Below, one piece after another: positions 1-44,830 of a DNA stretch of 44,830 nucleotides. A program made the position numbers and the translations under genes. The DNA is taken from contig JAQVGX010000002.1 of NCBI GenBank assembly GCA_028696515.1, positions 1-44,830 on the forward strand, written 5' to 3'. How positions within the stretch are numbered: position 1 is the first letter of the stretch; every line of letters starts with the position of its first letter. The notes beneath the pieces were generated by a model that was not told the origin of the DNA, ran no database searches, and was given only the letters and a program-made list of their open reading frames with translations. This DNA comes from Candidatus Dojkabacteria bacterium (GTDB lineage: Bacteria > Patescibacteriota > Dojkabacteria > JAHIVN01).

Positions 1-335
1 TTATCTAGCAAAATATCTTCAAAATTTGTCCCCCTATAATTGGCAACTTTTTTAGTATCACTTCCCTTAAGTTTTGCCTCCACCTTACCATCACAGATGG
101 TAAATTCTTCAACTTTTCCAGCCTCAGCGTCTGCATAAAGTTCAGATATACCTACCGATTCTACTTCATCGCTGGAGAAAAACCGAAAGAAACTGCTTCC
201 CAAGACTGCCAAGATCAGTAGCACAGGTAAGATATAACTAAACACGCTTCGTCTTTTAGGACTAAATCTTTGAATATTCGATCTGTTCTGACCGCCTGAT
301 ACTTTTTCCTGCTCATTGTGTTCTGTAGAATCCAT
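1..335 (-). CDS. Partial CDS (5' end only, runs off the left edge): membrane-anchored protein resembling an FtsH N-terminus
   Basis: ATG at 335..333 on the minus strand, with the frame open to position 1. It is absent from the ORF track because there is no stop. Translation: MDSTEHNEQEKVSGGQNRSNIQRFSPKRRSVFSYILPVLLILAVLGSSFF...GISELYADAEAGKVEEFTICDGKVEAKLKGS. The layout is a basic stretch, one TM helix, then an extracytoplasmic segment, as in FtsH N-termini. The ATPase and protease parts are not in the window. Confidence 0.45.
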   Translation of the reverse strand, partial: MDSTEHNEQEKVSGGQNRSNIQRFSPKRRSVFSYILPVLLILAVLGSSFFRFFSSDEVESVGISELYADAEAGKVEEFTICDGKVEAKLKGSDTKKVANYRGTNFEDILLD

Positions 336-372
336 GTTAAAAAGAAATAAACTAAAATTTGATCTATCTGAG

Positions 373-446
373 TACCAAGGGCGAGATTCGAACTCGCGAC
401 CCCGGGCTTATGAGTCCCGTGCTCTAACCAACTGAGCTACCTTGGT
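373..446 (-). tRNA. tRNA-Met (anticodon CAT), probably elongator
   Basis: Minus-strand cloverleaf ACCAAGG-TA-GCTC-AGTTGGTTA-GAGC-A-CGGGA-CTCATAA-GCCCG-GGGTC-GCGAG-TTCGAAT-CTCGC-CCTTGGT-A. It has a canonical T-loop and D-loop GG and no encoded CCA. The body resembles elongator Met. A lysidine-type tRNA-Ile2 cannot be formally excluded from sequence alone. Confidence 0.85.
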
Positions 447-576
447 ATTTTTTCAATCCTTTCGACTCCCGCAACAATATTATAAAATACCGTAGACGTT
501 ATTTTACTACACAAATTAAAATTTTAAAAATATAAGTGATAGCTGGATAATCCTGAGAGTGTGTAATGTTTTTTAA

Positions 577-648
577 TTGCGGGGATCGGATTCGAACCGA
601 TGACCTCCAGGTTATGAGCCTAGCGAGCTACCACTGCTCCACCCCGCG
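577..648 (-). tRNA. Initiator tRNA-fMet (anticodon CAT)
   Basis: Minus strand: CGCGGGG-TG-GAGC-AGTGGTA-GCTC-G-CTAGG-CTCATAA-CCTGG-AGGTC-ATCGG-TTCGAAT-CCGAT-CCCCGCA-A. The C1xA72 mismatch and the CGCGGGGTGGAGCAG start closely match bacterial initiator tRNA. Confidence 0.9.
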
Positions 649-683
649 TCCTTAACACCGGATAGACTATAACAAAAAGTACA

Positions 684-1118
684 TCAAAAAAGCAAATCGT
701 ACCACTGTTTCCAACTTGGCTTCCTTTCATCCTTTTCCTCCATTTTATCGTTCTCATAATTTGGAACCTCCCCTTCTTCTATCAGCACCAATCTCTGATC
801 TGGAAATACTAGATTCAATTCCTCCCTGGCTTTTATATCGACATATTCTTTACTTGAGTAATACTTCAAGTCTTCCTTTAACTCATAATTCTCTTCGTAA
901 AGAGCTTCTAGACGAGCACGCTCCTCTTGAATGATATCATACCTCTCTTGGCCTCTCTTAATAATTCTAAAAATATTTGCCCCAAGAAGAAGAATACTTA
1001 AAAAGCAAATTAAAGTAAATATCCAGTAAGCCCAATTAATTTGCAGAGTGAAGGACTTCCTCACCAATCTCTTAAATAATTTACCAAGTCTGTACTCTAT
1101 TTTCTTTAGAATAAACAC
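684..1118 (-). CDS. FtsB/DivIC-family septum formation initiator-like protein
   Basis: One TM helix (WAYWIFTLICFLSILLLGANIF), then a coiled coil (ERARLEALYEENYELKEDLKY), then the family-typical KEYVDIKAREELNLVFPDQRLVLI segment. Confidence 0.65.
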   Translation of the reverse strand: MFILKKIEYRLGKLFKRLVRKSFTLQINWAYWIFTLICFLSILLLGANIFRIIKRGQERYDIIQEERARLEALYEENYELKEDLKYYSSKEYVDIKAREELNLVFPDQRLVLIEEGEVPNYENDKMEEKDERKPSWKQWYDLLF

Positions 1119-1218
1119 AGACTACTCCTTTCAAAATTATTACTTTAACAAAATCCTTACATGATGAATTTATGTATATGTATAATAAATCGTTCGTGTT
1201 ATATTTTCAACCAATACA

Positions 1219-1248
1219 TTGACATCATTCTTTGGTCAATGATAGAAT
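1219..1248 (+). promoter_or_regulatory. Candidate sigma70-type promoter for the recombinase gene
   Basis: TTGACA (1219..1224), an 18-nt spacer ending in TG-a, then TAGAAT (1243..1248), 33 nt upstream of the ATG at 1281. Confidence 0.4.
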
Positions 1249-1280
1249 AAAGTAATCCTCTAGTTTTTAAAGAACTGATT

Positions 1281-2165
1281 ATGAATTTATCAGATGCACA
1301 AAATGCTTTTATAAGCTATCTCAAAGATCAGAAAAGATCGGAATCTACAATTACAGCATATTCTAAAGACATACAACAACTTTCAGATTTTATTGGGTCA
1401 ATAGAAAATATCGAAGATGTTGATCTTATCACATCAGAACACCTAAACAACTTTGTCGCTGCCATCAAGTCCGATAAGAAGTGTAATTACACACTAAAAA
1501 CTGTTTCAAGAAAGATAAACAGCATGAAGACTTTTTTCAAATTTCTATTTGCCACACAGAAAACAAAGACTGATCCAGCCTTGTCTGTCGGTCACCCCAA
1601 ATACAAAACCTTACCTCCCAGAGTACTAACAAGACTAGAATACAGAGCACTTCGTGATGTTGCAAGAACAAATGTACGACTCTATACAATTGTTGAAATT
1701 TTGCTTCAAACCGGAATTCGTATAGGCGAATTGGCCAGACTAACTCTAGATGACCTGAAAATTGATGACAACAAGAAGTTCTTAAATATCGAAGCCTATG
1801 GCAGCAATGAAAAAAGAACAGTTGAGATAAACGAAATAGCACTGGAAGCAATAAAAAATTATCTTCAAATCAGGCCACAAACTAAAGCTAAGGTTGATTC
1901 ATTATTTGTCACAAAAACCGGAAATGCTTTGCTGGTAAGAAATATCAGAACAAGTATTTCCCGAGCTTTCGCAAAGGCTGGTATAAAATCAGCAACAGTA
2001 AATGACATTAGAAATACCTTCATTGTTCATCAGCTTAAGAATGGGATGACAGTTGAAACTATAGGAGAAGTAGTCGGACATAAAAGATTAACAAGTACAA
2101 AAAAATATCTGCAATTTATAACAGAAAAACCCAAGAGGAAGTCAACTAAAATTGTTCCCCTTTAG
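1281..2165 (+). CDS. Tyrosine recombinase, XerC/XerD-like
   Basis: N-terminal SAM-like core-binding domain (AFISYLKDQKRSESTITAYSKDIQQL). Box I is TGIRIGELARLTLDDL. Box II is NDIRNTFIVHQLKNGMTVETIGEVVGHKRLTSTKKY, with the Arg, the His/Trp position and the Tyr nucleophile in place. The HxxR His is replaced by Asn. Confidence 0.85.
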   Translation: MNLSDAQNAFISYLKDQKRSESTITAYSKDIQQLSDFIGSIENIEDVDLITSEHLNNFVAAIKSDKKCNYTLKTVSRKINSMKTFFKFLFATQKTKTDPALSVGHPKYKTLPPRVLTRLEYRALRDVARTNVRLYTIVEILLQTGIRIGELARLTLDDLKIDDNKKFLNIEAYGSNEKRTVEINEIALEAIKNYLQIRPQTKAKVDSLFVTKTGNALLVRNIRTSISRAFAKAGIKSATVNDIRNTFIVHQLKNGMTVETIGEVVGHKRLTSTKKYLQFITEKPKRKSTKIVPL

Positions 2166-2230
2166 TAACTACTTTATAATTTCCTTGAACCTTGAACTTT
2201 TTGCATATTCGGAATAAAATATGAAACTGC

Positions 2231-2307
2231 GGGCTAGTAGCTCAGTTGGTAAGAGCGCGGTTCTTATAAAGCCGAGGTCGGTGGTTCGATTCCACCCTAG
2301 CCCACCA
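2231..2307 (+). tRNA. tRNA-Ile (anticodon TAT), CCA encoded
   Basis: GGGCTAG-TA-GCTC-AGTTGGTAA-GAGC-G-CGGTT-CTTATAA-AGCCG-AGGTC-GGTGG-TTCGATT-CCACC-CTAGCCC-A-CCA. The body closely resembles bacterial tRNA-Ile(GAT) (GGGC..TAGCTCAG..GAGCGC..GGTCGGTGGTTC..GCCCACCA). The 7-nt anticodon loop reads C-T-TAT-A-A. Confidence 0.85.
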
Positions 2308-2591
2308 TAAAGCAGAACAAGTTCGCTTCAGAAGAAAAAACCCACAAACCCATTTCTGATTTATAACCGGCTAGTGAATTTGTCCTACTTCACCACAAGA
2401 CGATCCATTTACGAATGATGAAAAGGCTGAAGTGATCAGATCTATGATCGAAGAGTACAGATTCTTCAAAACCTCAATGTAGAAAAATAGTTAAAGCCAA
2501 AAAGTCCTCATTTCGTAAAGGCTTTTTCAAATATTCTATGGGATATTTATTTTCTTAGCTCCCTTTCTATTCTGGATTTACTCCACCCTTC

Positions 2592-3023
2592 TCAATGGCA
2601 ATTCTTTATGTTTTTTCTAATCAACTTAACAAATTCACAGTTTCTGGCAAGTTTTAAGTTTAAACATAATCCATCATTAAGATCAATGCTAATGCTTCTT
2701 TTGTCAGGTTTGACTGATTTTATAGATGACATGGGAATTTTGTGATACAAGTTAGAATTTTTTCCCAAGATTCTAAAAATGCCTCTTAGCTGAATAATCA
2801 ATTCTTTATCGTATAGTTGCACCAAGAGAACACTTCCAAATCCACCTATTCTAGTTAACAAACTTTTCATAGAATGCCCTGATGCATATTTCTCTTCAAA
2901 CAGAAGAATAGAATCATTATCAGGTTTCAATCTAGGAGTTAACAACAATTTTAGCATCAATAATATGAGAAAAATGAGAACTGCTAGGAAGAGATACTCA
3001 TCTATAAGCTTTAAGATTGTCAT
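2592..3023 (-). CDS. Hypothetical single-pass membrane protein
   Basis: 143-aa ORF with an N-terminal TM helix (YLFLAVLIFLILLMLKLLL), 53 nt downstream of the T4CP-like gene on the same strand. I recognise no family. Confidence 0.45.
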   Translation of the reverse strand: MTILKLIDEYLFLAVLIFLILLMLKLLLTPRLKPDNDSILLFEEKYASGHSMKSLLTRIGGFGSVLLVQLYDKELIIQLRGIFRILGKNSNLYHKIPMSSIKSVKPDKRSISIDLNDGLCLNLKLARNCEFVKLIRKNIKNCH

Positions 3024-3076
3024 TGAGAGTTACTGTAAAGTTACGGCGTGTTCTTCTCTTCAGTTAGAAAGTATAA

Positions 3077-5545
3077 TTATCTCATCTTGGGTCCGGCAGG
3101 GTTAAAAGCAGGAGGGGGAGGGAATCCACCTCCAAAGCCGCTCATTCCCGGTGTCTTCGCATTATATTCCTCACCTAGCTCTGCTCTCTGAGCTATTTCG
3201 GTTTCTACTATACCGACGTCTCTTCCATATTTCAGCCTTGAAAGCTCCTTTACCGTCTGTGCAACTTCAAAATCAGCCTTTGGAAGTCCAAATGGCGCAT
3301 TCTTTAGATGAGTGTATAATGAGAAAGGTGGAGGATATTCTCCATCAACCAGCAACTTCACATACGCATTTACAGCTTCTAAATTTATAAGATCATTCTG
3401 ATCAAATATTGGAGAAAATTCGTTCTGAAGATATTGAGAATCATTTACACCCACCTTAAAGCTTATAATTGTACCAACGTTACCGAAAACAGCATCTCTA
3501 ATTCTCTCATCTATCTGGGAAATATACTGATTACCAACAATCAGATTCAGCCTGTACTTTCTTGCCTCCGACAAGATCTGTGAAAAGTCATCTGTTGCGA
3601 AGTTCTGGAACTCATCAACATATAGATAGAAATCACGTCTTTGTTCTTCCGGCATATCCGCCCTGCTCATAGCGGCAGACAGAATTTTAGGAACAAGCAA
3701 AAGACCTAGAAACTGAGAGTTCTCCTCCCCAACAATACCTTTGGAAAGATTGACTATCAAAATCTTGCCCTCATCCATTATCTTACGAACATTGAAGCTG
3801 GATTCACTTTGACCTATGATATTTCGCATAAGTTTGTTAGTTACAAAACGATCAAATTTCGATACTATATATCCCAGAACCTCACTTTTATGGAAATCGC
3901 TTGTTTGAGCGATCTCATCAGTCCAGTACCTCTTTACAATATCATCCTTAACCATTGGCAGTTTTCTCTTAACAAATTGAGGATCAGTTAAGATTCTCAT
4001 CACTTCTATCAAGGTATTACCTTTCTCTGACATAGTTGTCAACATAGCATTTCTAACTGCTCTTTCAAATCTTGGACCTACTATACCCTGCCTATTCGGA
4101 TCGAACATTTTATACATAAGCCCGATAAATGAGTTCACTATTCTGTGCTTATCCTGTTCATCAAAGAAGTCGGTTATGTTAAATCCGATAGGCCTTTCAG
4201 TGTCGCCTGGGTTAAAGTAGATAACATCCTCTGAACGCTCCGGGGGAATTCTTTCTATCAACCACTCGGCAGGATCGCCATGAGGATCCAGAAAGGCTAT
4301 TCCCTTGCCGTTCATAATATCCTGAAGCGCCATACTCTGAAGCAAGTATGATTTTCCCATACCAGTTTTCCCAACAACATACATATGCTTTCTTCTGTCA
4401 TCTTCTTTTATGCACACATCACGTGAAATTCCTCTGAAAATAGACTGACCCAACCACAAGCCTTTCGTAGGGACCTCTTGAGAGGCCGGGGCTCGTTTTG
4501 AGAGCAACCAGTGTATATGCGGAGTCTGGATATTTTTATTAGGGAAGTGATAAACTGTTGCCAATTCTTCAGTATTTAGTATGTTTTCTCCCTTGGGTAT
4601 CCTGTATATAAAGTTTCTAACAAACTGCTTACCTTTCCCCTTACCGGCACTTTTTTTGACAAGAGAGTTACCATGCTGACTTTTAAGAGGTTCAAGTGCA
4701 GCAACAACATTCATCACATGCCTATTTGCAGAATCCTGACTTCTGCCGACAGCTACAATTCTAATATCCGTGAAAAAACCTACCTTGGAACATTTTTTCT
4801 CAACTGCACCTACAATATCTTCAGGAACTGGAGATTTATTTTCCCCATCAGAAGACTGTTTTTTAAGCCCATTTACAAAATTCTTACCTGTTGTCCTCCA
4901 TTTATTCCCTGCTGGAGATATGATTACCTGTATGGCTATTCCCTCTCCTTCTATCATTTTACTAACCGAGTTTGTAATAGAAGAAATCAGATCTACTGAT
5001 AGTTCCTCATATGTTCGGAGTGGTTTGTATTTTTCCGAGTCTTGGGTCAAGGTTGCGTGTGCCACCTTACCAGTCTCCTCGAATATATTGTATTCTTCAC
5101 TATCCCTGATATCAGCTGTTGGATAAGAGGAATGAATCTGCTTTTCGAGCATAGCCCGGAGATCTTCTGGAACACAAACATAGAAACGGATTGTTTCTGG
5201 GAATGCAACCACTTCAAAGCTGATAAAATCTGACACATTGAAATATTTCTTCAGCCCCTTACCTCCTTTTGACAGCCCATACAAAGAGGCAAATAACTGA
5301 TCCATGGCATTGATCTCTACCTCATTGTTATGCGGAACTCTAATTTCAAGCAAAACCATTTTCACGGATCGTTTTTCATATGCACGGTCACGCATTTTTT
5401 TCAAGAATTTGATGGCGAACCAAGCACCAATGGCAGATGAGACCACAATCAATGCGGATACGAGAAATAAAAGCAAAAGACCCGTACTGCCCTCCCCAGC
5501 TGAGGAGGAACCGTTTACACTTTGAGCATATACTTCTTGAATCAT
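3077..5545 (-). CDS. VirD4/TraG/TraD-type (type IV coupling protein-like) ATPase with an unassigned ~340-aa N-terminal domain
   Basis: 822 aa with an N-terminal TM helix (LLLLFLVSALIVVSSAIGAWFAIKFL). Walker A is HMYVVGKTGMGKSY at about residue 390, followed by IAFLDPHGD. Walker B and the TraG-D_C-like block read FYLYVDEFQNFATDDFSQILSEARKYRLNLIVGNQYISQI..FGNVGTIISFKVG. The C-tail is Gly/Pro-rich. Confidence 0.75.
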   Translation of the reverse strand: MIQEVYAQSVNGSSSAGEGSTGLLLLFLVSALIVVSSAIGAWFAIKFLKKMRDRAYEKRSVKMVLLEIRVPHNNEVEINAMDQLFASLYGLSKGGKGLKKYFNVSDFISFEVVAFPETIRFYVCVPEDLRAMLEKQIHSSYPTADIRDSEEYNIFEETGKVAHATLTQDSEKYKPLRTYEELSVDLISSITNSVSKMIEGEGIAIQVIISPAGNKWRTTGKNFVNGLKKQSSDGENKSPVPEDIVGAVEKKCSKVGFFTDIRIVAVGRSQDSANRHVMNVVAALEPLKSQHGNSLVKKSAGKGKGKQFVRNFIYRIPKGENILNTEELATVYHFPNKNIQTPHIHWLLSKRAPASQEVPTKGLWLGQSIFRGISRDVCIKEDDRRKHMYVVGKTGMGKSYLLQSMALQDIMNGKGIAFLDPHGDPAEWLIERIPPERSEDVIYFNPGDTERPIGFNITDFFDEQDKHRIVNSFIGLMYKMFDPNRQGIVGPRFERAVRNAMLTTMSEKGNTLIEVMRILTDPQFVKRKLPMVKDDIVKRYWTDEIAQTSDFHKSEVLGYIVSKFDRFVTNKLMRNIIGQSESSFNVRKIMDEGKILIVNLSKGIVGEENSQFLGLLLVPKILSAAMSRADMPEEQRRDFYLYVDEFQNFATDDFSQILSEARKYRLNLIVGNQYISQIDERIRDAVFGNVGTIISFKVGVNDSQYLQNEFSPIFDQNDLINLEAVNAYVKLLVDGEYPPPFSLYTHLKNAPFGLPKADFEVAQTVKELSRLKYGRDVGIVETEIAQRAELGEEYNAKTPGMSGFGGGFPPPPAFNPAGPKMR

Positions 5546-5588
5546 TTATCGATAACTCAAAAAAACGAATTTTCGTCTTTCAAAATAG

Positions 5589-6143
5589 TTAGTCTCCTGG
5601 CTGTACTCCAGTGGGACTTCCCATACGAAGTAATCTCCCAACAAGAACCAATAACCATGTCTTTGCCAAGGTTACATCACCAATAGCTGCCGCACTTGGG
5701 TATTTCTTCCCCATGTCTGCAACTTGATCAGATACCTTATAACCATATACCTTAAGAGGATTTTCAAATTTGGTTAAATTGGGAATTACCTTCGGGGCAT
5801 CTATCTTTCCAGCCTCCTGAGGTCTCATTTGTTCCTGTGCAACTTCCTGGGATTCGGCAGTATTTTCCACCTCCCCTACTTTATCAGGCTTGCTGACGAC
5901 TTCTGTTCCTGCTTCGATTTTGGCTGGCATTTCTGGCGAAGGAGAAGGACTAACTCCTGCAGGATTTAGTCCTCCACCATCTTGCACCGCCTGATTGACC
6001 TGGAATGATGATACTGATCCTCCTGGTGAAACAGGCTCCAATGGTACAGACCCCTGTGCAGAATATGGTTGCGCTAAATACGGTTGTGTAGCACCCCCAT
6101 TGTCACCATTTCCTGTTTGATTGTTAGCTACATTTGAATCCAT
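5589..6143 (-). CDS. Hypothetical protein, low-complexity P/G/S/Q-rich N-half with a short conserved-looking C-terminal segment
   Basis: 184-aa ORF starting at ATG, locally GC-rich, immediately upstream of and co-directional with the T4CP-like gene (43-nt gap). The C-terminal part is PKVIPNLTKFENPLKVYGYKVSDQVADMGKKYPSAAAIGDVTLAKTWLLVLVGRLL. No family recognised. Confidence 0.45.
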   Translation of the reverse strand: MDSNVANNQTGNGDNGGATQPYLAQPYSAQGSVPLEPVSPGGSVSSFQVNQAVQDGGGLNPAGVSPSPSPEMPAKIEAGTEVVSKPDKVGEVENTAESQEVAQEQMRPQEAGKIDAPKVIPNLTKFENPLKVYGYKVSDQVADMGKKYPSAAAIGDVTLAKTWLLVLVGRLLRMGSPTGVQPGD

Positions 6144-6207
6144 AGTATGAGTAGTTAGGCTGCAATTCTAACATGGTAAACTCTATATAAGCAACAAAGG
6201 TTCCCAA

Positions 6208-6684
6208 CTAGAAACTTACCCGTCCTGAGAGCTCAGTCTCCAACTGTCTCTTGAGATCTTTCTCTTTTAACTTAGATCTTTTGTCAATTTTTCTCCGCCC
6301 TTTCCCTGTACCAATTCTGACCTTTATCATTTTACCCGCAGGATATATTTCCAACGGAATTATTGACATATTCTTTGCATCCTGAGCTATCAACAACTCC
6401 TTTAACTCCTTTTTATTCATGAGTAACTTTCTTTCTCGTCGAGGATTATATTCTTTTACAAAAGCATGGCCATATAAAGGAATGTACATATTTATCAGCC
6501 AAGCCTCGAAATTCTTTATCCGTATAAAACTATCTTTTAAATTGGCGCTGCCCTGACGGATAGATTTCACCTCGTACCCCTTTAGCAGAATACCTGCTGT
6601 ATACTTTTTACCAATCTCGTAATCAAAAAAAGCTTTTTTATTTCGTGCATATGTCTGTTTACTCGTATTGTCCGGCTTTTTCAT
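6208..6684 (-). CDS. smpB: SsrA-binding protein SmpB
   Basis: ARNKKAFFDYEI...GILLKGYEVKSIRQGSANLKDSFIRI...EAWLINMYIPLY...YNPRRERKLLMNKKEL is the canonical SmpB signature, with a basic C-tail. The gene ends in TAG. Confidence 0.92.
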   Translation of the reverse strand: MKKPDNTSKQTYARNKKAFFDYEIGKKYTAGILLKGYEVKSIRQGSANLKDSFIRIKNFEAWLINMYIPLYGHAFVKEYNPRRERKLLMNKKELKELLIAQDAKNMSIIPLEIYPAGKMIKVRIGTGKGRRKIDKRSKLKEKDLKRQLETELSGRVSF

Positions 6685-8914
6685 CTACTTTAGCAAGGTC
6701 TATCTTATAAATATTTCCGTCATCCAAAACAAAGAGCCTTCTATTTGTACTGTCGACAACTATATCTTGAATATTCTCAAAACCTTTTACTCCTCTAAAA
6801 ACTATTTGAGCAATGAATTTCCCCTGAGTTGGAGTAAGTGTGGCACCTTTGCTTAGAACCACAACTCTCTTATTGCCCGGGTCAGCTACAAAAACAAGGT
6901 TTTCATCAAGCTCGATACAACTTGGATTCTGTATCTCCCTGTCTAATCCCACTAATGTATAGGAATCTACTTTATCAACAGAGTATCGGAATATTCCCTG
7001 GCTGGGTGTCGAAAAATAGATATTGCCATCAATTTCCATATCATTAGCATCAGCAAGTTTCGAACTCGACCAACGTAGTACAGGAAAAGAATAGCCCGAA
7101 GGATACTTTGATATTTTCTGAACATCTTGTGCCTGGTTTCTTAATAGATAAATGTATTCATTGCCATCCTTATCACTATAAGTATCCATCTCGCTTACAT
7201 CCCCAACACTTGTTGATGATAAACCTGCAATACTTTCTGCTGTCCGAGACATAATATCAATTTTTACAATACCAAGATCACTATCATAAACCAGCAAATC
7301 ATTCTCCCTGTTAGGGGCAATCCATTTAGGAGTAATAAGAATTTCATCACCGATAAAGGTGGTCACATCCCCGCCGTCTACTCCGACTGAATACACAGCA
7401 GAATTGTCCGGATCGGTCACATAGAGAGTTTCGTTGACCAAGGTAATATCACTTGTTATTGCGCCCTCAACATAGCCCGATACTGATGTTATCAAGGCAG
7501 ACTCATCAACCGGTATAGCCCTTGTAACATCATCAAGTATTCCTATTCCTTCATCTTTCTTTACATTAATTTCATCGGTAAGTACACCATACTCCAGAGC
7601 CGTATCTAGCTTATAAAGCGCATCATCTATGACAACAACTGCCTCAGAAATATTACCTGCTTGCCCGATTGTCCTTCCATTCTCAAACTGTTCGTCTACT
7701 TCAGCTAGAATTGCAGCTACGTTTTCCTTCTGTTCCTTTGTTTCTGATCCTTTCTTTATCGCCCTTATACTAAAAAATAGAACTAAAACTCCAAGAAAGA
7801 TCAATATGACAATTCCCCTAACCGCAGGCTTCGGTCCTGCACCCCGTATAAAAATCCCCTTTCTCCCCATACCCATCAGGCCTTCCCAGACATTCTTCCT
7901 GAGAAACTGGAAAATTTTAACAGCATATTCCCTTATCTTTGACCAGATTACTTGGTATGTTTTTTTGTCTTTTAATTTCTCCTTCAGTTTTTCACCGATT
8001 TCCTTGATTTTGCCTTGAGAACCTGTTGTGCTTTTTTGATTATGATCAATTGATTTTTGGATGTCTTTTGGATTTTTTTCACCAGAACTAATCATGTCAT
8101 CTGGAGTGACGTTTGCTTTTTCCTCTTTTTCGCTCTTATCCGGAACTATCTTCTCGGAAGTAAAATCAGAAAGACCCTGCTCATCCGGCTCCTCCATCTC
8201 TTCTCGACTCTCTATTTTCCGGGAACCTTCTTCCTTTTGCAGATTCAATACCTCCTCGTCTTTCTGTAATTTCTCTCCTAAACGTATAGTTAATACTCCC
8301 CAGAAAGGATTATCTGCTAGTTTTTCGATATCATCCATCGAACCATTTTTTGCTACCAGTTTCAGATCCGACTCCGAAAGACTAGATAACGCATCCGGAG
8401 ATATCAAGCTGAACTGATCATCCCACTCATATTTACCGCTGCCTGTTTTGATCAAGTTCCTCCCTGACAAGTCTTTCAATCCTTCTGTCAGATTTACAAG
8501 TGTTCGATCACGCATCAGCATTATCCCCCCCTCCCCCAGAACAGCCATATAAACAAAGCCCCCTTTTATTACTAAGGTTTCTACACTTAAATCTATACCC
8601 TCAGAGGCTGCTATATTTTCTCTCTGAAGTAGAAATTCAAGCTTACGGGCAACTAATAGAATGGCCTTTGACAATCTTTCAACAGGATTTTCAATATTGA
8701 GAGAATAATATTCCTCTTGTAAAGTGTCACAAAGAAGTCCGCCTGCTACTTCACTGTCAAATTCTTCTGGAGCTTTGATAGTAAATAGTGCAAAAAGTCT
8801 ACCAAATTCACTTACACCCGCACTTGATTCCGGCTTTACAGACACACCTGACCACCCACCCTTTTCAGGCCTACCTACAAGAAAGATTGACTCAATATCT
8901 CGATTTCCTTCCAT
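6659..8914 (-). CDS. Large membrane protein: N-terminal globular domain, K/E-rich disordered linker, one TM helix, C-terminal NHL-like beta-propeller repeats
   Basis: 751 aa with a TM helix at VRGIVILIFLGVLVLFFSI. The C-terminal half carries repeated blade-like motifs (LYVTDPDNSAVYSV, LLVYDSDLGIVKID, VFVADPGNKRVVVL, LFVLDDGNIYKI). The 3' end overlaps the smpB start by 26 nt. Confidence 0.6.
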   Translation of the reverse strand: MEGNRDIESIFLVGRPEKGGWSGVSVKPESSAGVSEFGRLFALFTIKAPEEFDSEVAGGLLCDTLQEEYYSLNIENPVERLSKAILLVARKLEFLLQRENIAASEGIDLSVETLVIKGGFVYMAVLGEGGIMLMRDRTLVNLTEGLKDLSGRNLIKTGSGKYEWDDQFSLISPDALSSLSESDLKLVAKNGSMDDIEKLADNPFWGVLTIRLGEKLQKDEEVLNLQKEEGSRKIESREEMEEPDEQGLSDFTSEKIVPDKSEKEEKANVTPDDMISSGEKNPKDIQKSIDHNQKSTTGSQGKIKEIGEKLKEKLKDKKTYQVIWSKIREYAVKIFQFLRKNVWEGLMGMGRKGIFIRGAGPKPAVRGIVILIFLGVLVLFFSIRAIKKGSETKEQKENVAAILAEVDEQFENGRTIGQAGNISEAVVVIDDALYKLDTALEYGVLTDEINVKKDEGIGILDDVTRAIPVDESALITSVSGYVEGAITSDITLVNETLYVTDPDNSAVYSVGVDGGDVTTFIGDEILITPKWIAPNRENDLLVYDSDLGIVKIDIMSRTAESIAGLSSTSVGDVSEMDTYSDKDGNEYIYLLRNQAQDVQKISKYPSGYSFPVLRWSSSKLADANDMEIDGNIYFSTPSQGIFRYSVDKVDSYTLVGLDREIQNPSCIELDENLVFVADPGNKRVVVLSKGATLTPTQGKFIAQIVFRGVKGFENIQDIVVDSTNRRLFVLDDGNIYKIDLAKVDEKAGQYE

Positions 8915-9090
8915 AATTATTAATTCAATTAACCCCTTAACAATAAAATGTTGTTATTCGTAATATTTTCCTTCTGATTTTCTCAACGAAACATTAAACT
9001 TAAAAGCACTGTTGGCTTTCATTACGCTAAAACTAGGCCAGTTCCATATGATATAAGGAAAAATATGTATACGCCTGATACTACATATCT

Positions 9091-9303
9091 TCACTTTACT
9101 ATCACAACTGCCATCAGTACAAGAAGAACAAGGAATATGTGAACAAGACTGAGGCAGTTTAAACATCCCTTCATCTTAGTTTTGATTGCTTTGTTCATCA
9201 GAAAAACTTGCCGTGCAATCAAAACCGACAAAAGGAAATATATAAATAGCAACACTAAAAATAGTGTTTTTGTTATCAATACGATCAAATTCTCACTCTC
9301 CAT
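9091..9303 (-). CDS. Small two-TM membrane protein (hypothetical)
   Basis: 70-aa ORF with two hydrophobic helices separated by the basic loop NKAIKTKMKG, 16 nt downstream of the preceding gene. Short, so coding status is uncertain. Confidence 0.35.
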   Translation of the reverse strand: MESENLIVLITKTLFLVLLFIYFLLSVLIARQVFLMNKAIKTKMKGCLNCLSLVHIFLVLLVLMAVVIVK

Positions 9304-9319
9304 ATAGACTAATGCAAAG

Positions 9320-9934
9320 CTAAACTGGATGCTTGACCATGAGATTTCTTAAATCCATGATTTTATCCCTCACCCATGAAGGTTTCGGTACGGATAAAAA
9401 ATCAAATTCTCTCCTTTCACCGGCTGTCTGAATATAGACATCCCCGTAGTTGAAAAACATTGGTAAAAAACCAATACTTTCCTGAGTGGCATCAACAATG
9501 TTGTCAAGACTGGCCTCGCTTATTTTATGATATGCAAAGGCGCTGAAATCAAAATCAAGTACCCTTTCACTGGTGATTACATATAAATTGAAATACCAAT
9601 CAAGAAACTTCATAAAACTTGATGTGAAGACCAGAAGATACCAGAGCATGATAGCCACAACTACATAACTATCCCTGAAAAATGGAATCGTTTCAAAGTC
9701 GATTTGCATAAGGCTGAGCACGTACAAAATAATCGGCGGGATAATAGAAAAAAATACTCCGGTTATAATCCAGCTAAGATTGGTAGCGATATGCCCCCTC
9801 AGCATAATGAAAACTCTTTCGTTAGGATTCTGAGTTTCAAACTCCATCCTTTCAGGCATGATGATAACAGAACTGATAGTCCCGTCACGTCTCTCTGGTA
9901 GTATCTCATTGAGTCTTTCTTGAGTATGAGTCAT
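9320..9934 (-). CDS. Membrane protein with a bacterial PH (bPH_2/YdbT-like) domain
   Basis: Two or three TM helices, then YVITSERVLDFDFSAF..HKISEASLDNIVDATQESIGFL..FNYGDVYIQTAGERREFDFLSVPKPSWVRDKI, the typical membrane-flanked bPH pattern. Confidence 0.6.
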   Translation of the reverse strand: MTHTQERLNEILPERRDGTISSVIIMPERMEFETQNPNERVFIMLRGHIATNLSWIITGVFFSIIPPIILYVLSLMQIDFETIPFFRDSYVVVAIMLWYLLVFTSSFMKFLDWYFNLYVITSERVLDFDFSAFAYHKISEASLDNIVDATQESIGFLPMFFNYGDVYIQTAGERREFDFLSVPKPSWVRDKIMDLRNLMVKHPV

Positions 9935-9950
9935 AATTCATCACTAATAA

Positions 9951-11720
9951 TTATTCGGCCTTTTTGAAGTAGAATGTTAAACTAAATACCGGATCCACTT
10001 CACCTGAAGGTTTTTTGTTACCAACCCAAAAATTAAAAATTATCTTAAAAAATTCCCCATTTATATCTGATGTCCCTTTACTCCCAACAATTCTCACCTT
10101 TGATGCCCTACCCGAAACATCTCGAACAAACTGTATATCCTTAAGAGTTCCAGTCGTACCCAGTAAATTTTTCACATCACTTGAACTTGGGTAGGTGTAC
10201 CCTGCCTTGCTATACCATTCTAACATTGATTGCAGTTCTTTTAAAGAATAACTGTTTGTTCTCCACATCCAGTCCGTATAAGGACCTTTGACTGCAAAGC
10301 TCGAATCATTAACTCCTTGCAGCCAGCTAAAGCCACTTCCGCAGTTACCCGCAAAATCCCAACACCACACTGGATTTCTATGTGTAGCTGTACCCCAGCC
10401 GTTATTATTATCTGAGGAATAATAAGCTTTTATGATGCTTCCTCCTGACTTCAAAACCTTCCCCTTTGTTTCATCAGCAGCCCATTTTTTTGCCGTACCT
10501 CCCTTGTAAACTTGACAACTCGCAGAAGTACAAATCGGGCCCCCATAAGCTAGCGCATAAGAACGAGCTACAATTACCTGGGCTTCAATAGTATTTTCAG
10601 GCCAACAGTCCCATATAGAATTCGGATCGTCCAACCTATACTTATCCGGCCTGGTATTTACCTGAGACTGATTTCCACAAGCCTTATCCGGGATTTCGCC
10701 CAGGCCAGAGACATAAGTTTCAATATTCATAGTTCCATATCCTATGACATCAATATTTCCCGATGCTGTTCCTATAACAGTACCCGGATAGTAAAACTTT
10801 GCAATTTGTGTGCCGCTCATACCGCTTTTTCCTCCTCCATAGGCTCCATATTGGGAAAATCCTAGGCCATGGCCTTGATACAGAGCTCGGCCTCTCCCAT
10901 AAAAATAGTACTCCCCTTTTACTAATGGTTTTGTCCCCCCATTTACATCCCCGATAAGAACAGCCTCTTCTTCCATCATAGCTCGTAAATCAGCATTTAA
11001 TCCCTCAATATCCTGCTGCACGGCTCCCATTTGAGCCCGGATGTTTGACTGTAAACTTGCATTGTAAGAGGCAAGCGAGTTGTAATAAGATACTTCATCG
11101 GTAAGTTCTTGCTTCCTTGTAGCGAGTTTCTTATTTTCATCGCTTAGAGATCCGACCTTCTTTTCAAACTCTAGTTTCTTTTTCTTCAGAGATTCTGCTT
11201 CAATGGCCATCTGGTTTACACCGTCAATGTCAGCATCTAGAAGTGTTTCTCGATATTTATAATCTTTCCAGAAGCCATCGACCTGACCATTCGAAAGAAA
11301 AACATCAACCAGCCCTCGGCGATCATTAATATACACATTGACAAGATTCTCATTCATTTCTCCTTGCTTCTTTTCGATATCAAGCTCCAGAAATTCGAGA
11401 CTTTTTTTGTACTTATCAAGTTTGACCTTGTTTAATTCAAGTTCAGCTTCAACTTTTTTCAACTCTGTTTCAATATTCTCAAGTTGGGATGAAGATGTCC
11501 CCATTTGGGATTCGAAGTACGCAACAAGCTCTTCTGCCTTTGTCAATTCTGATTCTAAATCGTCAAGTTCCTTCTCCTTCTGATCTATTTCCTTTTCAAT
11601 TTCATCCTGAGTTTTTGAGTATACGTAGACAGGAGAACTTAATGCATTTGACAGAAGAAGAAACGCAGTTAAGAAGATAAATGGAAATTTAAATGTTTTT
11701 GACAACTTATAATCTAGCAA
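9951..11720 (-). CDS. Secreted coiled-coil protein fused to a SpoIID/LytB-type domain (cell-wall remodelling)
   Basis: TTG start and a signal/TM segment (FPFIFLTAFLLLSNALS). About 230 aa of heptad-rich coiled coil follow (EKELDDLESELTKAEE..ELELNKVKLDKYKKSLEFLELDIEKKQ). SpoIID-like motifs come next: YVSGLGEIP...WPENTIEAQVIVARSYALAYGG..CTSASCQVYKGG...YYSSDNNNGWG. Confidence 0.7.
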   Translation of the reverse strand: MLDYKLSKTFKFPFIFLTAFLLLSNALSSPVYVYSKTQDEIEKEIDQKEKELDDLESELTKAEELVAYFESQMGTSSSQLENIETELKKVEAELELNKVKLDKYKKSLEFLELDIEKKQGEMNENLVNVYINDRRGLVDVFLSNGQVDGFWKDYKYRETLLDADIDGVNQMAIEAESLKKKKLEFEKKVGSLSDENKKLATRKQELTDEVSYYNSLASYNASLQSNIRAQMGAVQQDIEGLNADLRAMMEEEAVLIGDVNGGTKPLVKGEYYFYGRGRALYQGHGLGFSQYGAYGGGKSGMSGTQIAKFYYPGTVIGTASGNIDVIGYGTMNIETYVSGLGEIPDKACGNQSQVNTRPDKYRLDDPNSIWDCWPENTIEAQVIVARSYALAYGGPICTSASCQVYKGGTAKKWAADETKGKVLKSGGSIIKAYYSSDNNNGWGTATHRNPVWCWDFAGNCGSGFSWLQGVNDSSFAVKGPYTDWMWRTNSYSLKELQSMLEWYSKAGYTYPSSSDVKNLLGTTGTLKDIQFVRDVSGRASKVRIVGSKGTSDINGEFFKIIFNFWVGNKKPSGEVDPVFSLTFYFKKAE

Positions 11721-11813
11721 GACGCGAATAGTACAAAGTATAGATAATTATGATCAATTATCTAACATTTGGAAAAAAATCTCAATCAGATAAGTAAATT
11801 TAGGATAGAGACA

Positions 11814-12266
11814 CTACACAGTTCCAGTACAAACATCTGGGAAAAAGAACCTAAATATTGCCATGTTATCGAATTGATCGAAACCAGTAGTGAAACAGCT
11901 CCCTGGGTCTTGGAGTGCCAACAAAATAATCATTACCCGTACAAATATGTATCCACCAAAAACAAGTACAAAAGCTAGTGCAATATTTCCTCCCCGTTTT
12001 TTGAGGCTCGATAGCTTTTGTTCGTCTCCAAACGCCAGCATCCACTGAGCACCGATATAAATTATAGTGAAAATGAAATATGGAATTGATAAAGCCCAGA
12101 GCGCAAGCAAGGCATCAATAAATATTACCTCTGCTTCCTGTAAACGGTAAGGTTCATCTTTAATAGTTCCAGAGGAAGCACTCAAGCTACTTACTTTGGA
12201 TAGTAAAACTATCGGGCCAAGAAGCAGTCCCCTTAGTAAATTCTTTACTTTTACTTTCATTTTCAT
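11814..12266 (-). CDS. VirB2/TrbC-like two-helix pilin-module protein, paralog P6
   Basis: The ORF track starts at a TTG at 12323. The ATG at 12266 gives a cleaner signal peptide (MKMKVKVKNLLRGLLLGPIVLLSKVSSLSASS). The C-terminal module is ...IFTIIYIGAQWMLAFGDEQKLSSLKKRGGNIALAFVLVFGGYIFV, then a 2-Cys tail. Confidence 0.6.
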   Translation of the reverse strand: MKMKVKVKNLLRGLLLGPIVLLSKVSSLSASSGTIKDEPYRLQEAEVIFIDALLALWALSIPYFIFTIIYIGAQWMLAFGDEQKLSSLKKRGGNIALAFVLVFGGYIFVRVMIILLALQDPGSCFTTGFDQFDNMAIFRFFFPDVCTGTV

Positions 12267-12418
12267 ATTCGTAAAACAATAAAATTGTTGAACTAATTTA
12301 ACAATAATTATACCAGAAAACAAGGTTCTAATATAATCGAGTTTACATTTTAGAAGACAATGGAAATTTCAGTTAGACTTTATTATAATCAAAAAAATAA
12401 ACCAATAAAAAGTATACT

Positions 12419-13918
12419 ATGAAAACATTTAAGAAAGTTTATATATTTTTAGATAAGATACCCCTCATTACAACATCTTTAGTAATCCTGATTTTCACTA
12501 TGCTACTGTTTTTGCCGACAGACCCGGATCTATTCTGGCATCTAAAGTATGGCGAACTGACTTTGGATCAAGGACCAATATCACATGACCCTTTTTCATA
12601 TACCTTTTCTGAATTCAGATTTTACGACTATGAATGGCTTGCTCACATTCTAACTATTTTATTATACAGATTTGGTGGATATGTATTACTTTCGATCTTC
12701 TTTGCAGTTATTGTTTTACTCGCTTTCACTCTTTCAGCCAATATCAGCCTTCCACGCAAAGCCCCCCGGAATCTCAGAACTTTGGCTGTGTTTGCAGGAC
12801 TATTTCTAACGATACCGATGACGGGAATACGCTTGCAAATGCTGTCGCTGCTAGGAGTGGTATCAGTATACTTTATATACAACAGATACCTCACTGCTAA
12901 ATCCAAGTTGATTTATCTTATTCCTGTAATATTTGTGCTCTGGGCAAACGTCCATCCAGGATTTCTATCAGGGCTGGCGCTTATCAGTCTACTTACTTTC
13001 TCAGAGTTCATAAAGTTTCTGCTGAGAAGTTTCAACCTTTCCGGAAAATCAGATTCCATTTATGATGATGATTATCCAAGTCTCAAAACACTATTTCTGA
13101 TAACTGTACTTTCTTTTATCTCAACCCTCATCACACCTTTTGGTCACCACATACTCTTCCAATCTTTGAGTTTTTCGGTTGAGCCATATACCGGCAATAT
13201 CATAAACGAGTGGCTTTCTCCTGATTTTAAAGTCACAAGTGGATTCTTCTTTTATTCATTTTCCGGGATAATATTCCTATCATTTTATTTGAGAAAGAAG
13301 ATCAATCTTAACGAAATATTGGTAATCATTTTCTTTGCTATCATGACCATGCAAGGGATAAGAAATCTGCCCTTGTTAGTAGCAGTCGCTCTTCCTTCTA
13401 TCCTGCAAACCCCAGGCTACCAGAAAATCAAGGGTTATTTCAATGATGCCAATCTCCTCCTTCTGGCATCAAAACTATTTCTATTCATTTTAGCTCTTGG
13501 AATATCCATTTTTAACTTCCGTACATATTATAAACTTATAAACGATATCGATCTTGTCTATGAAGCCGCCGATTACCCAAGGGAAGCTGTTGTGTACATG
13601 AAAGAAAACCCAGAAGAGGGCAATATCTTCAACACATTTGGCTGGGGAGGATATCTTATCTGGGAATACCCAGAAAAGAAGCTTTTTATAGACGGCAGAA
13701 TGCCTTCTTGGAGAATGGGAAAAAGATCGATTCTCAAAGAACAGAACGATATCAAAGATCTCAAAATACCAGACTGGAGGGAGAGGCTTTATAGCTATAA
13801 TGTCAAAATTATCTTACTAAGACCTACAGATCCATTGGTCAATGCACTCAGATACGATCCTGATTGGGAAGTTGTACTTGATGAACCTAATTCTGTCCTC
13901 ATTTATAAAAAGATATAG
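12419..13918 (+). CDS. Polytopic membrane protein, GT-C-fold glycosyltransferase-like (tentative)
   Basis: 499 aa with at least 10 hydrophobic helices and an acidic first-loop motif PTDPDLFWHLKYGE, reminiscent of the DxD/DPxF loop-1 motifs of STT3/ArnT-type GT-C enzymes. The soluble C-terminal domain has a WGGYLIW..DGR motif. It is the only plus-strand gene inside the pilin-like locus. Confidence 0.4.
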   Translation: MKTFKKVYIFLDKIPLITTSLVILIFTMLLFLPTDPDLFWHLKYGELTLDQGPISHDPFSYTFSEFRFYDYEWLAHILTILLYRFGGYVLLSIFFAVIVLLAFTLSANISLPRKAPRNLRTLAVFAGLFLTIPMTGIRLQMLSLLGVVSVYFIYNRYLTAKSKLIYLIPVIFVLWANVHPGFLSGLALISLLTFSEFIKFLLRSFNLSGKSDSIYDDDYPSLKTLFLITVLSFISTLITPFGHHILFQSLSFSVEPYTGNIINEWLSPDFKVTSGFFFYSFSGIIFLSFYLRKKINLNEILVIIFFAIMTMQGIRNLPLLVAVALPSILQTPGYQKIKGYFNDANLLLLASKLFLFILALGISIFNFRTYYKLINDIDLVYEAADYPREAVVYMKENPEEGNIFNTFGWGGYLIWEYPEKKLFIDGRMPSWRMGKRSILKEQNDIKDLKIPDWRERLYSYNVKIILLRPTDPLVNALRYDPDWEVVLDEPNSVLIYKKI

Positions 13919-13984
13919 CCTACTTTTACTTCAGATTTCCTATCTTCTTCCAAGTTGAAGATTGATAAATGAGCTCTGCTAAAT

Positions 13985-14015
13985 AAAAAAGCCTCAGATA
14001 AACTGAAGCTTTTTC
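13985..14015. terminator. Bidirectional intrinsic terminator between convergent genes
   Basis: A-run, then stem AGCCTCAG (13990..13997), loop ATAAA, stem CTGAAGCT (14003..14010, 7 of 8 pairs), then a T-run. It lies between the stop of 12419..13918 (+) and the stop of 14038..14526 (-). Confidence 0.55.
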
Positions 14016-14037
14016 TATAATCAATTTTCCTCTTACC

Positions 14038-14526
14038 TCAATCTCCCGGATCAACATTGATATTAGCCTCTGGAGCTTTTTCACCTCCAAGTATAAATAT
14101 TATTGCAAATATACCGATAATCGCAAGAATCATAGCAGCAAATCCCATAAGCACAGCTTTGATAGCTCCTTTTGATTCCTCAAGCTTCCCAGACTCTCCC
14201 TGGCTTGTAATGAACTTAATAGCGGCTAATGCTGAATATATGATTGCAGCCAGGAAGACAACAACAAAAACTACTGTCAAAGCAACCCTCACACGCCTAT
14301 TTACAAATTCATTTACATCATTTGCATTTAAACTGTCATCATTTCCTGTAATACTATCAATAATATTTTTGATAAAAGGCGGCAAAACCTCACTTCCACT
14401 GGCACCAGTATTATTAGCTGCTGCATAACTAGGCATCGCCATCCCAAAAAAGAGTGCCCCGCTAACACTCGATACTGTGAACACTTTGGAAGCAACATTC
14501 AATGATAGTTTTTTTAGCTTATTCAT
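14038..14526 (-). CDS. VirB2/TrbC-like pilin-module protein, paralog P1
   Basis: Signal peptide (..FFGMAMPSYAAA), a short ectodomain, then VALTVVFVVVFLAAIIYSALAAIKFITSQGESGKLEESKGAIKAVLMGFAAMILAIIGIFAIIFIL. Confidence 0.65.
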   Translation of the reverse strand: MNKLKKLSLNVASKVFTVSSVSGALFFGMAMPSYAAANNTGASGSEVLPPFIKNIIDSITGNDDSLNANDVNEFVNRRVRVALTVVFVVVFLAAIIYSALAAIKFITSQGESGKLEESKGAIKAVLMGFAAMILAIIGIFAIIFILGGEKAPEANINVDPGD

Positions 14527-14614
14527 AATGCAAAACCTTATAAATTAACTTTGAAATTATATCAAATATATGCCAGATTAGCAAAATAAAAACAAAATTG
14601 CAAGTAAATAATCG

Positions 14615-15199
14615 TCAATTACATACCCAGTCAGCAGGAGTGCATTCCCAATCACATCCTTCTGGAAGAGTGTCTTCATCTATATCACGCTTATGCTCAA
14701 ACAGAGTTTCACCATTACAGACAGCCAGATTTTGGGCCAGAGAAAAAACTGTACCTATCCCCAAGAAGAATGTCACAACGTTAACTAGTATAAACATAAT
14801 AATTGTCGCCGCAAAGCCAATCAATGCATTTTTAAACCACTTACTCGCACTTTGGAGTTTAGTATCACTGCCCTGGCTCCCAACCATCCTTATCGCTCCA
14901 ATAGCAATGGCAAATATAAGTACGATAAAAAGAATTACAAATAAGTTCGAAAGTATAACTGAAAGAATTACCCAAATCGAGGTGTCTCCCTCCCAATAGT
15001 TAAGAGGCTTGAGAATATTTAGCCTTATACTTCCACCGGGGCCAAATATTTCGTCAAACAAATCACCCTCCCCAGGAACCAGGACATCATCATTATTTGC
15101 AGATGCCAATACCCCACCTTCTTGCGAAAAGGGGAAAACAGATATGCCTATAAAGATAACTATAACAGTAACCAATAAACCTATTATAATCCTTTTCAT
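14615..15199 (-). CDS. VirB2/TrbC-like pilin-module protein, paralog P2, with a C-terminal 4-Cys extension
   Basis: Signal/TM segment, ectodomain, then ..LFIVLIFAIAIGAIRMVGSQGSDTKLQSASKWFKNALIGFAATIIMFILV. An extra helix follows, then the tail CNGETLFEHKRDIDEDTLPEGCDWECTPADWVCN. Confidence 0.6.
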   Translation of the reverse strand: MKRIIIGLLVTVIVIFIGISVFPFSQEGGVLASANNDDVLVPGEGDLFDEIFGPGGSIRLNILKPLNYWEGDTSIWVILSVILSNLFVILFIVLIFAIAIGAIRMVGSQGSDTKLQSASKWFKNALIGFAATIIMFILVNVVTFFLGIGTVFSLAQNLAVCNGETLFEHKRDIDEDTLPEGCDWECTPADWVCN

Positions 15200-15213
15200 G
15201 ATAAGAAAGCTAA

Positions 15214-15555
15214 TTAACTAAAAACCTCATCTATAAAACTAAAGTCTGTTATATCTACACCCAAAAGACCTGCTATAACAGCAAAGACCAATATAAACCC
15301 AAATGCTATAAGAACTGCAATTATTCCATCTTTCATGATCTTTTGAGCTTTCTGTAGCTTCTCTTCACTATCACCAGCCGTAATCCATGTATAACCACCA
15401 TAAAAAATTACAACAACTAATCCAACGGCAAGCAAGGAAATAGCAATTAACAAAGCAGTTTTTATGAGCCTCGGGAAGACCGAAGGATCGGTATCTCCGT
15501 GTGATCCTGTAACATTTTCATCTACCCCCAAGATTTCAGTCCATTTCTTAAACAT
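15214..15555 (-). CDS. VirB2/TrbC-like pilin-module protein, paralog P3 (minimal form)
   Basis: 113 aa: ..ALLIAISLLAVGLVVVIFYGGYTWITAGDSEEKLQKAQKIMKDGIIAVLIAFGFILVFAVIAGLLGVDITDFSFIDEVFS. Confidence 0.65.
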   Translation of the reverse strand: MFKKWTEILGVDENVTGSHGDTDPSVFPRLIKTALLIAISLLAVGLVVVIFYGGYTWITAGDSEEKLQKAQKIMKDGIIAVLIAFGFILVFAVIAGLLGVDITDFSFIDEVFS

Positions 15556-15594
15556 TAGTATCTATAGTAATATTTATTATTAAAGTGTCCCAAT

Positions 15595-16095
15595 TTACTC
15601 AACAAGTGCCGTATCAATATCAAGCAAACTGGCAAGTATTCTAACCAAGAGTGGTGCGAGTGCCATTATTGCGAAACCTACTGCGGCACCTATGGCTATT
15701 TTCATACTTTTCCCCTCTTTATCTGGATTTCCTGCTGCAGTCATGCGTACAAACCCAGCGTAAATGACTGTAAAAATGAAGCCAACAACTGACAAGGGCG
15801 TTGTAATACCGCTAGCCTTTGTGATAAGTTCCCCTAAACTAACGAGGGTTGTAGGAATAGGGATAGTAGTCGGTTTACCAGTTGATGAAGGATCCGCACA
15901 ACAACACCAAGTATTACCATCTGGGACTAATGGATCACAATATGCAGTACATACTTTCCCTCCATTTTCACACATATCTTTTGGCAGAAATTGACCGGAA
16001 CAGTCATTACAAGACATTGCTTCTACTTTCGCACTAGGGAGAGAGGTCATAAGCAAAAAGAATAGGGAAATGCATATAAAAATTCTTCTCAACAT
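15595..16095 (-). CDS. VirB2/TrbC-like pilin-module protein, paralog P4, with an N-terminal Cys-rich ectodomain
   Basis: Signal peptide (FICISLFFLLMTSLPSAKVEA), then 8 Cys in about 42 aa (SCNDCSGQFLPKDMCENGGKVCTAYCDPLVPDGNTWCCCADP), then a P/T linker. The module reads ..VVGFIFTVIYAGFVRMTAAGNPDKEGKSMKIAIGAAVGFAIMALAPLLV..LLDIDTALVE. Confidence 0.65.
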   Translation of the reverse strand: MLRRIFICISLFFLLMTSLPSAKVEAMSCNDCSGQFLPKDMCENGGKVCTAYCDPLVPDGNTWCCCADPSSTGKPTTIPIPTTLVSLGELITKASGITTPLSVVGFIFTVIYAGFVRMTAAGNPDKEGKSMKIAIGAAVGFAIMALAPLLVRILASLLDIDTALVE

Positions 16096-16112
16096 AATAA
16101 GGCTTTTAAAAG

Positions 16113-17306
16113 TTATTCAAATATTTTGCCAATACCCAGTATATCAATACCTATAAAATTTAAAAGGATAGGGAGCATTATACCAAAGGCGATGGCAATG
16201 ACAGCACTAGTAACTATCCCTCTCGCCTCCTTCATCTTTTCCGGGTCATCTGTGTTTATCATATAGCCTGCCTGTATAAACCTGACAACCGAGAGACCCG
16301 TAACAATACCTACAAAAACCCTCATTACAGCAACCACAATACCGTTATCACTTGGTGTAATACAGCCGACTTCAGTCCAAAGATTTCCTGTATAAGTTTC
16401 CGAACAATCATCCTCCCCATCATCTCCCGCTGGACAACTACAATCGGGATTCCCGCAAACACAATTGCAGCAATCAGTCAAATTCGAACCTGTCTCATCA
16501 CCGCAGATTTCTTTACAGGATGGATCTTTTGGGGTCTGCGAAACATCTGGATTGCCTACATTCGAACAGTCTGTTCCGACTGGAGGACCATTGATATGAG
16601 ATGTCCACTTCGGATTAGCATGAGCTGGTCCTCCCAATAACATTTCAACTTCAACTGAGTGAGGCCCAGGATCCAGATTTATCGGAATAGTTTCTTGTCC
16701 CGTCCCGAAACCATACCCTGTCCAATATGGATCTCCATTCCCATCTACAGTTAGTGTGTATACAACCTTTTTAAAGACAGTTCCCGACCACCTAAACTCA
16801 ATATTTCCTAGACACCCATTCTTAAGAGTAATTTTACAATCCTCATCAACACTACTCACTGACAAGATATGTGAATAACCGTTTACGTTAGGCCCAAAGG
16901 GAGTACCATTTGTAAGCCAAGTATAACAGTCAGAGTTACCGGTTCTTTTAACAAAGATTTTTCTATCCTCAAAAGCAGGCATTCCCCTCCAGTAACTCGA
17001 CAGATTGTAAGTAACAACATCTGTTTGCGCGGGATCTTCATCAATAAATTTTACAGCTTTTGACCATGCGGAAATTTCACCAAAATACACAAATCCTTCA
17101 ACATTTACTTTATCCCCCCCAGTCCCGATTGTGTTATTCTTTATAGTAAGTATATCGGTTGCTGTATCGTAATCACAATCCCCATCCCTCACTATCGCAG
17201 CCATCGTTTTGTTCAGAGTTCCTAACCCAAATAAAAACATAGCTCCGACAAACACGGATCCCGCTGCAAAAAGTTTGATTTTCCTATACTTATTGTTCTC
17301 TTTCAT
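16113..17306 (-). CDS. VirB2/TrbC-like pilin-module protein, paralog P5, with a large N-terminal ectodomain and a Cys-rich linker
   Basis: 397 aa with a signal/TM segment (LFAAGSVFVGAMFLFGLGTL) and a ~250-aa beta-rich region. Next come 11 Cys in about 70 aa (CSNVGNPDVSQTPKDPSCKEICGDETGSNLTDCCNCVCGNPDCSCPAGDDGEDDCSETYTGNLWTEVGC). The module reads ..VAVMRVFVGIVTGLSVVRFIQAGYMINTDDPEKMKEARGIVTSAVIAIAFGIMLPILLNFIGIDILGIGKIFE. Confidence 0.65.
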   Translation of the reverse strand: MKENNKYRKIKLFAAGSVFVGAMFLFGLGTLNKTMAAIVRDGDCDYDTATDILTIKNNTIGTGGDKVNVEGFVYFGEISAWSKAVKFIDEDPAQTDVVTYNLSSYWRGMPAFEDRKIFVKRTGNSDCYTWLTNGTPFGPNVNGYSHILSVSSVDEDCKITLKNGCLGNIEFRWSGTVFKKVVYTLTVDGNGDPYWTGYGFGTGQETIPINLDPGPHSVEVEMLLGGPAHANPKWTSHINGPPVGTDCSNVGNPDVSQTPKDPSCKEICGDETGSNLTDCCNCVCGNPDCSCPAGDDGEDDCSETYTGNLWTEVGCITPSDNGIVVAVMRVFVGIVTGLSVVRFIQAGYMINTDDPEKMKEARGIVTSAVIAIAFGIMLPILLNFIGIDILGIGKIFE

Positions 17307-17350
17307 AGAAGAAATTTACCATGTAAACTCCTTAACCATAACTATAACGT

Positions 17351-17450
17351 ACCCACCCACGCTCCTCCTCCTCGCCTCTCCCCGTACAATCATATCCGCA
17401 ACTTTATTCTCAACCTCTTTTCGAACTATATAGTGCACATCTCAAGCGCC
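17351..17450 (-). pseudogene. Relic duplicate of the 3' end of the clp-like gene
   Basis: 17383..17417 is identical over 35 nt to 18028..18062 (cgtacaatcatatccgcaactttattctcaacctc). Flanking similarity extends to about 17351..17450 versus 18001..18093. The relic translates to ..VENKVADMIVRGEARRRS.., against VENKVADMIVRGEVRSGG in the live gene, and has a stop and a 2-nt indel upstream. Confidence 0.8.
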
Positions 17451-17484
17451 AATCTTTTTTCTTCAGGATTTAACAACCCTACCT

Positions 17485-17706
17485 TCAAGGCCTCTCTGAA
17501 ACACTTTTCAGGGGAATTACAAGCAATCCCTCCTGAACCTCTAAATATCCCTTCAGACTCTTCCAACAAATTTCCACACAGTAATCAAATCTTTGGATAG
17601 AAGCGTCACGTATAACATCTAAATCATCTTCCTTGCCCAATACTTCTTGAAAAGAAGTTAGGGCTTTTCTGAGCCGAACTAATTGTGCAGTTAGCTTCTC
17701 ATCCAT
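17485..17706 (-). pseudogene. Truncated HepT-like (HI0074/NTase substrate-binding family) toxin gene remnant
   Basis: 73-aa ORF ..RKALTSFQEVL...DVIRDASIQRFDYCVEICWKSLKGYLEVQEG matches the N-terminal half of the family (IqRFEf..E..WK.lK.yL). The expected RxxxH-containing C-half is missing. A frameshifted continuation (VFQRGLEG..) ends at the duplication boundary. Confidence 0.6.
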
Positions 17707-17753
17707 TGCCTAACTATATCTTTAAATATAACACCTTCTTCATGGCTATTTTT

Positions 17754-17963
17754 TTAAACTCCTTGCTCACCTGATTCATCATAACCACATCTGCCCTCAA
17801 ATGGCAAAGTTGAATCTTCAAGGGCTTCTTTCAATGCAGATACTTTATCACAATCTAACATCTTCCCCTTATGGGTTTCCACCCCAATATCAAAATCAGA
17901 ACCTTGCTTTTCAATACCTAGTGCCCTAGACCCATGTAATCCAATACCAGTTTCTTTACTTAA
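17754..17963 (-). pseudogene. Minimal nucleotidyltransferase (MNT-like antitoxin) gene remnant, lacking a start and frameshifted
   Basis: The minus-strand frame gives ..GLHGSRALGIEKQGSDFDIGVETHKGK...LKEALEDSTLPFEGRCGYDE*, carrying the GS-x-RG...SD-x-D NTase signature. A 1-nt shift restores the typical ending ..ADVVMMNQVSKEFKKIAMKKVLYLKI*. No in-frame start codon follows the upstream stop. Confidence 0.6.
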
Positions 17964-17990
17964 TCAAGTTCTCGATTCATTATACCCTCG

Positions 17991-20546
17991 TCATAAATTA
18001 ACCTCTCCCCCGCTACGTACCTCTCCACGTACAATCATATCCGCAACTTTATTCTCAACCTCATCTTGAACTATTCGACGCATCTCACGTGCCCCGAATA
18101 CTGGATTATACCCTAAAGTTGCTAGTCTCTCCAAGAGCTCATCAGCATAACTCAGTTTAATACCTTTGTCCAAAAGTTTCAAGCGAGTATGTTCGACAAA
18201 TTTTCTCGCAACGAGCTTTACTTCCTCTTTTGTAAGAGGTCTAAACATAATTACCTTATCATACCTATTTAAAAATTCTATCCTAAATACCTTTTTTAGC
18301 TGTTCGAGACCCGCTGTGTTTACTTCTTCATAAGACTTTCCTTGCTCAATAAGTTCAGCAATCTTCGATGAGCCGGCATTTGATGTAGCTATGATTATCG
18401 TATTTGAGAAATCTACTTTCCTCCCTAACCCGTCATCAAGATAACCCTCATCGAGCACCTGCAAAAATAAATCTAGAACCTTTGGATTTGCTTTATCAAT
18501 CTCATCAAGAAGTACAAGGGAGAATGGATTTGTATGGACAGGCTCAGTCAAAAACCCTCCTTCAAACGCGCCGTTATCTGAAGTAAATCCGATTAATCTA
18601 TTCAAGTTTTCCTCTTCATGATATTCACTCATGTCAATCCTAACCATACGCTCTTCGCTGCCATAATACACATCTGCTACTGTTTTTGCCACTTCAGTTT
18701 TTCCTACTCCTGTAGGTCCGTAGAAAAGAAAAGATGCTATTGGTCTTCCTGAAGAATTCAACCCGGAGCGAGCTCGTCTAAGAGCACCGCTAACTGATTC
18801 TATTGCCTCATTCTGGCCGACAACTCTTTGGTGCATCTCCTTCTCGAGTCTTGATAACTTTTTAGATTCCTCTTGAGTTATAGATCCTAATGATACTCCT
18901 ACTTTTGAGGAAACTACTTTGGCAACTTCGTCATATTCTAAAGGTTTTTTACCTGCAAGATGTTTGAAACTGACAACTGTTTCCTTGATGATATCGATAG
19001 CTTTATCCGGGAGTACTCTATCATAAGCAAATTTGTGCGAGAGTTCAACCGCTGCTTTGATCGCCCCATAACCAACCTTTACATTGTATTCGTTCTCTAT
19101 CCCGGGCACCTCATCCATGACTATCTGCATTGCGATTTCGTCACTTGGCTCTTCCATCCGTACTTGAGCGAACATACCCGCCAGCGCTCTATGGGGCCTG
19201 ATAAATCTTGCTAACTGACTGCTGTCCGTAGTCGCAATCATCCGAAAAGTAAAGGTATCAAAAGCATCGACAATTATATTTGCTATCTCACCAGAGATTT
19301 CAGATCGCAGATTCAACATCTGGTTAACATTGTCTAAAACAAGTACAACATTCTTCGACTGCGACACTTCCTCAAATACATTATGAAGAACTTGCTTAAA
19401 TGCTTCAATGTTTTCAGCTCCCGAAAAGGCCTTATTGAAGTCGAAGCCAACAAGACGCATATCCTGGAGCTTAGGAGGCACATCCTCGACTACCATTCTT
19501 ATCGCTAAACTTTTGATCAGAGTCGTTTTTCCTACTCCCGGCTCACCAACAACAAGAACAGCACTCTTTTCTCCTTTTTCTAGAATATTCACCATATGAT
19601 CCAGCTCAATCTCTCGTGCAATTGAGACCTTAAACCCCCCTTTTATCACTTCCTGTGTAAAATCCCGCGCATGTTGATTCAGAGTTGGTGTAAATCTTGA
19701 TGTGTATGCTCGATTGACGGTTGATTTTGGTTTTATGCTTACTCTGCTCTTCCAGTCTTCAACATACTTATTTTTCCTCGCTTCATTACGTAGCCATACC
19801 CTTATTCCTACAAGATCTTTCTCCAAAACCTGCAGACTAAGCAGCTGATCCTTCAGAAATTCCTCCAGGAATATATACATTACAGCTTCCTCGCTCAAAT
19901 ACTTCATACCAACCTCATACGCAAAGATGAAGCTTTTCCTGAGTATCTGTTCGATAATTTTATCCTTTTCCTTCAAAGATCTCTCTTCCAGCAGATTTAC
20001 ATTTAGATTCCCGGGAATGAGGCCCATTCTGGCTAGCAATGCTTGAGGTCGTGACAGCTTCATAAGCTTATCGAAAAGTTCAGCTAAGTAATTTGTAACA
20101 TTGACATTTATGATGTAATCAAAAAGCCAGATAGAGTTATGATTCATATAGTCAACAATTTCTAAACGATCGATGCTTTTTCCTTTTAGAACCCTCCTTG
20201 TGAGCTTGTAGAAATTGTATTTACGCCTCTCATCCAGAAAGTTCTCCCTATTTCTGAGCAAGTAAAGAGCGTAAATAAAAACAAATGAAAAAAACCAAAA
20301 AAGAGTTCCAGAAAAACCATTCGGCAGAACTATATTACCTAAGCCTTTATTCTGAAGAATCTCTGAAAACACGATCCCCAGCTCAACTACTATTGACAAC
20401 CATAGTAAAACACGTCCGACAACAACTTGAAGCACGTTTTCAACCTTTCGGACTCCCTTTCCCTTCTTTAGATACGTCCAATCAATTGAAGCTTTTAACA
20501 AAGCTTTTTTCAAATCATCGTTGTATTGTCCTTCATCTACCGGCAT
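17991..20546 (-). CDS. ClpB/ClpC-like double-AAA+ ATPase with an N-terminal membrane anchor in place of a Clp_N domain
   Basis: 851 aa with two N-terminal hydrophobic helices (VVVGRVLLWLSIVVELGIVF; TLFWFFSFVFIYALYLL). D1 Walker A is VVGEPGVGKTTL, and the D1 Walker B position reads VVLVLDNVNQ (DN rather than DE). D2 has LFYGPTGVGKTEVAK and SLVLLDEIDKANPKVLDLFLQVLDEG. The Clp D2-small region is ..FLNRYDKVIMFRPL.., and the gene ends in TGA. Confidence 0.8.
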   Translation of the reverse strand: MPVDEGQYNDDLKKALLKASIDWTYLKKGKGVRKVENVLQVVVGRVLLWLSIVVELGIVFSEILQNKGLGNIVLPNGFSGTLFWFFSFVFIYALYLLRNRENFLDERRKYNFYKLTRRVLKGKSIDRLEIVDYMNHNSIWLFDYIINVNVTNYLAELFDKLMKLSRPQALLARMGLIPGNLNVNLLEERSLKEKDKIIEQILRKSFIFAYEVGMKYLSEEAVMYIFLEEFLKDQLLSLQVLEKDLVGIRVWLRNEARKNKYVEDWKSRVSIKPKSTVNRAYTSRFTPTLNQHARDFTQEVIKGGFKVSIAREIELDHMVNILEKGEKSAVLVVGEPGVGKTTLIKSLAIRMVVEDVPPKLQDMRLVGFDFNKAFSGAENIEAFKQVLHNVFEEVSQSKNVVLVLDNVNQMLNLRSEISGEIANIIVDAFDTFTFRMIATTDSSQLARFIRPHRALAGMFAQVRMEEPSDEIAMQIVMDEVPGIENEYNVKVGYGAIKAAVELSHKFAYDRVLPDKAIDIIKETVVSFKHLAGKKPLEYDEVAKVVSSKVGVSLGSITQEESKKLSRLEKEMHQRVVGQNEAIESVSGALRRARSGLNSSGRPIASFLFYGPTGVGKTEVAKTVADVYYGSEERMVRIDMSEYHEEENLNRLIGFTSDNGAFEGGFLTEPVHTNPFSLVLLDEIDKANPKVLDLFLQVLDEGYLDDGLGRKVDFSNTIIIATSNAGSSKIAELIEQGKSYEEVNTAGLEQLKKVFRIEFLNRYDKVIMFRPLTKEEVKLVARKFVEHTRLKLLDKGIKLSYADELLERLATLGYNPVFGAREMRRIVQDEVENKVADMIVRGEVRSGGEVNL

Positions 20547-20555
20547 TGAAACTCT

Positions 20556-20876
20556 CTAAATAAAAACAAGAATAAACTGATAAATGCACACTATAGGTAA
20601 TACCAACCAAATTAGAATGATAAGTACAGATGGAATAGTGACGAAAATTTGAATCAGTGTACCCCCGAAAACCCACCCCAGTCGTAAGAAGATGCTTACT
20701 ACTCTTCCGGTAATGCTCTGATCTCTAAACATGGGAACAAATAAGTTACTTAACATAGCAAGAATGTTAAGATTTGCGAGAGTCAAGCTCCAAAACGAGT
20801 ATACAGATTGAAGAACTTCACGGAGTCTCGCTCCGTACCACCAAACCCAAAAGTTGATCAAGTACTTCTTTATCAT
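20556..20876 (-). CDS. Small multi-TM membrane protein (hypothetical), directly upstream of the clp-like gene
   Basis: The ORF track begins at a TTG at 20894. The ATG at 20876 (MIKKYLINFWVWWYG..) is more plausible. There are three hydrophobic helices and a 9-nt gap to the clp-like start. Confidence 0.45.
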   Translation of the reverse strand: MIKKYLINFWVWWYGARLREVLQSVYSFWSLTLANLNILAMLSNLFVPMFRDQSITGRVVSIFLRLGWVFGGTLIQIFVTIPSVLIILIWLVLPIVCIYQFILVFI

Positions 20877-20916
20877 TTTGAATGCTCTATACAAGGGATT
20901 TTACCAGATCAATTTG

Positions 20917-20945
20917 AAAAGAAAAAGGCCTCGTGAACGAGGCCT
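20917..20945 (-). terminator. Intrinsic terminator downstream of groEL
   Basis: The minus strand reads AGGCCTCG-TTCA-CGAGGCCT (a perfect 8-bp GC-rich stem, 20926..20945), followed by TTTTTCTTTT, 25 nt after the groEL stop. Confidence 0.75.
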
Positions 20946-20969
20946 TTAACTTTTTTTCCTTATTCAAAA

Positions 20970-22607
<1,638 letters not shown>

Positions 22608-22653
22608 TTATAATTAATAAATTAAATCAACAAACTATACATTCTCAAATTGA

Positions 22654-22956
22654 TTATTTAAGCACTGCAAGAATATCTTCTTCTGTCATGATAAGATACT
22701 CCTTGTCTTCTATCTCCATTTCATCAGGAGAATACTTCTTGAAAATAACAATGTCACCGATCTTTACATTGAAAGGAACTTTTTTCCCATCATCGGTAAC
22801 TTTTCCTGTACCCAATGCTACTACTTTCCCCTTTTGCGGTTTTTCCTTATCAACTGTATCTGGAAGCACGATTCCTGATGCAGTTTTAGATTCCTCTGAG
22901 ACAGGCTCCACCAGAATATTCGCCCCCAGCGGAGTTACTTTTGTTTTAGCAGACAT
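22654..22956 (-). CDS. groS: Co-chaperonin GroES
   Basis: 100 aa: KVTPLGANILVEPV..ESKTASGIVLPDT..KEKPQKGKVVALGTG...VKIGDIVIFKKYS. It lies 49 nt upstream of groEL. Confidence 0.95.
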   Translation of the reverse strand: MSAKTKVTPLGANILVEPVSEESKTASGIVLPDTVDKEKPQKGKVVALGTGKVTDDGKKVPFNVKIGDIVIFKKYSPDEMEIEDKEYLIMTEEDILAVLK

Positions 22957-22995
22957 ATTATCTATAAATAAAATGTAAAATAATACTTTGAAGGT

Positions 22996-23022
22996 TTGGC
23001 AGTTTAAGTCAGTGTTTGCTAA
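22996..23022 (-). promoter_or_regulatory. CIRCE-like inverted repeat (putative HrcA operator)
   Basis: The minus strand reads TTAGCAAAC-ACTGACTTA-AACTGCCAA, against the consensus TTAGCACTC-N9-GAGTGCTAA. The match is 7/9 plus 6/9 with exact 9-9-9 spacing (TTAGCA-N15-TGCCAA). It sits between the -10 box and the groES start. Confidence 0.45.
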
Positions 23023-23030
23023 CGGCCAAA

Positions 23031-23059
23031 ATTTTAACTAACTCGCCTCACAATGTCAA
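23031..23059 (-). promoter_or_regulatory. Sigma70-type promoter of groES-groEL
   Basis: On the minus strand: TTGACA (23059..23054), a 17-nt spacer, then TAAAAT (23036..23031). The CIRCE-like element starts 8 nt downstream. Confidence 0.6.
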
Positions 23060-23168
23060 GTCTTTCTGAAGATCGAAGTTCCGGGGTTTTTTGTCCTAAG
23101 AATATTGCAAAGCTAGTATAAAAGCTATCATTAATTAAAATTTAACAAAAAGTACTGCCTGGAAAATA

Positions 23169-25040
23169 TTACACCTTCTCGATAGTTACCTCTATTCTTG
23201 CAACAGAACTCGGAAAATGTTTTAGAAACCCAGGGAGATAAGCCGGCTCAATTGCTATCTCATACACCTGAACCCCATCTAGTGAATCCAAATATTCCCT
23301 TGCTTTCTTTTCACTTTGGTTTGAAAGTCTATCTTTTAGTTCATCTTCATTTACGCTAGGTGTTACAACTCCAGTAATCTTCAAATCTATTGTTATCTTT
23401 TCTCCTGAACTTTCCTTTACCTTGGCTTCATACTCAAATTCTTCTACATCTACGTTTTGAGAATTTTCTTTCTCAACTAAAACTTCGGCGACTTGATCTA
23501 TATCTTCCTTGCTAAAAGATAACGCAGTTGCTTTCATAGTAACACTCAGGGTGAAATTATCTGCCTCGGCATCTACTCCCGGAGAAGGGGCCTCGTTTAT
23601 GACTTTATACTTAATTGTATCTTCCAGTAGCTCTCTACCTACGCCTGCCTCCTCTTTCATACTTGCGCGAAGATCTTCCTTTAGACTAGCAACTAGTGAT
23701 TTCTTGAGCCCGTCATAATCCTTCTGTGACACATATCTTACTTCCTCAGTTGTTCCTCCTGTTATGTTGTTAAAATTCTTGCCATAAACCTGTTCTACAT
23801 CAAACCCGGCTACACGGAAATCCTTTTTATCAGTAATATTATATTCTTCACCGAACTCTGTTGCTGTAATCCCGACATCAACAGTTCCATACGTTATCCC
23901 AAAATCTCCAGACTCTGTTGCGTCTATCGTAACATCAGTATTCATAGTATACTTTAGTCCCGTCTCGACAGCTTCGACTACTGTACCTGAGGTGATTTTT
24001 ACTTCATCATCAGTAAGATTGAAAAGCGATATTTGTCCGCTCGCAATTTCTCCAGTCTTTTTCTTCTCGGTTGTGTCAGCACTGTCAGAACGATCTCTTG
24101 TAACTTCAAGAAGGGTTGCAGGAATAGTAAGAGATTCAATATCTAAAGAATTTACACTTGTATCGGCAATTACTTCTTTTTGAATTTCGATATCCTGACT
24201 CTCTACCTTTATGATAACTTGGGCCTTTGGAAACACAAAATAGGATAGTCCAAAGAATACAATGATAACAGCCACAACAGCAATCAAGATCTTCTTATTT
24301 CCGCCAATGAATAATTTTGATTTGATACTTTCAAATACTCCTCCGATTGCCTTTAATGAGTCCCGTCCCTCCGGTTTTGGAGTTTTTGAAACAGATGAAG
24401 CCTTCGAGTATTTATAGGCACTCATATCTTTTCCGACAAGCCGGTTTTCCTTCACAGACAGGCTTTCATCTTCCGGTTCTAAATCTCCTATTTTATCTTC
24501 GCTAATTTCTTTTTCGGCTTCATATCCTTGCTCATCAATATCTTCTGCTTCTGCAAATTTTGCTATATCTCCACCAGAAACCATTTCAAAACCGTCAATA
24601 TTAACTTTCTTTGGTTCAAGCTTCCCTATCAAGGGTTTTTCAACAGGAGAAGGAATAACTTCTTTTGTTTCATCAACTATTGGCCTTTCATTTCTTTCAT
24701 CTACAAGAGCATCCTTCCTATCTTCAAGTTGATTCTTATATTCCCGGATACTTGCTTCAGCCTGTTCCCACTGTTTTTCTGAAATATCATTTACTACATC
24801 CACTACTATAAAATTTGCCTTTTGGGCAAGTTTTTTTCCTACAGTATCCTTTGTGACAATTATTGCTCTCTTCCCAGTTTTTGACACTTCCGAAAACAAC
24901 AACTTAAGGCTCACACTGCTGCCAAGTACAGCTGCCCTTTCTGGAACAACTAAGATCACCCTGTCATCCTCGACTTTTTTAAGTCTTTCGATGATAAAGA
25001 TCAGCTCTTCGTCTAAGTCGATAAAAATTTTCTCAGCCAC
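23169..25040 (-). CDS. Hypothetical single-pass membrane protein (623 aa)
   Basis: Cytoplasmic N-domain (IFIDLDEELIFIIERLKKVEDDRVILVVPERAAVL..), an acidic linker, a TM helix (KKILIAVVAVIIVFFGLSYFVF), and a ~350-aa beta-rich extracytoplasmic region. It is co-directional with, and 52 nt downstream of, the FtsA/PilM-like gene. No family assigned. Confidence 0.5.
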   Translation of the reverse strand: MAEKIFIDLDEELIFIIERLKKVEDDRVILVVPERAAVLGSSVSLKLLFSEVSKTGKRAIIVTKDTVGKKLAQKANFIVVDVVNDISEKQWEQAEASIREYKNQLEDRKDALVDERNERPIVDETKEVIPSPVEKPLIGKLEPKKVNIDGFEMVSGGDIAKFAEAEDIDEQGYEAEKEISEDKIGDLEPEDESLSVKENRLVGKDMSAYKYSKASSVSKTPKPEGRDSLKAIGGVFESIKSKLFIGGNKKILIAVVAVIIVFFGLSYFVFPKAQVIIKVESQDIEIQKEVIADTSVNSLDIESLTIPATLLEVTRDRSDSADTTEKKKTGEIASGQISLFNLTDDEVKITSGTVVEAVETGLKYTMNTDVTIDATESGDFGITYGTVDVGITATEFGEEYNITDKKDFRVAGFDVEQVYGKNFNNITGGTTEEVRYVSQKDYDGLKKSLVASLKEDLRASMKEEAGVGRELLEDTIKYKVINEAPSPGVDAEADNFTLSVTMKATALSFSKEDIDQVAEVLVEKENSQNVDVEEFEYEAKVKESSGEKITIDLKITGVVTPSVNEDELKDRLSNQSEKKAREYLDSLDGVQVYEIAIEPAYLPGFLKHFPSSVARIEVTIEKV

Positions 25041-25092
25041 AGTTATACAAACATATTTAACAATTAAACAACGTAACTTAAAGATTCAAATA

Positions 25093-26304
25093 TCATTTTA
25101 ACTCAAGTGCCATATAGGCCAGAGCTGCCGGGGCTACATCTGAAACATCTTTCAGGAACCCTTCCGAATCAACTATCGATTTTAAATTTGTTGGATTGAT
25201 AAACTCGACTTCCGGAAATCTTTCGAACCTTAAAACCTGAAGCCAAGGGTGTTCCATCAGACTATTTTTTATATCACTCAATAACGTTCCACCCCCACAA
25301 AGTAAAAATTTCTGAGGGTACACATCAATATCCTCAAATTCTTTTAGTGCAAGTTCCACTCCATCTGCCCAAACATTGGAATCTGCCGAGAACAGAGTTT
25401 TTATCTGCTCACGCTTTTTATCAGAAAGCTCTCTCTCACTGTATTGGATCTTTAAATTTTCTGCATCTTTATATGATAGATCGAATTCAGTTTCCAATCT
25501 CTTCGTAAAAACCTTTCCGCCAAATGCCATCATCTTTGTTCCCATGATACCTCCCTTTTGCACTAATGCAATATCAGTTGTTCCGCCCCCGATGTCTATA
25601 AAAATTGCACTGAAATCCTCTTTCACAGCTCCTTCATATGCCCGGGTTATCGCATAAGGTTCAACTACTATATCCAGAATTTCCAGTCCTAATGCTTGGG
25701 CAATCGACTTAAGAGAATTAAGATGAATTGAAGGAGCAAATGTTGAAAAAACCCGGAAATTGATATTTTTCCCTTGGAATTCGAGTGGATTTGTCACCCT
25801 AAAGCCGTCTATAAATGTGTCATTGATAACTGAGCTTATCTCTTCAACTTGTTCCTCGAGCAAACCAGTTTCTTCGGCTATTTCACTCTTCACATTTTGA
25901 AAGGCGCGTCCCCGCACTTTTTCAACGACCTCTTCGATTTCTTTCTGAGTAATTTTCTGATCCGGGGATTCGCGATCGTATTTTGCCATAATAGTCACAC
26001 CTTTCACCAATTCTCCTGCAATACCAATGATAACTTTTCTAGGAAGTTCAGTCTGCAATCCCTTGACAGCTTCTCCAAGAGCCAAATCGCAGTTTTCTAT
26101 AACGTTCTGAAGATTGATAATCATAGCCCCTTTCATCGCATCGCTTTGCTGTGCAGCACGTCCGTAACCAAGGATATGGACTTTCTTATCCCTTACCTCA
26201 AAAACACTTGCTTTGACAAACGATGTCCCGACATCAAGCGCAAGAAGCGTTTCATTTTGAAAATCAATCTTGTGTTCTTTTTTAGTGAATAACGGCAGTT
26301 TCAT
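25093..26304 (-). CDS. Actin-fold ATPase of the FtsA/PilM family
   Basis: Phosphate-1 is LLALDVGTSFVKASVFEV and phosphate-2 is FIDIGGGTTDIALVQKGG..FGGKVFTKRL. The length (403 aa) is typical of FtsA. I cannot separate FtsA from PilM by eye. Confidence 0.65.
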   Translation of the reverse strand: MKLPLFTKKEHKIDFQNETLLALDVGTSFVKASVFEVRDKKVHILGYGRAAQQSDAMKGAMIINLQNVIENCDLALGEAVKGLQTELPRKVIIGIAGELVKGVTIMAKYDRESPDQKITQKEIEEVVEKVRGRAFQNVKSEIAEETGLLEEQVEEISSVINDTFIDGFRVTNPLEFQGKNINFRVFSTFAPSIHLNSLKSIAQALGLEILDIVVEPYAITRAYEGAVKEDFSAIFIDIGGGTTDIALVQKGGIMGTKMMAFGGKVFTKRLETEFDLSYKDAENLKIQYSERELSDKKREQIKTLFSADSNVWADGVELALKEFEDIDVYPQKFLLCGGGTLLSDIKNSLMEHPWLQVLRFERFPEVEFINPTNLKSIVDSEGFLKDVSDVAPAALAYMALELK

Positions 26305-26409
26305 ATGATCAAAGTGATAGTAACATCTTATTATAATAGCAGTAATATTACAAAAAATAAACTGCCTTTTAGTGTGCTATAATTTAGAGCAATTGAACCG
26401 ATTCTTACT

Positions 26410-27015
26410 ATGAGTCCGAAGTTTACAACAATCATTTTTGATTTATCCGAAGTAATATTAACTGGTCTCAAGAACGTTGAAGAGAAACTTGCTCCCATTC
26501 TTAGAATTAACAGTCAAAAAGTGTACTCTCAACTACACGACATATCTTTACAGTATCTATTTGTTGGAGCAATCTCAGAAACTCAATATCTAAATACTCT
26601 TAAAAATAAGTATAATTGGAACATCTCCCTTTCTAATTTGAAAAAGGTAATTCGTTCAAATTTTATTAGGATTAATGGTATTTTTTCACTCTTAAGACAG
26701 TTAGATCAGAAATCCCTTCAGATGGCTATCTTATCCGATCACGCTCAGGAATGGACAGACTATTGCCAAAGGGTATTTAACTATGAAAAGTATTTTCAAA
26801 AGACTTTATATTCATTTCAAACAAAAAATCTAAAATCAAATAAGTACGCATACACTAATGCATTAAATATCCTTTCTGTTCATCCATCAAACACTTTATT
26901 CATAGATGATCAGAAAAAAAACATCGACCTTGCAAAAGACGCAGGAATAGAAGGCATAGTATTTAGATCAAAGCGGAAACTCTACTCATCACTTTCTTCT
27001 CTTAAGTTGATATAG
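26410..27015 (+). CDS. HAD-superfamily hydrolase
   Basis: Motif I is TIIFDLSEVIL (DxS variant). The motif III/IV region is TLFIDDQKKNIDLAKDAGIEGIVF. Confidence 0.6.
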   Translation: MSPKFTTIIFDLSEVILTGLKNVEEKLAPILRINSQKVYSQLHDISLQYLFVGAISETQYLNTLKNKYNWNISLSNLKKVIRSNFIRINGIFSLLRQLDQKSLQMAILSDHAQEWTDYCQRVFNYEKYFQKTLYSFQTKNLKSNKYAYTNALNILSVHPSNTLFIDDQKKNIDLAKDAGIEGIVFRSKRKLYSSLSSLKLI

Positions 27016-27042
27016 AACTAAAATACCAATATATATATACCA

Positions 27043-27072
27043 TTGAAATATATATTTATAATCTGATATAAT
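27043..27072 (+). promoter_or_regulatory. Candidate sigma70-type promoter for the methyltransferase gene
   Basis: TTGAAA (27043..27048), an 18-nt spacer ending in TG-a, then TATAAT (27067..27072), 28 nt before the ATG at 27101. Confidence 0.4.
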
Positions 27073-27100
27073 TCCCTCAATTTTCAGGAACAGCTATATA

Positions 27101-28057
27101 ATGAAAAAGACAAAAATTTCCCTAGGTCAACAAAGAGCAACAATGAGATACACCTCTCCATCAGAAATTTACTATCTTGATATGAGAAAGAAAAGTCTTA
27201 TCACAGGAACAGGTAAATCTTTGGTTATTCCATATGCTCTAAAATACATACACAAGCTCACCGATAAGACAACCATTATCCCTTCTGTTGTTGATTATGG
27301 CTGTGGAGAGGGACATTTACTGGCACATATAAAACGTAACATTGACAGGGCAAGACCAACATATCCTGTGAGATTTGTTGGAGTAGATTACAATTCTGAG
27401 CTGGTAAAAAAGGCAACTGAACAATATCCCGATATTGAGTTTGAACACCTTGATTTACTCAAGGAAGACCTACAGCATTCGTTAAAAAGAAAATTTGACA
27501 TTGCTATTGCCGTTAACACAGTCCATGAAGTATTCTCCTTTAGTTCAGGAAATGGCCATTTTGACGAGAAGAAAGGTCTAAGGGCCGTAAGGTACGCCTT
27601 AAAAAACATCATCAGAACAATTAAAAAAGGCGGACAATTTATTCTCTTTGATGGAGTAGAACATGATGGCAACTTAAAAAAACAGATCGAACTTGAAATT
27701 CTGCATAGACCTACCATTGACTGTTTAAAGTTATTCCAGCAAACATACAAACCTATGCATGTAAAGATCACTTGGCTTTCAAAAGACAAAGTTCGCATGA
27801 ATTTGAAAACATTCACAAGATTCATAACAAAAACCGTATTTCTTGATACTCCAACCTGGAAAATGGAACAAAATGAGATGTACCAATATTACAGACAAGA
27901 AGATTTTGAGGAAACTTTCAATAAATTAGGGCTCTCTATTGAAGCAAAGCTTCTTATTTCCCCGAACTTAGGACTCTGGAAATCGTTTGTTAAAATTCTC
28001 ACTCCAAATGTTAGTTTTCCTCACGAACATATTCTCATATCTGCAACTAAAAAGTGA
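27101..28057 (+). CDS. Class I SAM-dependent methyltransferase
   Basis: Motif I is VVDYGCGEGHLL, with an acidic post-I (FVGVDYNSELV), DIAIAVNTVHEV and GGQFILFDG. The substrate is unknown. Confidence 0.7.
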   Translation: MKKTKISLGQQRATMRYTSPSEIYYLDMRKKSLITGTGKSLVIPYALKYIHKLTDKTTIIPSVVDYGCGEGHLLAHIKRNIDRARPTYPVRFVGVDYNSELVKKATEQYPDIEFEHLDLLKEDLQHSLKRKFDIAIAVNTVHEVFSFSSGNGHFDEKKGLRAVRYALKNIIRTIKKGGQFILFDGVEHDGNLKKQIELEILHRPTIDCLKLFQQTYKPMHVKITWLSKDKVRMNLKTFTRFITKTVFLDTPTWKMEQNEMYQYYRQEDFEETFNKLGLSIEAKLLISPNLGLWKSFVKILTPNVSFPHEHILISATKK

Positions 28058-28122
28058 TTTGATATATAGGCAGACATAATATATAATGATTGGTATATAC
28101 TTAACGTTATTATATAAGATAA

Positions 28123-28722
28123 ATGAAAGCATACTTCTCAGCTACTTTAACCGAATCAAAAGGACACAAAGAAAGATATGATAAAATAATAAAAACTCTC
28201 CAAGATCTCGGCATAGAAGTTTTACAGTACGGATCTCATCAAGTCAGCCCGCACGAACTACTCAATCGAAGTGACGATGATATAAAAAAAGTTTATAGAG
28301 AACTAGATAAATTTCTAAAGGATGCAGACATATATATTTCTGAGATTTCGGAACCGAGCGTTGGAATAGGGTATGAAATAAGTCAAGCTATTACCCAAAG
28401 AAAGCCTGTTCTTGCTCTCAATTTTGAAGAATCAGATTTTCATCCACTTGCAACAATCCAAGGATTGAAGTCAAAATATATAACTTATAAAAAATATAAT
28501 ATCAGTACTTTAGAGCAAATTATCAAGGATTTTGTGCGAGATTCAAAAAGGAAAATTGATACTAAATTCATTCTGATCATCTCACCAGAAATTGATAGAT
28601 ACCTAGAATGGGCCGCAGATTATAAGAGGATGCACAAGGCCCAGATAGTGAGAAACTCTGTCGAAAAAGAGATGGAAAACGATAAAGAATACCAAAAGTT
28701 CCGTGAGCAAAATAAACATTAA
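28123..28722 (+). CDS. Nucleoside 2-deoxyribosyltransferase/DNPH1(Rcl)-like domain fused to a C-terminal ribbon-helix-helix-like segment
   Basis: KAYFSATL..DADIYISEISEPSVGIGYEISQAITQRKPVLAL matches the AEVT-PS-GVGYE-G-A-KP core of the family, including the catalytic-position Glu. The C-terminal KFILIISPEIDRYLEWAADYKRMHKAQIVRNSVEKEM has a beta-strand/helix/helix CopG-like pattern. Confidence 0.5.
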   Translation: MKAYFSATLTESKGHKERYDKIIKTLQDLGIEVLQYGSHQVSPHELLNRSDDDIKKVYRELDKFLKDADIYISEISEPSVGIGYEISQAITQRKPVLALNFEESDFHPLATIQGLKSKYITYKKYNISTLEQIIKDFVRDSKRKIDTKFILIISPEIDRYLEWAADYKRMHKAQIVRNSVEKEMENDKEYQKFREQNKH

Positions 28723-28754
28723 GTAGCAAGGAAAAAACTACAAACACAAAGGTC

Positions 28755-29414
28755 CTACAAGTTCAAACCTAACTGTGATTTCTCCCCCTTCTTTTCTTCC
28801 CTCTTCTTCTCAAGCATATCTTTGATTTCATTCTTCTCATCATCTAAATTCTCTACCCTGCTTTCATCTCCATCCAATATTTCTCTAAGAATAGTCATGT
28901 CATTCGTCAAAGTATCCCTGAAACTTCCATTGTACAAAGCTACCGCGGGATGATACATGATAACAAACAACCGATTCCACTTCCTGTACGCATTTCCATG
29001 CACCTGTGAAATCTTCAATTTCGGAAAGAATTTTGCCATTGCAAAACGCCCCAGCAAAACAAAGACTTTAGGCGTGATAATTTTTATAAATGCATTTGTC
29101 CATTCTCTGCAGGCTTGTATCTCATCATCCTCGGGATCACGATTTCCGGGAGGACGACATCTTACCATATTTGTTATGAACACATCTTCACGCTTGACAT
29201 CGATCGAAGCTAACAACTCATCCAAGAATTTCCCAGCCGCACCACAGAATGGAACTCCCTCTATATCCTCATTCTTGCCGGGGCCTTCACCGATAAACAT
29301 TATATCCGCTTTCGGATTGCCATCCCCGGGAACAACTTGAGTAGCAGTAGAACGAAGCCTACATTTACTGCATTTCTTACACTTTTCAATAAGTTGGTCA
29401 AAAGTTAACTCCAT
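28755..29414 (-). CDS. Uracil-DNA glycosylase, family 4
   Basis: CKKCSKCRL..VVPGDGNPKADIMFIGEGPGKNEDIEGVPFCGAAGKFLDELL..VFITNMVRCRPPGNRDP..HPA. These are the family-4 motifs including the Fe-S cysteines. Confidence 0.85.
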   Translation of the reverse strand: MELTFDQLIEKCKKCSKCRLRSTATQVVPGDGNPKADIMFIGEGPGKNEDIEGVPFCGAAGKFLDELLASIDVKREDVFITNMVRCRPPGNRDPEDDEIQACREWTNAFIKIITPKVFVLLGRFAMAKFFPKLKISQVHGNAYRKWNRLFVIMYHPAVALYNGSFRDTLTNDMTILREILDGDESRVENLDDEKNEIKDMLEKKREEKKGEKSQLGLNL

Positions 29415-29425
29415 TGGTGATGATT

Positions 29426-30070
29426 CTAAATCTGTTTGAGAACTCTGATGAGCAATAAAAACAACGATAAAGAAATAGCTGCAACCAAATAGATATAATT
29501 TGTCTTTTTGATATCAGCGATGACATTTACCAATTCCTTCTCCGGCAGGGACTGCCATATCTTATTTGTCGCTCGAATCATAAAGTTCACTCCAAGAGCC
29601 CCTAATCCAAGAGAGATGAGAATCAGTACCAGATCAATTCCGGAATACAAGGAAAGAACAATCATTGACAACACTGCCCAAAGAATTGTTATTTGTGTAA
29701 ATTTCCCGTTAAACACATATAGAGATAAAAGAGTATATATAAAGATATTAGCAAGAAAACAATAACCGACAAGATCAAGTCTGGCTCCGAAAATCAGAAG
29801 CCCAAACACCCCTAATGCATTAGTAAGAATGAATGCTGGAAAAATAGCTAACCCTGTTTTGCCCCACTTATAACTAAATAGAATCGCGATAATCCAAAAC
29901 AGCAATGATATCAGAAAAAATAACAGGAAAGGAAAGTAATCAGTAGGGTAGCTGAACTGAGTAAAAACAATAGTAAAAAGTGCAATTCCCAAGCCAGAAA
30001 TCGCACTTGACATTATGAGAGTATTCCCGTCCTGGTAATGCTTTCGCTTCATTATTGAGAGGTATAACAA
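29426..30070 (-). CDS. Hypothetical polytopic membrane protein
   Basis: 214-aa ORF (TTG at 30070; an alternative ATG at 30052 gives MKRKHYQ..) with 6 or more hydrophobic helices. No family recognised. Confidence 0.45.
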   Translation of the reverse strand: MLYLSIMKRKHYQDGNTLIMSSAISGLGIALFTIVFTQFSYPTDYFPFLLFFLISLLFWIIAILFSYKWGKTGLAIFPAFILTNALGVFGLLIFGARLDLVGYCFLANIFIYTLLSLYVFNGKFTQITILWAVLSMIVLSLYSGIDLVLILISLGLGALGVNFMIRATNKIWQSLPEKELVNVIADIKKTNYIYLVAAISLSLFLLLIRVLKQI

Positions 30071-30360
30071 CTTGTCAATATAGTATCAGGCAACGCAAAA
30101 TTTCTCAAGGAAAGGAAGATAATGTTGAATGTTGGGTGCAGATTGTTAGAGATTAGTTATTGGTATCAGCAGACTAACCGTCACCTACACAATGTATATA
30201 ATGTACTGAACGCACCTAATAACTATTAACGACCTTATAAGAAAGGATGTAATTGGCTTGTTCGCTTAAGTGCCTTACTGTTTCCTTGTTTTGCTGCTTA
30301 GCTGTTTCCTGTTTAACTATTTTACTACTTAACTATCAGCTATTTACTGTCCGCTATTCG

Positions 30361-30948
30361 CTAACCGCTCCTCAGCCTCAATTCCTCCACAACTCTCTTT
30401 CCCAGATTCCTGGCAACCTCCAAGGCAGCTTTATCTTTTCTCACGTCCCCTACCCCGCCACCTACCCCGGTAACACCAAAATGAGCCGTATCAACACCGT
30501 CCGAAACAACAGTCATTGAGTGAATGAGAAAGAAATTATGAATATCACGGATCACATATTCCTGTCCGCCACCTTGACAGCCGCCTACAGCAACAGCAGC
30601 TCCTACTTTGTTTTTCAAAGAGAAGTTTTTCCTCCTTAAGATGACTGACCTATCCATAAATGTCTTTAATTTCCCTGTGACCGACCCCATATATACCGGA
30701 CTTCCGACAATGATAGCACCTGACTCAACCATTTTGCCGAAAATCTCCTCTAAACCGTCTTTGTAAATACAGCCCTCATTCTTGCAGAAATCGCTTCCGT
30801 GAGCAGCGCAGTATTCTATTTTCATATCAGCAAGCTGTATTAATTCAATTTCTGCACCGGCCTTTTGGCAACTGCCGAGCGCTTCCTTAAGGAGAATTTC
30901 TGTGTTGCCACCTTTTCTGTGAGAACCATTTATAGCAAGAATTTTCAT
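30361..30948 (-). CDS. Flavodoxin-fold NAD(P)H-dependent FMN reductase / iron-sulfur flavoprotein-like
   Basis: MKILAINGSHRKGGNTEILL.., ..IIVGSPVYMGSVTGKLKTFMDR.. and GGGQE are typical of the FMN_red/ISF family. The DNA is noticeably GC-richer than its surroundings. Confidence 0.7.
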   Translation of the reverse strand: MKILAINGSHRKGGNTEILLKEALGSCQKAGAEIELIQLADMKIEYCAAHGSDFCKNEGCIYKDGLEEIFGKMVESGAIIVGSPVYMGSVTGKLKTFMDRSVILRRKNFSLKNKVGAAVAVGGCQGGGQEYVIRDIHNFFLIHSMTVVSDGVDTAHFGVTGVGGGVGDVRKDKAALEVARNLGKRVVEELRLRSG

Positions 30949-30998
30949 ACAACAATTTAATAAATACTAATAAATTTGAGTTTGAGTTATGAATTTAA

Positions 30999-31370
30999 CT
31001 AAACTATCTTACTCGTTCTCCACTGCTTGAAAAGAACGCATTTATCATTATCATTCAACTCAAATAAGAAAATTCCATCAATGTTTTCCCTTTCACCCGA
31101 AGGTTGTCTTATTCTTTTTACTTTCCAATTCGCGATCGCCGTGTTCCCATCTATCATTATTACTTCTCCGGAAAATCTCACATCCGACTGGTTTTGGGGA
31201 ACTACTTGCCAAACTTCCTGTACCTTCTCCTTGCCGATTAATGGTTCTTCTAAAGCGTTTTCATAATATTTTATGTCACTTGACAATAAATCTATCACTG
31301 CCTCGGGATTTCTATCCTCCCAGGCTTTTCCAAAATCATTCAGCCAGTTTGGGAACCTATCTTTATTCAT
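30999..31370 (-). CDS. NTF2-fold (SnoaL/DUF4440-like) protein
   Basis: 123 aa: WLNDFGKAWEDRNPEAVIDLLSSDIKYYEN..EPLIGKEKVQEVW...IDGNTAIANWKV...GIFLFELNDNDKCVLFKQW, the typical NTF2-like pattern. Confidence 0.55.
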   Translation of the reverse strand: MNKDRFPNWLNDFGKAWEDRNPEAVIDLLSSDIKYYENALEEPLIGKEKVQEVWQVVPQNQSDVRFSGEVIMIDGNTAIANWKVKRIRQPSGERENIDGIFLFELNDNDKCVLFKQWRTSKIV

Positions 31371-31404
31371 TTCCGGGTTTTAGTTTTTAGCTAATAATTT
31401 TGAG

Positions 31405-32592
31405 TTAAGAATATACCCCTATATCTGCAGGTAGATATTCTCTAAAATTTTCAGAAGTGATAACAAATTTGTCACCTTTTCCCTCAACCACTTGCTTGGC
31501 TATTACGCGGCACATTTGCTTGATGTTTCTTTCCAGCTGTCTCACGCCAGCATCAAATCCAAGCGGACGAATGAGCATAGGCCAAACACTCTCAGCTAGT
31601 TCTACCTGATCTTGTTTTAATCCGCTGGCTTTCAAAACCTTAGGGAATAAATAGTGCTTGGCTATCTGTTCCTTTTCTTCGTCAGAGTAGCTAGAGAACC
31701 GTATAATCTCTAAACGATCTAGAAGAGCTGCTGACAAGGTCGAGAGATTATTGGCAGTGGCGACAAACATGACTCTTGAAAGATCGACCGGATAATCAAC
31801 ATATGAATCTGAAAAGGTGGGATTCTGCTCAGGATCGAGAATCTCCAGTAGAGTAGCATTGATATCGGCCCGTCTCCCTTCTGCCTCACTCACTTTATCG
31901 ATTTCGTCCAGAAGAATAAGGGGATTCATCACTTCCGTACGAACCAGCGCTTTAATCACTTGTCCCGGTTCAGCATCAAGGAACGCCCTTGACTGCCCCT
32001 TGAGATCCGTAACACTTCCCATAGCTCCAAGGGAGATTCTGACAAACCGTCTGCTAAGCGCCTGAGCGATCGACTTGGCCATGCTAGTTTTGCCGATACC
32101 CTGGATTCCTACAAAACAAAGAATCGGAGCATGATGAGCTTCTTTCATCTTTGCCATCTTCTCATATCCTTCATCAACAGCTCCGACTTGATCCAGGGGA
32201 TTCAACTTTGCAACAGCCAGGTACTCAAGAATTCTCATCTTTACAGAAGTGAGTCCGAAGTGATTTCTATCCAGAAGTTCCTTAGCATTATCAAGCTCCA
32301 GATTATCCTCGCTGAATTTTCCCCAGGGAATACTGACGATCCAGTCGACATATTTTTCTATGAGCTCATATTCACCACTGTAACTGCCGAACTTTGCCAT
32401 CCTTCTGAGTCGGTTGACCATTTTCAAAGCCTTATCCTTCAATCCTATCGGAAGATTTGCAGTTTCAACTTTTTCGGACAATTCCTCAATTTCCGAAATA
32501 GTGTCCGAATCATTATATGAAGTGTTCGCCTGTGATACAGGAACATTCTTGAAATGTTCCACTCTTTGGGGTGTTTTATTCGGCTCTTGCAT
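31405..32592 (-). CDS. Lon-like AAA+ ATPase lacking both the PUA-like N-domain and the S16 protease domain
   Basis: The likely start is the ATG at 32592 (MQEPNK..); the ORF track begins at 32649. The Lon helical linker is YELIEKYVDWIVSIPWGKFSEDNLELDNAKELLDRNHFGLTSVKMRILEYLAV. Walker A is LCFVGIQGIGKTSMAKSIA and Walker B is LILLDEIDKV, followed by FVATANNLSTLSAALLDRLEIIRFSSYSDEEKEQIAKHYL. The ORF stops where the protease domain would begin. Confidence 0.75.
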   Translation of the reverse strand: MQEPNKTPQRVEHFKNVPVSQANTSYNDSDTISEIEELSEKVETANLPIGLKDKALKMVNRLRRMAKFGSYSGEYELIEKYVDWIVSIPWGKFSEDNLELDNAKELLDRNHFGLTSVKMRILEYLAVAKLNPLDQVGAVDEGYEKMAKMKEAHHAPILCFVGIQGIGKTSMAKSIAQALSRRFVRISLGAMGSVTDLKGQSRAFLDAEPGQVIKALVRTEVMNPLILLDEIDKVSEAEGRRADINATLLEILDPEQNPTFSDSYVDYPVDLSRVMFVATANNLSTLSAALLDRLEIIRFSSYSDEEKEQIAKHYLFPKVLKASGLKQDQVELAESVWPMLIRPLGFDAGVRQLERNIKQMCRVIAKQVVEGKGDKFVITSENFREYLPADIGVYS

Positions 32593-32707
32593 TTTGCTAC
32601 AAAATTGACTTACTAATGTACTGCTATTAACTGTACGAAGAATGAACAATCAATGTACCTTCTTTACTATACATAAGGAAAAGAATTTGTGCAAATTATC
32701 TTAAGCA

Positions 32708-33235
32708 CTAGGTAGTGAAATAGTGTTCGATCATGTCAAAGGTCCGAACAAATTGTTTATCTAGTCCTGAAGTCTGCTCTAGGCTGACCAATGCTTTTTG
32801 CACAATGTCACCTTTATTTAAAGATAATACTCTTCTGACATTTTCATATGTCTGATCTTTAATTGCTAATCTTCCTACAACACTTTCTATTTCATGCAAA
32901 ATAGCCTGGTTTACATTGCATCTAAGAAGCAGGCTTACTGAGGCAGATCTTAGAAGATCATCCACTAAGCCAAACACCTGAACCTCAGGAAGTCTCTGAT
33001 ATGCTTTTGCAGATTCAGCTTGCCCCATCACCAGACTTTCTTCAACAGAGGCCACAACATATAAAATTACAATATTCTTAGGAATTTTAAGCGGCAACCC
33101 TTGGGCTTCACATACCCCTCTTACTCTTGTAAACAAAATTCCCTTATCTACTATACCTTCTTCTAGCACTGCCCTCAACCCCTCAAGTGTATTTAAGGCT
33201 TTAACATGCTCAGGTGATAATTGTACTGTCTCCAT
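32708..33235 (-). CDS. Hypothetical soluble protein (orphan)
   Basis: 175-aa ORF with an ATG start and L/E/V/R/Q-rich composition, unlike the K/I/N-rich host proteins. No TM helix and no motif recognised. Confidence 0.5.
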   Translation of the reverse strand: METVQLSPEHVKALNTLEGLRAVLEEGIVDKGILFTRVRGVCEAQGLPLKIPKNIVILYVVASVEESLVMGQAESAKAYQRLPEVQVFGLVDDLLRSASVSLLLRCNVNQAILHEIESVVGRLAIKDQTYENVRRVLSLNKGDIVQKALVSLEQTSGLDKQFVRTFDMIEHYFTT

Positions 33236-33314
33236 ATCATTTTTTGACGAAAATTATAATTTCACTCAATCATATAATACTAAGCAAGTATCCACTTTTC
33301 AAGTTTTCAAGCAC

Positions 33315-34127
33315 TTATGCCTTTGCACCTACCGAAAACCCAGTCGGCTTTCCTCCCACTTTCACCCTCTCAACGAAACCGCTTAAGAATTTCCTCGCTA
33401 CAGCAATTTCTTCTTCTGTAAAGAGACCCGTATTAAATGCTCGGTTGAGTTCTCCAGGAATAAATCCTTCCCCATCAAATATCTGATTCATATATAGTTG
33501 CAACTCCCTTGGAGACAAACCTGAAATGATATCTGTAGTTAAATCATTTAAACCAAAATGTTTTACCTCAACAGCTTCCGCCGGAATACTTAGGCTTCTC
33601 TGAAATTGTATCCGTGCATCTGCTTGATTTCTTTCTGCTTCAATTTGAACCCTAGTCCGTGGCGCCCCTAAATTGATTCCCGGGATCAGCTCTATCTTCC
33701 GACGCATATTCCCCCTTAAAACTAATTCATCAATCACATTTCCGCCATCGACTCTAAGCTGGTTAATCCTAGCTGCAAATTGCTGCAACAAACGCTCCAG
33801 TTGTTCTAGATATAAATCTTGGTCTTGCTCTTGAAGCTCTAACAATTGTTCGGTATCCCCAGTATTGCATGCCACTATAAACCTATCTGAAAAAGATATA
33901 GATTCAGCTGGTGTTCCCATTTCCAAGGCTCGATCGACTACATAACCCTGTTCCACTAAAATGGCATAAAACCCAGGATCAACTCGTTCCGCTGCTTTCG
34001 CTACCCTTGCCAGTTCACACCTGTAATACTCTCTTCCAGCCTCAGTCTTACACATCCCATAGCCCTTCAGAACATTTGCAAAAGCCGTCTTTACTTGAGT
34101 TGATAACATAAGTTCTGTCTCTTCCAT
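33315..34127 (-). CDS. Hypothetical soluble protein (orphan)
   Basis: 270-aa ORF with an ATG start, GC-richer DNA, and a coiled-coil-like centre (QLLELQEQDQDLYLEQLERLLQQFAARINQL). No motif recognised. Confidence 0.5.
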   Translation of the reverse strand: MEETELMLSTQVKTAFANVLKGYGMCKTEAGREYYRCELARVAKAAERVDPGFYAILVEQGYVVDRALEMGTPAESISFSDRFIVACNTGDTEQLLELQEQDQDLYLEQLERLLQQFAARINQLRVDGGNVIDELVLRGNMRRKIELIPGINLGAPRTRVQIEAERNQADARIQFQRSLSIPAEAVEVKHFGLNDLTTDIISGLSPRELQLYMNQIFDGEGFIPGELNRAFNTGLFTEEEIAVARKFLSGFVERVKVGGKPTGFSVGAKA

Positions 34128-34190
34128 AAAAATCTATCTCTAAAATAAATTTCCTACTCGAATCAGATACTTTTGAATTTTATCGTATAC

Positions 34191-34219
34191 TTGACATTAG
34201 GATCAATATTCCGTATATA
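34191..34219 (+). promoter_or_regulatory. Candidate sigma70-type promoter of the RHH-PIN pair
   Basis: TTGACA (34191..34196), a 17-nt spacer, then TATATA (34214..34219). This position implies the antitoxin more likely starts at the ATG at 34249 than at 34222. Confidence 0.45.
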
Positions 34220-34221
34220 TA

Positions 34222-34515
34222 ATGGAATTACCTTTAATATACATTTATATGGTCCAAGACGATTTGATCCAAATTAAGGTCAGTTCACGATTTAAGAATA
34301 TGTTGAAAAAGATATCTCAAGCTCGTGGTCTGCCTCTTTCCACCTATATCAAATTTATGCTCACTGAACAGCTCAAAACTGATCCGCTGTGGAACTCCCT
34401 TGAGAGCTTAAACGATCAATCTGAGTTAGTAGACAAATACATTAAAGCTTTGAATAAGAAGGAAAAAAAGGTCACTCCGAAAAAGGCACAAGAAATAATT
34501 TCAAATTTGAAGTAA
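34222..34515 (+). CDS. Antitoxin-like small DNA-binding protein (RHH-like)
   Basis: IQIKVSSRFKNMLKKISQARGLPLSTYIKFMLTEQL has a beta-strand/helix/helix pattern. Its stop lies 1 nt before the PIN gene start. The real start is probably 34249. Confidence 0.55.
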   Translation: MELPLIYIYMVQDDLIQIKVSSRFKNMLKKISQARGLPLSTYIKFMLTEQLKTDPLWNSLESLNDQSELVDKYIKALNKKEKKVTPKKAQEIISNLK

Positions 34516-34516
34516 G

Positions 34517-34930
34517 ATGACTAAAGCAGTAATCGATAACAACATATGGCTCTATTACTTACTTACAAATGATCAAAGTATCCGGAAGGTAATGAGACTA
34601 GCTGTCGGCAGAAGATTAGAATTGTTTTCATCTCCCGAGATTCTTGAAGAACTAAACCTCAGGACAAAGGAATTGCTTGAAACCAGGTATTTATCTAAGA
34701 CCAAAATTATCGCATTTATGCAACTTGTTCCCTCCCTTTTTAGAACCTATAAAAAGAAGCCTCTTTCTCACTCCCTTGAGGATAAGAAACTTAGTATATA
34801 TGCCGACCTAGCTACCTCAGAAAAAATTGATTATCTTGTTGCATATAACTACAAGGAGCTCGAAAGGCTTGATGGGTTTGAGGGGATTAATGTGGTCGGA
34901 CTTGAGACATTTTTAAAGAATCTTTTTTAG
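34517..34930 (+). CDS. PIN-domain toxin-like protein (PIN_3-like)
   Basis: MTKAVIDNNIWLYYLL.., ..LFSSPEILEELN.. and ..EDKKLSIYADLATSEKIDYLVAYN. follow the PIN_3 pattern (vviDtNvl..S..il.E...D..l..A....adylvT.d). The last acidic position reads AYN instead of TGD. Confidence 0.55.
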   Translation: MTKAVIDNNIWLYYLLTNDQSIRKVMRLAVGRRLELFSSPEILEELNLRTKELLETRYLSKTKIIAFMQLVPSLFRTYKKKPLSHSLEDKKLSIYADLATSEKIDYLVAYNYKELERLDGFEGINVVGLETFLKNLF

Positions 34931-34958
34931 AAAATTTTCATTCTTGGGAAGCGAATCT

Positions 34959-36731
34959 CTACTTCATCTGTGCTTCTAACTTCTCATGTACAACTCTTTC
35001 CACAGCACTTCGGACTTCAGAATAGTATCTTTTATCCTCCTTTTCTTCTCTCAATTTCTTATAGTCTTCATCCCTACAAACACCTATCTCTCTCTCAAAT
35101 GTTTTCTGTTTTACTTTTTTATAAAGGTCTGCAAAAAGAAAAACTTTACGTCCCATAAATTCTATCTGACTACCATCTGGGGTCCGTAAAGCACGAATAT
35201 GTGCAGTAGCTGCTACAGAGGCATATACATCATCTTCCGTTAGTCCATATTCACCGGCATGTTCGATAACTTCATTGACAAGATCTAACAGTCTCATCGC
35301 CCCACCCGATTCAAATGTTTCTGCATCCACATGATATGCGCTTCTGTATAAATAAGATCTCCCAGCCAGCAAACAAGGAAATATGTGACTATAGAACTCA
35401 GTAAATATATCTCTTCCCGCTCCCATCTCTGCTCAATCCCACCTACCTCAACTACATTTTTCTTGTAACCTCCATGTTGATATTCATGAGCCATTACACC
35501 AGCTGCCATCACTACAGCATCGCGACCTAGAAATCTGCTATTTTGAACCTTTGCAAGTGCACCTAAGTCACCAGTCTGCAAACCTTCCCGCTGCTCTGCG
35601 TCTACTATCAGAGCCAGAGCCTCTCCTCCATAACAGCAACCCTACTGCATCAAGTGTTTGACTTGAAGCGAAACGTGCACTCTTGATACTTTTAAAGTTC
35701 CGAGTAATGATACTTCCAAAAACTCTTTGTTCCCAATCAAATCTTGGTTCTAAAAGATCCCAGAGATGCTTATTGACCTGCTCCATAGTCTCGAGAAACA
35801 AAACCCTTCTTTCAGAATGAGAACCAGGAATATCCCCTCTCTTATACCGAATCCCAAGCTCCACCACTCTAAGATAATTACGTGCTGCTGCATATAAAAG
35901 CTCGAATTAATTTGGAGCACCTCTTTGCATGAAACCTTCTCGTCCAAGGGCGTATAATTTTCCTAACCTATGAGCATCTGGTCTAGCTAAGCGAGTATAA
36001 TTATCTCCCTCTACTTGATCCAAATCTCTTCTCATAGCAGCCATTATACCAACGATGTGGCCACTTGGATGCCCATCAGGATTTATAATGTCCCCTTCCT
36101 CTACCCAGTCAAAATCCTCATCCAACCTGTCAAGAACATCATCTACTGATCCCAATCTTTCAAACCCTCTTGATGTTGGCTTGCCTTCAGGAATCCCCGT
36201 ATCTTCAAAGTGAAAAAGAACCAGTTCTGGACCTTGCTTTCCTGCAATTATAGTAGCAAAAAGACCCGTTCTGCCTACTTCGTCATTAGTCAAATTGACA
36301 ATATCCCCAATCCCAAATTTAAACTCTTTTTCACTTCTCCACTTTCTCCCTTTATGTACCCACACTTTGCATATTCCAGGATCACTGTGATAATCTACAC
36401 GAAAAGTTAATCTATCCACCCAATGACCTACTGAAAACTCATCTCTTTGACCTGATCTCAGGAGATGTTGTTTTTTAATCTGAACTCCTATATATTCTGA
36501 TAAAGCTTCTGCACTTCCTGCATCTTGAAAGACAACTAACTTCTTCACTACACCAAGAGCTTGGGCATTTCGCATCGATCCGATGAGAACCCGACTATCA
36601 TCATCCACCAAAACTACTGGCATATCAAACCTAACTTGATTTCCCTAACTATCGTACCAAAAAAGTCCTCCCCAACGATCTTGGAGTCTTGTGTCTAGTT
36701 CATCTCTGTAAAACCGATCCACTTTTTCCAT
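34959..36731 (-). pseudogene. Decaying ~591-codon gene with an HExxH metalloprotease-type motif
   Basis: One reading frame runs from the ATG at 36731 (MEKVDRFYRDELDTRLQDRWGG..). It is interrupted by an in-frame TAG (36647..36645) and an in-frame TAA (35909..35907). The frame shifts near 35640-35660 (..GGEALALIVDAEQREGLQTGDLGALAKVQNSRFLGRDAVVMAAGVMAHEYQHGGY..) and shifts back near 35425-35435. The ORF-track pieces 35907..36623, 35568..35867, 35294..35581 and 34959..35426 are the fragments. Confidence 0.65.
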
Positions 36732-36776
36732 AGATTTATTTATCATGAAACAAAATTATACCATCTTTATTTCACC

Positions 36777-37880
36777 TCACCTAGAGAAATTCTCCACCAT
36801 AATTAGCCAGGGTTCTTGCCCCAAAAACCCAAGCTTGTATTCTTCTATCTTTGGATTCCACAAATACTTCTTGGCATATTTTCTAAGAATTTCAGATCGA
36901 GAACCCAACAAGCAAATTACCCCTCCTCTTTTAACAATTCTTACATATTCCTTCAGAGCATCTCTGTAAAGAGTTGTGATGTTACTGACCCTAACCTGTT
37001 TTCCATAAGGCAGGTTTGAAACAGCACAATCAAAGAAGTTGTCTGGCCAGTTGGTTTTCACAGCATCAATTTGTTTCACCTCAACTTTAAGCTTTCCCGC
37101 CAGTGGCGGGCCAGCCTTGGGCTGGGAACTTTGAGATTTCCAGTCAAAGAGGGACCTTCCTATTGTGAGAAATTTTAAGTTTTGCAAATTCTTTCTAGTA
37201 TAACTAACACCTTGAGGATCGATATCTCCTCCAAAGACTTCATTTCCCATCAATAGCGCCTCGCACAAAATAGTCCCGCTCCCGCAAAAGTTGTCAACTA
37301 TTCTCAAATTCTTCTTTCCTTGAGTTGCAGCATAAACCATACAAGCAGCTATCGATGGCTTCAACGAGCCGGCTTTTTCATACTTCTTGTATTCTCTTTT
37401 ATACAGAGGCAGCTTCACCAGTCTGACAGACAGGTAAATGTCATTTTTATCTACAAATATTCTGACATCAAAATTGCCATGATCTGTCTCACTGTAATTA
37501 AAGCCTGTTACATTAGTTAAAGTGTTAACTATTTCTTTCTTGAGATCGTTGAGATCAATACTTGTTACGCCTCCAATCGTCACTGAGAATCTTGCCTCAA
37601 TATCTTGTCTAATTGAATAAATCTTTTGTAGAACAGGTTTCAAGTCCAGGCCAAGGACTCTCTCACTAAATACTTTCAAATCCGAGAATGCAAACCTATC
37701 CAATAATATCCCTATATCATCCGGACATTTTAGATCTAGAAGCATTTTGGCTGTACCAGAGTACTCAAAAATAATTCTTTTATCCTCCTCTTCAAATATT
37801 TGAACTGTTTTAAGTTTTCCAAGAATTTCTGCCCTGACGATTGGCTCTGTTCCCTTTGTACAATATGCGATGTATTTCAT
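36777..37880 (-). CDS. THUMP-domain RNA methyltransferase (UPF0020/Trm14/RlmL-like, N-methylase type)
   Basis: N-terminal THUMP-like region, motif I IVDNFCGSGTILCEALLMG, and motif IV AVSNLPYGKQV (an NPPY variant). Confidence 0.7.
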   Translation of the reverse strand: MKYIAYCTKGTEPIVRAEILGKLKTVQIFEEEDKRIIFEYSGTAKMLLDLKCPDDIGILLDRFAFSDLKVFSERVLGLDLKPVLQKIYSIRQDIEARFSVTIGGVTSIDLNDLKKEIVNTLTNVTGFNYSETDHGNFDVRIFVDKNDIYLSVRLVKLPLYKREYKKYEKAGSLKPSIAACMVYAATQGKKNLRIVDNFCGSGTILCEALLMGNEVFGGDIDPQGVSYTRKNLQNLKFLTIGRSLFDWKSQSSQPKAGPPLAGKLKVEVKQIDAVKTNWPDNFFDCAVSNLPYGKQVRVSNITTLYRDALKEYVRIVKRGGVICLLGSRSEILRKYAKKYLWNPKIEEYKLGFLGQEPWLIMVENFSR

Positions 37881-37929
37881 AAGTGCGCGTTGATATAATC
37901 AAGTGTATTCTAGCAGAAAGGACACTCAA

Positions 37930-38865
37930 ATGGATATAAATATCAGAAAGCTAAAAACTACATCCGACGAAAAGAAAGCCATCAAGATTTACAGGGAATC
38001 TCTGGGTGCTAAGTGGCCCCTCGACACAGTGACTTTTCACAATATTTTGAAGAATAGATACTCAACAACTTATTTGGCAACCGTCCGGGATTCAATTGCA
38101 GGCTACGCTATAACACAAAAAAACTTATCTGAGAAAAACGGCTCTCTTGTTCTTATTTGCATACTAAAACGGTTTCAAGGAAAACGGATTGGGACCAAGC
38201 TGGTAGAACATTGTTTGAAAGAATTCAGAAAACAAAGTGTAAGAAAAATTCAAGTCGGGGCAGGTGGAGAAATCTATCTTTGGCCTGGAGTTCCTGACAA
38301 CTTGCCCCAGGCAGTAAGTTTTTTTAAGTCGGTAGGATTTGAATATTCTGAAACAAGCTTTGATCTAATCGGAAATCTGTCCGAATACTCAACACCGGAT
38401 TGGGCACGAAAAAGAATTGAGCTTAATAACTTAAAATTCAGAACTGCTACAAAAACGGATTCCAAAGAAATATTAAATTTTGAGAAAGAAAATTTCCCCG
38501 GATGGGCAAATTCATTTAGGACAAAATTCGATAATATGGACCACTCTGATATTCTTTTCGCTTACGATAAGGAAATTCTGGGAACTGTACTTCTCACAGA
38601 TCAAAACTCTAACTTCCAAGGAACCACACTCACCTGGAATAAAATACTCGGAGAAAACATGGGCGGATTTGGGGCCCTGGGAGTAGCAGAAAAAGCTAGG
38701 GAAAAAGGAATAGGAATGACACTGGCTGCAAAGGCTTCGGAGATCCTCAAACAAAGGGGTGTAGAGAATTGTTTTCTCGGCTGGACTTGGCTTGTTGATT
38801 GGTATGCAAAACTCAGGTTCAAGGTCTGGCAGGAGTATAAAATGAGCTGGAAAAAACTAACATAG
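37930..38865 (+). CDS. GNAT-family N-acetyltransferase (two GNAT-like halves)
   Basis: Motif A is ICILKRFQGKRIGTKLVEHCL, with a second LGVAEKAREKGIGMTLAAKASEIL. The ORF track starts at a GTG at 37903. An extended -10 (TGaTATAAT, 37891..37899) makes the ATG at 37930 more likely. Confidence 0.7.
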   Translation: MDINIRKLKTTSDEKKAIKIYRESLGAKWPLDTVTFHNILKNRYSTTYLATVRDSIAGYAITQKNLSEKNGSLVLICILKRFQGKRIGTKLVEHCLKEFRKQSVRKIQVGAGGEIYLWPGVPDNLPQAVSFFKSVGFEYSETSFDLIGNLSEYSTPDWARKRIELNNLKFRTATKTDSKEILNFEKENFPGWANSFRTKFDNMDHSDILFAYDKEILGTVLLTDQNSNFQGTTLTWNKILGENMGGFGALGVAEKAREKGIGMTLAAKASEILKQRGVENCFLGWTWLVDWYAKLRFKVWQEYKMSWKKLT

Positions 38866-38989
38866 TAAGTCCACTTTTTTTAAAAGAAGCTAAATATTGC
38901 TGATAATTGAGTTTATAAGCAATAATACTTTTTCTTTTTCAAAAGAAACAAAAAACATACTTTTTATAACTAAAAAGTATGCAAAAAGT

Positions 38990-39064
38990 TCTGGGGTGAG
39001 ACAAATTCCGTCAGATAAACATTTTACTACAGATAACAAAAACAGGGAGTTGTCTCACCCCAGA
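38990..39064. repeat. Perfect 15-bp inverted repeat (hairpin) with a 45-nt loop
   Basis: tctggggtgagacaa (38990..39004) is the exact reverse complement of ttgtctcaccccaga (39050..39064). Confidence 0.9.
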
Positions 39065-39125
39065 CCCCAGTATGTAAGCACTCGAAGTACTGTATACAAC
39101 ACTTCGGAGCTAAGAAGTTCGGGGT

Positions 39126-39287
39126 CCGGGGTTTTCAACTTTTCAAAGTAGTTCTTAGAAAATTTAAATCACGACCAAGCATTTTGACGGCATTTAATAT
39201 TGGTTTTGTATAAGTAATTCTGTATGAGGTTGTTATTATATCGAAATGCGAAGGGAGAAAACTTGAAAACCCCGGTGGCTTTTTTTT
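39126..39287 (+). ncRNA. Candidate structured RNA or MITE-like element: 19-bp closing inverted repeat around 112 nt, followed by a T8 run
   Basis: ccggggttttcaacttttc (39126..39144) pairs with gaaaacttgaaaaccccgg (39257..39275), 18 of 19 positions. tggc then TTTTTTTT (39280..39287) follows. The region is non-coding, and an independent extended -10 for rsmI lies downstream at 39409..39417. Confidence 0.3.
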
Positions 39288-39408
39288 CTATTTTTTGGCC
39301 AGTCAAAAAATAGATTGTTTTGCTTCTTTTCTAAAAAGAAGAACTAGTCATTCGTATAAACTCAAAACTAAGCAATTTTATCTACAGCTGTATTTCAAGT
39401 ACACAGGT

Positions 39409-39417
39409 TGATATAAT
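39409..39417 (+). promoter_or_regulatory. Extended -10 element upstream of rsmI
   Basis: TGaTATAAT, 27 nt before the TTG start at 39444. Confidence 0.35.
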
Positions 39418-39443
39418 AGAAAAAAAACTGTTAAAAGAAAATT

Positions 39444-40127
39444 TTGAACTTATCTCAACCAGGCAAACTCTACGTCGTAGCCACGCCAATCGGGAACTTG
39501 GAAGATATTACTTTCCGAGCAGTTAGAATATTGAAAGAAGTATCCATAATACTGGCCGAAGACACAAGGAAAACTACTACTCTGCTGCATCATTACAATA
39601 TTGATACCAAGATGCTCTCATACAGAGATCAAAATCACCTGAGAGTTATTGATTTGATTCTAGGAATTCTTGAGAGCGGACAGAATATAGCCCTAGTATC
39701 AGATAGTGGTACCCCCCTAATTTCGGATCCTGGTTTCAAACTAGTTCGAGAACTTGTTGCTCAAAACATCAATGTTATAGCTATTCCCGGACCATCAGCT
39801 GTGATTGCAGCACTTTCAGTTTCTGGACTACCTACAGACAAGTTTACCTTCCTTGGATTTCTACCCAAAGGTCCCGGTAGACGAAAAACCGCTCTCGAGA
39901 AATTCGGCAATCTTGATACTACTTTGATCATATATGAATCTCCTTTTCGCCTCAAAAGTCTGCTTGACACAATTTACGAGACCTTTGGAGATAGAACTGT
40001 AACAGTAGCAAACGATCTAACCAAGAAATTTGAAAGAGTCTGGTGCGGCAAAATTTCTGCCGTTCAAACCAGCCTAGAGGGGATAACTCCGAAAGGAGAA
40101 TTTGTAATACTGATTTCTAAAGAATAA
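39444..40127 (+). CDS. rsmI: 16S rRNA (cytidine1402-2'-O)-methyltransferase RsmI
   Basis: GKLYVVATPIGNLEDITFRAVRILKEVSIILAEDTRKTTTLL..ALVSDSGTPLISDPGFKLV..IPGPSAVIAALSVSGLP..FLGFLP are the canonical tetrapyrrole-methylase-fold RsmI motifs. The start codon is TTG. Confidence 0.9.
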   Translation: MNLSQPGKLYVVATPIGNLEDITFRAVRILKEVSIILAEDTRKTTTLLHHYNIDTKMLSYRDQNHLRVIDLILGILESGQNIALVSDSGTPLISDPGFKLVRELVAQNINVIAIPGPSAVIAALSVSGLPTDKFTFLGFLPKGPGRRKTALEKFGNLDTTLIIYESPFRLKSLLDTIYETFGDRTVTVANDLTKKFERVWCGKISAVQTSLEGITPKGEFVILISKE

Positions 40128-40268
40128 AAACCTCACGAAACAATGGCTGCCAGTAAGGCAACCTATCGATCACGTACAACTTTTTACCACCAATCGTTTC
40201 AATGATTTAATCGTTTTGTTTTTAAAGTAAAATGACTTTAACCCTACTATAAATCTTTATACATTTTC

Positions 40269-41108
40269 TCAGTTTCTCATTGCTATAAAATCAACATCTT
40301 CAAGTACTTTTCTCAATCTCTCAATAATTCTCAGCTCTATCCTATCTAATTCATATATAGATTTACCTAACTCTACAGCTGCTGTATTTTTTTCTACTCC
40401 GGCTTGATGGATAAGCTTCATGTAAACAACCCCAAATTTATCGTCCGGAGAGCCTCTCCTTTCCAATTCACGAAGCTCTTCTTCGATTACAGCATAAATC
40501 TGATCTTGAGTAGCAATCTCTTCAACCTTCTTGCCAAACAAAGTATAAATATCACCAAGATGGTGCTTCTGAACCACTTGCCTTAACCCTTCATCTATTT
40601 GTTCCTGACTCAAGTTTGTAAGTAGTCTGGCTGCAACAGCAAATGGTTGATCCCGAGGAGCAGACATTCTAACAATTTCTCCCGGGATAGCCTCAAAGTC
40701 TGTAGAAAATTCTGTCTGTGCAAATCTGGTACGTATAACCTTTATACCGCTGGATATTCTGCCCTTTATAGAACTTTCGGTAACACCTAGCTGACCTGCA
40801 AGTTCTCCGATATCTAAGCCTAGTAGGAAAACTGCTCTAAGATACAAAGCGTTCAATTCATGCCCTGGTATACCACCCAGTCTCTCAACATATTGAACTG
40901 TAGCATCAAGATGATTCTGAAGAAGATCAATACGTACTAACTTTTTGGAAACTTCCCTCCCCCCAACATCTAATACATATGTGCTTTTTCGAAAAATCCT
41001 TCCTGCGAGGTCTCTGATACCTGAACTGCTAAGCTCTTGCCACTCTCGTTCAGATATTAACCGATTTAGTTGGTCGAATTTCGGTGAAGCTCCTTCCCTC
41101 TCAGGCAT
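40269..41108 (-). CDS. Orphan protein with two sigma-70 region-4-like HTH segments
   Basis: 279 aa. HTH-like segments are LDIGELAGQLGVTESSIKGRISSGIKVIRTRF and NTAAVELGKSIYELDRIELRIIERLRKVL. No region-2 (-10 recognition) motif is seen. Composition is R/E/L/Q-rich, like the 32.7-36.7 kb island genes. Confidence 0.4.
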   Translation of the reverse strand: MPEREGASPKFDQLNRLISEREWQELSSSGIRDLAGRIFRKSTYVLDVGGREVSKKLVRIDLLQNHLDATVQYVERLGGIPGHELNALYLRAVFLLGLDIGELAGQLGVTESSIKGRISSGIKVIRTRFAQTEFSTDFEAIPGEIVRMSAPRDQPFAVAARLLTNLSQEQIDEGLRQVVQKHHLGDIYTLFGKKVEEIATQDQIYAVIEEELRELERRGSPDDKFGVVYMKLIHQAGVEKNTAAVELGKSIYELDRIELRIIERLRKVLEDVDFIAMRN

Positions 41109-41154
41109 CTAATTAAAGGAAAAATATAAATCGGACATACTTATCAAGAATAGC

Positions 41155-41835
41155 TTACTCCTTCTTTGGTGCTTCATCTTCACCATCTTCCTCGCCTTCT
41201 CCCGCTTTAGCCTTCTCATCACCTTCCTCATCTTCCTCTTCCTCGGTTACGGTCTCCTTTACTTCTTCGACTATCTCCTTTTGTGGAGGAGCGATATATG
41301 CAAGGGTAGCACTTTCAGATATGTCTGAAGCAAGTTCTACACCTTCAGGTAGATCTAGGTGCTCAACTGCAAAGTTGTCTCCTATCTCATTGAGTTCAGA
41401 GATATCAACGATAAGTTTTTCTGGCAATTTAGCAGGAAGACATCTCACCTCAAGTGTTTTGAACGGAGTAACGAGAAATCCGATCTTATTCTTCACTGCT
41501 GTGGATTCACCTATTGTTTCAACGGGAACATCTGCTGTTACCGGTTTATCCATATCAAGTTCATAGAAAGCGACATGAATCTCATCATCTGTTAGTGGAT
41601 TGTACTGAACCTCTCGGATAAGAGCTTTGGAAGACTTCCCCTCTCCCTCAAGTTCGAAATCCACCAATTTACTGTAGCCCGAATCATCAAATACCTTTTT
41701 AAACTCCTGCACATTTACAGCTATATCCTGAGATTTTCTTTTAGGACCATATACAACCCCTGGGATCAAGCTTTCATTCAGAAGAAACTTTGCTTGTTTT
41801 CCCTTTTTATCCCTATTTTTTGCTATTATCTTCAT
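41155..41835 (-). CDS. rplY: Ribosomal protein L25/Ctc (long form) with an acidic C-tail
   Basis: LIPGVVYGPKRKSQDIAVNVQEFKKV...IREVQYNPLTDDEIHVAFYEL...VPVETIGES.AVKN..G.LV...LEVRCLPAKLPEKLIVDISELNIGD pattern, followed by a TEEEEDEEGDE.. tail. Confidence 0.85.
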   Translation of the reverse strand: MKIIAKNRDKKGKQAKFLLNESLIPGVVYGPKRKSQDIAVNVQEFKKVFDDSGYSKLVDFELEGEGKSSKALIREVQYNPLTDDEIHVAFYELDMDKPVTADVPVETIGESTAVKNKIGFLVTPFKTLEVRCLPAKLPEKLIVDISELNEIGDNFAVEHLDLPEGVELASDISESATLAYIAPPQKEIVEEVKETVTEEEEDEEGDEKAKAGEGEEDGEDEAPKKE

Positions 41836-41868
41836 TTCTAAATTGTCTTAATAATAATTAATTTCATT

Positions 41869-42345
41869 TTATCCCTTTTGGGGAAATATAACTATATGTC
41901 GATCAATTCCTTCCCCCTCGCTTTCGGTTTTCACTTCATCATTATCTTGCAAGCTTAGGTGGATTACTCTTCTTTCAAATGCAGTAAGCGGCGGAAGAGC
42001 CACTTTCTGTCCTGTTTCTTGTACCTCTTCGATAGCTCTGCTTGCTAGTGATTTTAGATAATCATTACGTCTTTCCCTATAATTGTTCATATCTAGCAAA
42101 ACGGAAACATGTTCCCCAGCCTTGTTAGATATAATCTGAGAGAGTATCATCTGAAGAGAATTCAATGTCCCGCCCCGGTAGCCTATCAGAAAGCCCAAGT
42201 TTTCTCCCTCTACGATCACTTTCAGGAATTTCTTATCATGTTCATCTATTTCCAGTGAAATTTCTGCCTTTGCCTCAGGCTCGAGAACAGAGAGCATCTT
42301 ACCAAATATCTCCTCAGCTTTTTTTACTAGTTCCTTGTCCTTCAT
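41869..42345 (-). CDS. khpB: KH + R3H RNA-binding protein Jag/KhpB (short form without the Jag_N domain)
   Basis: The KH domain is GENLGFLIGYRGGTLNSLQMILSQI and the R3H domain is LPPLTAFERRVIHLSLQDNDEVKTESEGEGIDRHIVI. The gene is directly downstream of yidC, the classical arrangement. Confidence 0.8.
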   Translation of the reverse strand: MKDKELVKKAEEIFGKMLSVLEPEAKAEISLEIDEHDKKFLKVIVEGENLGFLIGYRGGTLNSLQMILSQIISNKAGEHVSVLLDMNNYRERRNDYLKSLASRAIEEVQETGQKVALPPLTAFERRVIHLSLQDNDEVKTESEGEGIDRHIVIFPQKG

Positions 42346-43210
42346 CTTTTTTTAAAATTTTAATATTAATCCAAGCTAAAACTTTTTCCCTATTCATTAT
42401 GAGTTGCTGAATTATAACAAAGACGCTTTGCACCGTCCAGAAAACACTTATTCCGGAAGGAAATACTTTCCCGCCTCCCCAATAACCAAGAGATGTGATG
42501 ATAGTAAAAATAGGAAAAATAAACATCATCTGCTTACTTGCCATCCCCATCATAGCAGACATATCTGGCATATCATCTTCTTTTTTCTTTTTCTTCTTTT
42601 TCGTATCCTTCTTCTTTTCTTCTTTCTTTGCTCCAAATGACTTTATCCCACTCAAGATCTGAGTTGAGATAAGCTGCGAAAAACCTACCAGGACAGCAAG
42701 AATAACATATGGAATTATTTTACTATCACTCCAAGCAAAGTCAGTGGCTACTTTAGAGAGATCCATCCCCAAAAAGTGAAGATTTATAACAGTTCCATCA
42801 GCAAATTTAGTGATAAATGGGTAGGCTACTTCGTTGAATGCAGCCGCTCCATTTTCCACTAAAGCTCTTATGACATTTCTCACCTGAATAAGAAAGATTA
42901 TGAGAATGATCATCGGAAGACATCCACCTATCTGACCAGGCAGATACTTCGCCTGCAATTTTGCCATCTCTTCATTCAGCTTCTCTTTATTCTTACCGTA
43001 TTTCTTCTTCAAGGCTTCGTACTTCTTCTGAAATTCTTTTCCCCTCTCTGCTGATTTGATTTGGGCTTTAGTCATAGGATAGGTGATAATCCTGCTGAAA
43101 ACAGCAACCCCAACTATAGCCCATCCGAGATTATCGCCCAAAAGTCTATAGAAAAAGACGAGAATATTAAATGTAGGCTGATAAAATAGTATTTGGAAAA
43201 TATTACCCAT
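42314..43210 (-). CDS. yidC: Membrane protein insertase YidC (short, Gram-positive/Oxa1-like form)
   Basis: GWAIVGVAVFSRIITYPMTKAQIKS...MAKLQAKYLPGQIGGCLPMIILIIFLIQV... These are the YidC/Oxa1 core motifs, with a lysine-rich cytoplasmic loop (KKEEKKKDTKKKKKKKE). The gene overlaps khpB by 32 nt. Confidence 0.85.
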   Translation of the reverse strand: MGNIFQILFYQPTFNILVFFYRLLGDNLGWAIVGVAVFSRIITYPMTKAQIKSAERGKEFQKKYEALKKKYGKNKEKLNEEMAKLQAKYLPGQIGGCLPMIILIIFLIQVRNVIRALVENGAAAFNEVAYPFITKFADGTVINLHFLGMDLSKVATDFAWSDSKIIPYVILAVLVGFSQLISTQILSGIKSFGAKKEEKKKDTKKKKKKKEDDMPDMSAMMGMASKQMMFIFPIFTIITSLGYWGGGKVFPSGISVFWTVQSVFVIIQQLIMNREKVLAWINIKILKKDEGQGTSKKS

Positions 43211-43520
43211 TAGTCATCAATACAGAAAATTACTGCGCTGATTGTATCAGTAGATATCTTAATAGTCAATTCTATAAGCCGTATTATGAAAAACGGATCT
43301 CCTGTTGTTCTAAAGCTAGAGTGAGGAAGCCGGTAGAGGTTAGGAGAATAAGTCAGTGCATCAATACATCATCAGTTTTTGCTTCACCACCCTACCCTAA
43401 CAAAATACTAAACGGGCCTCCCCATCCTGACCTTGACCACATTTTTATTCAACTTTATCCTTACACCCCTCTGTGATAAAATGCTCTTAAATCCAAGCAC
43501 TAACTTTAATAAAAGAAAAA

Positions 43521-44102
43521 ATGATGCCTATAACACGTGACCAATCAGCAGCACTTCTCGATAAACATGTCACCACTGACTGGATTAAGCTCCATAGTCG
43601 TGAGACAGAGGTCATCATGCAGGCTTTAGCTGAGAAGTTCGGTGAAGATCAAGATCTTTGGGGGTTAACAGGATTATTACATGACCTCGACATGGACAAA
43701 GTTGACGTAAACGAACCTAAAGATCATGGAAAAATAACCTCTGAACTTCTAAAAGAAGAGTTCGGCGATGATCTTCCAGGTGAGATGATTCATGCCATTC
43801 AAGCTCACTGTGAAAATCTTGGATATCTGGAAGTAAAAAGAGAGTCGAAACTTGATTTCGCATTAGCTGCAGCAGAGAACATATCTGGATTTCTCGTAGC
43901 CTGCGCACTTGTTATGCCGGATAAAAAGTTGGCATCAGTCAAGCCTGATTCGGTCATCAAAAAGCTAAAAAAGAAAGATTTCGCACGAAAGGTAAACCGA
44001 GATTTCATATATGATATAGACAAGACAGGTTTATCGCTTGAAGAATTTGTTGAGCTGGCGCTCAAGGCGGTAAGTGGGATAGGCAAGGAAATAGGGTTGT
44101 AA
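43521..44102 (+). CDS. HD-domain phosphohydrolase
   Basis: H..E (LHSRETE), GLLHDLDMDK and HAIQAH give the H-HD-H metal-binding pattern of the HD superfamily. 193 aa. Confidence 0.7.
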   Translation: MMPITRDQSAALLDKHVTTDWIKLHSRETEVIMQALAEKFGEDQDLWGLTGLLHDLDMDKVDVNEPKDHGKITSELLKEEFGDDLPGEMIHAIQAHCENLGYLEVKRESKLDFALAAAENISGFLVACALVMPDKKLASVKPDSVIKKLKKKDFARKVNRDFIYDIDKTGLSLEEFVELALKAVSGIGKEIGL

Positions 44103-44137
44103 CGTCAAATTGTTATTCAGAGCAAACAAAAAAAACT

Positions 44138-44715
44138 ATGGAAGAACATACTGAAGTCCCTGGATCTATGTTACCTCTTGATGATAAAATTAAATCAATT
44201 AAGGATAGGCTTATCCTAACTTACGAATTCTTTACTCCTGGGGAATGGGATATTCCTGTGTTTGTGGAGAGTCTCCAAGAAGCTTTAAGCAAGAACTGGG
44301 AATATCTGAGATTCTGCAAGAATTTTCACAAGCACATCCGAATATAGTTTTTGCCTCAGTAAGCATGGATTGGTTTAATCACCCGGATTTCATGAGATAC
44401 GGACAGCGAGCTGGTCCCGATACAACCCCAAATCACGCTCTTAGACAAATTGTAGTTCAAATGACTAGCAATAGTCCTATCCTGCTCTTAGATAGGAACA
44501 GTCTCAGATTTTGTCTGGAAGCACTTTTTGCCAAACCCTTAAATGACCATCTAGAACCTAGCTGGATTTCTGCAAGAGCATTTACTCCGGAAGTAGTTAA
44601 CTGGTACATATACAATCATGCTCTCTATGCTATGACATATAATCCGGGGGGTAAGGTGATTCAGTGGTCAAGAAGATTTCAGCGTATCCGATATCTGAAA
44701 AAGAGGCATAATTAA
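44138..44715 (+). CDS. Hypothetical protein, apparently split by a frameshift near 44295-44310
   Basis: ORFs 44138..44347 and 44245..44715 overlap by 103 nt in different frames. The protein-like translation switches from ..DIPVFVESLQEALSKNWE to ISEILQEFSQAHPNIVFASVSMDWFNHPDF.., so this is either one gene with an indel or assembly error, or two small genes. Confidence 0.35.
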
Positions 44716-44830
44716 AAAAATTTGTGGGTAAAAGTAGCATTTCGTACCGTCATTGTGGTATAAAGCATAATTTCCTTAAATTTATGAATAAAAAAGTGTA
44801 CGAAATGTGGATCTTTAAAAACTCAAAAGC

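Follow-up and report, generated by a model that had tools for sequence, protein, structure and literature searches.

The closest described systems are the T4SSs of Patescibacteria, for which the idea of a repurposed apparatus, with arrays of pilin genes and a coupling protein encoded apart, has already been published (PMC12102498, PMC10633639). The survey of Quinonero-Coronel et al. 2025 (PMC12102498) counted 5,713 T4CP homologs across 2,918 Patescibacteria genomes, just 148 of these homologs being close to virB4, together with 441 pilin arrays of 2–11 genes with a mean identity of 25%. Relaxases are rare in Patescibacteria, recognisable VirB1 and VirB8 are missing from most of them, and VirB4 is reported for the two Dojkabacteria genomes of the survey (PMC12102498). 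In Southlakia epibionticum, the pilins lie within the T4SS cluster (Wang et al. 2023, PMC10633639), and the coupling-protein homolog is not essential, whereas the T4SS genes are (PMC12102498).

Here, we analysed a window of 44,830 nt from Candidatus Dojkabacteria (contig JAQVGX010000002.1), in which the ~15-kb locus at 2592–17306 had been proposed, from its sequence alone, to form one T4SS-derived envelope system. All of the ORFs exist where this sequence-only reading placed them, and the envelope genes do form a run in this Dojkabacteria (Patescibacteria) chromosome. Gene identities, folds, the synteny pattern and its break-up in other lineages are established below. The preferred reading, which we consider probable, is that of three separable modules placed next to one another on a backbone of strong synteny, rather than of one T4SS-derived apparatus. 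Module 1 would be a six-member VirB2-like pilin array, module 2 a four-gene cell-wall/envelope cassette followed by smpB, and module 3 a gene pair for a small disordered protein and a VirD4/TrwB-like ATPase.

The window shares with the published Patescibacteria systems (PMC12102498) a tandem PF18895-type array (six genes here, with a mean identity of 23% between the pilin modules), a T4CP homolog away from virB4, the absence of a relaxase and the chromosomal location. In contrast to the Southlakia cluster (PMC10633639), it lacks the virB4, virB3, virB6 and trsD core. Its pilins adjoin a SpoIID-bPH-DUF5657-PP2C/NHL cassette that is not described in the available portions of the two reports (PMC12102498, PMC10633639). 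The portions of their supplements that were covered contain no match to SpoIID, DUF5657, PF18901 or PF08486, and no mention of DUF5657 was found in the literature searched.

The pilin array

Five pilin genes lie in tandem on the minus strand. Pilin 1 (16113..17306) is composed of a signal-like helix, a Cys-rich ectodomain of ~300 aa (15 Cys) and a C-terminal VirB2-like two-helix module, with TM helices predicted at 10–28, 323–341 and 364–382. The others are pilin 2 (15595..16095), with nine Cys in its N-terminal part, pilin 3 (15214..15555), a minimal protein of 113 aa, pilin 4 (14615..15199), with a Cys-containing C-terminal extension, and pilin 5 (14038..14526). The sixth gene, pil6 (11814..12323, minus strand; the ORF may start at 12323 or 12266), is directly upstream of the SpoIID gene, and its orthologs occupy the same position in loci L003–L005. 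Each of the six pilins has a two-helix hydrophobic hairpin, usually after a signal-like helix.

PF18895 (T4SS_pilin) matched four of the five tandem genes, pilins 1 to 4 (E = 0.0011, 5.3e-8, 2e-4 and 0.0033), only 15595–16095 being above the Pfam cut-off (33.3 bits versus 26.6), and pilin 5 weakly matched the NCBIfam Mbov_0395 pilin-like model (E = 0.0024). An external pilin HMM, trained only on the pilins of other genomes and with the pil6 family excluded, recovered exactly six paralogs in the window and nothing else (E = 5e-28 to 8e-10; for pilins 1 to 6, 8e-10, 2e-24, 1e-22, 5e-28, 7.5e-27 and 7e-12, respectively). These matches bear out the proposed set of five tandem genes and a sixth paralog, and the array is of the type already described for Patescibacteria.

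A non-core gene on the plus strand within the array (12419..13918) encodes a polytopic membrane protein with eight predicted TM helices. It occupies the same spot in L003 and L005, but is absent from L004. The protein has no Pfam or NCBIfam match, and its earlier label as GT-C-like is without HMM support, being based on the eight predicted helices and on a homolog that adjoins a GT87 gene in L072.

In agreement with the sequence-only reading, a domain scan of ~30 proteins in the 44.8-kb window revealed no VirB4, VirB6 or relaxase domain. The ATPase and the pilins were on this ground thought to be detached from a conjugation module. At the genome level, however, the pilins probably still have a T4SS to work with, given the VirB4 of both Dojkabacteria genomes in the published dataset (PMC12102498). 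The pilins may be inserted through Sec and assembled by a VirB4-type T4SS encoded elsewhere in the genome, and their variable, partly Cys-rich ectodomains would be displayed for host-cell contact.

The cell-wall/envelope cassette

The four cassette genes and smpB all lie on the minus strand. The first gene (9951..11720) encodes a SpoIID/LytB-type peptidoglycan enzyme with a signal/TM helix and an N-terminal coiled coil of ~260 aa, an assignment confirmed by PF08486 (32.7 bits versus a cut-off of 23) and TIGR02669 (E = 5.5e-22). Its segments YVSGLGEIP, AQVIVARSYA and CQVYKG appear to resemble conserved SpoIID family motifs. The enzyme shares the SpoIID domain with SpoIID/LytB enzymes and, as in PcsB and EnvC, a membrane anchor precedes its long N-terminal coiled coil. 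Unlike these proteins, the enzyme has no sporulation context and no FtsEX gene was seen near it, and its constant partners are bPH, DUF5657 and a PP2C-like sensor protein.

The second gene (9320..9934), always after SpoIID in the compared loci, encodes a membrane protein that combines two TM helices with a bacterial PH domain of the YdbS/YdbT type. The match of the window protein to bPH_2 is weak and below the cut-off (E = 0.0039), but its homologs carry PF03703 and are named YdbS-like. The third gene (9091..9303) encodes the predicted 70-aa two-TM protein, which we identified as DUF5657 (PF18901, E = 8.6e-13); PF18901 is found at the equivalent position in L067, L070, L071 and L072.

The fourth gene (6659..8914) encodes a bitopic membrane protein of 751 aa. 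In the AF2 model (pLDDT 74.7), a cytoplasmic PP2C-like domain is followed by a disordered acidic linker, a TM helix (368–386), a helical stalk and a six-bladed NHL propeller. Foldseek matched the model to the PP2C domains of PstP and tPphA (E ~1e-8, TMt 0.60–0.66), and to the PknD ectodomain, the Brat NHL domain and Pizza6 (TMt 0.67–0.73). The propeller noted earlier is therefore real, although the cytoplasmic domain had been missed, and the hidden T4SS-component fold suspected in this protein was not found in the model. The protein shares the cytoplasmic PP2C fold (TMt 0.60–0.66) and a single TM helix with PstP, and the extracellular six-bladed NHL propeller (TMt 0.67) with PknD of Mycobacterium tuberculosis. 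Unlike PstP, it lacks the DGxGG metal-binding motif, which is also absent from three homologs in L067 (Levybacteria) and L071 (an unclassified lineage), so that the PP2C-like domain is probably a pseudophosphatase. It further differs from PstP and PknD in that no partner kinase was seen, and in that the ectodomain of its family is exchanged for LytR_C in Levybacteria.

The trans-translation housekeeping gene smpB (6208..6684; PF01668, E = 4e-48) overlaps the end of the 751-aa protein gene by 26 nt. It follows the cassette in Dojkabacteria, in L072 and in Levybacteria locus L069, and is close to the cassette in L067, L070 and L071. The cassette may perform sensor-controlled local wall remodelling, and a further possible role is to make openings in the wall through which surface filaments pass. 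The pilins are found next to it in three arrangements, co-directional in the window, with sbcDC between in many Dojkabacteria, and divergent in L070–L072, which hints at a linkage of modules 1 and 2 beyond chance. A VirB1-like helper role for SpoIID thus stays plausible.

The coupling ATPase and its small partner

The gene at 3077..5545 (minus strand) encodes a membrane-anchored VirD4/TrwB-like (T4CP-type) ATPase, as indicated by Pfam, NCBIfam and PDB sequence matches. Its C-terminal tail is G/P-rich. The ATPase is widespread, as its N-terminal domain of ~340 aa (PF26449) by itself yields 1,912 representative clusters at 50% identity. TrwB_AAD_bind, TraG-D_C and DUF87 are above cut-off, the Walker A (G392-K398) and Walker B (D644-E645) motifs are invariant in 14 homologs, and TraD, TrwB and DotL are matched by both sequence and fold, with TrwB (TMt 0.57–0.65), Cagbeta and full-length VirB4 among the Foldseek matches. 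These results uphold its earlier assignment as a VirD4/TraG-type coupling ATPase.

The Walker A/B motifs and the fold of the nucleotide-binding and all-alpha domains are shared with TrwB (R388), TraD, VirD4, DotL and Cagbeta, and the N-terminal membrane anchor with type IV coupling proteins. Classical T4CPs typically have two TM helices, whereas one is predicted in the window ATPase. As compared to TrwB, TraD, VirD4, DotL and Cagbeta, the ~340-aa PF26449 domain is extra; it may explain why the best Foldseek E-values went to full-length VirB4 chains. In further contrast to type IV coupling proteins, the gene is surrounded by housekeeping genes, and its vicinity contains neither a relaxase gene nor T4SS genes.

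In almost every Dojkabacteria locus, the ATPase gene is immediately preceded by a gene for a small, mostly disordered P/G/Q-rich protein (5589..6143, minus strand), a candidate partner. Its low complexity was described earlier, but not its conserved C-terminal motif of ~45 aa, ..(F/Y)GY..P.....KG(D/N)P..(K/R)TW...LLDRLL(K/R), in an alignment of 31 sequences. The gene pair recalls Cagbeta/CagZ, and 8DOL is among the fold matches. As with all functional steps proposed for the three modules, we infer those of this pair: the ATPase may be a hexameric substrate-recruiting or translocating motor, and the small protein its adaptor or regulator, comparable to CagZ with Cagbeta.

A variable slot separates the ATPase from tRNA-Ile and holds a gene for a single-TM protein of 143 aa (2592..3023, minus strand) with no family match found. 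It had been counted as part of the set. It is genome-specific, however, being a singleton in the clustering of 64 loci and absent from the closest relative (L005, ATPase 89% identical), and it lies outside any conserved module.

Synteny within Dojkabacteria

For the locus comparison, genes were called by a simple longest-ORF method and clustered by BLAST (64 loci). The order across the class is pilins, (sbcD, sbcC), SpoIID, bPH, DUF5657, the 751-aa protein, smpB, the small protein and the ATPase, continuing with the variable slot, tRNA-Ile, xerC, divIC, tRNA-Met, ftsH and polA. SpoIID and the 751-aa protein were present in 23 of the 40 loci with enough sequence, and xerC in 19 of 38. The block contains smpB everywhere and, in many relatives, sbcDC, in addition to the opposite-strand membrane gene within the array here. 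Since the flanking housekeeping genes and tRNAs are equally conserved, the synteny is a property of the backbone rather than of the envelope genes in particular. The near-single-strand coding is likewise present but window-wide (~75% of genes on the minus strand, GC skew negative throughout), and is thus uninformative on this locus in particular.

A tyrosine recombinase and tRNA genes beside a T4CP-like gene could indicate an element that is integrative and conjugative, or mobilisable, and whose relaxase and remaining canonical T4SS genes lie just outside the window. This is extremely improbable, because the entire block, together with the recombinase and the tRNAs, occupies one chromosomal position across the class, variation between genomes is confined to the short ATPase/tRNA-Ile slot, the GC content is uniform (0.34–0.42) with no compositional island, and no relaxase, VirB4 or VirB6 domain was found among the ~30 proteins scanned in the 44.8 kb. 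The class-wide synteny contradicts an integrative conjugative element, and we reject this reading of the locus.

Break-up of the block in other lineages

Levybacteria loci L067, L069 and L073 retain the cassette as SpoIID-bPH-(DUF5657)-PP2C-like/LytR_C, preceded by LytR_C, smpB being inside the block or close to it; L067 and L073 also have PBP genes in the vicinity. Neither pilins nor the ATPase are within 10 kb of it. In other Patescibacteria, ATPases of 35–41% identity lie in the order rmuC, pheS, pheT, L,D-transpeptidase, small acidic protein, ATPase, gyrB, gyrA, the small acidic protein being a different upstream partner from that in Dojkabacteria, and with neither pilin nor SpoIID; in L031, the neighbours of the ATPase are rpsT, uvrD and a gene for an aminoacyl-tRNA synthetase. 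Another lineage (L070–L072) has the pilin array beside the cassette, with a secreted Cys-rich protein and a polytopic membrane protein, but no ATPase. SpoIID keeps its position in Dojkabacteria, Levybacteria and L070–L072. None of the 25 families listed for 97 other large neighbours was a T4SS family.

The sequence-only reading proposed conserved linkage as a check on a single non-canonical machine, which would serve in DNA uptake, in attachment or in the export of filaments or effectors. This linkage holds only within the class, and elsewhere the parts separate. The machine draws support from this class-wide linkage, from L070–L072, where the pilins adjoin the cassette near the two additional envelope proteins, and from L032, where the ATPase is relocated directly upstream of the SpoIID cassette; this rearrangement kept modules 2 and 3 together, which counts against separable modules. 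Substitutes for missing parts would also be expected, as most Patescibacteria lack recognisable VirB1 and VirB8 (PMC12102498). We nevertheless consider it rather unlikely: the Levybacteria cassette occurs without pilins or ATPase, and in other classes the ATPase is found with neither pilins nor cassette; the block is interrupted by housekeeping genes, the adjoining backbone is equally syntenic, and an opposite-strand gene cuts the pilin operon off from the rest. The 751-aa fold is PP2C and NHL, not T4SS, and the Southlakia coupling-protein homolog is dispensable, unlike T4SS genes (PMC12102498). In such a machine, SpoIID would be the VirB1-like wall opener, and the bPH, DUF5657 and propeller proteins envelope-spanning accessories.

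Three separable modules thus remain the preferred reading, against which a cell-division or chromosome-handling neighbourhood, with the ATPase as an FtsK-like DNA pump alongside XerC and DivIC, appears very unlikely. Throughout Dojkabacteria, xerC and divIC are just downstream, and in other classes the ATPase has gyrB, gyrA and rmuC on its flanks. The FtsK/HerA superfamily includes the T4CPs, HerA is among the fold and PADLOC matches, and the PP2C fold resembles PstP, which sits in a mycobacterial division and wall operon. However, the ATPase is closest by sequence to TraD, TrwB and DotL rather than FtsK, no FtsK gamma domain was seen, and the adjacency may simply be backbone synteny; FtsK is, moreover, mentioned in the available portions of the Saccharibacterium TM7x transcriptome papers. 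A division neighbourhood would also cast SpoIID as a septal hydrolase with a PcsB-like coiled coil, and the 751-aa protein as a PstP-like membrane PP2C protein.

The pilin array

All of the ORFs named in an earlier, sequence-only reading of the 2592-17306 stretch were present at their assigned positions, confirming its observation of the gene set. Five tandem small genes (pil1-pil5, 14038-17306, minus strand) and a sixth paralog (pil6, 11814..12323, minus strand) make up the pilin family. The PF18895 T4SS_pilin model matches four of the five tandem genes, of which one passes the Pfam cut-off, while the fifth gives a weak match to the NCBIfam Mbov_0395 pilin-like model. An HMM trained exclusively on the pilins of other genomes, with the family of the sixth paralog left out, recovered exactly these six genes and none besides in the window (E 5e-28 to 8e-10). 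A hydropathy scan located a C-terminal two-helix hairpin in all six pilins and an N-terminal signal-like helix in pil1, pil2 and pil4; pil1 and pil2 also bear Cys-rich ectodomains. In the alignment of the pilin modules, the loop G(D/N/E)xxK between the hydrophobic helices is conserved. Signal peptide, two hydrophobic helices and a short charged loop are consistent with the VirB2/TrbC-type pilin architecture. The mean identity among the six paralogous modules is 23%, fitting the arrays of the Patescibacteria-type T4SS, 441 of which have been described with 2-11 divergent PF18895 pilins each at about 25% identity (PMC12102498). The five tandem pilins are split from pil6 and the remainder by an opposite-strand membrane gene (12419..13918, plus strand), which is missing from the same spot in another Dojkabacteria locus (L004).

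The coupling-type ATPase and its small partner

The 822-aa protein (3077..5545, minus strand) matches TrwB_AAD_bind (PF10412) and TraG-D_C (PF12696) above the Pfam cut-off, as well as DUF87, and the TraD and VirD4-like models of NCBIfam; its best PDB sequence matches are TrwB and DotL. The Walker A and B residues do not vary among 14 homologs. In Foldseek, the AF2 model (pLDDT 78.8) matched TrwB (TMt 0.57-0.65), Cagβ and HerA. With its P-loop, its Walker A and B motifs and a fold that joins nucleotide-binding and all-alpha domains as in TrwB, the protein has the make-up of a coupling ATPase; it is the sole T4SS-type ATPase of the window and fits T4CP models best. By E-value, full-length TrwK/VirB4 ranked first among the Foldseek matches (1.6e-15), above TrwB, with a poor global fit (TM-score about 0.3, rmsd 17-18 Å); the sequence profile of the ATPase found T4CPs only. 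Because full-length VirB4 outranks TrwB, the N-terminal PF26449 domain (residues about 60-340) may resemble the N-terminal domain of VirB4. According to precomputed annotation, the N-terminal ~340 aa belong to PF26449, a large family with 1,912 representative clusters; its members carry the domain at the N-terminus and, where full length, measure about 800-1,100 aa. The coupling-type ATPase is widespread in Patescibacteria.

In nearly all Dojkabacteria loci, a small protein gene lies immediately upstream of the ATPase (5589..6143, minus strand, in the window), and its product has an N-terminal part of low complexity and, towards the C-terminus, a motif that is conserved. In other classes, a different small acidic protein occupies this slot, and hhalign detected no homology between the two families (probability 0.3%). 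The position of a partner is conserved, whereas common descent could not be demonstrated from these alignments. Cagβ with CagZ, whose structure is among the fold matches, would by analogy provide a precedent for a coupling ATPase paired with a small protein.

The SpoIID cassette

The cassette comprises four genes on the minus strand. The first encodes a 589-aa SpoIID/LytB protein (9951..11720), in which the SpoIID domain (PF08486, 32.7 bits, cut-off 23) lies behind a coiled coil of ~260 aa; TIGR02669 scored 79 bits, slightly below its cut-off of 83.3, and a PDB sequence search gave no direct match. The 204-aa protein (9320..9934) matches bPH_2 weakly, and its homologs carry this domain. The 70-aa protein (9091..9303) is DUF5657, of which we found no mention in the literature searched.

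The fourth product, a 751-aa protein (6659..8914), was modelled by AF2 with a pLDDT of 74.7. Its PP2C-like domain is cytoplasmic and is followed by an acidic linker that is disordered, a single TM helix, a helical stalk and an NHL propeller with six blades. Foldseek aligned the PP2C-like domain with PstP, tPphA and STP (E about 1e-8, TMt 0.60-0.66), and the propeller resembles the PknD sensor. Structure prediction had been proposed to look for hidden T4SS folds in this protein among others; the check returned a PP2C plus an NHL fold. When the sequences were read directly, the metal-binding DGxGG motif was absent from the window protein and from its homologs in L067 (Levybacteria) and L071 (unclassified lineage), and the domain is therefore probably not an active phosphatase. 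Between lineages, the fourth gene keeps the PP2C-like cytoplasmic domain and the TM helix while the ectodomain is swapped: Dojkabacteria have an NHL propeller, as does L071 according to a C-terminal match, and the Levybacteria loci L067 and L069 have LytR_C.

Linkage within Dojkabacteria

Public records name homologs of the large ATPase as Candidatus Dojkabacteria (WS6), which makes the window a chromosomal fragment from this class of Patescibacteria. A scan of one genome per species yielded 64 loci encoding the ATPase family, which were compared by tblastn and ORF clustering, backed by the pilin HMM and tRNA scans. The Dojkabacteria loci, with an ATPase identity of about 47-89%, share one gene order: pilins, in some cases sbcD-sbcC, SpoIID, bPH, the small two-TM protein, the 751-aa protein and smpB (6208..6684, minus strand, in the window), continuing with the small protein, the ATPase, a variable slot, tRNA-Ile(UAU), xerC, divIC, tRNA-Met, ftsH and polA. 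In the window, the variable slot holds a 143-aa gene (2592-3023), which is a singleton.

SpoIID and the 751-aa protein were found in 23 of the 40 informative loci, as against 19 of 38 for xerC. The envelope block is conserved no better than the housekeeping backbone, and housekeeping genes lie inside it. The comparison shows that the clustering of pilins, wall cassette and coupling-type ATPase in Dojkabacteria mostly reflects a conserved chromosomal backbone.

Of 11 Dojkabacteria loci checked (L003-L037), 10 keep the order of tRNA-Ile(UAU), xerC, divIC and two tRNA-Met next to the ATPase (window 372-2307); in the other, L013, tRNA-Ile was not found. Only the short slot that separates the ATPase from tRNA-Ile varies, with cargo genes that differ by genome.

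The locus occupies the same chromosomal site across the class, and the AT-rich window is uniform in composition (GC 0.34-0.42), with negative GC skew throughout and about three quarters of the genes on the minus strand. On synteny and composition, an integrative conjugative element was rejected. No operons could be defined from promoter and terminator scans, whose counts were equal or close to those expected from shuffled sequence.

Separation of the modules outside Dojkabacteria

The ATPases of CPR2, Howlettbacteria and others, at 35-41% identity, are flanked by rmuC, pheS, pheT and an L,D-transpeptidase gene on one side and by gyrB and gyrA on the other, and these loci contain no pilin, SpoIID or bPH gene. 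In locus L031, the neighbours of the ATPase are rpsT, uvrD and a gene for an aminoacyl-tRNA synthetase. In another locus (L032), the ATPase lies directly upstream of the cassette. Clustering and the listed Pfam families revealed no T4SS core gene within 10 kb of the ATPase in the 64 loci, and 97 further large neighbours included no T4SS family among the 25 Pfam families listed. A defence role of the ATPase was rejected because its contexts are housekeeping; PADLOC returned just generic HerA and mad8 P-loop matches. That the ATPase substitutes for FtsK is a reading of low probability.

Levybacteria loci, reached via homologs of the bPH protein, carry LytR_C together with SpoIID, bPH, in some cases DUF5657, and a PP2C-like/LytR_C protein; smpB lies within the block or close to it, and L067 and L073 have PBP genes nearby. 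Neither pilins nor the ATPase occur within 10 kb of these cassettes. In the unclassified lineage (L070-L072), the cassette stands back to back with pilin genes, eight each in L071 and L072 and one seen in the shorter L070, and no ATPase is found at these loci. Cassettes thus occur without pilins or ATPase, the ATPase without both, and pilins with the cassette without the ATPase; therefore, all three units (cassette, ATPase pair, pilin array) are separable. Pilins and cassette seem to adjoin more often than chance would lead us to expect.

In L071 (1-3737) and L072 (1-4474), the array is followed by genes for a large secreted Cys-rich protein (784-851 aa) and a polytopic membrane protein with at least six TM helices, neither of which has a Pfam match. 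The latter could be VirB6-like. An SLT-like motif in the 851-aa protein after the L071 array proved unsupported, with chance-level PDB sequence matches and no Pfam match.

Relation to the Patescibacteria T4SS

The absence of VirB4, VirB6, VirB8 and relaxase that had been read from the window was borne out, as no such domain was found among the window proteins scanned. Specifically, these proteins gave no CagE_TrbE_VirB, PF19044 or AAA_10-type match above threshold and no relaxase domain, and VirB3, VirB6 and VirB8 had no Pfam or NCBIfam match in the window.

In Patescibacteria, VirB4 was reported in 2,417 of 3,035 genomes (Quinonero-Coronel et al. 2025, PMC12102498), including both of the Dojkabacteria genomes shown in Table S1 of that work; among 5,713 T4CP homologs, just 148 lie near virB4, relaxases are few, and the system is probably repurposed (PMC12102498). 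Wang et al. 2023 (PMC10633639) showed that both the Southlakia T4SS and its series of pilins are essential, and recognised neither a coupling protein nor a relaxase in the T4SS cluster; a coupling-protein homolog of Southlakia was reported as non-essential (PMC12102498). A 2025 review gives the same picture. SpoIID and DUF5657 are not mentioned in the portions of the PMC12102498 supplements that were available.

The whole stretch had been proposed to form a single non-canonical T4SS-derived envelope system. This proposal has only partial support: the linkage and gene order of its parts do hold across Dojkabacteria, but the parts separate outside the class and the housekeeping backbone is equally conserved. 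The best reading, which we regard as somewhat probable, is that of three modules on a syntenic backbone. The first would be a pilin array of a known kind, presumably served by a T4SS encoded elsewhere in the genome; the second, a conserved cassette for wall remodelling and sensing; and the third, an orphan coupling-type ATPase with its small partner.

VirB1 and VirB8 functions are missing in most Patescibacteria (PMC12102498). The cassette (SpoIID, bPH, DUF5657 and the PP2C-like sensor) might conceivably replace them as a wall-opening and wall-spanning accessory of a VirB2-type pilus, in Dojkabacteria also coupled to the PF26449 ATPase and its partner. We consider this improbable; if true, the single-system proposal would be essentially right for Dojkabacteria. 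Patescibacteria are host-dependent, and in the sole species tested genetically their unusual T4SS proved essential; which genes this machine includes therefore matters. The three-module reading leaves the published picture unchanged, adding detail and candidates for experiments in three testable units: the SpoIID cassette recurring beside pilin arrays, the ectodomain-swapping PP2C-like/propeller protein, and the ATPase with its upstream partner.

Other genes of the window

Four consecutive soluble proteins of 175, 270, 155 and 238 aa (32708-36623, minus strand) have no Pfam match, and a 279-aa protein (40269-41108) has a sub-threshold Sigma70_r4_2 hit as its sole match. Of the NTase_sub_bind (HEPN-like) profile, a 73-aa ORF (17485-17706, minus strand) matches just the first half; it resembles a truncated remnant and may derive from a toxin-antitoxin pair. 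A ClpB/ClpC-like double-AAA+ protein of 851 aa is encoded immediately upstream of the pilin array (17991-20546, minus strand). Two TM helices are predicted within the first 100 residues of this protein, a feature that would not be usual in Clp unfoldases. In another locus (L058), a ClpB-like gene adjoins the coupling-type ATPase.

Follow-up and report, generated by a model that had tools for sequence, protein, structure and literature searches.

Putative VirB2-like pilin paralogues with variable cysteine-rich heads in a relative of Candidatus Dojkabacteria

Why should a bacterium keep several divergent copies of one small two-helix membrane module side by side, and attach unrelated cysteine-rich regions to some of them? 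The question arises from positions 14038–17306 of the DNA analysed here (44.8 kb in full, referred to as the window), which the initial annotation interpreted as a tandem array of five pilin-like proteins of type IV secretion systems (T4SS) displaying alternative heads. The five genes are co-directional ORFs on the minus strand, encoding proteins of 162, 194, 113, 166 and 397 aa exactly as described there, and the gaps between them are as small as was claimed (14–88 nt; individually 17, 39, 14 and 88 nt). The five loop strings and the three C-terminal strings that had been quoted are all present, and the cysteines had been counted correctly (8 in the 166-aa, 11 in the 397-aa and 4 in the 194-aa protein). 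A two-helix module of ~80 aa is common to all five genes, and a sixth copy, p169, falls outside these coordinates.

The gene set and its neighbourhood

The features of the locus, with the evidence for each, are the following.

16113–17306, minus strand: p397, large-headed pilin-type protein (ORF; PF18895, 19.4 bits)
16524–17195, minus strand: p397 head, an orphan ectodomain of ~224 aa, common only to the L001/L015 orthologue
16392–16523, minus strand: p397 Cys knot (C-x3-C ... CC-x-C-x-C ...), between head and anchor (alignment)
16116–16391, minus strand: p397 anchor module, comprising WTEVGCI, helix 1, the NTDDPEK loop and helix 2 (alignment, AF2)
15595–16095, minus strand: p166, signal peptide, 8-Cys mini-head and module (PF18895, 33.3 bits)
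15859–16017, minus strand: p166 mini-head, residues 27–79
15598–15858, minus strand: p166 module, residues 80–166
15214–15555, minus strand: p113, head-less, short acidic N-terminus followed by the module (PF18895, 21.8 bits)
14615–15199, minus strand: p194, signal peptide, acidic N-terminal segment, module and 4-Cys C-terminal tail (PF18895, 17.9 bits)
14618–14743, minus strand: p194 C-terminal tail, residues 153–194, with 4 Cys at residues 161–193
14038–14526, minus strand: p162, signal peptide, short variable N-terminal segment, module and short variable tail, no Cys (phmmer, hhalign)
12419–13918, plus strand: 499-aa polytopic membrane protein that splits the array (ORF)
11814–12266, minus strand: p169, the sixth copy, signal peptide, module and 2-Cys tail (hhalign to the p166 family); start set at an internal Met, following orthologues
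9951–11720, minus strand: coiled-coil protein with a SpoIID/LytB domain, directly downstream of the array (PF08486 SpoIID, TIGR02669)
3077–5545, minus strand: VirD4/TrwB-type coupling ATPase (T4CP) with DUF87, TrwB_AAD_bind and TraG-D_C domains

The largest protein, p397, consists of a signal-peptide-like N-terminus (residues ~1–37), the orphan head (~38–261), the Cys knot (~262–305) and the two-helix module (306–397); 11 of its cysteines lie at residues 247–315 and 4 more upstream. The 8 cysteines of p166 are found at residues 29–66, and in three of the six copies a Cys-rich part is absent. No signal peptide is present in p113, the ORF of which is not extendable upstream; its orthologues in genomes L002 and L013 do have one, and that of L002 has a 6-Cys head as well. 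The tail of p194 is kept in five genomes with 4–6 Cys, and here too the L002 orthologue adds an N-terminal head with 6 Cys.

Using ClpB as a query, we found two genomes with the same gene order, L001 (86% identity) and L002, a Ca. Dojkabacteria genome (65%). On this sequence comparison, the organism is related to Ca. Dojkabacteria. In the more distant relatives L011/L012 and L013, all six copies are contiguous and are followed by the SpoIID gene and later by the T4CP. The 499-aa gene that interrupts the array occurs in the window, L001 and L002 and is absent from L011 and L013; its product has no match in Pfam, NCBIfam or PDB. The position of the SpoIID-domain gene is unchanged across all five genomes, and its product is a candidate partner in cell-wall remodelling. 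The T4CP, which matches TraD and VirD4-like families of NCBIfam and TrwB in PDB (E 7e-7) and occupies the same relative position in L011/L012, is the sole recognisable T4SS machinery gene in the window and lies 8.5 kb from the array; no VirB4, VirB3, VirB6 or VirB8 was recognised among the ORFs of the window. According to the literature, T4CPs frequently occur unlinked and may have been exapted.

Relationship to T4SS pilins and to published pilin arrays

Membership of the Pfam family PF18895 (T4SS_pilin) was judged by its gathering score of 26.6 bits. This curated cut-off is exceeded by p166 (33.3 bits), whereas the other five copies, taken singly, remain below it (7.8–21.8 bits). Among the homologues of p166, most of them head-less proteins of 108–120 aa, PF18895 is matched by 18 of 18; the orthologues P0030 and P0015 score 43–45 bits, and the p397 orthologue P0003 carries a precomputed match. 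The copies are also connected to each other: an all-against-all phmmer search joins them in one network (E about 1e-8 for p162–p194, 1e-3 to 1e-5 for the others), and hhalign comparison of five-genome orthologue alignments links all six groups in a chain (p397–p166 family 91%, p166–p169 95–97%, p166–p113 93%, p113–p194 95%, p194–p162 98% probability). Since the profiles of the orthologue groups are linked at 91–98%, all copies appear to be homologous to p166, and the shared module proposed in the initial annotation extends beyond hydrophobic composition. Its loop motif is conserved, with an invariant Lys. Rapidly turning-over duplicates were considered as an origin of the copies and ruled out, each copy being an old orthologue group conserved in its own right.

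The similarity to T4SS pilins that had been predicted thus holds for PF18895 and does not extend directly to PF04956 (TrbC/VirB2), for which none of the six copies gave a match even at E up to 10. Comparison by hhalign with an alignment of seven canonical MPF_T VirB2 proteins gave probabilities of only 0.3–4.3%, and a profile search of PDB sequences returned no pilin, only spurious Sec61-gamma transmembrane matches. A single marginal bridge between the two families is provided by P0077, a protein found with the module profile of the window (E 2e-4), whose scores are 47.9 bits for PF18895 and, against a cut-off of 27.9, 28.2 bits for PF04956; PF04956 is also hit by four other homologues, at E 5e-4 to 3e-3. 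Taken together, the profile evidence supports assignment of the module to the T4SS-pilin-type hairpins of the PF18895 family.

Structure prediction is consistent with this assignment. In AF2 models, p166 forms a hairpin of helices 87–119 and 124–157 (pLDDT about 85) and the p397 anchor one of helices 321–350 and 355–385 (about 70); the p397 head, which the initial annotation took to be beta-rich, is modelled at a pLDDT of about 25, too low to support that description. A Foldseek search of PDB with the p166 model placed 8dfu, the conjugation pilus subunit of Aeropyrum pernix, third (TM 0.69, rmsd 2.6 Å, 72 columns), at an E of 1.7 that is not significant; no match reached E 1e-3, helical hairpins being non-discriminating. 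A heuristic hydropathy scan found two hydrophobic helices and a short charged loop in all copies. The loops are not net positive, so that the positive-inside rule alone leaves the topology unfixed; the heads and tails are net acidic. In VirB2 and TraA, a topology with both termini outside is established. Five of the six copies, p113 being the exception, have a signal-peptide-like N-terminus by heuristic criteria, which argues that the N-terminal Cys-rich parts and the C-terminal tails would be outside the cell, as had been proposed.

Canonical TrbC/VirB2 pilins (PF04956; Agrobacterium VirB2, F TraA, RP4 TrbC) share with the present proteins the signal peptide, the two hydrophobic helices, the short loop and the predicted outside location of the termini, in addition to the bridge formed by P0077. 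They differ in that direct profile similarity is lacking, that a single pilin gene lies beside virB3/virB4 instead of six, that they have no extra ectodomains, and that the host here is monoderm.

The initial annotation knew of no described system with this organisation. This was wrong, as tandem arrays of divergent VirB2-like pilins have been published for Patescibacteria: 441 arrays of 2–11 genes with a mean identity of 25% (PMC12102498), six divergent, essential pilins in Southlakia epibionticum (PMC12857230; PMC10633639) and arrays of 4–6 signal-peptide proteins in Saccharibacteria (bioRxiv 10.1101/258137). An array is defined as at least two highly divergent pilin genes (about 25% identity) in tandem or one non-pilin gene apart (PMC12102498); here, five copies are in tandem, the sixth lies past one intervening gene, and the mean column identity among the copies is 25% (alignment A1). 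The published arrays (Quinonero-Coronel et al. 2025, PMC12102498; Wang et al. 2023, PMC10633639; the TM7x ‘Sec-secreted array’) further agree with ours in family (PF18895) and phylum, in having about six tandem copies that encode a signal peptide and then a two-helix hairpin, and in being chromosomal with no relaxase nearby. In contrast to them, several copies here bear Cys-rich heads or tails, one of them an orphan head of ~220 aa; heads are swapped between strains while anchors stay fixed; and the array is not beside virB4 but next to the SpoIID-domain gene, with the T4CP 8.5 kb off. In the published survey, a pilin gene lay near virB4 in only 1135 of 1948 assemblies (PMC12102498). The tandem pilin array itself is therefore of a kind already known in Patescibacteria. 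Head exchange on a fixed anchor, of which we found no description in the papers on Patescibacterial pilin arrays, appears to be new.

Heads are replaced on a conserved anchor

A survey of relatives bears out the expectation that the ectodomains vary while the module is conserved. In five syntenic genomes, the modules have a fixed length, no indels and 50–73% mean identity (71% on average for p162; an invariant 85 aa for the p397 anchor), whereas head length varies from 6 to 107 aa, with 0–16 Cys and 9–38% identity. Among 11 p397-type proteins, the anchors are similar in all 55 pairs (57–98% identity) and the heads detectably similar in only 4 of the same 55, which supports the idea of alternative heads on a common anchor. 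The Cys knot of p397 is semi-conserved across all p397-type proteins (alignment A2) and co-inherited with the anchor in L013 and L014. The head of p397 is matched only in the L001/L015 orthologue (82–86% identity); it has no Pfam or PDB sequence match, and an exhaustive phmmer search of 1.84 billion representatives retrieved its own cluster and one spurious repeat match only. Members of the p166 family are mostly head-less, and some have Cys-rich inserts of varied sequence. The p166 head of L001 is a tandem duplicate, and in L002 the heads of two different paralogues are alike (z 6.7, reached by 0 of 500 shuffles).

One comparison concerns L013 and L014, which come from the same sample. Their DNA is 90% identical in the flanking ClpB gene and 90–95% in the anchors, and the head-coding DNA gives no blastn match between them. 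The synonymous difference (pS) is 0.17–0.40 in anchors and flank against 0.68–0.91 in the heads, i.e. near-saturated or saturated. Such dissimilar, synonymously saturated heads beside near-identical anchors point to recombinational replacement. The anchors are under strong purifying selection with fixed length. Cysteines are abundant in the N-terminal heads and in some of the tails, and these parts have been acquired and dropped, duplicated, carried from one paralogue to another and, between close strains, substituted entirely.

Possible role of the array

We consider it rather probable that the region encodes a PF18895 set of VirB2-like pilins, made up of six old paralogues of a Dojkabacteria-related Patescibacterium, for a fibre with swappable host-contact heads. 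Five of the six proteins would be exported by Sec and inserted as helical hairpins whose short charged loop, bearing the invariant Lys, faces the cytoplasm and whose termini both face outward. Heads and tails would then be extracellular, probably with disulfide bonds. Enrichment in MdbA-like oxidoreductases and VKOR has been reported for CPR genomes (bioRxiv 10.1101/335083). The hairpins may be extracted by a T4SS machine of the VirB4 type, with its genes in another part of the genome, and built into a pilus-like fibre or surface structure. Head-less copies would form its bulk, and the head-bearing ones (p397, p166 and, by its tail, p194) would expose small domains, stabilised by disulfides, at its surface or tip to contact host cells. 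Pilus assembly and host contact are roles that we infer. Packing into a VirB2-type helical fibre would be difficult if each subunit carried a head of ~220 aa; p397 could be no more than a minor or tip subunit, or may not polymerise.

The last point leads to a different view of the whole set, in which the proteins are non-polymerising members of PF18895, the hairpin serving as a permanent membrane anchor or channel subunit and the heads as monomeric adhesins or receptors at the surface. Large variable heads are indeed awkward for helical packing, a VirB4 gene is absent from the vicinity, and no Patescibacterial T4SS has so far been observed to make a pilus, a pilus of such proteins being treated as a possibility (PMC12857230). 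However, most family members have 108–160 aa and essentially no ectodomain, which fits fibre subunits and not display anchors; heads of 40–50 aa would probably be too short to clear the cell wall from the membrane; and a simple tether would not require anything near the conservation and constant length of these anchors. We therefore regard this explanation as unlikely, though worth serious consideration.

Two readings outside the pilin family have much less in their favour. The genes could encode precursors of secreted Cys-rich peptides (a toxin, bacteriocin or signal) with the two-helix part as leader, carrier or immunity element; Cys frameworks conserved amid hypervariable residues, as in conotoxin- or knottin-like peptides, and the age and exchange of head alleles would agree with this. 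We judge it very improbable, because the Cys-rich part is missing in half of the copies and in most homologues, conservation sits in the hairpin and not in the peptide, the hairpin matches PF18895, and the conserved block has no protease, ABC exporter or modification genes. A resemblance to pilins by hydrophobic composition only, in generic two-TM proteins or in TctB/DctQ-type small subunits of transporters, is disfavoured and in our opinion hardly credible. It could draw on the TctB score of p113 (24.7 bits, slightly above its 21.8 bits for T4SS_pilin), on the weak and mixed matches of p162 and on automatic transporter names of some homologues. These scores nevertheless fall below the cut-offs (29.1 for TctB; 14.6–17 bits against 28.3 for DctQ), every copy is profile-linked to p166, the loop motif with its Lys is conserved, no TctA/TctC or DctM/DctP partners are present in the window, and the array structure agrees with published pilin arrays (PMC12102498).

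For the preferred fibre with variable heads, partial analogues exist. Bartonella (amplified Trw T4SS pilin genes, trwL/trwJ copies) and Anaplasma (VirB2 paralogues) likewise have tandem diverged VirB2 copies, thought to make the surface more diverse, for binding to host cells or for antigenic variation (PMC12102498); there the pilin itself diverges by point changes, whereas here the variation lies in separate N-terminal modules on a fixed core.

Two-domain tip adhesins are known from chaperone-usher pili, where FimH combines a lectin and a pilin domain, and from the large minor pilins of type IV pili. By analogy, p397 would be a minor subunit that joins a variable binding head to a conserved module for polymerisation; these pili are not related to the present proteins in fold or assembly pathway, and the tip position of p397 is only inferred. 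By recombinational replacement of its heads, an epibiont could adjust to various host surfaces or escape an agent directed against the heads. More tentatively, and with rather less than even confidence, the Cys-rich heads may be exchangeable host-specificity cassettes on the conserved T4SS-pilin anchor, comparable to the receptor-binding tips swapped by phages, with recombination at the junction moving old alleles between co-occurring strains and paralogues. If this is true, the head repertoire would determine to which host cells a CPR epibiont can attach, or on which it can feed. Turnover of heads is episodic and not continuous, since the p397 head of the window, compared with that of L001, is under ordinary purifying selection (pN 0.069, against 0.078 for ClpB).

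The array and the family of its module

The locus encodes a six-member set of PF18895 (Pfam T4SS_pilin) pilins, in which constant anchors carry modular Cys-rich heads that are exchanged via recombination. Anchor, or module, refers here to the two-helix part of each protein and head to the segment N-terminal of it. The genes are as follows:

16113-17306, minus strand: p397, ORF of 397 aa
15595-16095, minus strand: p166, ORF of 166 aa
15214-15555, minus strand: p113, ORF of 113 aa
14615-15199, minus strand: p194, ORF of 194 aa
14038-14526, minus strand: p162, ORF of 162 aa
11814-12266, minus strand: p169, sixth copy, across a 499-aa membrane-protein gene (opposite strand) from the other five

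The coordinates given for five of these ORFs in the initial annotation are exact and all five lie on the minus strand, with intergenic gaps of 17, 39, 14 and 88 nt. The loop and tail strings reported for them were found in the proteins, and the Cys counts were right: 8 Cys in p166 (residues 29-66), 11 in p397 (247-315) and a 4-Cys tail in p194 (161-193). The true start of p169 is probably an internal Met, as in its orthologues. A promoter/terminator scan gave a result no better than for shuffled sequence.

All copies were joined into a single network by all-against-all phmmer comparison. When orthologue-group alignments from five genomes were compared by hhalign, probabilities of 91-98% were obtained along the chain p397-p166-p169 and p166-p113-p194-p162, and the shared module consequently reflects homology, beyond mere hydrophobic composition. 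A ClpB query recovered four loci, two of which belong to close relatives with unchanged gene order: L001, a 'Patescibacteria group' MAG (ClpB 86% identical), and L002, a Ca. Dojkabacteria MAG (65%). Identity between the window and L001 is 66-91% for the six copies and 86% for ClpB; every paralogue is an old orthologue group, conserved in its own right. The six copies are contiguous in two more distant relatives, where the 499-aa gene is missing.

The relationship to T4SS pilins suggested earlier held for PF18895 but not directly for PF04956 (Pfam TrbC/VirB2), which matched none of the six copies. PF18895 was the sole Pfam family to exceed its curated cut-off (p166, 33.3 bits; cut-off 26.6); p113, p397 and p194 scored 17.9-21.8 bits, p162 and p169 below 10 bits, and the domain is present in 18 of 18 p166 homologues. 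The module can be placed securely in PF18895. NCBIfam gave weak matches alone, to the mycoplasma ICE 'pilin-like conjugal transfer protein'. Against an alignment of canonical VirB2, made of seven annotated MPF_T TrbC/VirB2 proteins from plasmids, the hhalign probability was 4% or less, and a profile search of PDB sequences gave nothing beyond spurious Sec61-gamma transmembrane matches. A marginal bridge is provided by one protein, P0077, a homologue recovered with the module profile, which scores 47.9 bits with PF18895 and 28.2 bits with PF04956 (cut-off 27.9); four further homologues match PF04956 with E values of 5e-4 to 3e-3. The AlphaFold2 model of p166 contains long helices at residues 87-119 and 124-157 (pLDDT about 85). 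In a Foldseek search of the PDB with this model, the subunit of the Aeropyrum pernix conjugation pilus ranked third (8dfu; TM 0.69, rmsd 2.6 A, E 1.7), and no match reached E 1e-3. The module thus behaves as a putative VirB2-type hairpin that shows no direct similarity to canonical TrbC/VirB2.

Constant anchors and exchanged heads

The proposal that a constant module carries varying ectodomains was borne out. The anchors show zero indels in the five genomes (85, 81, 77, 81, 79 and 82 aa), with a mean identity of 50-73%, and the segments between signal peptide and anchor vary far more:

p166: head of 6-107 aa with 0, 0, 7, 8 or 16 Cys; the L001 head is the 8-Cys unit in tandem duplicate
p113: head of 25-91 aa with 0 or 7 Cys; no signal peptide in the window and L001 copies
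p194: head of 45-77 aa with 0 or 6 Cys; extra N-terminal Cys head in L002

Most members of the p166 family are head-less proteins of 108-120 aa, consisting of signal peptide and anchor, and a minority carry Cys-rich inserts of varied sequence. Among 11 p397-type proteins, taken from the protein database and metagenome contigs, the anchors are similar in 55 of 55 pairs (57-98% identity) and the heads detectably so in 4 of 55: those of the window and L001 are near-identical, the other three pairs share 23-26% identity. An exhaustive phmmer search of 1.84 billion cluster representatives revealed no relative of the window p397 head besides the L001/L015 orthologue, and nothing was found in PDB sequences or Pfam. 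The single weak match, P0079, is an FG-GAP-like repeat protein and was rejected as spurious. AlphaFold2 modelling of p397 from an eight-sequence alignment gave an overall pLDDT of 40, falling to about 25 for the head, and this low-confidence model had no meaningful Foldseek match.

In L002, the p113-type and p194-type heads resemble each other (z 6.7; the score was reached in none of 500 composition-preserving shuffles), showing that heads move between paralogues. Replacement of heads from strain to strain was seen in L013 and L014, two contigs of one metagenome. At the DNA level, their ClpB 3' ends are 90.3% identical, the p397-type knot (the Cys part between head and anchor) plus anchor 94.6% and the p166-type anchor 90.1%, the latter with 95 of 95 residues identical in the protein. 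The head-coding DNA of the p397-type and p166-type genes gave no blastn match between the two contigs, and the p166-type heads retain the Cys framework alone. By the Nei-Gojobori method, pS is 0.17-0.40 and pN 0.005-0.02 for the anchors and ClpB flank, compared with 0.68-0.91 and 0.50-0.55 for the heads. Since synonymous sites are near or at saturation in the heads only, the head alleles must be much older than their flanks. This pattern points to recombinational exchange, or to balancing selection, rather than to simply faster mutation. The window p397 head, compared with that of L001, is under ordinary purifying selection (pN 0.069). Head turnover is episodic.

Between L013 (1848-2273) and L014 (2705-3130), pS is 0.17 for the p397-type knot plus anchor, 0.37 for the ClpB flank and 0.40 for the p166-type anchor, which hints that the p397-type anchor segment was recently homogenised or transferred. 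A putative second tandem p397-type gene at L013:3-1103 turned out to be the ClpB 3' end.

Orientation, assembly and possible role

In VirB2 and TraA, the established topology places both termini outside and the loop inside. By a hydropathy heuristic, all but one of the six proteins start with an n-region of positive charge, then a hydrophobic stretch and a site resembling Ala-x-Ala; given a cleaved signal peptide, head and C-terminal tail would lie outside and the loop inside. The heads and tails are net acidic (19 K+R against 40 D+E in the p397 head), and the sole invariant residue is the loop Lys. The outward termini proposed in the initial annotation are favoured by the signal-peptide-like N-termini, but the loops lack a net positive charge and p113 is without a signal peptide. 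The p113 orthologues in L002 and L013 have one, that of L002 also bearing a 6-Cys head, and the window ORF is not extendable upstream. Either p113 reaches an N-out orientation independently of Sec, or this copy has taken on another role in the window/L001 lineage. Disulfides could plausibly form outside the cytoplasm, given the enrichment of CPR genomes in MdbA-like oxidoreductases and VKOR (bioRxiv 10.1101/335083); no gene for either was found in the window.

A plausible assembly scenario would start with Sec export and insertion as a hairpin; a VirB4-type machine whose genes lie elsewhere would then extract and polymerise the subunits, with a SpoIID-domain protein as candidate VirB1 substitute. 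Head-less copies would form the bulk of the fibre, and head-bearing copies would be minor or tip subunits touching the host surface. The main rival is that the hairpins stay in the membrane and merely display their heads, which would suit the bulky p397 but is hard to square with how many members are head-less and how extremely conserved the anchors are.

Arrays of VirB2-like pilins have been published for Patescibacteria, contrary to the earlier statement that no such system was described. A search of 3,035 genomes with PF18895 and PF04956 by Quinonero-Coronel et al. (2025) yielded 441 'VirB2 arrays', each with 2-11 pilin genes placed in tandem or one gene apart, with a mean identity of 25% (PMC12102498). 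In Southlakia epibionticum, the essential T4SS cluster contains several predicted pilins (Wang et al. 2023; PMC10633639), which a 2025 review describes as six VirB2-like proteins, conserved in structure and divergent in sequence, that possibly form a pilus (PMC12857230). A Saccharibacteria preprint reports arrays of 4-6 small VirB2-like proteins with signal peptides (bioRxiv 10.1101/258137). The array in itself is therefore not new; the initial observation is confirmed and its interpretation supported in part. In these papers and in further full-text searches, no mention was found of Cys-rich or large ectodomains or of head exchange, and, as far as we found, the combination of head-on-anchor modularity and allelic replacement is an undescribed variant.

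The pattern bears the signature of a surface recognition molecule, with an anchor that is frozen and invariant in length and heads that come and go, are duplicated, or give way to old alleles. In the sole genetically tractable Patescibacterium, both the T4SS and its pilin array are essential and their function was called completely unknown (PMC11665869, PMC12857230), and the present finding bears on the role of this system. If the reading as recognition molecules is true, the heads are candidate host-range determinants for CPR bacteria, the pilin module would face the outside world and not be buried within a channel, and head alleles should follow host populations, which is checkable by metagenomics.

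Genomic neighbourhood

In the window, L001 and L002, the conserved block starts with GroES/GroEL, ClpB, p397, p166, p113, p194, p162, the 499-aa gene and p169, and continues with the SpoIID-domain and bPH_2 genes. It ends with genes for the DUF5657-like and 751-aa proteins, SmpB, a 184-aa protein and a VirD4/TrwB-type coupling ATPase (T4CP). This end was seen in the window, L011/L012 and L013 only, because the bPH_2 gene is the last one on the L001 contig and the furthest one viewed in L002. The same block is found in L013 minus the 499-aa gene, and in L011/L012 minus that gene and ClpB.

12419-13918, plus strand: 499-aa polytopic membrane protein whose gene interrupts the array of the window, L001 and L002; not present in L011 or L013
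9951-11720, minus strand: SpoIID/LytB-domain coiled-coil protein, directly downstream of the last pilin gene in five of five genomes
9320-9934, minus strand: bPH_2 membrane protein, syntenic with the array in L011 and L013
9091-9303, minus strand: DUF5657-like two-TM protein of 70 aa, likewise syntenic
6659-8914, minus strand: protein of 751 aa with a single TM segment, its C-terminus NHL/beta-propeller-like, likewise syntenic

The bPH_2, DUF5657-like and 751-aa trio is conserved between the SpoIID gene and SmpB (6659-9934). Even GC content and a setting among housekeeping genes assign the block to the chromosomal core; its synteny with GroEL, ClpB and SmpB across divergent genomes also makes a mobile-element origin unlikely. 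SpoIID is a lytic transglycosylase, and the SpoIID-domain protein may serve as a partner that opens the cell wall in place of VirB1. VirB1 is mostly absent from Patescibacterial T4SS loci (PMC12102498).

The window contains no recognisable VirB4, B3, B6 or B8 gene. Of the large unannotated ORFs checked as VirB4 or VirB6 candidates, the 751-aa one encodes the TM/beta-propeller-like protein listed above, and the 623-aa and 499-aa ones gave no informative match. The 499-aa protein matched no family; the 'DPDLFWHLKYGE' motif in its first loop may resemble one of GT-C glycosyltransferases. An imperfect 23-nt direct repeat (78% identity; 12246-12268 and 13921-13943) brackets the stretch with this gene and may be the scar of an insertion or a chance occurrence.

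Between ClpB and p397, a gap of 684 nt (17307-17990) contains a decayed MNT/HEPN-type toxin-antitoxin pair, which has a nucleotidyltransferase motif (GS..DxD) and an NTase_sub_bind-like ORF of 73 aa (17485-17706) and is followed by a duplicated ClpB 3' end (VENKVADMIVRGE...). In L014, this site has the same ClpB-tail duplicate together with NTP_transf_2 and NTase_sub_bind genes that are intact; L001 and L013 have neither. An SD-preceded 10-codon uORF overlapping the p397 start was discarded, being derived from the duplicated tail and unconserved in L001 and L013.

An integrase gene bracketed by tRNA genes and a second possible toxin-antitoxin locus lie elsewhere in the window:

372-446, minus strand: tRNA-Met
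577-648, minus strand: second tRNA-Met, on the same side of the integrase gene
1281-2165, plus strand: XerC/XerD-type integrase gene, just upstream of the T4CP region
2231-2307, plus strand: tRNA-Ile, anticodon TAT, on the other side of the integrase gene
34517-34930, plus strand: PIN-domain gene, with a 97-aa ORF (34222-34515) upstream whose end lies one base short of the gene

The last two ORFs (34222-34930) look like a toxin-antitoxin pair.
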